Positions 1-64,000 are shown, numbered from the stretch's first letter. The stretch is 64,000 nt of DNA from Rickettsiales bacterium (GCA_031266915.1 JAISAB010000007.1:908-64907), one strand, 5' to 3'. Translations and numbers: made by a program. Notes: generated by a model from the letters alone, not told the origin.

Positions 1-29
1 ATTTTTTGCGACCGCAAAGGAGCAAAATA

Positions 30-881
30 ATGGCATTGCCTAAATTCACCATGAAACAGCTGATGGAGGCCGGTGTGCATTTCGGTCACCACACGCGCCG
101 CTGGAATCCGCTGATGACACCATACGTTTACGGCGTCAAGGACAAGATTCACATCATCAACCTGAACAAAACCGCCCCGCTGCTGCATCGCGGCCTGGTC
201 GCGCTGGAGGCCATCACGGCCGCCGGCGGCAAAGTTTTGTTCGTCGCGACCAAGCATCAGGCCAAAGACATCGTCCGGGACGCCGCGGAGCGCTGTGGCC
301 AACACTATGTGAACAACCGCTGGCTGGGCGGCATGATGACGAACTGGGCGACTGTTTCGCAAAGTGTTCGCCGCCTGAAGAAAATGGAAGCCGACATCGC
401 GAACGCTGAAAAACTGGGCCTGACCAAGAAAGAAGTCGGCGTCATGACCAAGGAAGTTGAAAAGTTGCGCGATATTTTCGGCGGCATCATTGATATGCAT
501 GGAACGCCTCAGGCTGTTGTCATTATAGACGTGCCGCGCGAAATAAACGCCGTGCGCGAGGCCGGAAACCTGGACATCCCGACAATCGCAATCTGCGACA
601 CAAACGCGAATCCTGAAATCGTCAGCTATCCGATTCCAGGCAATGACGACGCGTCGCGCGCGACGCAGCTGTATTGCGACTTGTTCGTGGACGCGATTTT
701 GTCCGGCATTGAAAAGAGACTGGGCGGCGTTGCGTCGAAAAAAGTCGAATCGGATATGCAGGGTGCCGCCGCGGACGAACTGGAAGACGGTATCAAGGAA
801 AAAGAACTGAAGAAAAAGTCCAAAACATCCGAAGCCCGCAACGAACGCCGCGAAAAACTGGCCGAAAAGGTGGCAGAATAG
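30..881 (+). CDS. rpsB: 30S ribosomal protein S2
   Basis: MEAGVHFGH...WNP and PIPGNDD motifs; AAGGAG upstream of ATG at 30; upstream of tsf. Confidence 0.98.
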   Translation: MALPKFTMKQLMEAGVHFGHHTRRWNPLMTPYVYGVKDKIHIINLNKTAPLLHRGLVALEAITAAGGKVLFVATKHQAKDIVRDAAERCGQHYVNNRWLGGMMTNWATVSQSVRRLKKMEADIANAEKLGLTKKEVGVMTKEVEKLRDIFGGIIDMHGTPQAVVIIDVPREINAVREAGNLDIPTIAICDTNANPEIVSYPIPGNDDASRATQLYCDLFVDAILSGIEKRLGGVASKKVESDMQGAAADELEDGIKEKELKKKSKTSEARNERREKLAEKVAE

Positions 882-916
882 TCATTAGTCGCTAGTAGTT
901 AGTAGCTAGTAACTAG
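880..916. repeat. Heptamer-like TAGTAGC-type repeat tract; inverted counterpart at 1284-1315
   Basis: agtcattagtcgctagtagttagtagctagtaactag versus actagctactagtgactagctactagctact, bracketing the four-helix-bundle gene; same family at 31211-31341. Confidence 0.75.
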
Positions 917-937
917 GTTATCAGGGCGAGTTTTTTT

Positions 938-1303
938 ATGAAAATGAATCATGTTGAACAGTTGGACATTTTTAAAAGAGCTCACTTGGTGGCATTGGAA
1001 ATCTACAAAATTACAGCTGGTTTTCCAAAAGATGAGCTTTATGGCCTTTCTTCACAAATGAAAAGGGCTGCGGTTTCCATCAACTCCAATCTTATGGAGG
1101 GCGGCGGGCGAAATACTTTTGGCGAGTACAAACACTTTATAGGAATCGCCAGAGGTTCGCTGTCGGAATTGAAATATCAAACAATTTTGGCCAAAGATTT
1201 GGAAATGGTAAGTCACGATACCGCCGATAGGCTTGTTGATGAAATGGAGCAAATCGGTCGAATGATGACGGGATTGTTAAATAAACTAGCTACTAGTGAC
1301 TAG
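938..1303 (+). CDS. Four-helix-bundle protein (23S rRNA intervening-sequence protein family)
   Basis: FPKDELYGLSSQMKRAAVSINSNLMEG...FIGIARGSLSEL signature. Confidence 0.92.
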   Translation: MKMNHVEQLDIFKRAHLVALEIYKITAGFPKDELYGLSSQMKRAAVSINSNLMEGGGRNTFGEYKHFIGIARGSLSELKYQTILAKDLEMVSHDTADRLVDEMEQIGRMMTGLLNKLATSD

Positions 1304-1338
1304 CTACTAGCTACTGAACGACTGAAAGGAGTCAAACA

Positions 1339-2208
1339 ATGGCAGAAGTTACAATAAAACTGATTCAACAATTGCGCGAAATGACTGGCGCTGGCATGGC
1401 CGATGTTAAAAAGGCCTTGGTCGAAAACGACGGCGATGTTCAGGCCGCCGCTGACTGGCTGCGCCAAAAGGGCATTGTCAAGGCGGCGTCAAAATCCGGC
1501 CGCGTCGCGGCATCGGGCCTGGTGACCGTCGTCAAATGCGACGGAATGGGCTGCGTCGTCGAACTGAACGCTGAAACGGACTTTGTCGCCAAGAACGAGC
1601 GTTTCCAGAAACTGGTTTCCGACGTTGCGGCCAAAGCGGCCAAGCTGGGCGGCGATTTCGACGCCACGCTGGACGCGGTCAAGGACGATATTGCTGCGAC
1701 AATCGCGACAATCGGCGAAAATATGAACCTGCGCCGCATATCCCGGGTCAGCGCCGACAACATCTATACCTATGTTCACAATGCCTTGGTGCCGAATATG
1801 GGCCAAATCGGCGTAGTCGTCGGTATCAACGGCGACGCGTCAAAAATCGACGAAATCGGTTCGAAAATCGCGATGCACATCGCCGCGAACAAGCCTGAGT
1901 TCATGACAATCGCGGACGTTGACCCGGCCGCCGTCGAGCGCGAAAAAAAGGTCTTTATCGAATCCGGCGCGACCGCCGGCAAGCCAGAAAACATCGTCGA
2001 AGGCATGATTAATGGCCGCATCAAGAAATGGTATGCCGAATCGGTACTGGAAGAACAGCCCTTTGTCATGGACCCGTCCAAGACCGTGAAACAGGTTATC
2101 AATGACGCCGGCGGCGAGTTGAAAGGCTTTGCCTACTATGTTCTGGGCGAAGGCATTGAAAAGCGCGATGATAATCTTGCCGACGAAGTCGCCAAAATGT
2201 TAAAATAA
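1339..2208 (+). CDS. tsf: Elongation factor Ts
   Basis: LREMTGAGM, ELNAETDFVAKN and IAMHIAA motifs; AAGGAG RBS. Confidence 0.98.
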   Translation: MAEVTIKLIQQLREMTGAGMADVKKALVENDGDVQAAADWLRQKGIVKAASKSGRVAASGLVTVVKCDGMGCVVELNAETDFVAKNERFQKLVSDVAAKAAKLGGDFDATLDAVKDDIAATIATIGENMNLRRISRVSADNIYTYVHNALVPNMGQIGVVVGINGDASKIDEIGSKIAMHIAANKPEFMTIADVDPAAVEREKKVFIESGATAGKPENIVEGMINGRIKKWYAESVLEEQPFVMDPSKTVKQVINDAGGELKGFAYYVLGEGIEKRDDNLADEVAKMLK

Positions 2209-2211
2209 TTT

Positions 2212-2292
2212 CTATGGATTCTTGTCGCGGCGCCCAACCCTCGTGTACCCTTTGTACACGTCGGGTTGTCCGCCGCTTCCAATAATCTCATA
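2212..2292. repeat. Palindromic intergenic element (CCCTCGTGTAC...GTACACGTCGGG family)
   Basis: Related cores at about 14567-14600 and 25817-25850; tatg...cata closing arms. Confidence 0.6.
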
Positions 2293-2347
2293 TAAATTAT
2301 TTTATTAGATAATCTGAGGGTGGTACATAGCAAAAGGTTGGTGCATT

Positions 2348-3010
2348 ATGTCAAAAGCAAAGAAACTTATGTTGGGTACACTGTTGGTAGCCAGTTTGTT
2401 TGGGGGCAAGGTTGTCGCGCAGAATCGAAATTCCAGTCAGGTTCAAAATAAAAAAGAGCGGGTCGTCAGCGTAAAAAAAGAGTTTCGTGAACCGGGCATA
2501 TTGGTTGCGCGTCGCGGCAATACCCTGATTTCTGAAATTAACACGGATAAATTCTCGCCGTTGGTTAATGCGCAAAGACTTGAAATAGAATCATTTGTAT
2601 CCAGTATGTCAAAAGAACTTATTCCAAATATGGGGGCGGATAATCCTTATAATCCGAACTATTTTTCTGAAAAAAGTCTGAAGTTTGTAAAAAAAGAGGT
2701 TAACAAAACAAAGCAAGCCGTTATGGATAGATTACTTGATTTGCCGTTGACGCAAAAGAAATATGAAGACATCAAAATCAAATTAATAACTCTTTTGTTG
2801 ATGACGCAAAGCGTCGATATTATGCTTGCACCGTCTATTAACAATGTTAATAAAAATCCACAATCTACAGTACGTTATTATTCCTTTATCCGTACGGCGC
2901 TGTATATCAAAATGTTGAATTGGATGATAGAAGAAGATTTAAAAGAAATGGAATTTGTCAAAGCATCGGAAAAGTCAGCCAAACCGGTCTTGCAAGAAAA
3001 AACAAGATAA
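2348..3010 (+). CDS. Hypothetical secreted protein (AT-rich)
   Basis: 220-aa ORF with signal-peptide-like N-terminus; no family recognised. Confidence 0.65.
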   Translation: MSKAKKLMLGTLLVASLFGGKVVAQNRNSSQVQNKKERVVSVKKEFREPGILVARRGNTLISEINTDKFSPLVNAQRLEIESFVSSMSKELIPNMGADNPYNPNYFSEKSLKFVKKEVNKTKQAVMDRLLDLPLTQKKYEDIKIKLITLLLMTQSVDIMLAPSINNVNKNPQSTVRYYSFIRTALYIKMLNWMIEEDLKEMEFVKASEKSAKPVLQEKTR

Positions 3011-3199
3011 TCGGACTTGATTTACTCTTATATTGTCTGCTATGATAACCGTATGTTGAAATCGATTGGATTTTCTTATTTCTACAACTACGGCTGCCGC
3101 GCAGCCTGATTCAACACACTCCCAAAATTTTTTGTTTATTTTTGTAACGGGTTGCACTTTTGCGACAAGTTTGGTATTATTCGTTTAAAAGGAAACACT

Positions 3200-4423
3200 A
3201 TGACACAGAAACTTTTTGATATGCTGCGCGAACGCGGCTTTGTCAAGGATATGACTCATCCCGAGCAAATCGAGAATATATTGAATGGCGACAAGAAGAT
3301 TACGTTCTATGTCGGCATCGACCCGACGGCGGACAGTCTGCATATCGGGCATTTTTTCGCGCTGCGCATGGCGCGGCACCTGCAGAATGCTGGTCACCAC
3401 GCGATTATTCTGATTGGCGGCGCGACCGCTTTGATTGGCGACCCGACCGGCAAGTCCGATATGCGCAAAATGATGACCAAGGAACAAGTCAGGCATAATT
3501 TGGAAGAGGTCAAAACACTGGCAAAGCGTTTTGTTCTGCCGAAAACCGAATTCGTGGACAACGCCGATTGGATTAACAAATTCACCTATGTCGATTTCAT
3601 GCGGCTGGTGTGCGTTCATTTCAACGTCAACACAATGCTGGCGTCCGAAGCGTATGCGCGCCGCCGCGAGAACGGCGGATTGACATTTTTGGAAATGGGC
3701 TATATGCCCATGCAGGCGTATGATTTCGTGCATCTGAATCGCGAAAAGGGATGCGTCCTGCAAATCGGTGGCAGCGACCAATGGGGAAATATCGTCGCCG
3801 GCACGGAATTGTTCAGAAAAATGAACTTGGAAGAGGGCAACGAAAAAGCCGAAATCTATGGACTGACCGCGCCGCTGCTGATGACGGCCGACGGCAACAA
3901 AATGGGCAAGACCGAAAAGGGAACGCTGTGGGTCGCGCGCGACAGAACGACGCCTTTTGATTTTTTCCAATATTTTTACAACGTGCCGGATGAAAATACG
4001 CGGATGCTGCTGTTGCTGTTCACGGATATTCCAATCGCCGAAATTGACGATATGTGCAAAAAAGACATTGTTCAGGCGAAAAAGGTAATGGCGTTTGAGG
4101 TTACAAAATTGATTCACGGCCAACAGGCCGCGGACGAGGCTGCGAACACCGCTGCGGCGCTGTTTTGCGGCGGTGACGCCGCCAATGCGCCCAGCGTCGA
4201 TTATAAAATCCCGCAGACCGTGCCGAATATTGTGGACTTTGCAATCGCGGTCGGATTATTCCCTTCTAAATCCGAGGCGCGCCGCACAATCGAGCAGGGT
4301 GGCCTGAGCGTCGACGACCAAAAGGTAACCAGTGCCGACCAAGTGGTATTAATGCCGGCGCCCGGAATGCACCTAATGCTGCGCAAGGGAAAAAAGACCT
4401 TTTTGAAAGTTGTTATGAAGTGA
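3200..4423 (+). CDS. tyrS: Tyrosine--tRNA ligase
   Basis: GIDPTADSLHIGH, QIGGSDQWGNI, KMGKT and C-terminal S4-like domain; AAGGA before ATG 3200. Confidence 0.98.
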   Translation: MTQKLFDMLRERGFVKDMTHPEQIENILNGDKKITFYVGIDPTADSLHIGHFFALRMARHLQNAGHHAIILIGGATALIGDPTGKSDMRKMMTKEQVRHNLEEVKTLAKRFVLPKTEFVDNADWINKFTYVDFMRLVCVHFNVNTMLASEAYARRRENGGLTFLEMGYMPMQAYDFVHLNREKGCVLQIGGSDQWGNIVAGTELFRKMNLEEGNEKAEIYGLTAPLLMTADGNKMGKTEKGTLWVARDRTTPFDFFQYFYNVPDENTRMLLLLFTDIPIAEIDDMCKKDIVQAKKVMAFEVTKLIHGQQAADEAANTAAALFCGGDAANAPSVDYKIPQTVPNIVDFAIAVGLFPSKSEARRTIEQGGLSVDDQKVTSADQVVLMPAPGMHLMLRKGKKTFLKVVMK

Positions 4424-5535
4424 AATGTTCAAAGTTAAAAGTTCAAAGTTCAATTTTGCGATTGGCGCTGGTCGTCGTTGCGCTGGGCGTTTTGAATATT
4501 GATGTCTGCCTGGCGTCGTCGTCCGGTGAATTGTCGCGCATCAACGCCCAGATTAAGCAGACCGAGCAGCAGAATAAACAGCTGGAAGAAAAAGTAAAAA
4601 CGTCCGAGCGCGATATAGAACGAACCAAAAACGATTTGGTGCGCGCCGCGGACAAGGTTTCCGACCTGGAGGAACAACGCGGCGCCGTCACGCGAAAAAT
4701 CGTTGACCTGGACCGGCGGCGCGACGGATTGCAGGCGTCCTTGGCGCAAAACCATGAACGTATTGCCGCGGCGGCGGCCACTATTTTATTCGTATCCGCC
4801 CACCCGGACTTTGATGCGGACAATATGCGGGAATACGTTTTGACATCGGCGGTGCTGTCAGGGGCGTCCCAGCGCTTTGACGAAGAAATCCAGCGCGCCA
4901 CCCAACAGATTGAAGAACTGGCCGTTATTCGCGAAAAACGCGCCGTCGAAAAGGAAAAGTTGGACCGCACAGCCCAGAAATACGCGACCGAGAAAAAAGA
5001 CTTGGATAAATTGCTGCGGACACGCAACGCCCAAAATGAAAAGCTGAAGGTCCAGCAGACGGCCCTGCAGAAGAAACTGCGCGATTTGTCGGCGCGCGCC
5101 AAGAATATTTCTGAATTGTCCGCCGGCGTCGGCAGTTCCCAAATGTCGGGCGATTCCAAGTTTTCATCGCGCAAATTGAATCCGCCGGTCAAGGGACGCT
5201 TGGTCGTTCGTTTCGGCGAAAAGACAGCGCTGGGGCTGGTGTCCGATGGCTGGCGAATCCGCGCCCGCGGTAACGCGCTGGTCGTCGCGCCCGCCGACGG
5301 CGAAGTAAAATTCGCTGACAGTTTCAAGGGCTTTGGCAAAGTCATCATCATGTCTCATAAAAACGGGTACAATACTGTTATGACGAATATGGGCGAAATC
5401 GATGTCCTGTTAGAGCAAGAAGTTCTGGCCGGCGAGCCAGTCGGGCGCATGAACGCCGACAAGCCCGAAATGTATCTAGAGGTCCGCCGCGGCAACCAAG
5501 TCGTCGACCCGGCCCGGTTGTTCAGGGAACCGTGA
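4420..5535 (+). CDS. envC: Murein hydrolase activator EnvC family (coiled coil plus M23/LytM domain)
   Basis: Signal peptide, long coiled coil, degenerate M23 domain (VVAPADGEV...GFGKVIIMSH...YLEVRR); lies near ctpA. Confidence 0.82.
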   Translation: MKCSKLKVQSSILRLALVVVALGVLNIDVCLASSSGELSRINAQIKQTEQQNKQLEEKVKTSERDIERTKNDLVRAADKVSDLEEQRGAVTRKIVDLDRRRDGLQASLAQNHERIAAAAATILFVSAHPDFDADNMREYVLTSAVLSGASQRFDEEIQRATQQIEELAVIREKRAVEKEKLDRTAQKYATEKKDLDKLLRTRNAQNEKLKVQQTALQKKLRDLSARAKNISELSAGVGSSQMSGDSKFSSRKLNPPVKGRLVVRFGEKTALGLVSDGWRIRARGNALVVAPADGEVKFADSFKGFGKVIIMSHKNGYNTVMTNMGEIDVLLEQEVLAGEPVGRMNADKPEMYLEVRRGNQVVDPARLFREP

Positions 5536-5604
5536 GTAGATTTATGATTTACGGATTTAAGATTTGGGGCAAGCAATAGGAATGTACCTTAAATTAAAAC
5601 AAAC

Positions 5605-5735
5605 TTTTGTCATTCCAGCAAAGGCCGGAATAGGGCCCTTAGCCGCAATGCGAAGCATTGCCATGGTTTGTGCATTTGGTTCGTTTTGCTCACGGTTAAT
5701 AGACCCTATCCCTGCCTTCGCAGGGATGACAAAAA
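5605..5735. repeat. Palindromic element (GTCATTCC...GGGATGAC, RPE/REP-like)
   Basis: ttttgtcattccagcaaaggccggaataggg ... ccctatccctgccttcgcagggatgacaaaa inverted arms. Confidence 0.75.
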
Positions 5736-5815
5736 TTACTTTGTAATTTTTGTCTTAAAAGGTACGATTCCTATCGTTTGCCACAAACTTAAATCCGTAA
5801 ATCATAAATCTTAAA

Positions 5816-6535
5816 TTACTTCCAGTCTCGCTGAACCTTGCACAGCTGTTTGATGATTCTGTGTTGGGTTCGCATCATAATGTTCAGAAACGCTTTTTCA
5901 TATTCTTTCTTGGTGCCGCAATTTTTGCAGCGGATGGCGTCCAGGTAAATATCACGGTCGCCCGTTTGATTGAAAAGCAGCGGCGTATATCCGTCTTTCA
6001 TCAGAATCCAGTTCATAATCATGCGGGCCGTCCGTTTGTTCAAATCCTCGAACGGCTGGATTGACACGATGTCATAGTGAACCTGAAAAGCCTTGGTTAT
6101 CGGGTCAATATCGTTTCTGGATATATAGTAAAACAGGTCGTCCATGCGATAATATATGGCAGACGTGTTTGGCGCGTCTATGTTCAATGACGTCAAATCT
6201 ACCTCATGCAGGCGAATAACGCCGCCATTAATGTCCGACCCTTTGCTGATTAATTGATGAATGGCCCGAGTCTGATAGCTGTCGATAATGTCGGTCTTGG
6301 TATTTTTAGTTATATAATTAAATGAACTGGCCAGACAATTCCGGCGCATCTTTTGTTCCTTGCAGTAATAGAGATATTTTTCGTCCTTTGGAATCAGTTT
6401 TTCATTTTCTTTCAATAATTGGCTTCGAACCCATTGGTTATAGCTCATCCAGATAGAATGGTCCGATAAAATAGCCAGAATACTTTCTCTGTCCTGATTG
6501 ATGGTATTTTTAATATCAAATCTTGGCTTTGTCAT
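5816..6535 (-). CDS. Fic-domain protein with degenerate active-site motif
   Basis: IQPFEDLNKRTARMIMN versus canonical HPFxDGNGRxxR. Confidence 0.8.
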   Translation of the reverse strand: MTKPRFDIKNTINQDRESILAILSDHSIWMSYNQWVRSQLLKENEKLIPKDEKYLYYCKEQKMRRNCLASSFNYITKNTKTDIIDSYQTRAIHQLISKGSDINGGVIRLHEVDLTSLNIDAPNTSAIYYRMDDLFYYISRNDIDPITKAFQVHYDIVSIQPFEDLNKRTARMIMNWILMKDGYTPLLFNQTGDRDIYLDAIRCKNCGTKKEYEKAFLNIMMRTQHRIIKQLCKVQRDWK

Positions 6536-6692
6536 GAGAGGGCCTCTTATTTATAACTTGTATTTAAAATATATACCATATAATAATTTTGTCAACAAAT
6601 ATATAAAATTTTCCAAAAAATCGTGTTGCGGGATTTTTATTTATGTTCTATGATTCCCGGGATATGCAGTCGTCATATAAGAAGGAATAGAA

Positions 6693-8126
6693 ATGTTCAA
6701 AAAAATACTGATTTTAATGGTTTTGGTTGTTCCGGTTGCTGGCGTCTTTGCCGCGGACAAGAAAAAAGAAGAACCCGTCGTTCACCTGACTGACGCCCAG
6801 ATTTACGAAGAGTTGAAAAAACTGGCCATGGTGTTCGAGGTCGCGCGCGAAAACTTCGTCGAAGAGGCGGATGAGAAAAAGATGCTAGAGGCCGCGATGA
6901 ACGGCATGCTGGGCGCGCTGGACCCGCATTCGTCTTATCTGTCGTCGGACGATTTCAAGGACTTTAACGACAAATCCCACGGGGAATTCGGCGGGCTGGG
7001 CATTCAAATCACCAGCGACCGCGGCGCGGTAAAGGTTATTTCGCCAATCGACGACACGCCGGCGGAAAAGGCTGGTATCAAGGCCGGCGATTACATCACG
7101 CACATCGACGACGAACAGGTGTTTGATTTAACCCTGAACCAAGCCGTTAAGAAAATGAAAGGCCGTCCGGGCACCAAGGTCAAGCTGACCATCGTTTCCG
7201 ATGGCAAAGAGCCGAAAACGCTGACGCTGAAACGCGCGATTATCAAGGTGAAATCCGTGAAATTTGAAGAAAAAAGCGACCCGTCGGCTGACGCTGCCGA
7301 GGCGGGAAAAATCGGCTATATCCGCATTTCCGATTTCGGCGCGACGACGCACAAGGAATTGAAAGACGCAATCGCGGCGCTGGAAAAGAAAAAAGTCATC
7401 GGATATGTCTTGGACGTCCGCAATAATCCGGGCGGCTATTTGACTGCGGCCATCGACGTGTCCGACGCATTCCTGGACAGCGGCGAAATAGTTTCCACCC
7501 GCGGCAAGCAAAAGAACGACGTAGTCCGCAGCTTTGCCCAGCCGGGCGATTTGGCCAACGGCAAGCCGATTGTGGTCCTGATTAATCACGGCTCGGCGTC
7601 CGCGTCAGAAATCGTTGCCGGTGCGTTGCAGGACAACGCGCGCGGTTTGGTCATGGGCTCGCAATCCTTTGGCAAGGGCAGCGTTCAGCAGCAAAAGCCG
7701 CTGCCGGACGGAACCGCGATTCATATCACAATCGCGCGCTATTACACGCCGAACGGAAAATCCATTCAGGGCGAGGGCATCACGCCTGATGTCGAGGTCT
7801 TGCAATCCAAGGTCGAAGTTCTGGAAAAAAGGCAGGGCACCTATACCGAGGCCGCGTTCAAAAACGCCCTGAAGAACGAGGATGCCGGAAAAAAGGATAA
7901 AAAATCCGACAAAGAAAAAGACTGGTCCGATATGACGGATGAAGAAAAAGAGGCCCTGGATTACCAGCTGCAGCGCGGCATGGACATGGTTCGCGCCATG
8001 GCCAAGATGGAATCCAAAAAGACCGAGGTCGCGTCGGACGCCGCCGATTCCAAATCCGGCAAGTCCGATAAGTCCGATAAAAAAGACGACACCAAACCGG
8101 CGGAGTCAAAAAAAGATAAGAAATAA
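6693..8126 (+). CDS. ctpA: Carboxyl-terminal processing protease (S41 family, PDZ domain)
   Basis: LDPHSSYL, GEFGGLGI, LDVRNNPGG, SASASEIVAGALQD, FGKGSVQ. Confidence 0.95.
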   Translation: MFKKILILMVLVVPVAGVFAADKKKEEPVVHLTDAQIYEELKKLAMVFEVARENFVEEADEKKMLEAAMNGMLGALDPHSSYLSSDDFKDFNDKSHGEFGGLGIQITSDRGAVKVISPIDDTPAEKAGIKAGDYITHIDDEQVFDLTLNQAVKKMKGRPGTKVKLTIVSDGKEPKTLTLKRAIIKVKSVKFEEKSDPSADAAEAGKIGYIRISDFGATTHKELKDAIAALEKKKVIGYVLDVRNNPGGYLTAAIDVSDAFLDSGEIVSTRGKQKNDVVRSFAQPGDLANGKPIVVLINHGSASASEIVAGALQDNARGLVMGSQSFGKGSVQQQKPLPDGTAIHITIARYYTPNGKSIQGEGITPDVEVLQSKVEVLEKRQGTYTEAAFKNALKNEDAGKKDKKSDKEKDWSDMTDEEKEALDYQLQRGMDMVRAMAKMESKKTEVASDAADSKSGKSDKSDKKDDTKPAESKKDKK

Positions 8127-8130
8127 AATA

Positions 8131-8550
8131 ATGGTTGAAAACATTATTCTTCGTCCGGCCGCGGCCAAAGACGCCGCGGCAATCCGGGAACTGATGTCGC
8201 ACGAGAAACAGATTCTGTCCGCCGGCGAAGTCTGGGACATCAAGTCTATAAAAATATACATTGATAATGGATTGACCTTTGTCGCGGAAATCGACGGCGA
8301 AATCGCCGGATTTATTATTGCCGAACATTTACTGAACGGCGGCGCGATGTTGCAGTTGCGAATTGTCGATAAAAAATTGCGCGGCCGAGGCATCGGCGCG
8401 ATACTGTTCGATTATTTCGAACAGGCCCTGCGCGACGCCGGAATCGGCTGGATGATGTCCTATGCCCGGCCAGATGTCGCCCGGTTTCACAAAAGCCGCG
8501 GCGCGTATCTGTGCGAAGGATATACAGAAGTATACAAAGAAATAAAATAA
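8131..8550 (+). CDS. GNAT-family N-acetyltransferase
   Basis: ILRPAAAKD, FVAEIDGEIAGFI and VDKKLRGRGIG acetyl-CoA motif. Confidence 0.85.
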   Translation: MVENIILRPAAAKDAAAIRELMSHEKQILSAGEVWDIKSIKIYIDNGLTFVAEIDGEIAGFIIAEHLLNGGAMLQLRIVDKKLRGRGIGAILFDYFEQALRDAGIGWMMSYARPDVARFHKSRGAYLCEGYTEVYKEIK

Positions 8551-8574
8551 AGGCCGCGATTCGCGGTCTTTTTT
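8551..8574 (+). terminator. Intrinsic terminator
   Basis: aggccgcga-t-tcgcggtct hairpin followed by a T-tract. Confidence 0.7.
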
Positions 8575-8633
8575 AGGTGGATTTTTTAATAAATTCATGT
8601 ATAATATATTTTGTGACAGCGTGTTGCTGCCAC

Positions 8634-8786
8634 GGGGTGTAACTACCCAACAAACGCGTCAGCGCTGACGTTAAAAAGCTCCAACCGTCGGTTGGAGGGC
8701 CGGTGGAATAAGGCTTGCCGAATACACCGCACTATTCGTTTGATAGTAGTTAACCTCCAACCGCTTTTTTTTAATGCGGTTTTTTT
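8634..8786 (+). promoter_or_regulatory. Attenuator-like structured leader, copy A (no obvious downstream gene)
   Basis: TATAAT at 8600; GGGGTGTAACTAC pairs with GTAGTTAACCTCC; inner hairpin CTCCAACC-GTC-GGTTGGAG; terminator AACCGC...GCGGTT plus T-tract. Confidence 0.6.
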
Positions 8787-8959
8787 CGTGGGGCACAGTG
8801 ATTATTTTTCTCTCCTCCAAAATGAAAAAGGGTCGGTGCCCCACCTGATTATGTTTCGGGCTAATCATATTCGTCCACATTTTTTATCACCTGGGTCCCG
8901 TGGTCAAGCCACTGGATGACAAGTTTGTATTTTATTTTGACTAATCAGTTGAGCAAAAT

Positions 8960-8984
8960 AAAAGGCCGCGGTTCGCGGCCTTTT
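8960..8984. terminator. Bidirectional intrinsic terminator
   Basis: aaaaggccgcg-gtt-cgcggcctttt. Confidence 0.75.
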
Positions 8985-8985
8985 G

Positions 8986-9828
8986 TTATTTATTCCTGTC
9001 GATGACAGTATCGCACAGGCCCAGCATCAGGCACTCGGCGGCGTTCTTGTACAAAGCGCCGGCCTGGGCCATTTCATTCAATGATGCGGGCGTGATTTTA
9101 CTGTTCATGGAATATCCGTTTTCGACCGCTCTGTTACGATTTATATCCATGGATGTTTTGAATCCGCGGTCGGTTGGCATCGGATAATACATCACCTTGT
9201 GACGCGCGGTCGAATACATCTTGCGGAAATTCGGCGTGCCCATCGCGGCGACAATGCCGCCGATATTTCCGACATTGCCCGCAATAATCGTTTCAATGAT
9301 AACGCCGCTACGCTTGGCGGTATCAAATATATGTTTGATTTTCTTCAACGATGCGAAGTCTTGTTCCGATTCGTTATACGTTACGACGACGTTGATATTC
9401 TCTTTCTTCGCTTCCTTGCGCGGCGTGTCATCGTCAAAAACAAAATTCAACAAGTCTGAATCTTTGGAAACCTTGCCGTATCTGATTTCTTTGTTCAACA
9501 TCTTGCGGAAATCCGACAAGAACGCATCGGACGGCTTGCCGTTGAAATAAACGGTTTTGCCATCAATGCGGTTGCCGTTTGTTTCCGGGGACGGTGCTTT
9601 GGGTTCAACGCGCAAGAATTCAATATGTCTGAATTCCGGCGCCTTTTCCATTTCTACGGCGCCTTGAACCATAATCGAAATACCATGATTCACTTGGCCG
9701 GCGGGGTTTAAATTCAATATTGCCGTTCCGTCATCGTTCAAACGCGTCGTGCCGCTGCAATGCGCTGTAAAAGGATTGCCGTTGACGATGATGTCCAGCT
9801 TGACTTTATAATTATATGTGTTGCTCAT
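8986..9828 (-). CDS. Hypothetical protein with C-terminal degenerate ClpP-like domain
   Basis: IETIIAGNVGNIGGIVAAMGTPNFRKMYSTARH...AAECLMLGLCDTVI resembles the ClpP core; catalytic Ser not evident. Confidence 0.6.
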   Translation of the reverse strand: MSNTYNYKVKLDIIVNGNPFTAHCSGTTRLNDDGTAILNLNPAGQVNHGISIMVQGAVEMEKAPEFRHIEFLRVEPKAPSPETNGNRIDGKTVYFNGKPSDAFLSDFRKMLNKEIRYGKVSKDSDLLNFVFDDDTPRKEAKKENINVVVTYNESEQDFASLKKIKHIFDTAKRSGVIIETIIAGNVGNIGGIVAAMGTPNFRKMYSTARHKVMYYPMPTDRGFKTSMDINRNRAVENGYSMNSKITPASLNEMAQAGALYKNAAECLMLGLCDTVIDRNK

Positions 9829-9952
9829 TTTTACCTCAATTTTTTCATAATATAATACAAAAACATATGTTTGTCAATATATTGTTATTATTCTTGCCTT
9901 GGTGGGCGATTGGCGATAATATGGCCTGCGCTATTTAAAGGAAAAGAAGAAT

Positions 9953-12900
9953 ATGTCAAAATTGATAGTCGACGGCAACTGGGCCGCCGCGGACGTCGCG
10001 TACAGGTGCAGTGAATTTTCGGCGATTTACCCGATTACCCCCAGTTCTACAATGGGCGAATTGGCCGACGAGTGGACGTTCCAGCACAAAAAGAACATCT
10101 GGGGCGCCATCCCTGGCGTTATTGAAATGCAATCCGAAGGCGGCGCCGCCGGCGCGGTCCACGGGGCCTTGCAGATGGGCAGCTTGGCGACCACCTTTAC
10201 GGCCAGCCAGGGCCTGTTGCTGATGATTCCGAATATGTACAAGATTGCGGGCGAACAGACCCCGTTCGTCATGCACGTCGCCGCGCGCGCCCTGGCGACG
10301 CATGCGCTGTCCATCTTTGGCGACCACAGCGACGTCATGGCCGTGCGCCAGACGGGATTTGCGCTGCTGTCGTCCCACAATATCCAGCAGGTCGCCGACA
10401 TGGCTGCGATTTCGCACGCCGCGACGCTGCGCGCCCGTGTGCCGTTTCTGCATTTCTTTGACGGTTTCCGCACCAGTCACGAAGAATCCGCGCTGAGCCG
10501 AATCGAAGACGACGTTCTGCGCAAACTGATTTCGTCCAATGATTTGTTGGAATATCGCGCGCGCGGCATGTCGCCCGACTGTCCGACCGTGCGCGGCACG
10601 GCGCAAAATCCGGACGTGTTCTTTCAATCGCGCGAGGCCGCGAACGGCCTGTACGACGCCGCCGCCCACATCGTCGAAACGGTTATGGACGAATTCGCGG
10701 AACTGACGGGTCGCAGGTACGGCTTGGTCGATTACGTCGGCGATAAAAATGCCGAAAACGTCATCGTCGCCATGGGCAGCGCCTGCGAGACAATCGAAGA
10801 AACTTTGCCACATTTGCCCGGCGGTGTCGGATTGCTGAAGATTCATCTGTACCGTCCGTTCCCGACGGCCGCGTTTCTGGCCGCGCTGCCCAAAACAGTC
10901 AAACGCATCGCCGTATTGGACAGGACCAAAGAACCGGGCTCCATAGGCGAACCGCTGTATCTGGACGTGGTCGCCGCAACATCCATTATCAATCATCCAT
11001 TATCCATTTGCGGCGGCCGGTATGGACTGGGCAGCAAGGAATTCAAGCCGCGCGACGTCAAGGCCGTTGTCGAAAACATGATTCTGGGCACGCTGCATCA
11101 TAATTTCACGGTCGGTATCGAAGACGATTTGACGGGCTTGTCATTAAAGACCGACCCGGCGTTCCGTATCGAGCCCATTGACGGCAACCCGCGCGCCATG
11201 CTGATGTACGGTATCGGTTCGGACGGCACGGTGGGCGCCGTTAAAAACATCGTAAAGATTGTCGGCGATAATTCCGACTTGTATCCGCAGAGCTATGCGG
11301 TCTATGATTCCAAGAAATCTGGCGGCCTGACCGCGTCGCACTTGCGTTTCTGGGACCGTTCGATTCAGGCGCAATATCTGGTGGAATCCGCGGACTTTAT
11401 TTCCGTGTCGAACTTTATGATTGCCCAGCGTTTCGACGTCTTCGGCGCGTTGACGCCGGGCGGCATCGTCATGATTAATACCGGCATGACGCCGGACGCG
11501 GCGTTCGCGAACCTGCCGCGCGACACGCAAGAGCATTTAATCAGAATGCGCGCGCGTGTGTTCTTTCTGGACGCGAATCGCGCCGCGACCGAATTGGGAC
11601 TGGGCAACCGAATCAATACCTTTATCATGCTGAATTTCTTTAATCTGACCAAGATTATCGACCCGGCCATCGCCGCGGCCAGCGCCAAGGACGCCATAGA
11701 AAAATCTTATAAAAAGAAAGGCATGGACGTTGTCCAGGCGAACTGGGCCGCCGTGGACCGGGCGTCGGAATTCCTGACCGAGTACACATTGCCGTCGGGC
11801 GTTTCGAACTTCGCGCCAGAATTCGTTCCGGCAATGACCGCTGACGCGCCGGTCGCGATTGCCGGAACGCTGGGTGAAATCGCGGCGGGGCGGGGGGACG
11901 CGCTGCCGGTGTCTACATTCAAAATCGACGGCGAATTCGGCGCGGGCCAGTTTCCGGTCGGCACGGCCAAATATGAAAAGCGCGCGGTGTCCGACCGCGT
12001 CGCGACATGCGATTTGGAAACATGCATCCAGTGCGGAAAATGCTCGATGCTGTGTCCGCATGCGGCGATTCGCATCAACGTCGTCAAATCAGAAATCAGA
12101 GATCATAAATCAGAAATCAGTTTCGTTCCGATGAAGACGCCGGAACTGGGGCCCGATATGTTCTTTACATTGAACGTTTCGCCGGCCGATTGCACTGGGT
12201 GCAGCATTTGCATCAAGAACTGTCCGGTCAAAGCATTGGCCTTGGCGCCGATGGCGCAGGCATCTGGCGACCAAAAGGCGTTCGACGCGTCCGTCAAACT
12301 GCCGGAATTCCCGCGCGAAAAACTGAACCTGAATATCCCAAAGCATATCGAACTGCTGCCGCATTATTTCGAATTTTCGGGCGCGTGCGCGGGCTGCGGC
12401 GAAACGCCGTATGTCCGGATGCTGACGCGTCTGTTCGGCGACAGGATGGTCGTGGCGAACGCGACGGGATGCTCGTCCATATATGGCGCGAATTTGCCGA
12501 CAACGCCTTGGACGACGGATTCGAACGGCCGCGGGCCGGCCTGGTCCAATTCACTGTTCGAAGACAACGCCGAATACGGCCTGGGGATGCGCGTCGCGCT
12601 GAACCAGAAACGGGCCGCGCTGAAGGGATTGCTGTTCGAATTGAACGTGCCTGATGTCGAAAAGCTGTTCGATGAAAAAAACATCGCCAAGCAGCGCGAG
12701 AATGTTGAGAAGTTAAGAAGCATATTGTCAAATAAGGTCGCAGAGCGCAGAGCGAAGAGCGAAGATATTAAAAAGAATAAATCACCTGCGACCTGCGACC
12801 TGCGCTCTGCGCTCTGCCGCGAAGCGGCCCAGGCCTTGTCATTGCTTAATTCGCTCGTAGATAAGAGCATCTGGATTATCGGCGGCGACGGCTGGGCATA

Positions 12901-13540
12901 CGACATCGGATACGGCGGCTTGGACCATGTCCTGCACAGCGGCGAGAACGTAAACATCCTGGTCCTGGACACCGAGGGATATTCCAACACCGGCGGCCAG
13001 CAGTCCAAATCGACGCCGTTCGGCGCGTCCATGAAATTCGCCATCGGCGGCAAAGAGCACGCCAAGAAAGACCTGGGGATGATTGCGATGATGTCCGGCG
13101 CGTACGTCGCGCAGATTTCGATGGGCGCGAACCAGGCCCAGGCGGCCCGCGCATTTCGCGAGGCCGAGGCCTTTGACGGCCCGTCGATTATCCTGGCCTA
13201 CAGCCCGTGCATCGCGCACGGATTCGCGCTGCAGAACGCCGTCGAACATCAGATGCAGATGGTCCAGACGGGCTCGTGGCCGCTGTATCGCTTTAACCCG
13301 GCGCTGATTGCGTCAGGCCAGAACCCGCTGATTATGGATTCGAACCACGATAATCCGACGGACTTGAACGATTTCTTGAAAACCGAAAGCCGCTTTGGCG
13401 CCGCGCGCGCCGTGAATTCCAACTTTGACAAGTTGGTCAGGGCCGCCGAATCGGACAACGAATACCGGCGAGAGTTGAAAAAACACATTGCGAACTTCGC
13501 CATGATGCGCAACAGTGTCAAAGAAGATGGCGAGGGGTAA
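9953..13540 (+). CDS. nifJ: Pyruvate:ferredoxin/flavodoxin oxidoreductase
   Basis: AIYPITPSS, EMQSEGGAAG, HFFDGFRTSHE, two CxxCxxCxxxCP clusters, GACAGCGE, GGDGWAYDIG. Confidence 0.97.
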   Translation: MSKLIVDGNWAAADVAYRCSEFSAIYPITPSSTMGELADEWTFQHKKNIWGAIPGVIEMQSEGGAAGAVHGALQMGSLATTFTASQGLLLMIPNMYKIAGEQTPFVMHVAARALATHALSIFGDHSDVMAVRQTGFALLSSHNIQQVADMAAISHAATLRARVPFLHFFDGFRTSHEESALSRIEDDVLRKLISSNDLLEYRARGMSPDCPTVRGTAQNPDVFFQSREAANGLYDAAAHIVETVMDEFAELTGRRYGLVDYVGDKNAENVIVAMGSACETIEETLPHLPGGVGLLKIHLYRPFPTAAFLAALPKTVKRIAVLDRTKEPGSIGEPLYLDVVAATSIINHPLSICGGRYGLGSKEFKPRDVKAVVENMILGTLHHNFTVGIEDDLTGLSLKTDPAFRIEPIDGNPRAMLMYGIGSDGTVGAVKNIVKIVGDNSDLYPQSYAVYDSKKSGGLTASHLRFWDRSIQAQYLVESADFISVSNFMIAQRFDVFGALTPGGIVMINTGMTPDAAFANLPRDTQEHLIRMRARVFFLDANRAATELGLGNRINTFIMLNFFNLTKIIDPAIAAASAKDAIEKSYKKKGMDVVQANWAAVDRASEFLTEYTLPSGVSNFAPEFVPAMTADAPVAIAGTLGEIAAGRGDALPVSTFKIDGEFGAGQFPVGTAKYEKRAVSDRVATCDLETCIQCGKCSMLCPHAAIRINVVKSEIRDHKSEISFVPMKTPELGPDMFFTLNVSPADCTGCSICIKNCPVKALALAPMAQASGDQKAFDASVKLPEFPREKLNLNIPKHIELLPHYFEFSGACAGCGETPYVRMLTRLFGDRMVVANATGCSSIYGANLPTTPWTTDSNGRGPAWSNSLFEDNAEYGLGMRVALNQKRAALKGLLFELNVPDVEKLFDEKNIAKQRENVEKLRSILSNKVAERRAKSEDIKKNKSPATCDLRSALCREAAQALSLLNSLVDKSIWIIGGDGWAYDIGYGGLDHVLHSGENVNILVLDTEGYSNTGGQQSKSTPFGASMKFAIGGKEHAKKDLGMIAMMSGAYVAQISMGANQAQAARAFREAEAFDGPSIILAYSPCIAHGFALQNAVEHQMQMVQTGSWPLYRFNPALIASGQNPLIMDSNHDNPTDLNDFLKTESRFGAARAVNSNFDKLVRAAESDNEYRRELKKHIANFAMMRNSVKEDGEG

Positions 13541-13542
13541 AA

Positions 13543-13812
13543 ATGACAAACTGGCACGATAATCTTGTAGCGGTTAAGTCAGACGGATTAGGCGATTGTT
13601 CGGCCTGTTGCTTTCGCGGATTGAAACCTTGCGACAGGCTTGTGTCGCTGGGGCTTTGCGAATCCGTGCCTATGACGTTCTGGCTGTATTGGGATGTCAA
13701 GGATGGGCCGCAGTCGCAGGTTAATCAGATGTGCAAAAACATTGCTGAATTGAATGACGCGGACCTTAGTCTGATATTGCGGGAAAAAATAAAAAACGCG
13801 ATAACAAGATAA
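13543..13812 (+). CDS. Small Cys-containing hypothetical protein
   Basis: 89-aa ORF immediately after the nifJ stop with GAGGGG RBS. Confidence 0.5.
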   Translation: MTNWHDNLVAVKSDGLGDCSACCFRGLKPCDRLVSLGLCESVPMTFWLYWDVKDGPQSQVNQMCKNIAELNDADLSLILREKIKNAITR

Positions 13813-13819
13813 GTAAAAC

Positions 13820-13960
13820 ATGCTGTACACCAGTTATTTTTCTTTTGCGCGAAATGTGCCGCCGGAATTCTTGGTGTCAATCGCCGGGAAAATTCTGCCA
13901 TCGTCATCTTGTCGCGGATTGGCTGAATAAAAACACTGGCATTGCCGTGACGGAATTGTC
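13820..13960 (+). pseudogene. Internally deleted remnant of a DUF488-like protein
   Basis: MLYTSYF...LVSIAG start joined out of frame to FCHRHLVADWL end; the middle of the protein is missing. Confidence 0.55.
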
Positions 13961-13988
13961 TATGATGACACAGGTCAGGATTTATAAA

Positions 13989-14432
13989 ATGAAAAGAATA
14001 TTTACTATTTGCTATTTGATAATTGCTATTTGCGCCACCAGCGCTTGTACTTTTCAGACCAAGCATCGCGGATACATTTTCCCGGAAAATTTGGAATCCG
14101 AAATCGCATCGGTCAAGACTACCAGAACCTTGGAAAATTGGCTGGGCAGCCCCCAGGTCAAGACCGTTTACGGTTCCGATGTCTGGGTTTACTATGGCGC
14201 GAACGAGAATTATCACGGCCCATTTCCGGTGACTTATGACAAAAAGACGGTTTTGCTGGCCTGGGTCGACGGCGGCAGAATCACAAGAACCAAGGTTTTG
14301 CATGACGCGGATTTGCCGGCGGTCGAATTGGCGTCCGGCGAAACGGAAATCCCGGCGGCAATCGAACTGAACGCACTGCAGGAATTGTTTAATAATGTTG
14401 GGCGCTTTACCCCCGCCGGCCTGGGCCAATAG
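13989..14432 (+). CDS. bamE: Outer membrane protein assembly factor BamE (lipoprotein)
   Basis: Lipobox TSAC, HRGY, LGSPQVKTVYGSDVWVY (SmpA/OmlA-like). Confidence 0.8.
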   Translation: MKRIFTICYLIIAICATSACTFQTKHRGYIFPENLESEIASVKTTRTLENWLGSPQVKTVYGSDVWVYYGANENYHGPFPVTYDKKTVLLAWVDGGRITRTKVLHDADLPAVELASGETEIPAAIELNALQELFNNVGRFTPAGLGQ

Positions 14433-14772
14433 AGATTCTATGGACGCCTGCTTGTTTTGACTGCCGGGTCGTGTACGTCTTTGTACACTCCCCTTTGGTC
14501 AAAACGGCGCATTCGTCTCATATAATCTCTATTGGCGATTGCCAGGAGTGTTGGTCGCGTTCTCATCCCCTCGTGTATGTTTCAATACACGTCGGGTCTG
14601 CGAAACACTTCCCACCGCCGCGCATAAATCTCATTGGCAACCGCTAGGGGTCGTGTACGTAAGTGTTGTATAAAAACACGTTGTGTTTTTACATTGTGGG
14701 GGCGCCCTACACCCCGTCCTCTGGTCAAAACGGCGCATTCGTCTCATATAATCTTTATTGGCGATTGCAAGG
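14432..14772. repeat. Composite palindromic repeat cluster with a 47-bp direct repeat
   Basis: tggtcaaaacggcgcattcgtctcatataatct(c/t)tattggcgattgc at 14496-14542 and 14722-14768, one mismatch. Confidence 0.8.
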
Positions 14773-14833
14773 GGCCACTTATTTGCTATTTTAGTATTGT
14801 TTAACCTGTGGAAATTGTGATACAATAGAAAAT

Positions 14834-15403
14834 ATGAAGATAAAGTCATTTGCTATTTGCTATTTGCTATTTGCTATTTTCGCCGTCGGCGCCACCGGCG
14901 CGGCGAATGCCGCCGATGAGAAATTCCTGTCATGCGGGCCGGGCTATGTTTTGGCCGCAAAATCCAAAACGGATGGCGTCAATGTTTCCGAATGCCAAAG
15001 ACTGTGGTGCCGCGATTTGGAAAACGGCAAGTCCATGGGCGGCGGCAATTCAGCCGCCGCCGGTTATAAATCTGTGGGCGCGGCGGTCGAGCTGTGCGAT
15101 TCGAACAACAACTGCGTCGAATGCTTTGGCGATAGGAAATGGTGTTCCGGCGAACCAGCCGGCATATGGAATCCCGAATACGGCGCTTATACGCGCGGCG
15201 GCGGCGATACCGCCGCATACATGTCTTATCAAAAAGGCGACTGCTTTGCGTGGCGCTTGGAAAAGCCGAACTGCGAGGGCGGCGAGCAGGCTATTTTGAA
15301 AGACGGCGAGTGGGTCTGCGTGACGTCCAGCAATGCGTCCACTGTCGGCAGCCGGCCGTCCGCCATCCGCCGAACCGGAACGATTCGCAGGGCAATCCGG
15401 TAA
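14834..15403 (+). CDS. Secreted cysteine-rich hypothetical protein
   Basis: Signal peptide partly encoded by (TTTGCTA)n; many paired Cys. Confidence 0.8.
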   Translation: MKIKSFAICYLLFAIFAVGATGAANAADEKFLSCGPGYVLAAKSKTDGVNVSECQRLWCRDLENGKSMGGGNSAAAGYKSVGAAVELCDSNNNCVECFGDRKWCSGEPAGIWNPEYGAYTRGGGDTAAYMSYQKGDCFAWRLEKPNCEGGEQAILKDGEWVCVTSSNASTVGSRPSAIRRTGTIRRAIR

Positions 15404-15523
15404 AAGCCGCATTAATGCGTGGTTTTTACTTATAAAAATATTTATTTCCTGATTTGTTTTTTGCTTGATTTTATGGTATAATCAATCTTAATTGAGAGAA
15501 TGGCAACTGTAAAGGGTGTGCCG

Positions 15524-16084
15524 ATGGCTATAAAAAAATTGGATTTCAAGGCTGGACAATATGTCGTTTATCCGACCCAGGGCGTGGGCCGGCTGTTGCG
15601 CGTGGAAGAACAGACGATTGGCGGTCAAAAAATAAAAATGCTTGTAATTGATTTTGAAAAAAACAATATGACGCTGCGCGTGCCGCTGGAAAGAGCCGAG
15701 ATTTCGGGTCTGCGTCCATTGGTCACGAACAGAAAAATGGACGAGGCGATTGCCTCGGCCCGGGGCAAGGCCGGAACCAAGCGCATGATTTGGGCCCGCC
15801 GCGCCGCGCAATACGAAGAAAATATCAATTCCGGCGACCCGATGAAATTGGCCGAGGTTGTGCGCGACCTGCAACGTCGCAACGCTGCGGATACGATGAC
15901 GTTTTCCGGGCGCCAATTGTATCTGCGCGCGTTGGAACGCATGGCCCAGGAATTCGCGGTTCTGCATAAAATGGACATCGACGAAGCGTCCGAGAAAATC
16001 GAGGACATTCTGGGCATCCCAAAGGAAATCGATTTGAACGCCGTCGATGTAGATGAAGACGAAATCGAAGAAGAGGAAACTTAA
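15524..16084 (+). CDS. carD: CarD-family transcription factor
   Basis: FKAGQYVVYPTQGVG, LRVP, INSGD...AEVVRDL. Confidence 0.92.
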   Translation: MAIKKLDFKAGQYVVYPTQGVGRLLRVEEQTIGGQKIKMLVIDFEKNNMTLRVPLERAEISGLRPLVTNRKMDEAIASARGKAGTKRMIWARRAAQYEENINSGDPMKLAEVVRDLQRRNAADTMTFSGRQLYLRALERMAQEFAVLHKMDIDEASEKIEDILGIPKEIDLNAVDVDEDEIEEEET

Positions 16085-16149
16085 TCAGTTACCAAATAAC
16101 AGAGCACAGATAACAATTAACAAATAATAAAGAATAGAGAATAAATGAT

Positions 16150-16225
16150 GTGCTCAGTCTAGGTTCCCTTCACGCGGAGGGGTGGCAGCGTCAGCGGACG
16201 GGGTGGTTCGAGGTTTCGAGATTAT
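16150..16225. repeat. Palindromic repeat family (GTTCCCCTC...GAGGGGTGG...GACGGGGTGG)
   Basis: Related copies at about 29740, 34395-34500, 45595-45755, 46705, 56250 and 61870-61930. Confidence 0.75.
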
Positions 16226-16291
16226 CTCAACTGACAGTAATGTACCTTTTTCGACATTCATTTCTCTTACCGTCAAACCAGCCGTTGTCCA

Positions 16292-17316
16292 TTATCCGCA
16301 ATTCGGGGCGGTGCCGCCGAACCGCGCAAAGTCAATCCATGCGTTGTCGCATATCTCGGACGCAGACAATTGCCGGTTGTAAACACGGACGGACTGGATG
16401 GCCACGTTGTTCCAACTGCTTCTGCCGTCGCGGGACGCCAGAAACAGATAGCCGTTTCGAAATGTGTTATAAATGGCCGTTCCTTTGTGGTACAGACCGC
16501 TGGAGCTAAGCAATTCGCCGTCATGGTACATCAGGCGTCCCGTCGGATTCGGCACTGCGGAATAAGTGTTCGTCATCCTGTGATACGTCATGTCATCCAA
16601 CAAAAGGTTATAGTTATTTGCGCCCGCCGTCGCCGAACCTGAAATATTTTGCACGGTATTGCACACGTTTGGAATCACCGCGCTGCCGCCGTCCGAATTA
16701 AGGTAAACACCGAATGCGCCGGCATTATTGTTCCAATCATTGGGATGATCGAATAGCATCGAACGCTGGTCAAGGGATAATAATTTAAAACTGATTTCCA
16801 CAGTTATCGCATTGTACGAAGACAGGTCCAACATGGCGGTGCTGCGCGCGTATTGCGTTGTTCCGGGACTAAAGGCAATGTCGTTATCATTGATTGTCGG
16901 GGAATTGTACAGTGTGAAATCGTTCCCGTTTCCAGACAAGTCTTTCCATACTTTGGCGCTGGCATTGTGGTTACTGCCGGTATTATTTACAACGTCCAGC
17001 CACAAAATCAGCCCGTCGGATTTGTACTGCTTGGCGGGGACCAGGTTGTCAGCGCACCAGTCCACGGCGTAAGTATTCGCCCATTCCAGTGTGGCGTGCG
17101 CGCCGGCGCCGTAAATTGTCATGCGTTTGTTGCACAGGTCGACGGCCTTTAACAAATACTCCATATTAACGGCCTGGGTGCTGGGCGCGGTGTTTTGAAT
17201 CAGGCATCCCCGGTCGCCATCGCCGCGCTGACATAGCCGACATTGGCACCGGGATAAACATCAGCCGCATGCGCCGGCATCAGGACAAAGGATAAAAGTA
17301 ATAGTAATTTCTTCAT
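16292..17316 (-). pseudogene. Secreted LamG/concanavalin-like protein interrupted by a frameshift near 17203-17220
   Basis: Signal-peptide ORF from ATG 17316 stops at 17200; the shifted frame continues LIQNTAPSTQAVNMEYLL into a LamG-like domain (GLILWLD, WKDLSGNGND, SVRVYNRQLSASEI). Confidence 0.65.
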
Positions 17317-17323
17317 CGAATGA

Positions 17324-17660
17324 TTATGGTGCGGTCGGCAGCGACGCGGTCGGTATCAATGGAATATCGGAAAACGTTTTGACGCCTGAAATAGATTCGG
17401 CGCCTGTTGTTGATACTTTTTGAGACAGGGCGGTCGTCAGTTCTGCGTCCGTTGTCAAATCCGTGACCATTATTCCGCCATCTGACAAATTTCCGGATGC
17501 GTCGAGTGTTGCGATGTTACCCGGGGCGGCGGGGATTTTTTTGTCCGTTTTGTTATTCAAAGGCGCGACGGCAGCATCGACATAAGTTGTTGCCGCGACA
17601 TCGGCAAGGGAAACGGTCGGGGCAAAAACCGCCAGAAATAAAGATAAAAATGCTAAAATA
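17324..17660 (-). CDS. Small secreted protein with a fibre-like motif (start uncertain)
   Basis: Hydrophobic leader, ATTYVDAAV, and VSTTGAESISGVKTFSDIP resembling phage tail-fibre segments. Confidence 0.5.
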
Positions 17661-18034
17661 TGCGGGAATTCGATACTGTATTCAACCCTAGGTTGAATAC
17701 GGAGGGGAGGGGTAAATTTTTGGCCTTTTCCAGACAATCGGAACCCTGGGTTTCGTGCCCATCTATATAATGACCGCGCATACGCGTCGCATCCGAGTAT
17801 GATGAATCCCAAGCACAACCGCGAATCGGGTGACATACTGAAAATCTAACTAAAGTTGAAATTATTATCACGAGAACCCTCCGCACACGCCAAAACAATA
17901 TCAAATAATTGCATTTGGTTCAAGGAGAAAATCGCTGGTTATCCTTTCACTTTACGACAAGCAAACAGATTGTCCCCCTGCTGCTTGACCGCGATACACA
18001 GGTTAATAAATAGGCGAATCTAATTTGAATATTA

Positions 18035-18160
18035 CTGGATTGCCGCGCGACTTGCGTCGCTCGCAATGACACAATGGATATTATGAATCTAAATATCCCA
18101 AGATTAATAACATTATCACTTCATTGTCATTGCGAGCCCGCAGTGCGTGGCAATCCAGTG
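18035..18160. repeat. Palindromic element family GTCATTGCGAG...GCAATCCAG (RPE/REP-like)
   Basis: Inverted pair here; further copies at about 25939-26075, 29797-29833, 34316-34352 and 61960-61990. Confidence 0.8.
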
Positions 18161-18210
18161 ATAAAAAAATCCGGCGATGCCGGATTTTTATCTTATACCA
18201 TTGTGTTTAT

Positions 18211-18669
18211 TTAAAACGGAATGTCGTCGCCGATTTCAGTAACCGAAATCTCTTCGCGCGGGGCGGACGGGGCAGACGGATGGGACGAATAATCGCCCGG
18301 CGCGCCGTCGACGCCCTTGGCGCCGGACAGTATAACCATCTGGCCTGTGAACGGGTTCAAAACAACCTCGGTCGTATAAACATCGACGCCTTGCTGGTTC
18401 TGCCATTTGCGCGTTTTCAAAGTTCCCTCGATATACACCTTGGTTCCTTTTTGCAGCATGCGCTCGGCAACCTCTGCCAAATTAGGATTAAAAACGACGA
18501 CGCGGTGCCACTCGGTCTGTTCTTTCTGTTCGCCGGTCGCCTTGTCGCGCCATCTGTCGCTGGTGGCCAGAGAGAGATTCACGACCTTTTGTCCGCTGCC
18601 CATTGTGCGGACCTGGGGGTCTTGGCCCAAATTGCCGACCAATATTACTTTGTTGATGCTGCCTGCCAT
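18211..18669 (-). CDS. ssb: Single-stranded DNA-binding protein
   Basis: [25 protein letters not shown] and acidic DDIPF tail. Confidence 0.98.
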
Positions 18670-18742
18670 AGTTTCGTCCTTTTTTCGTATATTGCGATTA
18701 TCGCCGGAAACCACAGAAAAATCAAGAGGAAAATTCAAGTAA

Positions 18743-18882
18743 GGTCGAAGAGCGTAGAGCGAAGGTAGAAATCAAAGTTCGAAGAGCGCAATTCGCAGAG
18801 CGCAGGTAGAACAGAGATTTTAAATTACTTTTTTGAACTCTGCACTTTGAACTTTCTACCTTCGCTCTACGCTCTTCGACCT
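18743..18882. repeat. Heptamer inverted-repeat element (GAGCGCA/TGCGCTC family)
   Basis: aggtcgaagagcgtagagcgaaggtagaa versus ttctaccttcgctctacgctcttcgacct. Confidence 0.8.
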
Positions 18883-19076
18883 TATTTCCGGATACTCCAA
18901 AACAACGCCAGCAGCCAGCCGATGACGGTCCAGCCGAATACCCAGCTGGACATTCTGATTATCATCATGTCGCATTTGGCCTTGCCGTTTACGCGGGCCA
19001 AATACGCAGGGGCCAGCATAACGCCGACCACGATGGCGGAACAGATTATGTATTTAAGAATTATCATAAAAAACAT
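18882..19076 (-). CDS. Superinfection immunity (T4 Imm-like) membrane protein
   Basis: LAPAYLAR...VFGWTVIGWLLALFWS signature. Confidence 0.75.
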   Translation of the reverse strand: MFFMIILKYIICSAIVVGVMLAPAYLARVNGKAKCDMMIIRMSSWVFGWTVIGWLLALFWSIRK

Positions 19077-19158
19077 TTAGTTCATAGTGCCTAGTGAATA
19101 GTGATTAGCGGATTAGTTATGCGTTATAAACTATGCACTAATCACTATTTGCTATTTT

Positions 19159-20430
<1,272 letters not shown>

Positions 20431-20517
20431 TTATCCCTTTGTCTTCCTTGCAAAAAGAAATTTATCACATTTTTGTATTTTCAGTCAATGCCGATTTGTG
20501 ATATAATGACCTAAAGA

Positions 20518-23500
20518 ATGTTTAAACAAATATCCATTTTGGCCGTTTTATGCGCTGCGCCTGCGGCCGGTTTTGCCGCCGTTCTGGGCGGCAGTTACAC
20601 CTATTGCTCGCAAAACGGCGATGGAATCTGGGTCTGCGATCCGGTCGTTTGGAGCCAGCAGTCCGTCGGATCTGATGGCGCGCTGAATTACGTCGATACA
20701 ACCAGCAATTCGCTGGCCATCATGTCGGGCGGCGGATTAATCCTGGGGGATGGCAGCCAGAACAACGGCAACGCATTGGTCGTATCGGAAAGCGTTTATC
20801 TTGAAGGTATCGCTGGAACAACCGACCCCAGCGACCCTGATGGAATCCTGTACATAGAAAACTCGGCCACCGCCAGTTTCAGTATTACGGCGAACGGCAA
20901 CGTCAACATCGCGCAAAACCTGAACGTCGGCGCGGGCCGCGCGTTATTGCTGGGTGTCGGAAACCTGAGCAACGTAAGCATCGGTTCTATATCGAACTTG
21001 GGCGGGTTGGAGATTTCAGGAAACATCAACATATTAAACGTTGGAACGACGTCGGGTTCAGTGTTTACCGGCGGCGCGGTCACGACAAACGGTGACATGA
21101 CGCTGGGCGCCGCGACAATCAACACCGGCGTAATCACTAATAATTCGGGAAGCACCAGCATTACCGCCACGGGCGTGCTGACGATGGATGATTTTATCAG
21201 CAACAGCGCCGGAACGTCGGCAATTTCCGCGGATTCGATAAGCTTTGGCAATATCCAGAACAATTCGGGCGCGGGCGCGATGACGATTTCCGCCGCGACC
21301 AGCATGACCGGCACGGGCGGTATTCAGAATCTGTCGGATGCGCTGGTAACCATTAACGGTGGCGCGGTCACCGCGCAGACAATAACCAACAGTTCGAACA
21401 ACGGCGAGATTTTAATGAATGTCGCCAGCCTGACGCTGACCGGCGGCAATGGGTTTAACGCTTCGTTTGTGAACAAGGGCGATCTGGATGTAACCGTCGC
21501 CGGCGCGACGACTTTGGCGTACGGATTCGATTTAAGCGGCATGGCGAATACCAACAAGTTTTCGCTGAAGACGGGGACTTTGGCGTTCGGCAATCAGGCG
21601 TCTGCAGACGCGTGGCTGGCGCTGTTTTCGAATCGTTTGAATCTGTTCACGGTCGCGATAACCGGCGGCGATATAGGCAGTGCCTCAGCGCCGTTGAGCA
21701 TGATTAAAAATGGCGAGGGCAATACCGCCGGCGTCATGAATTTAACGTCGATGTCCGTGTATGCGGATTCCGTTCTGAATGCCGGACAGCAGCTGAACGT
21801 TACATCGACCAACGCGTCCGGCGGAATCTATGTCGGCACGACCGTGACCAATAACTTAGGTTCCATGACGATGGCTTCAAGCGGCGCATTGAATGTCACG
21901 GGCGGCGTAACAAATGACGCGACGATGACGCTGAACGGCAATGCGGTTACCTTGAATTCAGTCGAGAACGAAGGCATATTGAAAATTTCAGGGCTGACGG
22001 ATGCGACCGGAACAATCAAAGTTACCGGCAGTGTGGTCAATACGGTCGGAACGACAACAATCAACGCGCGCCAAATTGACATCGACGGCACGCTGACGAA
22101 CATTGCGGGCATCACGAACATCAGCGGTTCCGATTCGGCCGGCAACGGCATTGCAGTCGGCGACATCAACGTGGCCGGCGGGGTGGTAAATCTGGACGCC
22201 ACAATTGGAAAAATTATCGTCGACAATGCGATTTCCGTAAATGGCGGAGGCCTGAACTTTGGTCCGAACAGCAAAAGCGTCACCGCGGGTGACAGCATTA
22301 CGATAAGCGGCAATGTCACGGCCAGCGGCGCCGACGCCACAGATGCGGGCAATGGTGACGTGAATATCGCTGCGGTTGGACCGCAAGGCTTTTCGATGAC
22401 TTCGACCAACGGAAATATCACGATTTACGGCGATGTTTCCGTGATTGACAGCAACACCGCCCGAACGGTCGTGCTCGATTCCAAGGCTGCTGTTGACATC
22501 GCGGGCAATGTAACCGCGGGCGGCCAGGGACGCCTGACATTCGGCGATACATTGGCCCCCGGCGGCGTGTCGGCAACAAATTTGACGGTCGGCGGTCAAC
22601 TGGTATCCAATGCCGGCGGCATTGTCGACCTTAACATCGGCAACGTCAGCGTCGGCAGTTTATCCGGCGCGGGCAGATTCAATGCAACCGGTGCGATTAT
22701 CAAGGCGACATCCGCCATTGATAACGCGATAAATATTCAAAACGGAATCTGGTTTGACGGTACGAATCAAAATGCAACCAGCGGATTTATCGTAACCGGC
22801 ACGAGTGATTTGAGCTTGGTGACATCAGGCGCCGGCGCGGACATCAATGTCGCAGGCGGTATTGCGATTGGCGGCGGCAACACGCTGACGCTGAATTCAT
22901 CCGATCAGGTCGCGGTATCGGGCGCGGTGACAAACGCGGGAACTTTGAATGTTACCAAGGCGACGTCCGTATCATTCGTGAACGCGATTAATAATGCCAG
23001 CACGTTGAGTGTCGACGGCACGGCGCTGGGCGGCAGTATTGCATCCATAACCGCGAACGGGATTACAAATTCCGGCACGGCAACATTAAAGACATCAGGC
23101 GCATTAACTACAGGTGCCATCACCAACAGCGGAGCAATGACGGCCAATGCGAATTCCATTGTCGCGACCGCAATTAATTCGACCGCGGGCAGTCTGGATG
23201 TGACGGCGAATATGTTGAATATGACATTACTGAACGTGACCGGCGGTTATGTGAACTTAAATATGGACAATGTTTTTGCGACCGTAAGTATATCGGCCAC
23301 AGGTGATTTAGTCCAGGGCGCCGCGACGGGCATGTTGAATCTAACGAAAAATAATACGACATTATTTGCGAATAATTTGACAATTGGCGGCGACTTTATC
23401 GCCAATCAATACAGCGTGAAATATGATGTTGTGAGCGTATTTACTGTGACCGGCAATATGACCGTGGCATTCGGCGCAACGGTTGATGTCGACCCGAATA

Positions 23501-25779
23501 CAATCAGTATCGACGATGTGACGAATAACGGCACACTGCTGTTGACCGCGGATTCTGTGGACTTGGGCGATGTCGTAAATTCCGATAGCTTGACGATTAA
23601 TTCCGCGAATATTCTGACGGTCAACAGTTTTACAACAAATTCCACCAGCGGCACGACATTGACAGGCATCGGTCTGACATCCGCCGGCAATATCGAACTG
23701 GCTGGCCGATTGATGCAAAACGCGTCCGGCACGACCGGTAGCGGTGACGTGAATGTTGTGGCCAATAGCTATACTGTCAACGCGACAAGCATTATCGCGA
23801 ATGGAATCAACCAAAAATCCGGCATAATGACGTTGAACACAAGCGATTTGAAAATCGGCGAACGCGACTCTGTCTCGGGCAATATTACGAAGATTGGCAG
23901 CATTATCGCCACCGATTTGCGCGTTGCAGCTGCCGGCGCGAATTGGCTGAACGTCGATGTAACCGGAAGCGTTTCTGGCGGCGTCGACTTTATCGGTCTG
24001 GAAAGAATGACAGTCGGCGGAAATTATATCTTTGACGATGACAGTATTCTGATGGCGGCGATTTTGGACCGTAGCGTTACGGCTCATAATTACTGGGCGA
24101 CGGTCAGCTTAAGCGACGACAAAACACTGGGACAGATTACAAACGGCGCGAATCCTGAGCCCTTGATTTCCATCAACGGCAAATTTATTTCCCAGATGGA
24201 TTTCGACAATCCAAACATGTACTATGATTGGAACGACAAGACCGTTGGCGATGTCATGGACGGTCAGATGGGCGTCTATATCACGGACATCGTGGACCAG
24301 GGCAGCGCGATTTGGCTGATTCATGCGGACGGCGGCATCGAAGACGACGGCAAGAAACTGCGCAATGCGGTCGTTCGTTTCTGCAATGCGGACGGTTCAA
24401 TATGTTACAATTACATGGATTCGTTGCGACAGGGCAGCGCGAATGAAAACGATTTGCCGATTTATCTGTCGGCGCGCGATACCGATGGCGACGGCGAGGC
24501 CGACAGCTGGTACCTGGTGTTTGACCCGCGTTTCGGCGGGCCGGTGGAACTGTTCAAGATTCAGCCGATTGTCGGCCGCGAGGACATTCATACTGACGGA
24601 GAATACTTTACGGCCGGCGCGCTGGACGATTTGTTGGCGGGCCGCATGAATCAGACCGGTTTTTATAACCGCACGCCGATTGAATTGGTGCCGATTGTAT
24701 TTGAAAACACGAACTTGGAAACGATGTCCCGGGAATTGTACGACCGTATGGAACAGTATGTTCTGGACCGCAACGGCGCGGCGCTGGCGCGCTTCAGCCG
24801 CCTGTTCCAGCCGCGCGAGATAGAGCAGGTCGCCGGCGCCGTCGCCCTGAACGAACACACGACATTCCGCGATTTCGAATACCGTATGTTCGACGAATTT
24901 ATCTGGAATCGCAATCGCAGTCTGAAAAAGGCCTGGGTGGATGTAGATTTCGGCGCATGGAATCAAAATGTATCGGACGGCAAACGCGTCGATGGCGAAC
25001 GTTTCAGCATCCAGGGCGGATTCGACTGGCAGGATTCCAAGACTTTGATTCTGGGTATCGCTGGACATATTTCGCACATGGCCGGCAGCAACTGGGACGA
25101 AATGGATTTGGGATACAAGCCGGGCAAATCGATTGCCGGCCGCATGGACGTCGATGTCGCGACAACGAATATCGGCATGGGCGGTTATCTGATGAATACG
25201 CTGGGAACGGGGGCGCGTTTGTACGGCAATGCGTTTCTGGATTTGCATTTGTTCGACATTATTCGCGACCAGAACTTTGTCTCGACAATCAATGGTTCCG
25301 GCACGGCGTTCAGCATTATCACCGAATGGGGCCTGCTGCACGATTGGCTGAATCAGTACATCGTCGGCAACGCTTATGTGCGCGCCGGATACAATTTCGG
25401 CTTTGACATTACAGAGCAGGCCGATGGCGGCGATTATATGAAGCTGGAATCCGCAGGGTACATGATTTTGACGCCGGGTTATTCCCTGACCGCGCAGAAA
25501 AGAATCTATACATCGCCTTGGTTCCAAATCCGCCCGTATCTGTCGGTCGGCGCGGAATACGACATGTTGGGCATTCCGGACGCCGCGCAGTTTAAATTCG
25601 CGTATGCGAACAAGTTCACGGACTATGACATAAACATCGACCCATTGTGGGTGAACGGCGGCGGCGGCATGGAATTCCTGGGGGCCAGTGGATTCCAGTT
25701 CGGCGTCGATTACCGCTATCAGCACAATGCCGACATCCAGATGCACAAAATCAAGCTGTCCGGTTCGTACAGATTTTAA
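20518..25779 (+). CDS. Large autotransporter-like outer-membrane protein
   Basis: Signal peptide, long G/N/T/S-rich beta-helix-like passenger, C-terminal beta-barrel ending in YRF. Confidence 0.85.
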   Translation: MFKQISILAVLCAAPAAGFAAVLGGSYTYCSQNGDGIWVCDPVVWSQQSVGSDGALNYVDTTSNSLAIMSGGGLILGDGSQNNGNALVVSESVYLEGIAGTTDPSDPDGILYIENSATASFSITANGNVNIAQNLNVGAGRALLLGVGNLSNVSIGSISNLGGLEISGNINILNVGTTSGSVFTGGAVTTNGDMTLGAATINTGVITNNSGSTSITATGVLTMDDFISNSAGTSAISADSISFGNIQNNSGAGAMTISAATSMTGTGGIQNLSDALVTINGGAVTAQTITNSSNNGEILMNVASLTLTGGNGFNASFVNKGDLDVTVAGATTLAYGFDLSGMANTNKFSLKTGTLAFGNQASADAWLALFSNRLNLFTVAITGGDIGSASAPLSMIKNGEGNTAGVMNLTSMSVYADSVLNAGQQLNVTSTNASGGIYVGTTVTNNLGSMTMASSGALNVTGGVTNDATMTLNGNAVTLNSVENEGILKISGLTDATGTIKVTGSVVNTVGTTTINARQIDIDGTLTNIAGITNISGSDSAGNGIAVGDINVAGGVVNLDATIGKIIVDNAISVNGGGLNFGPNSKSVTAGDSITISGNVTASGADATDAGNGDVNIAAVGPQGFSMTSTNGNITIYGDVSVIDSNTARTVVLDSKAAVDIAGNVTAGGQGRLTFGDTLAPGGVSATNLTVGGQLVSNAGGIVDLNIGNVSVGSLSGAGRFNATGAIIKATSAIDNAINIQNGIWFDGTNQNATSGFIVTGTSDLSLVTSGAGADINVAGGIAIGGGNTLTLNSSDQVAVSGAVTNAGTLNVTKATSVSFVNAINNASTLSVDGTALGGSIASITANGITNSGTATLKTSGALTTGAITNSGAMTANANSIVATAINSTAGSLDVTANMLNMTLLNVTGGYVNLNMDNVFATVSISATGDLVQGAATGMLNLTKNNTTLFANNLTIGGDFIANQYSVKYDVVSVFTVTGNMTVAFGATVDVDPNTISIDDVTNNGTLLLTADSVDLGDVVNSDSLTINSANILTVNSFTTNSTSGTTLTGIGLTSAGNIELAGRLMQNASGTTGSGDVNVVANSYTVNATSIIANGINQKSGIMTLNTSDLKIGERDSVSGNITKIGSIIATDLRVAAAGANWLNVDVTGSVSGGVDFIGLERMTVGGNYIFDDDSILMAAILDRSVTAHNYWATVSLSDDKTLGQITNGANPEPLISINGKFISQMDFDNPNMYYDWNDKTVGDVMDGQMGVYITDIVDQGSAIWLIHADGGIEDDGKKLRNAVVRFCNADGSICYNYMDSLRQGSANENDLPIYLSARDTDGDGEADSWYLVFDPRFGGPVELFKIQPIVGREDIHTDGEYFTAGALDDLLAGRMNQTGFYNRTPIELVPIVFENTNLETMSRELYDRMEQYVLDRNGAALARFSRLFQPREIEQVAGAVALNEHTTFRDFEYRMFDEFIWNRNRSLKKAWVDVDFGAWNQNVSDGKRVDGERFSIQGGFDWQDSKTLILGIAGHISHMAGSNWDEMDLGYKPGKSIAGRMDVDVATTNIGMGGYLMNTLGTGARLYGNAFLDLHLFDIIRDQNFVSTINGSGTAFSIITEWGLLHDWLNQYIVGNAYVRAGYNFGFDITEQADGGDYMKLESAGYMILTPGYSLTAQKRIYTSPWFQIRPYLSVGAEYDMLGIPDAAQFKFAYANKFTDYDINIDPLWVNGGGGMEFLGASGFQFGVDYRYQHNADIQMHKIKLSGSYRF

Positions 25780-25889
25780 AAAATCAATTTCTGCGGGCGC
25801 GATGTTGCGTTCACATTCCCTCGCGTACGTATGTGTACGCGTCGGGTCTGTGAAACGCCGCTACCCGCCGTGCATAAATTGATTTTTAC

Positions 25890-25916
25890 AAAAAACCGCC
25901 CGATGGGCGGTTTTTT
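25890..25916. terminator. Intrinsic terminator
   Basis: aaaaaaccgccc-gat-gggcggtttttt. Confidence 0.75.
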
Positions 25917-26144
25917 CGTGATTCGTAAAATACCAAATTGTCATTGCGAGGGGCGACAGCCCCGTGGCAATCCAGATAATATAGAGCGCGACTTCGCCGC
26001 ACTTATTTTATCACTAGATTGCTTCGTAGGATTCGCCGTCGCTTTGCGCCGTGCCAATCCTTCTCGCAATGACACGGTGGTGATAATATTCTCAATTTCT
26101 AACAAGCGTTTCAATTCTTGTGTAATACGCGGATTTTAATTTTC

Positions 26145-26411
26145 TTGCATTGCCCGGGATTTATTTCTATAATTCAATTCGAAACAACAGGGATGTTGGT
26201 TCAGGGACTTGAAAATCCTAATAACATAACGGCGCTTAGCGGCGCTGAATCCGACGGATGAAATATGGACGCGGATGCGTCTTTTATTTTATCAACCCGA
26301 CCGCACAGGTCGGGGGTCCGCGACCATACAACAGGTTCGCCGAAAGTCGCGGGGTCATTTTATGTTATGATTTTTCAAATCCCCGACCGCCAATTCCTTG
26401 GCGGTTTTTTT
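26145..26411 (+). promoter_or_regulatory. Sigma70 promoter plus attenuator-like leader, copy B
   Basis: TTGCAT-17 bp-TATAAT; GGGACTTGAAAATC...ATAACATAA pairs with TTATGTTATGATTTTTCAAATCCC; inner hairpin CCCGACC-GCACA-GGTCGGG; terminator ACCGCCA...TGGCGGT plus T-tract. Confidence 0.7.
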
Positions 26412-26433
26412 GATGAAAAAAAAGGGATTGAAA

Positions 26434-27081
26434 ATGAGAAAAATTTTGTTCGTTCTGCTGTTTGGATGTTTGGCTGTCATCGGCCGCGCAAATGCCGAGA
26501 TATATTATGCCCAGGACTGCTTGTTCGGGCTTGAATCCGACGGGGCGCTTTTCGCCTATGATAACTATGATTGCAATTCCGCGAATGGGTGGGGATATTA
26601 TTGCCCGAATTATATGTGCAATCCGGGCGCGGATGTTTATTATCTCAATGATGGGGATAAAGTCAGAATTGATTGTTCTATTCCGGCATCGAACGTAAAA
26701 GTAGACGTGCCGTCATACTTTGTATGCAGTCACATGCATGCCAGTTTTACTGTCCAGGAAATCTGCAATACATGCAATGTTTCGCCCAATTCCAGTTGGA
26801 CGGCGGCCGGCGCCGGATATGAAAAGTCTACAACGTATCGAACATGCGCCGATGAATGCGAGTGCGATAGTTGCTACAACACCACCCAATACCGCTGCGC
26901 CGCGAATTATTACGGCAGCTCGGCCGACGGAACAACCGGTTGCGCGCAGTGTCCCGAAGACGGGCGAAGCAATGCCGGCAGCCTTGCGATAACCCTGTGC
27001 TATATTCCGCTGGGAGCAACCGGCACCGACAATTACGGTTCGTACGAAATAGCGGACAGCGATTGTTATTACGCGCAATGA
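26434..27081 (+). CDS. Secreted cysteine-rich protein
   Basis: Signal peptide MRKILFVLLFGCLAVIGRANA; Cys-rich, YRCAANYYG...CAQCP...ITLCYIP. Confidence 0.85.
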   Translation: MRKILFVLLFGCLAVIGRANAEIYYAQDCLFGLESDGALFAYDNYDCNSANGWGYYCPNYMCNPGADVYYLNDGDKVRIDCSIPASNVKVDVPSYFVCSHMHASFTVQEICNTCNVSPNSSWTAAGAGYEKSTTYRTCADECECDSCYNTTQYRCAANYYGSSADGTTGCAQCPEDGRSNAGSLAITLCYIPLGATGTDNYGSYEIADSDCYYAQ

Positions 27082-27228
27082 TAAAAAATAGTTTCAGCAA
27101 TTTTTGACTATTGAGTCTTCTTATAAAAATATTGATTTTTAGGTCGATTTCTGGTACTATGACCAGAAGTAAATTTTAATTCAGCCCCATTTTGATGGGG
27201 CTTTTTTTCACAATAAAAAGGATGAAAT

Positions 27229-28158
27229 ATGGCAAATAGTAATTGCACCGGCACGGTCATAGTTGGCGGATACACACGCAGCGACGGAACGGAAGTATCG
27301 GGTTATACTCGTACATGTCCATACCCGCATGATAATTCGGAAAAATCCAAACTTGCGGATACTAAAAGGCAAAAAGAAGCATTATATGAACGCGGGTATT
27401 ACAAACCCAGCGCAGGGGAATCCGTCGGAAGTCTTAGCAATATGAACAACCAAAATCTGACTGATGCGATAAAGGAATTTCAGACAGATAATAATTTACC
27501 TGCGACTGGAACAATGAACGACTTGACGCGCGACGCGTTGAATGATGGTGTGTCAATGAAATTCGATAACAATATGAACGACGAAGATTTATTACAAAAA
27601 GCGCAAAAAGAGATTGTTAAAAATGAAGGTAGTCCTAAACACGCCTATGCAGACACCAAGGGCAATGTGACCGTGGGTAAAGGCAAGAAAATCAACAATC
27701 GCTAAGAGATGAAAAATGTTGCGATGATAAATCGTGAAACAAAACAGCCCGCAACCGATTCAGAAAAAATGGCGGAGTATGACCGAATAAGCGCAGCCGT
27801 TAAAGAATTAGGTAAAAATGGCGATGGCACCCAACCGTACAATCACACTGCGGATAAATATGAAAAATTCACGACTCTTCGCATTACGCCCGAAGAATCC
27901 GGACGTTTAGTCGCGGACCATATTCGAAAAGATTTGGCGGCAATTCGCAGAAAGTTTCCAGAATTTGATTCGTATTCCGAACGTAGAAAACTGGTTATTA
28001 TGGATATGCAATACAATCACGGCGGGTTTGGGAAATTTCCAATTTTTTCCAAAGCCGTGGAGAACGGACATTGGAAAATCGCCGCGGAACACAGCAAATC
28101 CGGCGACATCCCAAGATGGCGCAACAAATGGCGGTATGACGGATTACTGGACGAATAA
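27229..28158 (+). pseudogene. Peptidoglycan-binding plus lysozyme (GH24-like) protein split by an in-frame TAA at 27703-27705
   Basis: PG-binding motif AIKEFQTDNNLPATG; catalytic motif NEG...AYADTKGNVTVG just before the stop; same frame resumes with VIMDMQYNHG...FPIFSKAV...W. Confidence 0.7.
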
Positions 28159-28182
28159 AACCGGGGATTATCCCCCGGTTTT
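28157..28182. terminator. Bidirectional terminator between convergent genes
   Basis: aaaaccgggg...ccccggtttt. Confidence 0.7.
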
Positions 28183-28701
28183 ATTAAGATAGAATATACC
28201 GCCCCAATATTTGCATGCCTGCTTATTTTCTTCGGCAGAACACATTTTATAATGTTTTTTGCCGCGAAAATAATTAGCATACGAAATTACATCATAATCT
28301 ACGTTTTTATAGTCTGATATATAATGACATAACCTTATATATGGGGTTTGAAATTCTTTATTCCACCAATCTTCCTCGGACATTAAAGATAACGCTTTGC
28401 AATCAAAATATATACATGGCTGCATATCGCCTCTCCCCCAGTCTTCTACAATTTTCTTATCAAGAACGCACGAATACTCCCCACCATATTCGTCTTGGTT
28501 TATGATACGGAATTCATTGCCGTTTTTAGTGATAATCAATTTTGGGTCGCTTTCATCCCACCCCGTCTTGGATATGCGGAATGTCCCGATATAATCATTT
28601 ATATCAAATTCGTCTTTTTGCGTGATGCCGCCCGTTTGCCGCGAATCCGCACAGGCGGCAATGGCAAACAATACGGCTGAAATGAGTAATATATTTTTCA
28701 T
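28168..28701 (-). CDS. Hypothetical lipoprotein
   Basis: MKNILLISAVLFAIAAC lipobox. Confidence 0.75.
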   Translation of the reverse strand: MKNILLISAVLFAIAACADSRQTGGITQKDEFDINDYIGTFRISKTGWDESDPKLIITKNGNEFRIINQDEYGGEYSCVLDKKIVEDWGRGDMQPCIYFDCKALSLMSEEDWWNKEFQTPYIRLCHYISDYKNVDYDVISYANYFRGKKHYKMCSAEENKQACKYWGGIFYLNKTGG

Positions 28702-28780
28702 ATCATGAATTTTATTTAATCTTGCAGAATAAGTCAAATGCTTATCAAGCAGATTTTTCTTATGTTATGAATCATTTTTA

Positions 28781-28975
28781 TGTTATAATCACAATGCTTC
28801 CAATCGGGGGCCGAGGCTTGAAAATCTCGCAATTGATGCGCCTGGGATAGGCGCATAAGAAAACGTATCCCGCTTGTGGCGGGATTGTCTCCGCTATATA
28901 TCGAAAGCGGCGACGGTCGTTCAATTGCGATTTTTCAAAGTCCCGCCGCCTTTTGGCAACTGCAACCAAAAAGGA
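28781..28975 (+). promoter_or_regulatory. Extended -10 promoter plus structured leader, copy C (last stem covers the RBS)
   Basis: TGTTATAAT; TTGAAAATCTCGCAATTGA pairs with TCAATTGCGATTTTTCAA; inner hairpin ATCCCGC-TTGTG-GCGGGAT; CCTTTTGG pairs with CCAAAAAGG over AAGGA. Confidence 0.6.
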
Positions 28976-28982
28976 TAACCAA

Positions 28983-29705
28983 ATGAAAAAAATATCAATA
29001 ATCGCCGTACTCGCCGCGGCCCTTGGCGCCTGCGACAAATATGAAACCGTGTACCTGGATTGCGGTCCATGGGATGTCGTCGCCAAAATATCGAACCAAA
29101 AGGCAACCTTGAATATTTCGGTTGAAGAAAATAATACATTCAGTCTGGACGAGTACTATCCGGAATTGCAAAATGCCAAAAATCTGAAAGTGGATTTGGC
29201 TCGCGTCGCCAGCAGATTCAGCGATAATTGGGTTGATTTTGTCGGCAAAATTCCGGGGGCGGAAAATGAAACCGGCATAGATGTGAGATATAACCACAAA
29301 TTCAAACGATTCGTTGTTTCCGGTTTTACTGTGAAGGAAAACCATACTTGGAGCTGTAATACATTGACGAAACTGCCGGTAAAGATAGAACAACCGAAAA
29401 ATCTGGCGCGCGTCGGCAAAAAAGAACGCGCCCGCGTGGAATCATGCATCGATTATATTGTCAAGAACGCCCAGGTGATGTACGGTCCGGACGGCATGGA
29501 TTTGCAATTTAAAGACAGCGAAGGAAAATGGATGGACATCAATCAGGAAACGGCGCTGTCGTTGTCCAAAAATTGGGATTTCAATGATATGAAACTGTAT
29601 CAGAACAATGCCGACGGCTATCTGTTCGATTATGAATTGGACGCCTGCGATACAATGTCCAGGATGCAGGAATTTCTGAAACAGATAATAAATAATAAAG
29701 AATAG
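28983..29705 (+). CDS. Hypothetical lipoprotein
   Basis: MKKISIIAVLAAALGAC lipobox; AAGGA RBS. Confidence 0.8.
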   Translation: MKKISIIAVLAAALGACDKYETVYLDCGPWDVVAKISNQKATLNISVEENNTFSLDEYYPELQNAKNLKVDLARVASRFSDNWVDFVGKIPGAENETGIDVRYNHKFKRFVVSGFTVKENHTWSCNTLTKLPVKIEQPKNLARVGKKERARVESCIDYIVKNAQVMYGPDGMDLQFKDSEGKWMDINQETALSLSKNWDFNDMKLYQNNADGYLFDYELDACDTMSRMQEFLKQIINNKE

Positions 29706-29955
29706 AGAATAAAGTAGGGGCGCATATTTGCGCCCTTTTTATTCCCCTCCATAGGAGGAGAATTCAGACCGAGCACATCATTTTTACTTTTGTTTCACTG
29801 GATTGCCGCGGGGCTAACGCCCCTAGCAATGACATAGTGGTTGGTATTGGGTATTTGGAATATCATCCATTATCCCTTATCCATCATCCATTATCCCTTA
29901 TCCATCATCCATTAACTATTATCTGTGCTCTGTTAATTGTTAACTGAAAATATCG

Positions 29956-30699
29956 CTACATCACGAAATCTTCGCCTAGGTAGACTTTCTTGACCTTTTC
30001 GTCCCGGACGATTTCTTCGGTCGTGCCGTGCTTTAAAATCTTGCCGTCGTGCAGGACATAGCTGCGGTCGGTAATGCCCAGGGTCTCGCGCACGTTATGG
30101 TCGGTGATGATAACGCCCAGCCCGCGGTTTTTCAACTGGGACACCAACGAACGAATATCGTTCACCGCAATCGGGTCGATGCCGGCAAAAGGTTCGTCTA
30201 GCAGAATAAACTTCGGATCGTTGGCCAGCGCGCGCGCGATTTCGACGCGGCGGCGCTCGCCCCCAGACAATGCGGTCGCAGGACTGCGCCGCAGGTGCGT
30301 TATGGAAAATTCATCCAGCAAATCGTCCAGTTTCCTTTTGCGGCGACGGGCGTCGAGTTCGACAACCTCCAGTATGGCCATGATGTTCTGTTCGACCGTC
30401 AGGCCGCGAAACACGCTGTTTTCTTGGGGCAGATAGCCAATCTTTAACCGCGCGCGCTGATAGAACGGCAGATGGGTGATGTCTTGGGAATTCAAGAAGA
30501 TTTGCCCGCCGGTCGCGGACAGCTGGCCCGTGATGCAGTAAAAGGCGGTCGTCTTGCCTGCGCCGTTGGGCCCCAACAGGCCGACCGATTCGCCGGTTCG
30601 GACCTCCATGGAAATGTCCTGGATGACCATGCGCCGGCCGTACGACTTGGACAAGTGTTCGATTTTTAGAATGCTGCGTTTCATATTTGGACCGCTCAT
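29956..30699 (-). CDS. lptB: LPS export ABC transporter ATP-binding protein
   Basis: GPNGAGKTT, IGYLPQE, LSGGERRRVEIARALA, LLDEPFAGIDP, ITDHNVRETL. Confidence 0.96.
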   Translation of the reverse strand: MSGPNMKRSILKIEHLSKSYGRRMVIQDISMEVRTGESVGLLGPNGAGKTTAFYCITGQLSATGGQIFLNSQDITHLPFYQRARLKIGYLPQENSVFRGLTVEQNIMAILEVVELDARRRKRKLDDLLDEFSITHLRRSPATALSGGERRRVEIARALANDPKFILLDEPFAGIDPIAVNDIRSLVSQLKNRGLGVIITDHNVRETLGITDRSYVLHDGKILKHGTTEEIVRDEKVKKVYLGEDFVM

Positions 30700-31175
30700 A
30701 ATTGCACCACCAGTTCGTCGGTTAAGATTTTATCACCGTTGTCGGAATCCACGCGTACGTTCCCTGACAAAGTAATCGTCTGATTGGCGCGGTTGTAATA
30801 TCCTCGGTTTCCGGAAATTTTGTCTTTTATTTTTTTCCCGTCGGCAACGCGTACGTTCGTGCCAGATATTTTTTCGACATAAATCATGTCGGGATTATCG
30901 TATTCCTGGCGAGCAACTGCCGCGCGTAGGGTAAAGGGCTCGCCATTTTTGTCCGTTCCAGCAAAGGCAGCATTTGACATTCTGAATTGGTTGCTGGCGA
31001 TTTCTTTCATATTTATGGCGGAAATCGGCGTCCACAGCAGCTGGCGCGTGAACAATGTGCCCGCGACCAGCGCGGCGACCATGACCAGTCCCCATCCGGT
31101 AAAGAAAAATTGCCACAGGCGCTTCAATCGTCTGTGCTGGTTGAAAATGATAAAGCTGCGCTTGCTTCCGGTCAC
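30696..31175 (-). CDS. lptC: LPS export protein LptC-like
   Basis: One TM helix plus beta-jellyroll pattern (FAGTDKNGEPFTLRA, ITLSGNVRV); overlaps lptB start. Confidence 0.75.
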   Translation of the reverse strand: MTGSKRSFIIFNQHRRLKRLWQFFFTGWGLVMVAALVAGTLFTRQLLWTPISAINMKEIASNQFRMSNAAFAGTDKNGEPFTLRAAVARQEYDNPDMIYVEKISGTNVRVADGKKIKDKISGNRGYYNRANQTITLSGNVRVDSDNGDKILTDELVVQL

Positions 31176-31391
31176 GGTCTCAGTCTAGAGCACTTGGCGT
31201 TGAAAGTCAATAGTAGCTAGTCGCTAGTAACTAGTAGCTAATCAATGGTCATTAGCGTATAGTGATTGACGACATCCGTTGTCTGTTATCTGCCACTATT
31301 GATTAAACTACTAGTTACTAGCGACTAGCTACTAGCTACTAATTTTTATATTTCATCCAGTCCGGTTTTGTGATATAATCAACCAAGAGAG

Positions 31392-32195
31392 ATGAACAGA
31401 GTTTTTCGATTTTTTATAGTCGCGCTTTGCCTTGCCCCGATTTTATCGGCGCAGGCCGCCGTTCAGGTCAAAAAGGCGGCGACCGTTACGACCAAGTCTT
31501 CGGCCGGCACCGAAGGTGCCGCCAGCCTGGTTCCGACCGTCATCGGATTGGTTTCCAACATTATCGAAATGAACGCAAAGCAGAACGCTTTGACCGCAGA
31601 ATGCATCCCAAGTTCGGCCGAGATGACGTTTGTGGATAGTATGATGAAAGAGTGGGCCAAGTCCGGGCAAACCACGGCCAGTGCGTTGCAGACGCTTTTG
31701 CGTCGCACACCTTGTCTCGCGACGGACAACGGATATGCGTCCGAAGCCGCAAATTCGGCGTCGGCGGGTTTATCCATCTGCTATAACTCTTTCGCTGGTA
31801 CCGGCAACGAGAACATGGTTTGGGAGAAATTTCCAAAAACGGGCAAGGGCACTTATTGCAAAAGTGGCGCGTACAACTGCACGGGCAGCGATTTGATAAC
31901 CGTGTCTGATACTTACGATTTATTCAATCTGATAGATTTTGGCGTGGCGGATTACACCATGTCCGAAGCGACGATGGCCGCGAAACTGCTAAACAAGGTC
32001 GAAACCTGTTCCAGTTCCAAGCTTAGCGCCAAGAAAAAAGCGATGTGGGGTGAATTCTTGACGACGACGGCGGGCTCGCTGGGGCAAAGTACCAATACCG
32101 GCGCGATTATGAATCAGGTCGGCGGCATCGCGTCCGGCGGCGGCGCGGGCGCCTTGGGTTCCCTGGGGTCAATCGCGCAGCAGTTTATAAAGTAA
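31392..32195 (+). CDS. Secreted hypothetical protein
   Basis: Signal peptide; TGATATAAT upstream. Confidence 0.75.
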   Translation: MNRVFRFFIVALCLAPILSAQAAVQVKKAATVTTKSSAGTEGAASLVPTVIGLVSNIIEMNAKQNALTAECIPSSAEMTFVDSMMKEWAKSGQTTASALQTLLRRTPCLATDNGYASEAANSASAGLSICYNSFAGTGNENMVWEKFPKTGKGTYCKSGAYNCTGSDLITVSDTYDLFNLIDFGVADYTMSEATMAAKLLNKVETCSSSKLSAKKKAMWGEFLTTTAGSLGQSTNTGAIMNQVGGIASGGGAGALGSLGSIAQQFIK

Positions 32196-32298
32196 TGGTT
32201 AGTAGATTTAAGATTGAGCAATCATAAATCTTAAATCCATTGACTCGCATGCCAAAAGTTCGTTATAATCAACCAAAAGGACCAAGGGGTTTTAAAAT

Positions 32299-33840
32299 AT
32301 GAAGAACGTATCTGTGCTTTGCGCTTTGTGCTCTGCGCTTTTATTGGCGGCTTGCGCGGGTTCTGGCGACGGCAACCGGCAATACGCGCCGGCCGCGACG
32401 CCGACCGTGGACTATGTCGAATCTTTGGATGTTTATTCTGCGCCGCACCAGGACTCGTTTCTGAATCAATTGGCGATGAACTATCGCTCTTATGCGATAT
32501 ACAACGCGCGCACGTCCGGATACTCTGAAATTGGCGAATTGTTCGCGCAAAAGGCCGTGGCGGCGTTCAGTGGCGAATTACCTTTCCCTGAAAGTTTGGA
32601 AAACTGGCCGGTCGGTGACGAAGAATTGGGATTTGAACTGCATAATTCCTATAACCAGTTGTTGGACGAGTTGAAAAATGACGCGGCCGACCGCAGCCCC
32701 GAGGTTGCCGCCGAAGCCCAGGCGAAATTCGATTGCTGGCTGTCCGCATCCGCCAGCGGACAGGCTTCGACCGCGGATGAATGCAAAATTCGTTTTAAAA
32801 AGGCCATGGCCGCGTTGGATTGCGGCGGCGAAACGGTTGTCCCGGCCAAGGTCGTCGCAACGACGGTTGATTCCGCCGAGCAGGTCGAAACCGCCCAGCG
32901 CGTCAAGACCGAGACTTATTATCCGGAAACGCGCCGTCTGGCCGCGATGAACGGCGCCGGCCATGCGCGCGACGGCGTGATTATCGTCAACAACGTCAAT
33001 GTTCCCGAACACTTGATTAATCCGGTGCCTGTCCAGCCGATGGTGTTCAACCAGAATATTTACGGCGGCGACAAGACTGTCGAAAAAAGCGTCAGCAACA
33101 GCGGCAACGTTTCGGGCAATACGGCTGTCAGCACCGAATGCCGCCAGAATCCGGGTGAATGCCCGTTGCAGCAGCAGCCGGTACCCGCCGATGACTTCGT
33201 CGATATGGTCGATGTCGTCGAAACGGCTGAGACCGGCGAAATCCCGATGATTGGCGAAGAACTGGTCACGCGCGAGGAATTTATTAATATAATGATGGCG
33301 ATGCGCGCCGAATTGACCGCGATTAACGCGCGCTTGGATAAAATCCAGGCCGCCCAGGGCGACAGGACGATGATAAAAGTCCAGCAGATTCCGCTGGAAC
33401 CTAAGCAGCATGTCATGGAAGAAATCTTCGAAATCCGCTTTGACTTCAACAAGTCTGAAATCAAGCCGGAATACCGTGAACTTATCCGAAAGCTGGCCAG
33501 CGCTGCCCAGGAAAACAGAAATATCAAGGTTTCCGTCGTCGGACACACCGATACGTCCGGCAGCGCCGCGTACAACTATGCCTTGGGCGGCAAGCGCGCC
33601 GAGGCGGTCCAAAAAATACTGGTCCAAAACGGCATACCTGCGTCCCAGATAGTGTCCGTGTCCGCCGGTGAAAGGGACTTGAAAGTCCAAACTGGTGACG
33701 ACGTACGCAACGCTGATAACCGCCGCGTCAGAGTCGTGAAAGAGGTCCACTATACCGAACCCGCGACACCCGCGCCCATCGCGGTTGAGGTCGAGGAATA
33801 CTCTGCGTCTGATTGCGGCGCGTACGGATGTGACCAGTGA
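32299..33840 (+). CDS. OmpA-domain lipoprotein
   Basis: Lipobox LAAC; AQAKFDCWL; IRFDFNKSEI...VVGHTDTSG...YNYALGGKRA...NRRV. Confidence 0.9.
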   Translation: MKNVSVLCALCSALLLAACAGSGDGNRQYAPAATPTVDYVESLDVYSAPHQDSFLNQLAMNYRSYAIYNARTSGYSEIGELFAQKAVAAFSGELPFPESLENWPVGDEELGFELHNSYNQLLDELKNDAADRSPEVAAEAQAKFDCWLSASASGQASTADECKIRFKKAMAALDCGGETVVPAKVVATTVDSAEQVETAQRVKTETYYPETRRLAAMNGAGHARDGVIIVNNVNVPEHLINPVPVQPMVFNQNIYGGDKTVEKSVSNSGNVSGNTAVSTECRQNPGECPLQQQPVPADDFVDMVDVVETAETGEIPMIGEELVTREEFINIMMAMRAELTAINARLDKIQAAQGDRTMIKVQQIPLEPKQHVMEEIFEIRFDFNKSEIKPEYRELIRKLASAAQENRNIKVSVVGHTDTSGSAAYNYALGGKRAEAVQKILVQNGIPASQIVSVSAGERDLKVQTGDDVRNADNRRVRVVKEVHYTEPATPAPIAVEVEEYSASDCGAYGCDQ

Positions 33841-33963
33841 CCTGACCCTTTGGTCGGGAAGTCGGGAAACAGTTGAGGTTGATATTTGATATTGATGCTT
33901 GACAAAAAGAATTTATTGGTATAATATCCCCGTAAAGAGGATGTTTATTTAAGAGGCAATTAA

Positions 33964-34179
33964 ATGAACAAAACAAGTAAATTTAAGACGGCCGGGCAGG
34001 GGTTGAATCCCAATGCCAAGGCGCAAGCTTTTGACACTAAGGCGGCCGAGCAGGGATTGAACCCCAAGACTCCGGCTTTTAATATTGCAGCGCAATTGGC
34101 GCTGTCGCTGGGCAAAGAGGGGTATACCGCGACGCAGATTCAAGACGCCCTGAAACAGGGCAGCGATCTGCAACTTTAA
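33964..34179 (+). CDS. Small hypothetical protein with an internal duplication
   Basis: TTGACA-17 bp-TATAAT at 33899-33925, GAGG RBS; KTAGQGLNP/KAAEQGLNP repeat. Confidence 0.5.
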   Translation: MNKTSKFKTAGQGLNPNAKAQAFDTKAAEQGLNPKTPAFNIAAQLALSLGKEGYTATQIQDALKQGSDLQL

Positions 34180-34881
34180 ACATTGCGCGATAAAGCGCGA
34201 TGTGTGTGTTTTGCGTTTTTTCAAACGATGAACAGGTTTGTAAAAATCCCGCCGACCCAGCGGGATTTTTTAAAGAATAAAGAGTAAAGAATAGAGAATA
34301 AATAATTCCAGAGTTTGTCATTGCGAGGGGCGTCAGCCCCGCGGCAATCCAGTGAAACAAATTTGTGCGCCCAACGGGCGCACACTCTTTTTGTCTCTCC
34401 TCCTCTTGGGTGGGAGTACCGTCCGCCTTCGTCCGTCGCCGCGGGAGCGGCGCCGAGACTACGGCGCGACCGTACTCCTCTACAGGAGGAGAACTTAAAG
34501 TGCGATAAAGCCACGCTCTATATTATCTGGATTACCGCGTGGCTGGCGCCCCTTTTTGGTTACCACTTAACAGAACACAGAAACAGTTAAATTCCTCTCT
34601 GGCTAAGGGGGCGGCGTGACGGGGTGTGATATAACGCTTCTTTTGGTGAACAACTGATAAACACATTATAATGGTGTGTATTGACTGGACTATGGGAATT
34701 ATTTCCTTGACAAATCTGTTTTAAATGAATATATTCCAAAATAGGAACTGGGGTAGTCTGTGACGCCACTTGTGGTATGCAATGGACGACTTTGCTAGTA
34801 AGGGCCTGGAATTATGCGCATCCGCTTTTTGCGAAGCGCTTTTTCTATTTCGAAAAGCACACTAAAAACAAAGGAAAAAAT

Positions 34882-36348
34882 ATGAAAAAGTCCACAAATA
34901 TGAAAAAATACATCGCGGTTATTGCGGCCACCGGTGTTTTCGGCGTTTGCAGTGCAAATGCTGCCTTATCGACTATTAGCGACTCAGAAACTGGGATGCT
35001 GTTTGGCGCGGGCTCGGGTAGCGTTAATAACACTACTAATTATTTGAATGGAATCGTTAATGCGGTCAATGCGAACACCTCTGGCGTTTCCACCCTGACC
35101 ACTGACTTGGGCACCGCCGAGGGTAAACTTACCAACGCGAATACCCTGTTGGGTGCAGATTTGAGCGATACAAGCTCGGTGCAAACTGCGCTTACCGGCA
35201 CAATTGCTGGTAACGCAACCACCATTACCGGGGCAATCAATGCGATTGACACAGCGGTCAGCACTAACACCACCAACATTACCCAAAACGCCAACGACAT
35301 CTCGGCCTTGGACACCAGAGTGGACACAGCAGAGGGTAAACTTACCAATGCTAATACCCTGTTGGGTGCAGATTTGAGCGACACAAGCTCGGTGCAAACT
35401 GCGCTTACCGGCACAATTGCTGGTAACGCAACCACTATTACAGGGGCAATTAACGCGGTTGACACAGCGGTCAGCACTAACACCACCAACATTACCCAAA
35501 ACGCCAACGACATCTCGGCCTTGGACACCAGAGTGGACACAGCGGAAAACAACATCACAACCCTGCAAAACGACATGTACGATGCGCAAGAGAGATTAAA
35601 AAACGCAGCTTCCACGTTGGGCATAGACATGACCGACATTGACTCGGTGCAAAAAAACCTTACAGGCCCGAATGCCGGCGGAGGCAAAGCAAGCACCCTT
35701 GTCGGTGCGGTCAATGTAATTGACGCGGCGGTCGGCGTTAACGCCACTAAACTTGCCAACGCTGGAAACGCGCTGGGCATAGACCTGAGCGACGCGTCGG
35801 CAATGGACGACGCGCTTACCGGCCCGAATGCCACCGGAAAAACCAACTTTGTCGATGCGGTCAATACGATTGATGCCGCGGTTGGTGATTTGTCGACGTT
35901 CAACGGATTGCTTACCGGTTCCAGCTCGGTCGTAGAGGCCGCATTGCGCAATGCCGATAACATCGGAAATATGTCGTTTAACGGTGCGGCCAGCAGCTCG
36001 CTGAGCCTGACCGAAGCAATCAACGCGAACCAGGCTTGGGCGCAGGGCGAATTCAACGCGCTGGGCAATCGGATTCAGGGCGTCAGCGACCGCGTTGATG
36101 ATTTGAGCGACGAACTGCGCGCCAGCCTTGCGGCCGCGAACGCGATGTCCGCGCTGGTTCCGAACGCCCGTTCGGTCGGCAACACCCAGCTTTCCATCGG
36201 CACCGGCGGCTATCGTGACCAAGTTGGTGTCGCGGCGGGCTTGTTCCACTATGTTTCGGACGGAGCTTTGCTGAACGCCGCCGTTTCCTATGGTACGGGA
36301 AAACAGGGCGACCTGGGCTGGCGCGCTGGAATCACTTTTGGATTCTAA
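34882..36348 (+). CDS. Trimeric autotransporter adhesin (YadA-like)
   Basis: Signal peptide; coiled-coil stalk with N/T-rich heptads (ITQNANDISALDTRV); anchor LAAANAM...GTGGYRDQVGVAAG...GITFGF. Confidence 0.92.
   Translation: MKKSTNMKKYIAVIAATGVFGVCSANAALSTISDSETGMLFGAGSGSVNNTTNYLNGIVNAVNANTSGVSTLTTDLGTAEGKLTNANTLLGADLSDTSSVQTALTGTIAGNATTITGAINAIDTAVSTNTTNITQNANDISALDTRVDTAEGKLTNANTLLGADLSDTSSVQTALTGTIAGNATTITGAINAVDTAVSTNTTNITQNANDISALDTRVDTAENNITTLQNDMYDAQERLKNAASTLGIDMTDIDSVQKNLTGPNAGGGKASTLVGAVNVIDAAVGVNATKLANAGNALGIDLSDASAMDDALTGPNATGKTNFVDAVNTIDAAVGDLSTFNGLLTGSSSVVEAALRNADNIGNMSFNGAASSSLSLTEAINANQAWAQGEFNALGNRIQGVSDRVDDLSDELRASLAAANAMSALVPNARSVGNTQLSIGTGGYRDQVGVAAGLFHYVSDGALLNAAVSYGTGKQGDLGWRAGITFGF
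35113..35545 (+). repeat. 213-bp (71-aa) near-identical tandem duplication within the adhesin stalk
   Basis: GAGGGTAAACTTACCAA at 35119 and 35332. Confidence 0.9.
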
Positions 36349-36437
36349 GTGTAATGGCGCGAGTTCGCGAAGCGTAAAACAAATCGCTTCGCGAACTCGC
36401 CAAGGTTTATGCTTCACGAAAGAAAAAGGATTCTAAC

Positions 36438-36899
36438 ATGAAGAAATTTTGCATTTATTTGGCCTTTGGGCTTTGCGTTACCGGCGCGTATGCAGCCGGC
36501 GGCCACGATACCATCGCCGATATATATTTCCGGTTTGACAAGTCGGATATAACGCCGGTCGCTTCGGTCGTTCTGGAAAATGTCGCGGCCCGCGTGGAAC
36601 ATCCGAAATGCGTATCAGTCCGCGTTGTCGGTCATACGTGCGCGCTGGGCAAAAAAGGATACAACGACAGACTTGGTTTGAAGCGCGCCAAATCCGTGAA
36701 AGCCGCGCTTGTCCGCATGGGATTTAATCCCGATAATATTCAGGTCGAAACAGTCGGCAGTCGGGAACCGATTGCGAAGTACGATCGCGCGGGCAGCCGT
36801 ACCGAGAAAAACCATATCCGGAACCGTGTTGCGGAAATTTATCTTTTGCCGCGCACCACCAGCTGGTGGCAGGAGTTCAATTGCAAACGGGGTTTATAA
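36438..36899 (+). CDS. OmpA-family peptidoglycan-binding protein
   Basis: IYFRFDKSDI, VVGHTC, YNDRLGLKRA, NRVAEI. Confidence 0.85.
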   Translation: MKKFCIYLAFGLCVTGAYAAGGHDTIADIYFRFDKSDITPVASVVLENVAARVEHPKCVSVRVVGHTCALGKKGYNDRLGLKRAKSVKAALVRMGFNPDNIQVETVGSREPIAKYDRAGSRTEKNHIRNRVAEIYLLPRTTSWWQEFNCKRGL

Positions 36900-36923
36900 A
36901 AAACCGGCTTTGGCCGGTTTTTT
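36899..36923. terminator. Intrinsic terminator
   Basis: aaaaccggc-tttg-gccggtttttt. Confidence 0.75.
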
Positions 36924-36975
36924 AAATAGCAATTGGGGCGCGGTAACCGCCCGCTGTGGCTCTTTGGCATGGTAA

Positions 36976-38139
36976 CTATCGAGAATATTTGAACAGAATT
37001 TCCTTATCCTTATTTGGGATATTATTATAACAACTCCTAATCCTTGCGTATTTTTCGCCAGACAACTTTAATGCGATGTCATAACGAAGTTTATTCGCCC
37101 GCGCGAGCATTTGTTTGATTCCCGCTGCATCAATCTTGCCGTTCGAATTCAACAAATCTTTATAACGCAGGGCATAAGGTTCGCGCAGTGTGACCGGGAC
37201 ACAGACGCCAACAGTATCGCGGCCAACACCGTCATAACAAACAAAATTGTCTCCAAGATACTCACATGCATCAAAGTTTTTGTCTTGCAACATTTTATTT
37301 CCGATTGGTGACCTTGGCTCTGCAATAAGATACCTAAACTTTCCGCCGCTGGTTTTGCGCGATATTTGCGATTCAATAGCTTCTACGCTACCATAGTAGA
37401 TGATGGCATTCTTCGTCCCATCAAGATAGTTGCTGATAACATCATAGTTATATTTTAATCCGGAAAATTCATTAATCGATTCGATTGATACGTCAGGCAA
37501 ATAAAAGTCTTTCATAGAATTATATGTGGCATTTTCTCTTTCTTCTAAGTCTTTCGCATTTTTCAGTCTTGATTGCTCGTTTTTCGCTTTGTTCAGTTCT
37601 GATTCGAAATTCTGTTTTTTCTTGCGCGCAACGGCAATGCTATCTCTGAGAGCTTTTAATTCTGGCGGCATAATACCAAAATTTCTATAAATCTTGGCAC
37701 CAAATTCATATTTACCCTTAATATAGAATCCGCGGTCAGCTATATAATCTCGCATAGGATAGAAGTATTGTCCTATCTTTCTTTCAACTATAAGGGGAAT
37801 TACTTTTGATTCATCAAAGAAACCATGTACATCCACATTTTCTATGGTAGATTTTCTAGTAATCTGTCCAATAACTACTTCCGCATACACGTTTTCTTTT
37901 GCGAACTTCGTTTCCAGTTCTTTCTCTTGCTTTTCCAAACCTTCCAGATAATCTATGTAATAATCAACGCTGTCATGCATGGAAAGATAATATGTTTTCC
38001 TGTCATCTGGCAGAATATCTGAATTTTTTATTTCGCGTTTTGATGGCGTTTCTTCTTTGGGTTCATGAAAGACGTAGGCTGTAATACCACAGCAAGCAGC
38101 CATTATAAAAAGACATTCAAAAAAATTAGATTTTTTCAT
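36976..38139 (-). CDS. Hypothetical membrane-anchored protein (AT-rich)
   Basis: 387-aa ORF with N-terminal hydrophobic segment and coiled coils. Confidence 0.7.
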   Translation of the reverse strand: MKKSNFFECLFIMAACCGITAYVFHEPKEETPSKREIKNSDILPDDRKTYYLSMHDSVDYYIDYLEGLEKQEKELETKFAKENVYAEVVIGQITRKSTIENVDVHGFFDESKVIPLIVERKIGQYFYPMRDYIADRGFYIKGKYEFGAKIYRNFGIMPPELKALRDSIAVARKKKQNFESELNKAKNEQSRLKNAKDLEERENATYNSMKDFYLPDVSIESINEFSGLKYNYDVISNYLDGTKNAIIYYGSVEAIESQISRKTSGGKFRYLIAEPRSPIGNKMLQDKNFDACEYLGDNFVCYDGVGRDTVGVCVPVTLREPYALRYKDLLNSNGKIDAAGIKQMLARANKLRYDIALKLSGEKYARIRSCYNNIPNKDKEILFKYSR

Positions 38140-38158
38140 TTTTATTTCCTACAAAAAC

Positions 38159-38569
38159 TTATTTGTGATATTCGCGCGCAGTCTTTTTAATAATATTATT
38201 ACGAAAATTTTCAGATGAAGAACAATACGCATAACGAACTTTGTCATACTTTTTTCCGCTTAAAACACGCTTATCATGGATGATGATACGTTCAAAATCT
38301 GTTTTGGTCATCAAATCGCAATCTTCAGCCGGTGCGATTGCCCAATGCTGCATATCGTTATTTATCTTGCGATAAAGGCTGTCATATTCCAGCATTTCTG
38401 TTATATTTTCACGCATGACTTTTTTTGCGGCGCGGTCGGATTTGGACATATTTATAAAATCCAAAGTATCCGGGTTTTTAGTCAAATAGAACATCAGCGC
38501 GATTCCTGCAATGACACCCGCTGATAATGCTTTTATTGTTAATAAATCATAATTTTGTTTTTTAGTCAT
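38159..38569 (-). CDS. Hypothetical membrane-anchored protein (AT-rich)
   Basis: 136-aa ORF with one TM helix; AGGGA RBS. Confidence 0.65.
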   Translation of the reverse strand: MTKKQNYDLLTIKALSAGVIAGIALMFYLTKNPDTLDFINMSKSDRAAKKVMRENITEMLEYDSLYRKINNDMQHWAIAPAEDCDLMTKTDFERIIIHDKRVLSGKKYDKVRYAYCSSSENFRNNIIKKTAREYHK

Positions 38570-38903
38570 TTTGTTTTTCCCTTTGGTTTAAACCTGTCTT
38601 TATGCACTTCGGACAAACATCAGATTTGGTGCTTTTCAATTCTATCCCTCTTGTATATTTTGTCAAATATTTTTGTCAAGAAAATGACATGTTATTATTT
38701 CGGGATTTTTCTGAACAGTTAGTCATTGTAGCTTTCTCTGATGATTTACTTTATCGGAAGAAAAATAGTAAAAATCGATTTCGTTCATCAGTGCTTGACA
38801 TTTTTTGCTTTTTCGCTACAATAGGAAAAACATAGCGGATGTTTCCGCAAAAAAGTTTCCATAAAAAAATTTAAAAAAGAAAATACAGAGGGAGTATATC
38901 CAA

Positions 38904-40172
38904 ATGCATGTGAATGAACTTAAGACAAAATCGCCGAAAGAGCTCTTGAAAATAGCCGAGGACATGGGCATCGAAAACCCGTCCCAGCTGAATGTGCAGC
39001 AATTGCGCTTCGCGGTGCTGCGCGTTATCGCCACCGATAAAAAAACAACCCTGATTGGCGACGGCGTGCTGGAACGCATGCAGGACGGATTCGGATTTCT
39101 GCGCGCGCCGGAAAGCAACTATCTGGCCGGCCCGGACGATTTGTACGTATCCCCGTCGCTAATCAAAAGATACGGATTGAAGACAGGCGACTATGTCGAG
39201 GGTCAAATCCAGGCCCCCCAGAACGAATCAGAACGTTATTTTGCGTTGGAGACAATCGAACGCGTGAACGGCGGCGACCCTGCGACGTTGCGCCACCGCA
39301 TATCGTTCGACGACATGACGCCGCTGTATCCGGACGAAATGCTGAAAATGGAAGTAGACGACGAAAAGGACAGGGGCCGTTCTTTGTCCGCGCGCGTTAT
39401 CGATTTGATTTCTCCGACGGGCAAGGGCCAGCGCTCGCTGATTGTCGCGCCGCCGCGCACCGGAAAAACGGTCATGCTGCAGAACATCGCCAATTCCGTC
39501 GCGACGAACTATCCCGATGTAAAGCTGATAGTGCTGCTGATTGACGAGCGTCCCGAAGAAGTCACCGACATGCAGCGCAGCGTCAAAGGCGAAGTCATAT
39601 CCAGCACTTTCGACGAACCGGCATCGCGCCATATCCAGGTCGCGGAAATGGTCATCGAAAAGGCCAAGCGCCTGGTCGAGGCCGGCCAGGATGTCGTCAT
39701 CCTGTTAGATTCCATCACGCGTTTGGGCCGCGCATACAATACGGTCGTCCCGTCGTCTGGCAAGGTTCTGACCGGCGGCGTCGACGCGTACGCGCTGCAG
39801 CGTCCGAAGCGTTTCTTTGGCGCGGCCCGTAATATCGAAGGCGGCGGATCTTTGACCATCATCGCGACGGCGCTGGTCGACACCGGTTCCAAGATGGATG
39901 AAGTCATATTCGAAGAATTCAAGGGAACCGGCAACAGCGAGATTATCCTGGACCGCAAATTGTCTGACAAGCGCGTCTATCCGGCAATCGACATCACGAA
40001 ATCCGGCACGCGCAAGGAAGACTTGCTGGTCACCAAGGACGTATTGTCCAAGATGTATGTGCTGCGCCGGATTATCAATCCGATGCAGACGCTGGAGGCG
40101 ATGGAATTTCTGTTGGACAAGCTGCGCACGACCAAAACGAATGCCGATTTCTTTGGCGCCATGAACGGGTAA
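38904..40172 (+). CDS. rho: Transcription termination factor Rho
   Basis: [41 protein letters not shown]. Confidence 0.99.
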
Positions 40173-40195
40173 GGCGCAATTTCGCCGGCATGCGG

Positions 40196-40238
40196 GCAAA
40201 CAAAAGACGGGGCGGCTGCCGCCCCGTCTTTTGTTTGC
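40196..40238. terminator. Perfect palindrome with 21-bp arms after rho
   Basis: gcaaacaaaagacggggcggc-t-gccgccccgtcttttgtttgc. Confidence 0.75.
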
Positions 40239-40385
40239 GGAAATTCGGCCGGCATAGCCGGCAGATGGGAATTATCTTGATTTTTAACCGGATTTCTGAT
40301 ACCATGCGGCACATCAGATGTCATGGTCATTACCGCAATTCAATCAAATCGGAAATCGACCAGCCCAGCCTATTTTTGAAAAGCT

Positions 40386-41222
40386 TTATCGTTTATTCAA
40401 TATGTTGTATTTGTGAACCAGTTTCAGGACCGTGTATTTGTTTCTTAGCTTGCGGCGCACACTTGTGAACGGCAGCACCAGAAATCGTACGGCCTTATAC
40501 GCGATGTACGACACCAGCGGGTGTTTGAAATCCCACTGGTCCGCAACTTCTGGAAAATGCCGTGTGATTATCAAATATCTGTCCTGGATGCTTTTCAAAG
40601 ACCAGTAATCGCTGGACACGCCGGTGTGGTCGAAGTGCGACACGCACAGGTCGACAAAACGGAACCGCACGCCGCCGTTCCAGAATTTTATATTCAAATC
40701 CCAATCAGAAAACACCGGCATGGATATGTCATAGAATCCGTGTTTTTCAAACAAATCGCGGCGAAAGAACATCGCCTGGTGCGGCAGTCCCTGGCTTATC
40801 CAATAGCAGGGGTCTTTTTTGATTTTATCCATCGGGACGCGAAACGTCCGCTGCAATTTGCCATTCAGCGTGTAATAAATGTATCCATAGACGATTTCGT
40901 CACCGCTTTGGATTTCGTCGTTCATGCGCGCCAGAACTCCGTCGTTGGCGAACATGTCGCCGGCGTTCATGAAATTCACGTAATCACAGGACGCGCGGCG
41001 TACGCCCTTGTTCAGCGCGTCGTAAATGCCCCGGTCCCGTTCGGAAACAAAGACGTCGATCCGGTCGCGGTATTTATCGAACATGGCCAGCGTTTCAGCG
41101 TTGCTGCCGCCGTCGATGACAATCCATTCGAAATCTTGGAAAGTCTGGCTGGCGATGCTGGCGCAGGTGCGTTCCAAGTTCGGATCGTTATAGCATATTG
41201 TGATAATAGAAAACTTTGGCAT
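40386..41222 (-). CDS. Glycosyltransferase family 2
   Basis: FSIITICYN, WIVIDGGS, DRGIYDALNKG, FMNAGD, HQAMFFR. Confidence 0.93.
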   Translation of the reverse strand: MPKFSIITICYNDPNLERTCASIASQTFQDFEWIVIDGGSNAETLAMFDKYRDRIDVFVSERDRGIYDALNKGVRRASCDYVNFMNAGDMFANDGVLARMNDEIQSGDEIVYGYIYYTLNGKLQRTFRVPMDKIKKDPCYWISQGLPHQAMFFRRDLFEKHGFYDISMPVFSDWDLNIKFWNGGVRFRFVDLCVSHFDHTGVSSDYWSLKSIQDRYLIITRHFPEVADQWDFKHPLVSYIAYKAVRFLVLPFTSVRRKLRNKYTVLKLVHKYNILNKR

Positions 41223-41347
41223 GCATGCATCCTTGTAGATTTCTGATGACAGGGGCGGGCGGATATTTATCCCAATCGGCAGACATGCGCTGAAGTGTGC
41301 GCTATTGCGGGTTATTCGTCCGGTTAATTCGAATTCAATAGGAAAAT

Positions 41348-41603
41348 AAAACCGCCAAGAAATTGGCGGTCGGGCATTTCAAAAATCATACCACGAATGA
41401 CTCCGTGACTTTCGACGGACTCGTCTTATGACCACGGACACCCGACCATGCAAAAAGGCCAGGCTGCAACAGCGCAAAGCGCCATTATACAGAAATCGGA
41501 TAACGGCACTGTTGCGCCGCATGGTATGGGCTTTTGAAACCCCGAACTTCAATTCCCGTTGAAATTCGTTATGAATTATAAATGATGCGCAAAGGAAAAT
41601 CAA
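41348..41603 (-). promoter_or_regulatory. Sigma70 promoter plus attenuator-like leader, copy D
   Basis: Minus strand TTGATT-17 bp-TATAAT; GGGGTTTCAAAAGCCCATACCA pairs with TGGTATGATTTTTGAAATGCCC; terminator ACCGCCAA-TTTC-TTGGCGGT plus T-tract. Confidence 0.65.
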
Positions 41604-41604
41604 C

Positions 41605-41844
41605 ATGAAAAATATTTATTTTGCTGCCGCGGCCGTATTGACCGTGGCCGGCGCATATTGGGCCGGCGGTCGCGCCGCGTTCCACCGGTGCCGGGCGGAA
41701 CTTGCGATCGAACGCATCGCGTCCGATGTCCGGATGCAAAACGTAATCATCAAAATCAAGGCAAAAATAAATGAAGAAACTTATAATACCGGCGCTGGGG
41801 CTGTTCGCGACAGCCTGCGCGCAAAATACACTATCCGGGACTGA
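41605..41844 (+). CDS. Small membrane-anchored protein, i-spanin-like
   Basis: N-terminal TM (AAAAVLTVAGAYWAGG) followed by a helical segment; AAGGA RBS. Confidence 0.55.
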   Translation: MKNIYFAAAAVLTVAGAYWAGGRAAFHRCRAELAIERIASDVRMQNVIIKIKAKINEETYNTGAGAVRDSLRAKYTIRD

Positions 41845-41983
41845 CATGGCCGCCATCAGGCAGTTCTGCGAGCCAATCTATGGCCGTGCCGCGGATTGGG
41901 ACGCCATCAGTGATTATTTGGCCCGCAACATATACCGGCATAATCGGCAGTGCGAGGAAATTCAAATAGCAATTATCAAATAG
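41771..41983 (+). CDS. Small lipoprotein, o-spanin-like
   Basis: MKKLIIPALGLFATAC lipobox; starts inside the upstream gene in another frame. Confidence 0.6.
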   Translation: MKKLIIPALGLFATACAQNTLSGTDMAAIRQFCEPIYGRAADWDAISDYLARNIYRHNRQCEEIQIAIIK

Positions 41984-42033
41984 CAATTAGGGTGCAATAT
42001 TTAGCTGTGATGCTTTAAACTGCACCATAATTG

Positions 42034-42882
42034 CTATTTGCTAATTGCTATTTCTACCAATTCCTTGACAATCGCGGCGGACTTCGCGTCGCCGCTGGGC
42101 GCGTATTCTACGAATTCGATGCTGTATGCCTTGTCCTTGAAGGCGCCGATAAAGTGCCTGGCCGCTTCTACGCTGATGCCGTTGTATGCCGGAACCAGAA
42201 CGTCCCTGAAAACATACGGGTCAAGGGAATCAAAGTCAAAGGACAAGACATAAGGTTTGTCGCCGATTTTTTCCTTGATTTCCGCGACCGCTTTGCACCA
42301 ATCCTCGGGGCGGCGCAATTGCTTTGGACTACGCGCGTATATGCCCTTGCTCAGGACAAAATGCGCCTCGGCCGGTTCAAAGGAACGAACGCCCAGATAG
42401 AAAACGTTTTCCGTTTTCAGCGCCGGACATTTATGCTGCAAAGACAGCCACCGCGCGTCGCCTTTGCCCAGAGCAGCGCGGACATTCGTGCCGTGCGGGG
42501 TGCCTGATGCCTCGCGTATGGCGCTGTCGGGCGTGTGTATGTCAAAATGCGCGTCGATGTAAATCAAACACAAATCCTGGTCGGGCAACTGGTCCGCCAG
42601 CGCGGCGAAATGGCCGAAGTTCACCGAATGGTCGCCGCCAATCATAATGTGCCTTTCGCGCGGCGTATTTTTGTAAATTTCACGCTGGATTTTAAAATTT
42701 TCGCCAAAACGGTCGTGTTCGCATTCTTCGGCGTTGAACGGTTCCGCAGTCACCATGGTCCAATCCGCGTTCGGGAACATTTTTCGAACCTGCGCCGGTG
42801 CCAGGGCAGTTCCGCCCGGTGCCGCGACGCGCAGGCACCCTCGGCCATATTCTATACCAAAAAAGGGAAGATATTTCGTCAT
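42034..42882 (-). CDS. Arginase/ureohydrolase family protein
   Basis: GGDHS, IYIDAHFDIHTP, SGTPHG, SFDFDSLDP. Confidence 0.92.
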   Translation of the reverse strand: MTKYLPFFGIEYGRGCLRVAAPGGTALAPAQVRKMFPNADWTMVTAEPFNAEECEHDRFGENFKIQREIYKNTPRERHIMIGGDHSVNFGHFAALADQLPDQDLCLIYIDAHFDIHTPDSAIREASGTPHGTNVRAALGKGDARWLSLQHKCPALKTENVFYLGVRSFEPAEAHFVLSKGIYARSPKQLRRPEDWCKAVAEIKEKIGDKPYVLSFDFDSLDPYVFRDVLVPAYNGISVEAARHFIGAFKDKAYSIEFVEYAPSGDAKSAAIVKELVEIAISK

Positions 42883-42984
42883 GATTTAATCCTGTTTTTT
42901 ATTAAAAATTACATGACATTGTGACAATTAGTCTATCGAAAAACAAGGTTAAATTACGGAAAAAATCTTTCGGAGGTAACGACT

Positions 42985-44001
42985 TTATTTTTTATAAGAT
43001 TCTACAAAACTTTCCGCTGCATTCTTGATTTTTTGCAGCGAATTTTCATAAACGGCGCAATCGCGCGCTATATCCGAACGATACGCGTCGCGCATGTTGT
43101 TGGCCATATAGTAACAGCCGCGCAGATGCTGGACGCAGTAATCGTGGCCGGCCACGAACGATGCCTGTCCGCGAACGCGGCTTTCGGTGTCCGCCCAGTT
43201 TATGTCCAGCGCTTGTTCCAGCTTGACCCAGGAATTGTCGCCCATATGAACGCCGATAACATCGTTCCAGTAATCGTTCATTTCGGCCTGCGACCATGTG
43301 CTCGTCCCCGCCTTCAGAGCCATGATTTGCTTAATCAAGTCGTCAATTGCGGGCTTATACGTCGCGTCGATTTGCGCCAGACGCGCGCTGCAGTAACAGC
43401 GCTTGTAATCCATTTCCTGGCGCTGGCAGTATCCGTCCATGCACGCCGTGTAATCAGCCATGCAGCGGTTCGCGGATAAGGGCTCGCCAGTCGATTGCAC
43501 TGCGGCACTCGTGACAGTTTCAGTGCGGTTCACATACCCGCTTTCGGGGCGTGCGCTGCGGGCGACCGAGCCGCCGGCAGTATTTCCGCGGGAAACCACG
43601 CGCCGCGTATTATTGGACGATGCGACGGCCGCATTTGATGCAAATGTGTTGCTGACCGCAGCGCGGGCGACACCGCTGGACGGTGCGATGGAACGGGCGG
43701 ATGCCGGCGCGACGGTCGCGCCGCCGGTTGCGCTGCGCGCCAACCCGGACCGCGATACGACGCGCCGGCTGTCACTGCCTGACGTCCGGGTCAGCGTGGA
43801 TACGGAATTCGGCGAAAAATCAGGCGTAACGCCGGGATTTAAATTTGTCCGCATGGTATTGTTCATCGCCGGATACATGATTTGATAGGCCTCTGGCGTG
43901 ACGAAATTCGCCACTGCTGTGCGCGCGGTTGCCGCGGCATCAGCCGCACCCGTGACAATCAGGGGCGCCAGAACAAGCAAAAAAATCAGAACCTTGGGCA
44001 T
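42985..44001 (-). CDS. Secreted hypothetical protein (Ala/Arg/Ser-rich linker plus Cys domain)
   Basis: Signal peptide; RRVVSR/ARSA repeats; CMADYTACMDGYC...RCYCS. Confidence 0.8.
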   Translation of the reverse strand: MPKVLIFLLVLAPLIVTGAADAAATARTAVANFVTPEAYQIMYPAMNNTMRTNLNPGVTPDFSPNSVSTLTRTSGSDSRRVVSRSGLARSATGGATVAPASARSIAPSSGVARAAVSNTFASNAAVASSNNTRRVVSRGNTAGGSVARSARPESGYVNRTETVTSAAVQSTGEPLSANRCMADYTACMDGYCQRQEMDYKRCYCSARLAQIDATYKPAIDDLIKQIMALKAGTSTWSQAEMNDYWNDVIGVHMGDNSWVKLEQALDINWADTESRVRGQASFVAGHDYCVQHLRGCYYMANNMRDAYRSDIARDCAVYENSLQKIKNAAESFVESYKK

Positions 44002-44097
44002 TTGTCGTATTGTAGGAAGTTCCTGCGCGACGGGCAAGCACAAAATGCATTTTGAATTTGCATTTGATAAAAAGATTGTTATAATTTCCGAGGTTAT

Positions 44098-44174
44098 CGG
44101 GGCGTAGCTCAGTCTGGTAGAGTGCTTGGTTTGGGACCAAGATGTCGCGTGTTCGAATCATGTCGCCCCGACCA
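44098..44174 (+). tRNA. tRNA-Pro(TGG)
   Basis: CGGGGCG acceptor stem, CTTGG-TTTGGGA-CCAAG anticodon arm, GTTCGAATC, CCA end. Confidence 0.97.
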
Positions 44175-44400
44175 CACTTCGCGTCTGCGACGCTTCGTGT
44201 GGCTTCGCCATATCCTGTAAAGCCCGCGTCAAGTGGGCTTTACGTTTCCATTGACTCTGGTATGGAGTTCTAAAGTACTATTTTTGTGCCAAATATACTG
44301 CTTTTTATACAATGTCCATTTTTCAGGAGTCAATAAAAAACTTTCAAGTTTTAGATTTGTGTGCTATGATATAGTATATCAAAAAATCAAAGGATTTAAA

Positions 44401-44886
44401 ATGACGAAGACAAAAAACACCATTTCTGAATTGGTTAATTTTGGAAAAGAAGCATTATTTTATACAGTTGTAGTCGGAGTTCTTGGTTTTTTAACAACAT
44501 CTGTATGGGAGCTTGTCTTAAATTGGGGCGATTTGCAGTCTTTCGCTTGGGATTCTGTTCGCAATGTTACGCTTTATTTTGCGGGGGGGACAGCTGGCCT
44601 TTTTGCCGTTGTTGGCGGCGGCATAAAGTTAACCGATTTTATCAAAAGTAAATTTGGCAAGTCTGAAAAGGTAAGCTCGGTGTCCGTAAAATCAAATGAA
44701 AGACAAAATGTTAATACAAGACATTATTCACATACGGTGCAACGTTCGGCTGAAATAGACAAATCTTCGAATGAAATAAATAACGTTAAAAAATCAGGAC
44801 AAAAATTGAAACAAAAACGACAAAGAAAATCAAACATATCTGGTCTGAATTTAATCCGTAACAAACTGTGGCAACGCGGTCGTTAA
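44401..44886 (+). CDS. Hypothetical membrane protein
   Basis: Two TM segments and a basic tail; AAGGA RBS; AT-rich. Confidence 0.65.
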   Translation: MTKTKNTISELVNFGKEALFYTVVVGVLGFLTTSVWELVLNWGDLQSFAWDSVRNVTLYFAGGTAGLFAVVGGGIKLTDFIKSKFGKSEKVSSVSVKSNERQNVNTRHYSHTVQRSAEIDKSSNEINNVKKSGQKLKQKRQRKSNISGLNLIRNKLWQRGR

Positions 44887-44970
44887 ATATACGGATACAT
44901 TAGATATATGAATTATGGTACGGCTAAGTTAGCAACTAACTGGTGACCATCCGCTTTCACTGCTTAAGAT

Positions 44971-45573
44971 ATGAAAAACAAAATCGCAGAATTATTAAAA
45001 TTGACCGATGATGGTCAAATCGTTGCCAAGCTTCAAGAAATAAACGAATTATTCCTGAGGCAATATTTGCTGAATGTCGACGGAATTATTGCGCAGCCCC
45101 TGCAGGTAGAGGCGTACTATAATAATCCCGGCGTATTTGAAGACATGAATTCGCATTGTAATTTCAATCAAAAAAACAGATTTGGCCGGTTGTATTTCCA
45201 CGGGTACCCGGCCCGCCCGGTGCGCGTGGGCGACAAGACGTGCTATGGCGTCGATATAGTCTTGTCGGATTCCGATGATTACTATTTATCGCTGTTATTA
45301 AAGCGGTCTTGCATCGGGAACGATGTTTTAACGCAAACCAAAGTTGATGCTGCACTGCGGGGGCACGGGGATTTGAATGCGGTTGTGCTGACCCCGCGCC
45401 AAGATAAGAAATCGGGTCCGGTGTTTCATATAAAACGCATCGGATTAAACAATCCGAACAAGCAATATCGTGATGCGGCTCTGGGCGCAATTATTGATTT
45501 GGACAAATATCCAACAAACGCATTCGCATATCCGCGCGGCGGCCGGCATCAGTTAATAAATAATAAAGAATAG
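44971..45573 (+). CDS. Hypothetical protein resembling the 3-methyladenine DNA glycosylase (MPG/AAG) family
   Basis: VEAYY...SH...GRLYFH...VDIV...LLLK...RIGL pattern. Confidence 0.5.
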   Translation: MKNKIAELLKLTDDGQIVAKLQEINELFLRQYLLNVDGIIAQPLQVEAYYNNPGVFEDMNSHCNFNQKNRFGRLYFHGYPARPVRVGDKTCYGVDIVLSDSDDYYLSLLLKRSCIGNDVLTQTKVDAALRGHGDLNAVVLTPRQDKKSGPVFHIKRIGLNNPNKQYRDAALGAIIDLDKYPTNAFAYPRGGRHQLINNKE

Positions 45574-45866
45574 AGAATAAAGAATAAATGATATGCTCGG
45601 TCTAAGTTCCCCTCCTGTGGAGGGGTGGCATGCGAAGCATGACGGGGTGGTTCGAGGCTTTTATATTAAGCTCTGATTCTCTAACCACCTCCTCGTCAGC
45701 CTTTGCTTCGCTACGGCGCGCCGGTACTACCCCACATGAGGAGAACTTGGACCGAACATCAAATGTTAAAAATTACCGAATATGATAATTGTTGACATTT
45801 ATGAATTTTTGGCTAATATATTCCAGGTCGGGATAGGGGAAGAAAAACAAATGCGGCCTATAAAAC

Positions 45867-46649
45867 ATGAAAAGCTTTTATCTTCAATATCATCCTAATA
45901 ACAGAGGTATTTGGGAACATGCCGATGCTTTGCGGTTGTCGGATATAACTGGAACCGCGCGGCAGAATTTGCTCTTGATTGGCGGCGGAAAATCGTCTGC
46001 GTCCGCGCTTGGCTGTATGACGCGCGCAAATATTTATAATGTGGATTTTGAGGTATACGCGGACAGCACGGAAAAAATCAGGCAGATACAAGCCGATTAT
46101 ACGGAATTGAACGCTTGTCCGAATAAATTTGATATGGCGTTGTCTTTATTTTGTCTGCCCATGTATGCCGTTTCAGAACGAGCGGTTAATTTATTCTTCC
46201 TGAAGACAGCATTAAACTTGAAACCCGACGGCCAGCTGCGTTTCAGTCCTGTTCTGGCCGGAAACTTGGAAGACAGAGAAAAGCATATTGGCAAAAACCT
46301 TGAATTTCTGGCAAGCATAGGCTTTACAGTTATTTTGGCATACAAACCGTACAAGAAATTAGAATACGATTTTCAAGAGGCGACGGATAAAAATGATTGC
46401 TGGACGGAATATTTCAATAATCTTAAAGGCGTGCATTATTTTCATTCCAATTTTGAAATACATCATGAATGCGCCGTTATACAGGCGCCAAGCCGGTACA
46501 ACAAGGAAGTGTCAGATAAATTGCTTTGCAAAGAAATAGAGTCTGTAAATAAAAACTTCCCGGTTGAAACCTTTGAAGTTTATGCTGAAAACGGCAGTAG
46601 AATACCGTTGAATCAGTTGCTGCAAAACAAAAACGCGTTATTTAAATAG
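45867..46649 (+). CDS. Putative class I SAM-dependent methyltransferase-like protein
   Basis: LLLIGGGKS, IYNVD, FDMALSLF and LKPDGQLRF resemble methyltransferase motifs I-III. Confidence 0.5.
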   Translation: MKSFYLQYHPNNRGIWEHADALRLSDITGTARQNLLLIGGGKSSASALGCMTRANIYNVDFEVYADSTEKIRQIQADYTELNACPNKFDMALSLFCLPMYAVSERAVNLFFLKTALNLKPDGQLRFSPVLAGNLEDREKHIGKNLEFLASIGFTVILAYKPYKKLEYDFQEATDKNDCWTEYFNNLKGVHYFHSNFEIHHECAVIQAPSRYNKEVSDKLLCKEIESVNKNFPVETFEVYAENGSRIPLNQLLQNKNALFK

Positions 46650-46777
46650 TCGTTTCAGACTGCGTATCCGCCCCATATCGCCGACCATCCGCTTGTCGCT
46701 TGCACGACGGGGTGGTTCGAGACTTCGAGATTTAACTCTGACTATTTATTCTCTATTCTTTATTCTCTATTTTTGCC

Positions 46778-47019
46778 TTGCAATAATTTTATATTATTCA
46801 TATAATATCGGTGTCGCGGAGAGTTTCCGCGGCGAGGTGTCGAAACCTCTTTATCGGGCGTCATTGGTAAATATGGGGCGCGTATGCGCTTTTATTTTTG
46901 CCGTGATGAAACACAACTCCTGACAAGGTCAGGAGGGCACGCGAATATATTGAATAAGCGGCACAATTTCCTGATAATTGTTTCGAACCTCCTGACCACC
47001 AATTTTCATGGTGGTTTTT
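46778..47019 (+). promoter_or_regulatory. Sigma70 promoter plus attenuator-like leader, copy E, upstream of the DGR target
   Basis: TTGCAA-17 bp-TATAAT; GAGGTGTCGAAAC pairs with GTTTCGAACCTC; inner hairpin CTCCTGAC-AAG-GTCAGGAG; terminator ACCACCA...TGGTGGT plus T-tract. Confidence 0.7.
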
Positions 47020-47044
47020 CATTTGCCGATAAAGGAGGCTTTGA

Positions 47045-47593
47045 ATGAAGAAATCAACCATAGTTTTGCTTGCCTGGGCGTTCGCAATACAGGGTGCTTT
47101 TGCTGATATTAGTGGTTCGGATACTACCGGAGATTATACAATCTCTGGCTTCAGTAGCACGTCTCCGGCCACCGACTACTCCAATGGTATACATACAATT
47201 CAAAATACCAGTGACGGAAAGTACAGTACTGCTGGCACTTATAGCACATATAAAGGAGAAACAGTTTATTCTTATAGTGGTTATACCATCCCCAGTGATT
47301 TAACAGGGTATTATCTTCAAGATGTATGTGCCTCTGCAAGCGAAACTACTAGTTATGCAGAGACAAGCTGTAGTATTACGACTAATAATTCGAGTAGTAT
47401 TCTCAATAGTGGCGAAACACGTTGTTTGTGCCGTTTAAAGAGAAAAAGTGATAATGTAAGTGCTGCCGGTTGGGTCTTCGACTACTCGTACGGCCCGGCC
47501 GCCGATTGCGCGGACTATTGTGCGTCCTATTGCGCGATCAACGCCTACAGCGATTCCGTCTTCCGGTCGGCGTTGCTCGCGGCGTTCGAGTAG
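47045..47593 (+). CDS. DGR target: secreted S/T-rich protein with a C-terminal Cys-scaffold variable domain
   Basis: AAGGAGG RBS, signal peptide; the last ~43 codons are the VR (WVFDYSYGPAADCADYCASYCAINAYSDSVFRSALL). Confidence 0.92.
   Translation: MKKSTIVLLAWAFAIQGAFADISGSDTTGDYTISGFSSTSPATDYSNGIHTIQNTSDGKYSTAGTYSTYKGETVYSYSGYTIPSDLTGYYLQDVCASASETTSYAETSCSITTNNSSSILNSGETRCLCRLKRKSDNVSAAGWVFDYSYGPAADCADYCASYCAINAYSDSVFRSALLAAFE
47460..47589 (+). repeat. DGR variable repeat (VR)
   Basis: 130-bp ungapped match to the reverse complement of 50415-50544; 16 mismatches, all at TR adenines. Confidence 0.97.
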
Positions 47594-47594
47594 C

Positions 47595-47668
47595 CCTGAC
47601 GCCTGTCCGCGCATAGCGCGGTCAGGCCGTAACCGAGAGGGGGGATGGGGGGGATAGGTCCCCCCCAT
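47595..47668 (+). promoter_or_regulatory. Hairpins downstream of VR (candidate retrohoming recognition elements)
   Basis: CCGCGC-ATA-GCGCGG (47607-47621) nested in CCTGAC/GTCAGG; ATGGGGGGGA-TAGG-TCCCCCCCAT (47645-47668). Confidence 0.7.
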
Positions 47669-47711
47669 TGTTTTTTTATACTCTGTTTCGCAATATGTAT
47701 CTTGAGTAAAA

Positions 47712-48004
47712 GGGATTTGTGGTCTTTTATTTTTCAAATCACGACTCACGAATTACGGACCAACAATCCCCACGATTTTTTTGCGAACAAGTTCGCTAAA
47801 AAAACTCCCTCCTTTATCAAGGTGGGAACCCGCACGTATCAAGGGGGAAAGGCGCACGTGAGGCGGAGCAGACCAAGCCGGCTCTTTGTCCCCTCGCTGA
47901 CCCCCCTGTCTCTTCGCTGGCTCTTTGTCCCCCTCGGTAGAGGGGGATAGTTTTTGTTAGCGTCAGCGTTACAAAAACTTGGGGGATTCGTGGTTAAAAC
48001 TGAT
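47712..48004. repeat. Left arm of a long imperfect inverted repeat around the DUF559 gene
   Basis: Reverse complement aligns with 48391-48649 (e.g. tttttttgcgaacaagttcgctaaaaaaa). Confidence 0.88.
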
Positions 48005-48050
48005 AAAAAATCGGGGGGATTATTGGTTTCACTTATGATATAATTTTATC

Positions 48051-48401
48051 ATGTCCAAGCTTACCAATCTTGCACGCGTAAACAGAAAGAATCCGACTGA
48101 TTCGGAAAAGAAGTTATTTTATGCGCTGCGGGATTTGAAAATCGCGCACTTTCAGCGGCAGTTTCCAATAGGTGACAAATATATTGCAGACATAGCATGT
48201 CGAAAACACAGGCTGGTGATAGAATGCGATGGCAGCCAGCACTATACGGAATCTGGCTTGGCATCCGATTGGGCACGCGATGAATTTCTGCAGAGATATG
48301 GTTATAAAATCATTCGATTCAGCAATGGCGATATTATGAAGAATATAAACGGCGTGTTGTATGAAATATGTCGCGAGCTGGGGGTAGGGTATCAGTTTTA
48401 A
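48051..48401 (+). CDS. DUF559 (Vsr-like) endonuclease domain protein
   Basis: ARVNRKNPTDSEKKL, FQRQFPIGDKYIADIAC, LVIECDGSQH, RDEFL...GYKIIRFSN. Confidence 0.92.
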   Translation: MSKLTNLARVNRKNPTDSEKKLFYALRDLKIAHFQRQFPIGDKYIADIACRKHRLVIECDGSQHYTESGLASDWARDEFLQRYGYKIIRFSNGDIMKNINGVLYEICRELGVGYQF

Positions 48402-48876
48402 TCACAAATCCCCCAAATTTTTGTAACGCGCTTTGCGCGAACAAAAACTATCCCCCTTTAACAAGGGGGACAAGAGCCGAACCAAGGGGACAAGAGCCAG
48501 CTTGGTCTGTCCCGCCCCACGTACTGGTTCCCCCCCTTGATAAAGGGGGGTGATTTTTTTTAGCGAACTTGTTCGCAAAAAAATCGGGGGGATTATTGGT
48601 TAGTAATTCATGACTTGTGATTTGCAAGATAAAAGACCGCAAATCCCCCAAGTTTTTGTAACGCTGACGCTAACAAAAACTATCCCCCTTTAACAAGAGG
48701 GACAAGAGCCAGCCTGGTCTGTCCCGCCCCACGTGTGGCTTCACACCTTTTTTATCAAGGAGGGCAAAGCTCGCGGTGGGATATTGTCCCCCTCGATAGA
48801 GGGGGACAGATTGCCCGACGGCTATGCCGTCGCCGGCAATCTTGGGGGATTTATGGTCTTTTATTTTTTAAATCAC
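48391..48876. repeat. Right arm of the inverted repeat plus a partial tandem copy
   Basis: 48391-48649 is inverted relative to 47712-48004; 48641-48733 repeats 48406-48512; 48846-48876 directly repeats 47712-47742. Confidence 0.85.
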
Positions 48877-48909
48877 AATTCACATCCAACGAGGTGGACG
48901 ATTATAAGC

Positions 48910-49923
48910 CTAATTTTTTATCCCGGCTTTTCTTTTCAGCGATTCGAAATTCAGCCTGCGGCGCATGTTGTGCGAGCACGCGTGGCGCATCCATCCGTTC
49001 GCCGCCGCTATCTGTCCGCGGATCTCGTCCGCGCGTTCAGGCGGAATTTCTGGCAGCTTGCCGATGGCCAGCATTTTCTTTTTGATTCGTTTCATCGTCC
49101 TTTTGCGCAGCAGCACGAAATCCCGGAAATGTCTGTATCCCACAAAGTCCACGCCGTCGGATACGCGCGCTATCTCGCATTTCGAGAAAGTCAGCCCCAG
49201 CCGCCGTGCGATGAAATCGCGGATTTTTTCGCGCCATTCGCGCAGCTGGGCCTTGTCGTCCGCAAACAGCAGAAAGTCGTCGCAATATCGCAGATAGCGA
49301 TTCGCGTGCAGGATTGACCTGACGAAAATATCCAGCTGGTGCAGATACAGGTTGCCCAGCCATTGGCTGCACAGGTTGCCTATCGGAACATTCCGCCCGC
49401 CCGGGACGGAATATATTATGTCGCGCAGTATCTCCAGCATCCGCGCGTCAGGCACCGACTGTCCCGCGATTTCGAACATTATGTCGTGGCTTATGCTGGG
49501 ATAGAATTTGCGTATGTCGCACTTCAGAACGAATTCGCTTTTGCGCGCGAAATCCATGGCGCGCGCGCTGGCCGCGTGAAGCCCGCGCCCAGGAATGCAG
49601 GCGTACGAATCGCGGATGAATTCCCGCCGCCAAATCGGCGCCAGAATGTTCATAATCGCGTGATGGACTATTCTGTCCGGGCAAAAGGGCAGGATGTATA
49701 TCGTGCGCTTTTTGGGGTCGGTTATTTCCATAGTGCGGTAATCTGACGTGCGGAATTCTCCGGCCGCGACGATGCAGCGCAGTTTTTCCAGATTTTCATC
49801 GGAATTTTTCATGAATCGCGCGACCGCCGGATTCTTAAGCCGTCCGCGCGATGCATTCGCCAGCGCGACCGCGAAGTTGTCCGGCGATATGAATTCATCC
49901 CAAAGCGCGCCGCCGGCCTTCAT
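48910..49923 (-). CDS. DGR reverse transcriptase
   Basis: PKKRTIYIL, DRIVHHA, SYACIPGRG, LKCDIRKFYPSI, PIGNLCSQ (DGR GxxxSQ motif), YLRYCDDF, VDFVGY; 337 aa with no maturase or endonuclease extension. Confidence 0.96.
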   Translation of the reverse strand: MKAGGALWDEFISPDNFAVALANASRGRLKNPAVARFMKNSDENLEKLRCIVAAGEFRTSDYRTMEITDPKKRTIYILPFCPDRIVHHAIMNILAPIWRREFIRDSYACIPGRGLHAASARAMDFARKSEFVLKCDIRKFYPSISHDIMFEIAGQSVPDARMLEILRDIIYSVPGGRNVPIGNLCSQWLGNLYLHQLDIFVRSILHANRYLRYCDDFLLFADDKAQLREWREKIRDFIARRLGLTFSKCEIARVSDGVDFVGYRHFRDFVLLRKRTMKRIKKKMLAIGKLPEIPPERADEIRGQIAAANGWMRHACSHNMRRRLNFESLKRKAGIKN

Positions 49924-50219
49924 GAGAAAGTGAAGTATTTGTCTATCTTCACTATCTTGGCGCGGAACGGCATTTTGTCCGCGTACTTTTCACATTGGTC
50001 CATCAGGACCGCGCTGCCCGTGAACAGTATGCACAGCTGGCCGTCCATCTCGAACTGCAGATGCAGGCACATCGCGCCGATGTTGCGTTTTGACGCTATC
50101 GTCTTGTGCGCGCGGATTATCAGCGGCTTGTTCAAGATTTCTTCCATGCGTTTTTTCACGCCCTCCATCGCCGGCGATATTTCGGCGAAATCCGAAAATG
50201 AATGCAATTCCTGATTCAT
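49920..50219 (-). CDS. DGR accessory protein, predicted beta-rich and unlike Avd
   Basis: Lies between TR and RT; ATGA overlap with the RT start; AAGGA RBS; CLHLQFEMDGQLCILFTGSAVLMDQ...MPFRAKIVKIDKYFTFS. Confidence 0.8.
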   Translation of the reverse strand: MNQELHSFSDFAEISPAMEGVKKRMEEILNKPLIIRAHKTIASKRNIGAMCLHLQFEMDGQLCILFTGSAVLMDQCEKYADKMPFRAKIVKIDKYFTFS

Positions 50220-50414
50220 TACGTTTCCTTTTTGCTTTCAAGGCCCCGGGCGGCGTGATGCCGCGGCGGGGCCTTCCCGGTAATCGTGTTTTTCCGAACC
50301 GCCCCGCGTATATGCGGGACATACGAAAGGGCCGCGCGCCCAGCCCTGACAGGCTTTACATGGCGGCATACTGCCGCCGCCCCCCGGGTCGGCGAAACTT
50401 GTTTCCCGCAGGTA

Positions 50415-50544
50415 TCGAACGCCGCGAGCAACGCCGACCGGAAGTCGGAATTGTTGTTGGCGTTGTTCGCGCAATTGTTCGCACAATTGTTCGCGCAATT
50501 GGCGGCCGTGCTGTTCGAGTTGTTGAAGACCCAACCGGCAGCAC
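50415..50544 (-). repeat. DGR template repeat (TR)
   Basis: In the VR frame it has 13 AAC/AAT codons plus AGC, ACG and GAC; no adenine at third codon positions. Confidence 0.97.
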
Positions 50545-50889
50545 GCAACGCGTACGGCGAAGCGGCCCGCAGCCCACGCCGTTTCTGGCGCAGAAACATT
50601 ATCGGTGAAAACAAACATCCGCGCACTCGGATTATTTTAGAAAAAGGAAATAAATCCAAAGATTTGTGTACAATAATTGGTAATAATGGGAAAGGTTCGC
50701 AATTTTTTGGCCTGATTCGCATGGCAATCATAAATCGGAAGCAGGGTATTTATCCGATAAAACCCCATTTCATATTCAAATGATATTTTCGAACGCAAAT
50801 GACATAAAATTCATAATTCAATATAAAAAATATTGAAATTTTCATAAATTCCTAATAAAATGTCTTACATCGCATAAGGGTATTTCGCC

Positions 50890-51318
50890 ATGAGTCGCAC
50901 TTTTGATTTAGCCGACAAGCTGATTTATTATACTTTGGTTTATTTGGATAAAAACGGCGCAACCCGTATTTCCAAACTTTGCGATAATATGAAAAAAGAT
51001 TTGAAATTCGACGACTGGGAACGGGCTGTTTATCCCAAGACCGGCAACGTTCGCTGGGATAGAATGCTGTTGTCGTTTTCGTTGGATTTGGACAAGGCCG
51101 GATGGATTGCGAAAAGACGCAAAGTCTGGGATATTACGCCCAAAGGCAAGCAGGCACTGGGCGAGCTGCGCGAACCGTCGAAATTGCGCCAGGAAGCGGC
51201 GCGGATGTATAAAATATGGAACGCTATCCCGCGTGAAGAGCTGCTGCGCCGCAAGGCGGCGGAAAAAGCTGCCAAAGCAAATGCGGATAATGCCGGGTTG
51301 GCCAAAAGCAAGCCATGA
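50890..51318 (+). CDS. Mrr N-terminal (winged-helix) domain protein
   Basis: YPKTGNVRW...LDKAGWIAKRRKVWDITPKGKQAL; no nuclease domain follows. Confidence 0.7.
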   Translation: MSRTFDLADKLIYYTLVYLDKNGATRISKLCDNMKKDLKFDDWERAVYPKTGNVRWDRMLLSFSLDLDKAGWIAKRRKVWDITPKGKQALGELREPSKLRQEAARMYKIWNAIPREELLRRKAAEKAAKANADNAGLAKSKP

Positions 51319-52640
51319 AAGTTTATCTGAAGCAGAATGTTTACGAAGCCGCGGTCGATAGAATCAAGTTTTGCTTTGATAATTTCGAAAATGTCCTTGT
51401 CGCGTTCAGCGGCGGAAAAGACAGCGGCGTTCTTTTGAACATATGCTATGGCTGCGCGCGCGAATCGGGAATGCTGCATAAAATGGCGGTTTATCATATC
51501 GACTATGAAGCGCAATATCAAAAGACAACGGAATATGTAACGGAAACGTTTAATTCGTTCGAAGGCATCCGAAAATTTTGGCTGTGCCTGCCTATATCGG
51601 CGCAATGCGCGATAAATATGCGAAATCCCGGCGTTTGGTTTCCGTGGGACAGGGAAGAGCAGGATATTTGGGTTCGTCCGATTCCCGAGCACGAGGCTGT
51701 GATTCATCAGCACAATGCCCCTTTTCACTTTAATGAAAGAGCCTCTGATTACGAGATGCAGGACATTTTCTGTCAGTGGTTTTCCAGGAAATACGGAACA
51801 ACGGCCATACTGATAGGCATCAGGACGGACGAAAGTCTGGTGCGGTATCGCATAATTGCCAGCGACCGCAAAACAAACACATATGGAAATAATCAATGGA
51901 TGACCGGCGTCGGGGACGGCTTGACTTACAAGGCGTATCCGATTTACGATTGGTCGACCAAGGATATTTGGACGGCGAACGCGAAATTCGGATTCGCGTA
52001 CAACAGGCTTTACGATTTGATGTACCAGGCCGGCGTCAAAATCGATAATATGCGCGTGGCCAGTCCGTTCAACGACTGCGCAGTGACCAGTCTGAAATTG
52101 TACAAGGTCATCGAACCGGATACATGGGCGCGCTTGGTCGGCCGGGTAAACGGCGTCAACTTTTCAGGGATTTATGGCGGAACGACGGCTATGGGGTGGC
52201 GCAGGATACAGCTGCCCCAAGGGTACACTTGGAAAAAATACTGCCGGTTTTTATTGAATTCGCTGGACGACGACGTGCGCAGAAATTATGAGAAAAAGCT
52301 GAGGGTAAGCATAGATTTCTGGAAGCGCAAGGGCGGCGTTTTGTTAGAGAATACCGTTCGGGAAATCGAAAAATCCAAAATTTCTTTCAAAAACAAAGGA
52401 CGCGTCAGCAAAATGTCCGACAAAGACGTGATTACGTTTAACGAATACCCCGATGATTTGGATATAGCGGATTTCAAAAGCGTGCCGACGTACAAGCGCA
52501 TGTGCATATGTATCTTGAAGAACGATTATTTCTGCAAATATATGGGATTTGCCGCGACTTCGAAAGAAGTTCGCCTGCGGAAAGCGGCGATGGACAAATA
52601 TAAAAACTTATGGTGTAAAAATGAAAAGCCCCGTTTATAG
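51315..52640 (+). CDS. PAPS-reductase/DUF3440 protein (IbrA/YbdN family)
   Basis: VAFSGGKDSG PP-loop, IDYEAQY, IGIRTDES, YPIYDW, LYDLMYQAG, RMCICILKNDYFCKYMGF. Confidence 0.9.
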   Translation: MKVYLKQNVYEAAVDRIKFCFDNFENVLVAFSGGKDSGVLLNICYGCARESGMLHKMAVYHIDYEAQYQKTTEYVTETFNSFEGIRKFWLCLPISAQCAINMRNPGVWFPWDREEQDIWVRPIPEHEAVIHQHNAPFHFNERASDYEMQDIFCQWFSRKYGTTAILIGIRTDESLVRYRIIASDRKTNTYGNNQWMTGVGDGLTYKAYPIYDWSTKDIWTANAKFGFAYNRLYDLMYQAGVKIDNMRVASPFNDCAVTSLKLYKVIEPDTWARLVGRVNGVNFSGIYGGTTAMGWRRIQLPQGYTWKKYCRFLLNSLDDDVRRNYEKKLRVSIDFWKRKGGVLLENTVREIEKSKISFKNKGRVSKMSDKDVITFNEYPDDLDIADFKSVPTYKRMCICILKNDYFCKYMGFAATSKEVRLRKAAMDKYKNLWCKNEKPRL

Positions 52641-53154
52641 CGTGATAAGCGTTCCAGTCGAACAAATACAGGCGAATGCCTATAACCCGAATATGGTGGC
52701 CCCGCCGGAAATGGACTTGTTGTACAAAAGCATCAAGGAAGACGGATATACCATGCCGATTGTCTGCTATCGTCTGGCCGACGGCCGCTATGAAATCGTG
52801 GACGGGTTTCATCGCTATATGGTCATGCGCACTCACAGCGATATTTACGAGCGCGAAGGCGGAAAAATGCCCGTCGTCGTCATCGACAGGGACATATCCA
52901 ACCGAATGGCGTCGACAATCCGGCATAACCGCGCCCGCGGTTCTCACAGCATAGAACTTATGGTAAATATAGTGCGGGATTTGGTCGCCGGCGGCATGTC
53001 CGACGCGTGGATTATGAACAACATAGGCATGGATACGAACGAGCTGCTGCGGCTGAAACAAATCAGCGGATTGCAGAGCCTTTTTGCCGACCGTGAATTC
53101 AGCAAATCATGGGTCGCGGACATTAAAAAGACTTATGCAAAAAAACAGTCCTGA
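52621..53154 (+). CDS. ParB/Srx-like domain protein (IbrB/YbdM family)
   Basis: ANAYNPNMVAPPEM, DGYTMPIV, IVDGFHR, RMASTIRHNRARG. Confidence 0.9.
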   Translation: MKSPVYSVISVPVEQIQANAYNPNMVAPPEMDLLYKSIKEDGYTMPIVCYRLADGRYEIVDGFHRYMVMRTHSDIYEREGGKMPVVVIDRDISNRMASTIRHNRARGSHSIELMVNIVRDLVAGGMSDAWIMNNIGMDTNELLRLKQISGLQSLFADREFSKSWVADIKKTYAKKQS

Positions 53155-53159
53155 CCATA

Positions 53160-53516
53160 TTATTCCGGAATATCACGAAGCGATTTTATAAGGTTCAGCG
53201 CGATAATCAATTCCCTGCGATTCAGGCTGCGAAGGGCACGGGCAGCTTCGATGAATGTTTGCGCGTCTTCTTCCTTGACGAAACCATTGGGGTCAAAGTC
53301 AATCAGCTCTGGCAATGGGACCCTTAAGGCATGGGCGACAGCGCTTAACGTGGTAATTTTGGCGTCGACTTTTCCTTGTTCGATATTAGAAATCGTATTT
53401 AAAATTCTCTTCGATGTGGCGGCAATATCGCCCTGGGTCATGCCGCGTTCTTTGCGAATAAAAGCCACTCTTGCTCCAATGCTATAGAGCAAATATTTAT
53501 CATTGTTCAAACTCAT
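53160..53516 (-). CDS. XRE-family HTH transcriptional regulator
   Basis: IRKERGMTQGDIA...ISNIEQG...ITTLSAVAHAL. Confidence 0.88.
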   Translation of the reverse strand: MSLNNDKYLLYSIGARVAFIRKERGMTQGDIAATSKRILNTISNIEQGKVDAKITTLSAVAHALRVPLPELIDFDPNGFVKEEDAQTFIEAARALRSLNRRELIIALNLIKSLRDIPE

Positions 53517-53623
53517 TCGTAATCCTTTGTATTATGATACTAAGCCAAAGAACGCGATATTTCAACCTCAATCGCGAATGATATTGACATTTGCGGTTAT
53601 GTGTTATTAAATGGGCGTGGCAT

Positions 53624-53700
53624 CGGGGTGTAGCTCAGACTGGTAGAGTACTTGCATGGGGTGCAAGGGGTCGCAGGTTCGATTCCTGTCACCCCGACCA
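53624..53700 (+). tRNA. tRNA-Pro(GGG)
   Basis: CGGGGTG acceptor stem, CTTGC-ATGGGGT-GCAAG anticodon arm, GGTTCGATTCC, CCA end; TTGACA promoter upstream. Confidence 0.97.
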
Positions 53701-54023
53701 CCGATTTTCGTTATCGCGCGCGAAGCGCACGATTAAGAAAATCGAGTGCCACACGAAGTTTTAACGAAGTGTGGCGAAAACTGAAAATTCAGTGTCCACC
53801 GTAGCCTTGGCGTAGGCAGACTGTTCGAAAATTCTAAAATCATCCTGTATTGCGGCTGTTATCGTTCAAAGCACGCTGTACGCTGGTTTCGCCTTTCCAT
53901 TGACTTTCAGGCGATTTTTTGATATAATGCGATACACAAACAAAGGTGGATTTATCCGCCGTTTTTTATTTTATCCCGCGCACGGCCTGCGCGGGATTTT
54001 TCATATAACAAAAAGGATGAAAA

Positions 54024-54653
54024 ATGGAACCTACTTATGTATCGGCTTTTAAAGGCTTCGGCAATAATGCAATGTATGTGGCAAGCGACGGAAATATTTA
54101 TGAGCACAGTGGTGGCACAATTGCTTGGCGGAACAATAACCCTGGAAATTTGCGGGCATATAAATCCGTATTCGGGCGTGGTGCAATCGGTACGGGAGGC
54201 GGTGCAACAAAAGATGGGGTGCCAGGGTTTGCGATATTCCCAGACAGAGCAACCGGTTGGAACGCAATGGTTGGTTTGTTGTCAGAGCCCATGTATCAAA
54301 AACTAACGATTACCGAGGCCATTAGGAAATATGCGCCGGAAATCGAGAATGACGTGGAGGCTTATTTAAAGTTCTTGGAATCTAAAACCGGCTTTCCGCG
54401 TATGACGCCAATGAATAATTTGTCAAAAGATAACTTGATGGCGCTGGCGCAAGCAATGAGAATACATGAATCAAGCAAGGCGGGAAAAGTACGCCTTGTT
54501 CCGAAAAGCGAAACATACATTTGGGTGACAGCTGGCGACCACAAGGTTCGGCCCGAACACAACGCGCTGGACGGACAAGAAAGAAGTTGGTATGATGACC
54601 CGCATCCAGGTGAAGAATACGGGTGCAGATGCAGTGCCAAAGCAGTTGATTAA
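54024..54653 (+). CDS. Lysozyme-like virion-protein domain fused to a C-terminal MuF (phage head morphogenesis) motif
   Basis: RNNNPGNLR...FAIF...AIRKYAP..END..AY...AMRIHES, then YIWVTAGDHKVRPEH...HPGEEYGCRC. Confidence 0.72.
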   Translation: MEPTYVSAFKGFGNNAMYVASDGNIYEHSGGTIAWRNNNPGNLRAYKSVFGRGAIGTGGGATKDGVPGFAIFPDRATGWNAMVGLLSEPMYQKLTITEAIRKYAPEIENDVEAYLKFLESKTGFPRMTPMNNLSKDNLMALAQAMRIHESSKAGKVRLVPKSETYIWVTAGDHKVRPEHNALDGQERSWYDDPHPGEEYGCRCSAKAVD

Positions 54654-55206
54654 ATATTTCTCAATCTTAATATTGTGCACGTCATGCGCTGGTGGGCTTG
54701 CGTATGATGGTTATGAAGAAAGCACGGATATTTGCAATGGTGATGCCATTTATGACTTTGATGACGGATTGCCAAAAAAACCGAACTTTTCAGAAGTTTT
54801 TAATGTGATGGATAAATCCTGCATTGTGGATGGGGTATCCAGAAAAGATACATTTTTTATCGATATGGATGCCGATAGGAAAAAAGAAAAAATAATCCGC
54901 GGCACTTATTCCCGTTGGGATGACCTGGGGTATTATTTTTATGAAATATATGCTGATGATAGAAAAATTGCTGATTTAAGAACGATAGATTCGGTTTCTG
55001 CTTCTTTGGAAGCTTATAGATTTCAATTGAATCCATTTGTATTGATAAAAGCGTCGCGTCCATCAAAAGGAAGCTGGTTCGAAGGTGGTTGGCAAAAGCC
55101 AACCCAGGCAAAAATAGAAAAATTCCAAATTATAAACGACAAACTGGAAAAAATATCCGAATCGCCCGGCGGCGTTCTGTGCGACGTCCGGGAATTGTTG
55201 TTATAA
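54634..55206 (+). CDS. Secreted or lipoprotein hypothetical protein (start uncertain)
   Basis: Overlaps the upstream stop; hydrophobic leader LIKYFSILILCTSC. Confidence 0.65.
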   Translation: MPKQLIKYFSILILCTSCAGGLAYDGYEESTDICNGDAIYDFDDGLPKKPNFSEVFNVMDKSCIVDGVSRKDTFFIDMDADRKKEKIIRGTYSRWDDLGYYFYEIYADDRKIADLRTIDSVSASLEAYRFQLNPFVLIKASRPSKGSWFEGGWQKPTQAKIEKFQIINDKLEKISESPGGVLCDVRELLL

Positions 55207-55239
55207 CGCCTGAAAAAGATATATTCCTGTCAATTGAGA

Positions 55240-55578
55240 CTAGTCCTTTAACGCGGCCAGGATTCGGCGCGCGGTGTCCAGCTTTTCATCTGAAAGGTCG
55301 CGCAGCAGCCTGACAGTTTCGACCCACAATTCCGAATCGCTTTTCTTGATTATGGCGTTGTGAAACTGCGCGAATAATTCAGACGCCGGAATGTTCAGCG
55401 CATCCGCGATGGCTATCAAAGTGCCGGCCCGCGGGTCGGCTAATCCGCGCTCTATGTTGGATATGGTGTTCAGCATTTTGCCGGACAAATCGGCCAGCTG
55501 TTGCTGACTCATGTTTCTATTTCGACGCACTTTTGCAATCCATGCGCCCATTTCTTTAGCAAAATATGCATCTTTCAT
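55240..55578 (-). CDS. XRE-family HTH transcriptional regulator
   Basis: VRRNRNMSQQQLA...LNTISNIERG...TLIAIADAL; similar to 53160-53516. Confidence 0.88.
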   Translation of the reverse strand: MKDAYFAKEMGAWIAKVRRNRNMSQQQLADLSGKMLNTISNIERGLADPRAGTLIAIADALNIPASELFAQFHNAIIKKSDSELWVETVRLLRDLSDEKLDTARRILAALKD

Positions 55579-55982
55579 AAGCGTTATAATACCAACTAAA
55601 ATATGAATATCAACATATAAATGTGTTAAGTTACCCAGGTAATACACATTATACCATGGTAATTTTTGAAAAATATCCAGCTGATACAATCAGTTATTCC
55701 GAAATTTCCACTTGCAATCAGACAAATTTGTTTTAGGATCATCTGTGTACGCAAGTACTGATAATCCCAGAAGCCCAGGTGCAATGCCGGGATAAATTCT
55801 GGGATTAGAATTTAAAAATAAAAAGGGGAAGGGTATATCAACTTCACGGGCCGCGCCGGCATTACTATTGGCTGGTGAGACAGTCGGTCGCAAAATAAAA
55901 AGGACGCGTATTGCGCTCTTTTTTATCATATTGCGCGATTGTATGCCAAAATTAGAACCACCCTGATGGGCAGTTTGAATTT

Positions 55983-56059
<77 letters not shown>

Positions 56060-56358
56060 GCGATGAGCTCGATTATACATGATATTTTTCCAAATTCCAA
56101 TAAATTTTGGCATACAACCGGCGGATGAGAACCGTAAAGGTTCGATATGGAGTAGATTTCACAAACAAAGTGTAGTGAAATCGTCACGAGTGGAGAGGGT
56201 TCCCGCTGCGCCGTTGGCGCGAAAGAGGGGCCAATCTTGCCGATCGTGCCTAAAGTTCCCCTCTGGCGGAAGGGTGGACGCATAGCGGTCGGAACGGTTC
56301 TTTCGTGAATCGTAAAACAAATAAGATTAAAAATGTTTTAATTTCCTGTCAGTTGCGC

Positions 56359-56685
56359 CTAAATCTTTAAAATCTTGGCGCGGGGGTCGCCGATATTAAG
56401 GTATTTCAGACCCAATTCCTCGACATAATCCGGCGAGTAATCCTGAATCAATTTTATATGTTTCCGAAAAGTTTCCAGTTTCGCGGTCTCGCGGTTCAAC
56501 TGTTCCTGTTCCGCGTTCAAGCGCCATATGTTCACGACGAACTTCTGGACGTTCACATCGCCCCAGAATATACGCACGAACATAAATGCGGCGAATATTG
56601 CGCTTAAAACGCCTATCTTGCCGCGAAAGCCGCCTGCCCAGGCGCGGCCCAGAAATCCAAAGAAATCTTTGATTTTTTTCCTCAT
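56359..56685 (-). CDS. Septum formation initiator (FtsB/DivIC-like)
   Basis: TM helix, FWGD, coiled coil, SPDYVEELGLKYLN. Confidence 0.7.
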   Translation of the reverse strand: MRKKIKDFFGFLGRAWAGGFRGKIGVLSAIFAAFMFVRIFWGDVNVQKFVVNIWRLNAEQEQLNRETAKLETFRKHIKLIQDYSPDYVEELGLKYLNIGDPRAKILKI

Positions 56686-56703
56686 AGGTGCAATTATAGC
56701 ACA

Positions 56704-57657
56704 ATGAATGATAAATTCCAAATTTTCGCCGCGCCTCTTGCTGGAATAACAGACCGGCCGTTTCGTCAGATTCTGCGCCGGTTCGCACCGACCGCGCGCC
56801 TGGTGACGGAAATGATTTCATGCCATTCTCTGGCCTGCGGGCGCAAGAATTGTTTGCGCAACTTTGACGATTATTTACCCGAAGCCCCAATCGGCGCGCA
56901 GATTTTTGGCGCGGACCCAGAACTGATGGCCGTCGCCGCCCGGATATTAGAACAGCAGGGCGCCCGCTGGATTGACATCAACATGGGGTGCCCCGTGCCC
57001 AAGGTCGCGACGCGGGCCGGCGCCGGCGCGTTTCTGATGCGCGACCATGCCTTGGCGGGCCGCATCATCAAATCGGTCGTCGATGCAGTCGACATTCCAG
57101 TATCCGTCAAGACCCGGCTGGGGTGGGACGACACGCACAGGGATTGGCTGAATTTAATCCGCATCGCCGGCGAAAACGGGGCGGCGTTCGCGACCCTGCA
57201 CGGGCGTACGCGGGCCCAGGGCTATGCCGGGGCGGCCGAGTTGGGGCCAAAGCCCGCGGGCCTGATTCCCATTATCGCCAACGGCGACATAAAGACCGCA
57301 GAAGACGTCGCGCGCGTCCATGCCCTGGGGTACGACGGCGCGATGATAGGGCGCGCGTTGCTGGGCAAACCGTGGCTGCTGGGGCAATTGTCGGGGGAAT
57401 ACTCGGGAACGCCGTCCGATTCCGAAATCGCGGCGATTGTTTTGGAACATCTGAATCTGGTTATCGAATATTACGGCGAGCGCGCGGGCGTGCCATTGTT
57501 CCGCAAGCACGCGGCCTGGTATTCGTCGGGTATGAAGAACTCGGCCGAATTCAGAATCCGGGTCAATCAAATATCCGATAGAAAGGCTTTGGAATCGGCG
57601 ATTTGTGAATTTTTGGGTTGCAACCGACGCCCGCAGGCTCTATCATTGAAATCATAA
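56704..57657 (+). CDS. dusB: tRNA-dihydrouridine synthase
   Basis: APLAGITDRPFR, TEMIS, IDINMGCP, VKTRLGW, HGRTR, IANGDI, MIGRA. Confidence 0.92.
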   Translation: MNDKFQIFAAPLAGITDRPFRQILRRFAPTARLVTEMISCHSLACGRKNCLRNFDDYLPEAPIGAQIFGADPELMAVAARILEQQGARWIDINMGCPVPKVATRAGAGAFLMRDHALAGRIIKSVVDAVDIPVSVKTRLGWDDTHRDWLNLIRIAGENGAAFATLHGRTRAQGYAGAAELGPKPAGLIPIIANGDIKTAEDVARVHALGYDGAMIGRALLGKPWLLGQLSGEYSGTPSDSEIAAIVLEHLNLVIEYYGERAGVPLFRKHAAWYSSGMKNSAEFRIRVNQISDRKALESAICEFLGCNRRPQALSLKS

Positions 57658-57675
57658 ATCAAGGGGCGAAAGAAA

Positions 57676-58545
57676 ATGACAGACAAGATACAAGATTTGA
57701 CCGCAGCGCAGATGTTATACGAGGCCAGAACCGCCGGTCGGCGCAAACGCGAAATATCCACGATTTCAAGGCTGCTGTGCATCCGCGAGGAATATCTGGT
57801 CGCGCTGGAAAACGGCGATTACCATATGATTCCCGAAGTCGTGTATATTTTGGGCTTTGCGCGGAATTACGCGATGGAATTGGGCTTGGACCCGGACGAG
57901 GTCGTCGGCAAAGTCAAGCGCGAACTGGGTCTGGAGGATGAATTCGATTCGACCGATGCCGCGTCAGAGGCGAAAGAAAACCCGCATCCGGCAATCGCCG
58001 CCAAAAAAGCAAAACAGGAAAAGACGGCCAATACCAGCCGCTTTGTCGAAATGACGTCGAAATATATTTACAAGCATTGGAAATGGCTGTTGGCTGGCTT
58101 GGTTGCGCTGGCCGTTATAATCTTTGTCGCTGTCTTTGTGGCGTCTTTGGGCGGTAAACAGGAAGTCGTCGATTCACAAGAAATCGCTTCGGTCGCGGTC
58201 AAGGAACCAGAGTACAAGCAGCCCGTCCGTGAAAAATTCGGCACGGAAAATGCCGCCGTGGCCAAGGTTATCGTCCAGGCGACACACGAAACCTGGCTGA
58301 AGGTCGAAGACGCGCGCGGCAACACCGTATTCAGCCGCGTTTTGGTCCCCGGCGATGTCTATTATGTGCCCGATGGCGACAAGTACAAGGCCACATTCGG
58401 CAACGCGGGCGGCGCGGATATTTGGGTCGATGGCAAACTGGCCAAGAAAATCGGCCCGATGAACACCCGTAAATCTGGCGTGTTGATGACACCGGATGCT
58501 TTGATGCCAGAGGACGCGCCACCGTCGGATGGGGATTCACAATAA
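57676..58545 (+). CDS. rodZ: Cell-shape protein RodZ (HTH, TM, C-terminal beta domain)
   Basis: LCIREEYLVALENG...VYILGFARNYA; TM; ETWLKV...GNAGG. Confidence 0.85.
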   Translation: MTDKIQDLTAAQMLYEARTAGRRKREISTISRLLCIREEYLVALENGDYHMIPEVVYILGFARNYAMELGLDPDEVVGKVKRELGLEDEFDSTDAASEAKENPHPAIAAKKAKQEKTANTSRFVEMTSKYIYKHWKWLLAGLVALAVIIFVAVFVASLGGKQEVVDSQEIASVAVKEPEYKQPVREKFGTENAAVAKVIVQATHETWLKVEDARGNTVFSRVLVPGDVYYVPDGDKYKATFGNAGGADIWVDGKLAKKIGPMNTRKSGVLMTPDALMPEDAPPSDGDSQ

Positions 58546-58833
58546 AAACCATTAGTGAGTAGTGCATAGTATTTAGTTTATAGTGCATAGTTAACTATAA
58601 ACTAAATACTATGCACTAATTGTTATTTGCTATCCGTTAGTGGTTTTGGGATTTTAAAAAGCTTGAAATTCTTGTTTTTTTGCTTATATTCAATGTTGTC
58701 GCGAACGTGATGTCCCTTTGCGGCGTTTTGATCCACAAGATATTCTGGCGGAATGCGGCGGCGTATTCCGCCGCAATGTCGCGAAAAAAACAGGGAAATT
58801 TGACACCCGACCAACAGGAAAAGCAACCGAAAC

Positions 58834-61824
58834 ATGAATACAATCAAAATACGCGGCGCGCGCGAAAACAATCTTAAGAATATAGACTTGGACATACCAA
58901 AGAACAAATTGGTGGTCTTTACCGGCGTGTCCGGTTCGGGCAAATCATCCCTGGCGTTCAACACTATTTATGCCGAGGGCCAGCGCCGGTACGTCGAATC
59001 GCTGTCGTCTTATGCGCGGCAGTTTTTGAACATGCAGAAAAAGCCCGACGTCGATTTAATCGAAGGACTGTCGCCCGCGATTTCCATCGAACAAAAGACG
59101 ACATCGAAAAATCCTCGCTCGACGGTGGGCACGGTTACGGAAATTTACGATTATTTCAGATTGCTGTGGGCACGCATAGGGGTTCCTTACTCGCCGGTGA
59201 CAGGGCTGCCTATCAAATCCCAGACGATCGCCGAAATGGTCGAATGGACGCGCGAGATTCCACCTGGCACCAAGATTTATATCATGGCCCCGCTGGTCCG
59301 CGACCGCAAGGGCGAATACAGAAAGGAAATCGCGTTTCTGATAAAGCAGGGGTACCAGCGCGCCGTCATAGACGGCGAGGTTTACGATTTGCATTCCGCG
59401 CCGGCGCTGGATAAAAACAAAAAGCACAATATCTTTGTAATTGTCGACAGGCTTGTTTTGCCACAGCGCGAAGAGCGCAGAGCGCAGAGCGAAGGTTCCG
59501 CCGCTGCGCGTCGTGGCGAAAAGAAAAATTCGAAAACCGCGGCCGCCGGCAATAACGAATCAGCTTCGACCTGCGCTCTTCGCTCTGCGACCTCTGACGA
59601 ATGCGAAGCATTCGACAGCAGGCTGTATTCATCGTTCGAAGGGTCGCTGCGGTTGGTTCCGGGCTCGGTTCTGGTGCGTCGGCTGGACACGGACGAAGAT
59701 ATTTTATATTCCCAGAATTACGCCTGTCCGGTCAGCGGATTCACCGTGCCAAAGATAGAGCCGCGCCTGTTCAGCTTTAACGCGCCGATGGGCGCCTGCG
59801 CGGGCTGCGACGGGTTGGGCGTTCAGATGAACATGTCGCCGGATTTGATTATCCCGGACCCGTCGAAATCGATTCTGGGCGGGGCCATCGCGCCTTGGTC
59901 GCGCGGCGGAATGTTGTCCCAGTACGACCATTTGATGGAGGCCCTGAAGAAACAATACAAAATTCCGCTGGCCAAGCCTTGGCATGCGCTGACTGATGAG
60001 CATAAGAACATCATCCTGTACGGCACGGGCGACACCCCGGTCAAAGTCAACTGGAACGGTTTCGAATATGAAAAGCCGTACGAGGGCGTCGTTCCGAATC
60101 TAGAGCGCCGCTGGCGCGAATCGGAATCCGAGGCCATGCGCGCTGAACTGTCAAAATACCAATCCCAAAAGCCATGCCCGGTCTGTCACGGCAAAAGGCT
60201 GAACGTCCAGGCGCTGTGCATCAAAATCAACGGCATGGACATCATGGACGCGTCCGCAATGCCGGTCGACGATTCGTTGGATTGGTTCCGCGACTTGCCA
60301 AATCATCTGACCAAAAAAGAAAACGACATCGCGCGCATCGTCCTGCGCGAAATCACGTCCCGTTTGGAATTCCTGCGGAACGTCGGACTGGGTTATTTGA
60401 CATTGTCCCGAATGGCCGGAACTTTGTCCGGCGGCGAGGCGCAGCGAATCAGGCTGGCATCGCAAATCGGCAGCGGCCTGTCGGGCGTTCTGTACGTTTT
60501 GGACGAACCGTCCATCGGATTGCACCAGTCCGACAACGACAAGCTGCTGGACACGCTGAAGATGCTGCGCGACAAAGACAACACGGTCATCGTCGTCGAA
60601 CACGACGAAGACGCGATGCGCGCGGCGGATTACTTGGTGGACATCGGGCGTAACGCCGGCGCGCACGGTGGCAATATCGTCGCGTGCGGCACGCCGGACG
60701 ACGTCGTCAACAACTCGGAATCTCTGACCGGGCTGTATCTGTCCGGTCAAAAGACGATTCCGGTTCCGAAAAATCGCCGCAATGGCAACGGCAAAAAGAT
60801 TGTTGTCAAAGGCGCGCGCGAAAACAATCTGAAGAACGTGGACGTCGAAATCCCGCTGGGAAAATTCGTCGCGCTGACGGGCGTGTCGGGCTCGGGCAAA
60901 TCGACGCTGCTGCTGGACACATTGTATCCGTCGATTATGCGGGCGCTGTACAATTCTAAAATCGAATCGGGCGCGCACGACGTCATCACGGGGCTGGAAC
61001 ACATCGACAAAGTCGTGGACATCGACCAGTCGCCCATCGGCCGCACGCCGCGCAGCAACCCCGCGACCTATACGGGCGCATTCACGAACATCCGCGACTT
61101 TTTCGCATCGCTGCCCGAGGCCAAGGCGCGCGGATACGGGCCGGGCCGATTCAGTTTCAACGTCAAAGGCGGCCGGTGCGAGGCATGTCAGGGCGACGGC
61201 CAGATTAAAATCGAAATGAACTTTTTGGCGGACGTGTACGTCGAATGCGACAAGTGCCGCGGCCAGCGCTATAACGAAGAAACGCTGGCCGTCAAGTACA
61301 AAGGCAAATCCATCGCGGACGTTCTGGATATGACCGTCGACGAAGCGTTCCGGTTCTTTGTGAACGTTCCGCAAATCGCACGCAAGCTGGAATTGCTGAA
61401 ACGCGTCGGGCTGGATTATATCAAGGTCGGCCAGTCTTCATTAGACCTGTCCGGCGGCGAGGCCCAGCGGATTAAGCTGTCCAAGGAACTGTCGGCCCGC
61501 AGCACCGGACAGACATTGTATATCTTGGACGAGCCGACGACCGGCCTGCATTTCGAAGATATAAAAATGCTGCTGTCCGTTCTGCAGGAATTGGTCGACC
61601 AAGGCAACACCGTCGTCGTGATAGAACATAACCTGGAAGTAATCAAAACAGCGGACTGGATTATCGATTTGGGTCCCGCCGGCGGCGCGGCCGGCGGCCA
61701 GGTGGTCGCCGTCGGAACACCGGAACAGGTTGCCGCCAACAGCAATTCTGTCACAGGCAAATATTTGAAAAGATATTTGAAACCGGCCCAGACGGTCCGG
61801 GCGAAACCGGCGCGCGGCCGCTAG
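58834..61824 (+). CDS. uvrA: Excinuclease ABC subunit A
   Basis: Two GVSGSGKS Walker A motifs, [11 protein letters not shown], two LSGGEAQRI, Zn fingers. Confidence 0.99.
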
Positions 61825-62055
61825 CAATTAATAAAGAATAAAGAGTAAAGAATAGAGAATAAATGATGTACTCGGTCTAAGTTCTCCTCCTGTGGAGGAG
61901 TACGGTCGAAGACCGGGAGGTGGTTAGAGAAATTACGGCTGCGTCGCACTTACTTTATGACTGGATTGCTTCGCTGCGCTCGCAATGACACAGTGGTGGG
62001 TATTGGGTATCAGGTACATCATACATTATCCATCTCCATTAATTGTTGACTGGTT

Positions 62056-63255
62056 TTACTTAACCCGGCCGCGGACATCGACCAGCATTTCCGGAAATAG
62101 ATGACCCTGACCATTGTTGTCTTTCAGATAACGCGCCAGTATTTCCAGTTGTTCTTTTTTCTTTAATTCTTCTTTCTTGCCCAGCATTACTTGTTTGTAC
62201 ATGCATACTGATTCCGATTCGCATGCGTCGCAGTCATAGAATTCGACGCCCAATTTCCGACCGTCGTTCAGCATGCGTGCCAATGTGCCGATATTCGTAA
62301 AAACGTCTTTGGACGGCGTGGTCGGCATCGGTTTCTTTTTGCTGATGTTTCCCTTTTTGGTCGTCGTATATTTTGGCGGGTTGTCCAATGTTTTCTTGAT
62401 GCCGTCGGCATTGGCCTTGAATACGCAGACAATCGTCTTGTACGGCAAATATATATCGTCAGGCTTGCATTTGCACACTTTCGTGACGATGTCGATTAAT
62501 ATTTTGGCAATGGTTTTTATCAGCGTTTTGCTCTTTTCCCAGTCTTTTTCATATGCGTCCTTGTATGAGACCACATCCAGAAACGTACCGTTGCCGGTCG
62601 CGATATTCCGCACAAAAAATTTCTTTTTCGGGTTGTATTCAAGACGCCAAACGCCGTTTTCTTTAACCTTGTATCCGTACGCTACTTCGATTTTCCAAGG
62701 GTCCTGGCGCGGGATTTTAAAGTCCTCGGATTTCAGCAGATTCAACCGGCGATAGCCCGGCTTGTACAATAACTTTTCGCCGGTGAATTTGAAATAAGAA
62801 ACGATTTCCCTACTGTCCTTGTCGGTATACCAAGGCTGCAGATTCATCCCTTCGAAAATGTTTTTGCCCTGGTAAAAGAATTCGGGGGTTAGAAGGGTTT
62901 GTCTGTATTCTTCGTCGAAATACTGATAGCTGACGGTCGAATCATACGGATGCAGAACGCTGAAATCATCTTCTCCATACATTAAATACTTTTTCCCGTC
63001 ATCGGCGCTTTTAAACAGAACGATATTTTCTTCTGGGAACCAACCATCATGGTGCATGTAATACGTGCCTTTGAACAGCGGCGCCAGCCTTTTGTTGCGC
63101 AGCACATTGACGCCGTTTATCATGCAGGCCTTTTTCGGGTCGTCGGGCATGAACATATCGGCACATTCGTCCGGCGTCGGAATGTTCCGGCCATCCCCGA
63201 AATAGATTTCCCGGAATGTTTTGTCGTCCAATTGTCCAAAATCTGTGTTGTCCAT
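62056..63255 (-). CDS. Hypothetical protein
   Basis: About 400-aa ORF with a C-terminal CDAC...C cluster; no family recognised. Confidence 0.65.
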   Translation of the reverse strand: MDNTDFGQLDDKTFREIYFGDGRNIPTPDECADMFMPDDPKKACMINGVNVLRNKRLAPLFKGTYYMHHDGWFPEENIVLFKSADDGKKYLMYGEDDFSVLHPYDSTVSYQYFDEEYRQTLLTPEFFYQGKNIFEGMNLQPWYTDKDSREIVSYFKFTGEKLLYKPGYRRLNLLKSEDFKIPRQDPWKIEVAYGYKVKENGVWRLEYNPKKKFFVRNIATGNGTFLDVVSYKDAYEKDWEKSKTLIKTIAKILIDIVTKVCKCKPDDIYLPYKTIVCVFKANADGIKKTLDNPPKYTTTKKGNISKKKPMPTTPSKDVFTNIGTLARMLNDGRKLGVEFYDCDACESESVCMYKQVMLGKKEELKKKEQLEILARYLKDNNGQGHLFPEMLVDVRGRVK

Positions 63256-63380
63256 GGCTTCGCCCAATAGGTGTTTTTATAGATACTAAAATATTTTGTG
63301 TCAATTTGCAAATTTATTTCGACGGTCTTGAAATATTGAAAAAAGCGTGTAAAATAACATGGAAAAAAGGAGTCGATAAA

Positions 63381-63908
63381 ATGGCATGGTTCGGCAGAAG
63401 CAAAAAAACAGAAGAAAACGCGAATGCGGCGAAGCTTGAAAAAGACGCCGCCGAAATGGAAAAAAAGATGCCGGCCGGCATGAAGGAAACCGCCGCCCGC
63501 ATGATGTCTGGCCAATTCGACATGAACGATATGCTGGCCCAGCTGAAACAGATTAAAAAGATGAGCGGTTTCAGCGGACTGCTGAAAATGGTTCCAGGCA
63601 TGGGAGCCGCGGTCGGCGCCATGAAAGAAAAAATCAAAGACGGCAGCATTGACGCCCAGATTAAAATCCTGGACGCGATGACAGCCGAAGAACGCGCGGA
63701 ACCGGACAAGATTTTCGCAAACGCCAAGACGCGCATTGCGGAACACAGCGGCGCCGCCGTCCGCGACGTCGAACATCTGATTAAGCAATACCAGAACATG
63801 AAACGCCAGATGGCCATGGTCCAGCGCATGGGCGGAATGGACGCTATGATGGAAAAAATGCAGGGCGCAAAACCCGGCGGCGGCAACGCGCCCGTCGTCA
63901 AAAAATAA
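63381..63908 (+). CDS. Standalone SRP54/Ffh M-domain-like protein
   Basis: GQFDMNDMLAQLKQIKKM...LLKMVPGM...ILDAMTAEER..P...RIAEHSG; own AAGGAG RBS; no NG GTPase domain. Confidence 0.85.
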   Translation: MAWFGRSKKTEENANAAKLEKDAAEMEKKMPAGMKETAARMMSGQFDMNDMLAQLKQIKKMSGFSGLLKMVPGMGAAVGAMKEKIKDGSIDAQIKILDAMTAEERAEPDKIFANAKTRIAEHSGAAVRDVEHLIKQYQNMKRQMAMVQRMGGMDAMMEKMQGAKPGGGNAPVVKK

Positions 63909-64000
63909 AACCAAAGACCGCGATTATGAATTACAAAAAGATTATCAAATTTATTCTGCCGAAGAGAATTCTTAGAATATCCCAGCCTGAGATAAATGAT

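What the first reader, a model, noticed from the sequence alone, without database searches (positions are those of the whole stretch)
8634..47019. Five sequence-divergent copies of one promoter-plus-RNA-switch architecture
Seen at 8634-8786 (+), 26204-26411 (+), 28813-28975 (+), 41547-41348 (-) and 46834-47019 (+). Each has a near-consensus -10 (three also have a -35 at 17 bp), a long-range 5'/3' stem, and a final terminator or RBS-occluding stem. An inner hairpin (weak in copy D) has a 3' strand (GGTTGGAGG, GGTCGGGG, GGCGGGA, GGTCGGG, GGTCAGGAGG) that can instead pair with the base of the final stem (CCTCCAACC, CCCCGACC, TCCCGCC, CCCGACC, CCTCCTGACC). Sequences differ while the pairing is kept. 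Four precede envelope-related genes. Established: phage P4 CI and P1 c4 immunity regions use comparable RNA attenuation. Inference: a dispersed, possibly undescribed attenuator family controlling surface genes.
Basis: partly seen in the sequence, partly recalled or inferred. Interest (0 to 1): 0.75.

Follow-up and report, generated by a model that had tools for sequence, protein, structure and literature searches.

The report
Two-state leader RNAs before secreted-protein genes
The five sites are copies of a large family of folded RNA leaders, distant relatives of a known small RNA, that probably act as stop-or-go switches in front of the secreted-protein genes of a tiny gut bacterium.

Summary
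The five sites are the only window copies of a family with 88 copies in this 1.09-Mb, 95%-complete genome. The host is an uncultured Candidatus Enterousia-like gut alphaproteobacterium.

Each copy has a promoter and a leader RNA of about 160-230 nt. The leader can take two exclusive folds:
- **Fold 1**, the energy minimum, has a long 5'/3' helix, an inner hairpin and a complete intrinsic terminator.
- **Fold 2** re-pairs the inner hairpin's 3' strand with the terminator's 5' base. This closes a three-way junction that matches Rfam sRNA-Xcc1 below threshold (best 46 bits; cut-off 53).

Helices covary, and G.U outnumbers A.C mismatches, so selection acts on the RNA. Of 51 leader-linked genes, 47 have signal-peptide-like starts, against 22% of other genes.

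The family occurs in 30 of 40 relatives. One relative's copy passes the Xcc1 cut-off.

The most likely function is cis transcription attenuation with an unknown trigger (0.6). No RNA data exist. A DNA-inversion reading is disfavoured.

This scan noted the same family on at least 8 other genomes. My paper searches found no description of it.

The parts
8600..8605 (+). Copy A: consensus -10 hexamer
   Evidence: Read. The script scan found a -10-like box in 82 of 88 copies.
8613..8786 (+). Copy A: whole RNA from predicted start to end of U-run. It is an orphan copy with no gene behind it.
   Evidence: R1 65.1 bits at L127.
8613..8648 (+). Copy A: 5' hairpins a and b. Hairpin b is the 5' strand of the long-range helix L.
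   Evidence: Read. Family-wide L test.
8679..8698 (+). Copy A: inner hairpin H (X'up, loop, X), the anti-antiterminator
   Evidence: 9 contiguous pairs.
8690..8762 (+). Copy A: Xcc1-type core. Helix P (X with X'down) encloses hairpins 1 and 2.
   Evidence: 10 pairs.
8759..8786 (+). Copy A: intrinsic terminator whose 5' base overlaps X'down
26145..26173 (+). Copy B: promoter, with a -35-like hexamer, 17-bp spacer and consensus -10
   Evidence: Read.
26181..26411 (+). Copy B: whole leader RNA
   Evidence: MFE -94.7 kcal/mol, z -6.78.
26181..26230 (+). Copy B: 5' hairpins a and b, and the 5' strand of long-range helix L
26296..26316 (+). Copy B: inner hairpin H (X'up, loop, X)
26308..26388 (+). 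Copy B: Xcc1-type core (P helix, hairpins 1 and 2)
   Evidence: RF02221 46 bits, E 5.9e-5, model 1-87. R1 54.4 bits.
26386..26411 (+). Copy B: intrinsic terminator overlapping X'down
26434..27081 (+). Copy B: downstream gene, 215 aa, signal-peptide-like start, 18 Cys, no Pfam family
28784..28789 (+). Copy C: consensus -10 hexamer
   Evidence: Read.
28796..28974 (+). Copy C: whole leader (5' end approximate)
   Evidence: R1 40.1 bits.
28867..28885 (+). Copy C: inner hairpin H
   Evidence: 8 pairs.
28878..28947 (+). Copy C: Xcc1-type core
   Evidence: RF02221 30.2 bits; 10 pairs in P.
28949..28974 (+). Copy C: final stem that covers the ribosome-binding site. There is no U-run.
   Evidence: It is one of 2 such copies among 88 (E54, E75).
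28983..29705 (+). Copy C: downstream gene, 240 aa, lipoprotein-like start, no Pfam family
41575..41603 (-). Copy D: promoter, with a -35-like hexamer, 17-bp spacer and consensus -10
   Evidence: Read.
41343..41567 (-). Copy D: whole leader RNA
   Evidence: R1 46.4 bits.
41528..41567 (-). Copy D: 5' hairpins a and b
   Evidence: Read.
41439..41463 (-). Copy D: inner hairpin H (weak, with G.U pairs)
   Evidence: 7 pairs.
41368..41447 (-). Copy D: Xcc1-type core
   Evidence: 11 pairs in P..
41343..41370 (-). Copy D: intrinsic terminator overlapping X'down
40386..41222 (-). Copy D: downstream gene, family-2 glycosyltransferase, about 120 nt behind the terminator
   Evidence: PF00535, E 4.6e-23.
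46778..46806 (+). Copy E: promoter, with a -35-like hexamer, 17-bp spacer and consensus -10
   Evidence: Read.
46813..47019 (+). Copy E: whole leader RNA
   Evidence: MFE -88.4 kcal/mol, z -7.49.
46813..46849 (+). Copy E: 5' hairpins a and b. Hairpin b is the 5' strand of helix L.
46917..46936 (+). Copy E: inner hairpin H
46927..46997 (+). Copy E: Xcc1-type core
   Evidence: 10 pairs in P. R1 63.8 bits.
46995..47019 (+). Copy E: intrinsic terminator overlapping X'down
47034..47593 (+). Copy E: Shine-Dalgarno site and downstream gene, 182 aa, signal-peptide-like start, no Pfam family

Best explanation
Each site is a promoter plus a leader RNA of about 160-230 nt that acts in cis as a transcription attenuator with two exclusive folds.

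**OFF fold.** The 5' region (hairpin b and the stretch behind it) pairs over a long distance with the stretch just before and into X'down (helix L). X is held by an upstream copy of its partner (hairpin H). X'down is then free to complete an intrinsic terminator 10-25 nt before the ribosome-binding site.

**ON fold.** X pairs with X'down (helix P). This closes a three-way junction of the sRNA-Xcc1 type and takes away the 3-4 basal pairs of the terminator, so RNA polymerase reads into the gene.

OFF is the thermodynamic default. Some still unknown input must therefore favour ON. It could be a small ligand or protein bound by the junction, a trans RNA, or the kinetics of transcription. The regulated genes mostly encode small, cysteine-rich exported proteins.

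What is shown: the family, both sets of helices, their mutual exclusion and the gene association. What is inferred: that termination and read-through actually occur and are regulated.
For: **Family.**
- There are 88 copies at nhmmer E<1e-3 in 1.09 Mb.
- All 88 are refound by covariance model R1.

**Helix P.**
- Own pairing averages 9.76 contiguous pairs, against 6.66 for X paired with other copies' X'down.
- P is at least 9 pairs long in 81 of 88 copies, with 40 different X strands.

**Hairpin H.** Own 7.75 pairs against 5.73 cross.

**Helix L.**
- Own 8.13 pairs against 6.7-6.8 cross, with element-specific sequences.
- A same-genus relative of copy B has a completely different yet complementary L pair.

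**Pair counts on the MAFFT alignment A3.**
- 84.3% of cells are paired, against 73.3% in shuffles.
- The covariation score is 0.395 against 0.211, reached by 0 of 500 shuffles.
- Slid controls stay at or below 58% paired and at or below 0.167.
- The model-fitted alignment A5 gives similar figures.

**RNA-level, strand-specific selection.** G.U against A.C oppositions are 49:11 in H and 41:14 in P. In hairpin 2 they are 87:8.

**Folding.**
- The full-leader MFE contains H in 78 of 88 copies, the complete terminator in 72, L in 73 and P in 1.
- Forcing P costs a median of 7.9 kcal/mol before the terminator is made and 12.0 after.

**Terminator.** 64 of 88 copies have a hairpin of at least 5 bp followed by a run of at least 4 T. 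In 59 of them the stem uses the last 4 nt of X'down.

**Cis context.**
- 63 of 88 copies lie at most 60 nt before an SD-led ORF.
- 47 of 51 leader genes have signal-peptide-like starts, against 214 of 962 other ORFs.
- Two of 88 copies, including C, replace the terminator by an RBS-covering stem. Riboswitch families vary their expression platforms in the same way.

**Conservation.**
- 30 of 40 relatives have the family.
- Two other alphaproteobacterial families show the same full layout before lipoprotein genes.

**Precedent.** Bartonella Brt RNAs are about 200 nt and highly expressed. They terminate before the downstream gene in culture, and their authors proposed a riboswitch (PMC5387305: abstract, section 3.3 and passages read).
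Against: - No expression data exist. The only run holding this DNA is one DNA run, probably the source sample.
- The ON fold is 8-12 kcal/mol less stable than OFF, and no ligand, protein or RNA that would pay this cost is identified.
- Helix P could instead be the closing stem of a processed, mature small RNA, as in stand-alone sRNA-Xcc1, and need not be an antiterminator.
- 17 of 88 copies, including A, have no ORF of at least 60 aa behind them. The RNA therefore also exists as a stand-alone gene.
- The copies are paralogues, so shuffle tests overstate significance. The own-versus-cross tests within a class only partly correct for this.
- The covariance model covers only the core (73 positions). 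The 5' domain, H and the terminator were tested with my own scripts only.
Confidence: 0.6

Rival explanations
1. The terminated short RNA is the main product and works in trans, or in both modes. This would resemble phage c4/CI, Salmonella IsrK or Bartonella Brt. It would pair with read-through transcripts of its own or sister loci, or with other mRNAs, and the orphan copies would act as dedicated regulators.
For: - 17 of 88 copies, including A, have no ORF behind them.
- Two orphan subtypes carry extra conserved 3' hairpins.
- Many copies share the same X/X' version. The largest class has 13 copies, so cross-pairing is possible.
- sRNA-Xcc1 is filed as a trans-acting sRNA (RF02221).
- In IsrK, a short form activates the read-through form (PMC4825925: abstract and section 'Alternative structures' read).
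- Brt1 was proposed to be dual (PMC5387305).
- The upstream L strand relates to the hairpin-2 loop much as the c4 upstream target repeats relate to its loops. The c4 layout is recalled, not read here.
Against: - There is no element-specific complementarity between the core and the downstream RBS/start region: own 8.3 against cross 7.9.
- There is none between X'down and the SD either: own 5.48 against 5.40 within a class.
- In the read-through MFE the SD has no consistent partner.
- No Hfq gene was found in the 95%-complete genome.
- There is no significant Rfam match to C4, IsrK or c4-a1b1. The best is 21 bits, E 0.17.
- The strict placement 10-25 nt before ribosome-binding sites argues for a cis role.
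Confidence: 0.2
2. The element is a constitutive structured 5' module. In this reading a strong promoter, a protective 5' hairpin and a leaky terminator simply set a fixed low expression level, or yield a processed stable RNA. Helix P would be the closing stem of the mature RNA and there would be no switch.
For: - OFF is strongly favoured in energy.
- A 5'-terminal hairpin sits at the predicted +1.
- After P, a purine-C-C follows in 69 of 88 copies. This loosely resembles a tRNA acceptor end. The c4 precursor is an RNase P substrate; I recalled this and saw only search listings.
Against: - Three competing partners for one strand (X'up, X'down and the 5' strand of L) are all maintained by compensatory change. 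That is hard to explain without switching.
- The purine-C-C is required by the terminator stem anyway, and the next base is A in only 33 of 88 copies.
Confidence: 0.12
3. X, X'up and X'down are inverted-repeat sites of a DNA invertase. The segment between them, or the terminator, would flip as a phase-variation switch, as earlier notes of this scan report for other small elements in these bacteria.
For: - The genome encodes three serine recombinases, one with a 221-aa frame, and tyrosine recombinases.
- Earlier scan notes describe small flip-switches before secreted-protein genes in related genomes.
- X and X'down are 9-11-bp inverted repeats about 55-95 bp apart.
Against: - All 88 copies have the core in the same orientation relative to terminator and gene.
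- So do all 14 copies examined in 13 loci of other genera.
- Contigs of the one DNA run bridge C, D and E in the reference orientation, with no opposite-strand joint between X and X'down. Contigs can miss rare variants.
- Mismatches are G.U-type much more often than A.C-type: 90 against 25 in H plus P. This is expected for RNA helices and not for DNA repeats.
- The core matches a covarying Rfam RNA model over its full length.
Confidence: 0.03

Closest known systems
sRNA-Xcc1 (Rfam RF02221; Xanthomonas campestris integron-cassette small RNA)
   Same: - The 3' core aligns to the whole model (positions 1-87).
- It has the same three-way junction: a closing stem, a first hairpin with the conserved internal-loop bases, and a second hairpin.
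- 27 copies in this genome score 24-46 bits.
- A relative's copy in the same leader context scores 58 bits, above the 53-bit cut-off.
   Different: - No copy of this genome reaches the cut-off.
- Here the core is the 3' part of a leader about 160-230 nt long.
- The leader adds a 5' domain of about 100 nt, a decoy strand (X'up), a long-range helix and a terminator fused to the closing stem.
- It sits directly before chromosomal secreted-protein genes, at 88 copies per genome.
- The Xcc1 papers held in the library describe a trans-acting sRNA on mobile elements (listing). The primary 2011 paper was not held.
Bartonella Brt1-9 RNAs with downstream Trp (XRE helix-turn-helix) genes (Tu et al. 2016, PMC5387305)
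   Same: - It is a multi-copy family of about 200-nt, strongly folded RNAs in an alphaproteobacterium.
- Each has its own promoter and a 3' terminator-like region just before a gene.
- It was proposed to be both a riboswitch-like cis element and a trans sRNA, and it is linked to surface-adhesin expression.
- Here 4 of 68 downstream ORFs are XRE-type HTH proteins.
   Different: - Sequence or structure homology could not be tested, because no Bartonella sequence was on hand.
- Brt has 9 copies, all before HTH genes. Here there are 88 copies, mostly before exported proteins.
Phage P1/P7 c4 and P4 CI immunity RNAs; Salmonella Gifsy-1 IsrK leader (PMC4825925)
   Same: - Each is a leader RNA with its own terminator.
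- Internal elements are complementary to repeated sequences elsewhere in the same transcript.
- Two alternative conformations decide whether the downstream gene is expressed.
- The short terminated form is itself an RNA product.
   Different: - No significant Rfam match to these families was found.
- No conserved downstream target at the RBS was found.
- The context is chromosomal secreted-protein genes and not phage immunity.
- The details of c4 and CI are recalled, not read here.
Classical four-segment terminator/antiterminator attenuators and riboswitch expression platforms
   Same: - Segments 1:2 (H) and 3:4 (terminator) compete with 2:3 (P).
- The antiterminator overlaps the 5' base of the terminator.
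- The expression platform varies: a terminator in most copies and an RBS-covering stem in 2 of 88.
   Different: - No leader peptide was noticed, though this was not searched systematically.
- No ligand is known.
- There is an extra long-range helix L.
- The copy number per genome is far above that of the riboswitch classes I recall.

Membership tests
sRNA-Xcc1 (RF02221) | Score at or above Rfam's gathering cut-off (53 bits) | tested here: not met
   - Window: 46.0 bits (B) and 30.2 bits (C); A, D and E are not listed.
- Genome: 27 matches, best 46 bits, none over the cut-off.
- Relatives: 1 copy at 58 bits, and others at 52.3, 51.5 and 51.4.
sRNA-Xcc1 (RF02221) | Three-way junction: closing stem, hairpin with conserved internal loop, second hairpin | tested here: met
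   Full-length alignments to model positions 1-87 keep all three helices and the conserved loop bases. My own model R1 with the same topology finds 88 of 88 copies.
sRNA-Xcc1 (RF02221) | Stand-alone small RNA carried on integron cassettes, transposons or plasmids | tested here: not met
   63 of 88 copies lie at most 60 nt before an ORF on many chromosomal contigs. Copy A and 16 others are stand-alone. Integron context was not examined.
sRNA-Xcc1 (RF02221) | Acts in trans | not testable with these tools
   No expression or target data are available.
Terminator/antiterminator attenuator | Intrinsic terminator between promoter and gene | tested here: met
   64 of 88 copies pass a strict script rule. 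Most of the rest have interrupted U-runs, and 2 have RBS-covering stems. The MFE contains the complete terminator in 72 of 88.
Terminator/antiterminator attenuator | Antiterminator that shares bases with the terminator's 5' strand, plus a competing anti-antiterminator | tested here: met
   P uses the last 4 nt that the terminator stem also uses in 59 of 64 copies. H and L compete with P.
Terminator/antiterminator attenuator | Condition-dependent read-through | not testable with these tools
   No RNA run holds this DNA.
Riboswitch | Conserved sensor domain with varying expression platforms | tested here: inconclusive
   The core is conserved in 88 of 88 copies. The platform is a terminator in most and an RBS-covering stem in 2. 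No ligand is known, and the ON fold is 8-12 kcal/mol less stable than OFF.
c4 / CI / IsrK antisense leaders | Match to Rfam C4, c4-2, c4-a1b1 or IsrK | tested here: not met
   The only hit is c4-a1b1 at 21.2 bits (cut-off 46.7), E 0.17, in one of 20 loci. None was found in the window at E<=10.
c4 / CI / IsrK antisense leaders | Loop sequences complementary to a target at the downstream RBS | tested here: not met
   Core against start region: own 8.3, cross 7.9. X'down against SD: own 5.48, cross 5.40.
Bartonella Brt | About 200-nt RNA with promoter and terminator directly before an XRE HTH gene | tested here: inconclusive
   4 of 68 downstream ORFs hit HTH_3 or HTH_31. The other 64 do not.
Bartonella Brt | Sequence or structure homology to Brt1-9 | not testable with these tools
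   No Bartonella sequence was available. cmscan of the window and 20 loci against Rfam named no Brt family.
Invertible DNA switch (cwpV / Mpi type) | Segment found in both orientations | tested here: not met
   88 of 88 copies here and 14 of 14 in relatives have one orientation. Contigs bridge C, D and E unflipped.
Invertible DNA switch (cwpV / Mpi type) | Repeat mismatches without strand bias | tested here: not met
   G.U 90 against A.C 25 in H plus P.

The most novel reading that the evidence does not exclude
The Xcc1-type junction may be a sensor, for a small molecule, a protein or sister RNAs from the orphan copies. Through 60-70 default-OFF attenuators it would gate about a fifth of the exported proteome of a reduced-genome, partner-dependent gut bacterium. 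By my recollection that would be the densest cis-RNA regulon described. It would also give the orphan Rfam family sRNA-Xcc1, and perhaps Bartonella Brt, a mechanism. The 40 different X/X' versions could act as address codes that let groups of surface genes be switched together or exclusively.
Probability: 0.2. Interest if true: 0.9.

Novelty: new variant of a known kind. Interest (0 to 1): 0.7.

Why it matters
- One RNA design stands before about 5-7% of all genes, and about 18% of genes with signal-peptide-like starts, in a 1.09-Mb genome.
- RNA-level control therefore seems to replace much protein-based regulation of the cell surface in these reduced, probably partner-dependent bacteria. The lifestyle is taken from passages of PMC12306168.
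- The family links a poorly understood Rfam family (sRNA-Xcc1) to a concrete cis-regulatory architecture with testable helices.
- The many natural sequence versions amount to a ready-made compensatory-mutation series for studying a two-state RNA switch.

Tried and rejected
- **Rfam at gathering thresholds.** Only three tRNAs were found in the window.
- **Full-length covariance model.** Two builds on the 189-column alignment failed internally. Only the 73-position core was modelled.
- **CsrA, ANTAR and Hfq as protein partners.** None was found in the 95%-complete genome. The ANTAR search rang in no control genome, so it says little.
- **Expression.** No RNA holder is listed for this DNA.
- **Reads.** Only Logan contigs of one DNA run were available, probably the source sample. 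The opposite-strand and skip joints listed lie at multi-copy repeats, or are partial matches from sister copies, at likeness 90. No support for inversion was found, but contigs can miss rare variants.
- **SD sequestration by X'down.** This is not element-specific, and the SD has no consistent partner in read-through folds.
- **A c4-like downstream target.** No signal was found.
- **An RNase P-type acceptor mimic.** The purine-C-C after P is explained by the terminator stem, and the fourth base is not specific.
- **Wider distribution.** R1 hit 0 of 150 other genomes sampled across the phylum. Filters were strict and 30 candidates were scored per genome.
- **Literature.** Searches for 'sRNA-Xcc1' (24 papers), 'Enterousia' (16 papers) and a six-term motif query (2 papers) found no description of this leader family. 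The 2011 sRNA-Xcc1 paper is not held.
- **Sub-feature coordinates by script.** That script was not run. The coordinates in 'parts' were read by hand from the rulers.

Full report
**What is there.** The five sites are homologous.
- A profile built from them finds 69 copies in the window's genome. A second round finds 88 at E<1e-3, on nearly all 26 contigs.
- The genome is 1,091,825 bases and 95% complete.
Three more lie on the same contig outside it.
- UvrA is 79-83% identical to uncultured gut and rumen Alphaproteobacteria, many labelled Candidatus Enterousia. According to passages I read in PMC12306168, this is order Rs-D84, a group of reduced-genome, probably partner-dependent bacteria.
- The only public run that holds the DNA is labelled termite gut metagenome.

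**Anatomy, 5' to 3'**. Coordinates for the five window copies are in 'parts'.
1. A promoter. A -10-like box was found by script in 82 of 88 copies, and a -35 with at least 4 of 6 matches in 50.
2. Hairpin a, starting at the predicted +1.
3. Hairpin b.
4. One to three variable hairpins.
5. An A-rich spacer.
6. Hairpin H, made of X'up and X.
7. Hairpin 1, which has a conserved internal loop.
8. Hairpin 2.
9. A short spacer, then X'down.
10. A terminator hairpin whose stem begins inside X'down, followed by a U-run.
11. An A-rich stretch, a strong Shine-Dalgarno site and the start codon, 10-25 nt further on.

**Two folds.** The minimum-energy folds of B and E are far more stable than shuffles, with z -6.78 and -7.49.
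- They show a long-range helix L. It joins hairpin b and the stretch behind it to the 3' side of hairpin 2, the spacer and the first bases of X'down.
- They also show H and the complete terminator.
- Across the 88 copies the MFE contains H in 78, the complete terminator in 72, L in 73 and helix P in 1.
- Yet P, the pairing of X with X'down, is the best-kept helix of all. It has at least 9 contiguous pairs in 81 of 88 copies and at least 7 in 88 of 88, with 40 different X strands.
- P shares its last 3-4 bases with the terminator stem. It is also exclusive with H and L.
- Forcing P costs a median of 7.9 kcal/mol on RNA that ends at X'down, and 12.0 on the full leader.

The design is thus a default-OFF, four-segment attenuator with an extra long-range lock.

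**Is the pairing more than chance or shared ancestry?**
- Own-versus-other-copy tests give P 9.76 against 6.66, H 7.75 against 5.73 and L 8.13 against 6.7-6.8. The L figure holds even within the same X class.
- On the plain MAFFT alignment, the core structure plus terminator has 84.3% of cells paired against 73.3% in shuffles. Covariation is 0.395 against 0.211 (0 of 500 shuffles), and slid controls are much lower.
- The model-fitted alignment gives 0.408 against 0.191.
- These copies are paralogues, so such tests overstate. Two observations are harder to explain by ancestry. A same-genus relative of copy B carries a wholly different but complementary L pair. Other families carry yet other X/X' versions in the same layout.

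**RNA or DNA?** Earlier notes of this scan report small invertible DNA switches before secreted-protein genes in related genomes. This genome has three serine recombinases. I therefore tested the idea that X and X' are recombination sites.
- Non-Watson-Crick oppositions are G.U 49 against A.C 11 in H, and 41 against 14 in P. In hairpin 2 they are 87 against 8. That bias is expected for RNA helices read on this strand and not for DNA repeats.
- All 88 copies have one orientation relative to terminator and gene. So do all 14 copies in 13 loci of other genera.
- Contigs of the one DNA run bridge C, D and E unflipped. This is weak evidence, because contigs drop rare variants.

The inversion reading is unlikely for this element. 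The invertase may serve other elements.

**Relation to known RNAs.**
- At gathering thresholds Rfam sees only tRNAs in the window.
- With E-values, copy B matches sRNA-Xcc1 (RF02221) over the whole model at 46 bits (cut-off 53; E 5.9e-5). Copy C scores 30 bits.
- 27 genome copies score 24-46 bits.
- In relatives the scores run on to 51-52 bits. One copy reaches 58 bits in the same leader context, before a cysteine-rich exported protein.
- The core is therefore a distant branch of the Xcc1 family. Rfam's closing stem is my helix P.
- The 5' domain, X'up, L and the fused terminator have no Rfam counterpart.
- There is no significant match to c4, IsrK or related models.
- Bartonella Brt RNAs share the overall behaviour (PMC5387305: abstract, section 3.3 and passages read). 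Here 4 of 68 downstream ORFs are XRE-type regulators as in Brt. Homology could not be tested.

**Distribution.**
- Model R1 (73 positions) finds the core in 30 of 40 relatives. That is 21 of 24 genomes of the same family and 9 of 16 from five other families of the order.
- It finds the core in 9 of 149 further alphaproteobacterial genomes, and in 0 of 150 genomes sampled across the phylum.
This genome has the most copies seen.

**Genes behind the leaders.**
- 71 of 88 copies are followed by an SD-led ORF of at least 60 aa within the scanned 260 nt. In 63 the gap is at most 60 nt.
- Of 68 complete ORFs, 55 have no Pfam family at E<=0.001. The rest include four XRE HTH proteins, a family-2 glycosyltransferase (copy D), PAP2, a YadA-type anchor, a trypsin-like protease, Laminin_G_3 and Gly_rich_2.
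- By a crude hydrophobicity rule, 47 of 51 leader genes of at least 100 aa have signal-peptide-like starts, against 214 of 962 other ORFs. Leaders precede 47 of 261 such genes.
- Leader genes hold 17 of the 68 full five-base SD cores found before ORFs of at least 100 aa.

**Mechanism.**
- Most likely (0.6) is cis transcription attenuation as described above.
- The trigger is open. No CsrA, ANTAR or Hfq gene was found. No leader peptide was noticed. No element-specific pairing to the RBS was found.
- A trans or dual role (0.2) is suggested by the 17 copies without an ORF, including A, and by the IsrK and Brt precedents.
- A constitutive or processing role (0.12) and DNA inversion (0.03) are less likely.

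**Status.**
- Notes from this scan describe the same family on at least eight other genomes with similar conclusions. I checked their main claims independently here.
- My paper searches found no published description.

Noticed in passing
window 8787-8850, and G000 copies E19, E23, E64, E86 (L094, L098, L139, L161): Orphan copies of the subtype that includes A carry a further conserved G-rich/C-rich hairpin just after the terminator, and no ORF. A second orphan subtype (six copies: L104, L105, L117, L142, L158, L159) carries a different pair of 3' hairpins.
   Followed up: partly
window 26181-26202 and 41544-41567 (hairpin a of B and D): By my recollection, the loop and upper stem of hairpin a in this subtype look like the consensus CsrA-binding hairpin. 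No CsrA gene was found in the genome.
   Followed up: partly
window 20518-25779 (+): A 1753-aa repetitive protein with a signal-peptide-like start and a C-terminal region that looks like an autotransporter barrel. It has no Pfam hit at E<=0.001.
   Followed up: no
window 29903-29946, 34305-34375, 45555-45635: Short multi-copy repeats at gene ends with raised contig depth and many joints in the laid contigs. They are probably the heptad/hairpin repeat families that earlier notes of this scan describe for this genome.
   Followed up: no
window 29625-29743 (+) and 36810-36923 (+): Sub-threshold Rfam hits to PrrB/RsmZ (29.1 bits, E 0.0079) and rsmX (24.2 bits) just after gene ends. They are probably structured repeats and not Rsm RNAs, since no CsrA gene was found.
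   Followed up: no
whole genome G000: A full five-base Shine-Dalgarno core precedes only 68 ORFs of at least 100 aa, and a quarter of them (17) are leader genes. After the core, leader genes favour the two bases that complement the flank of X'down over the 16S tail: 9 of 17 against 9 of 51.
   Followed up: partly
G000:C6:3133-3558 (-), locus L182: A small serine recombinase (221-aa frame). It may be the invertase that earlier scan notes link to flip-switch promoters in related genomes.
   Followed up: no
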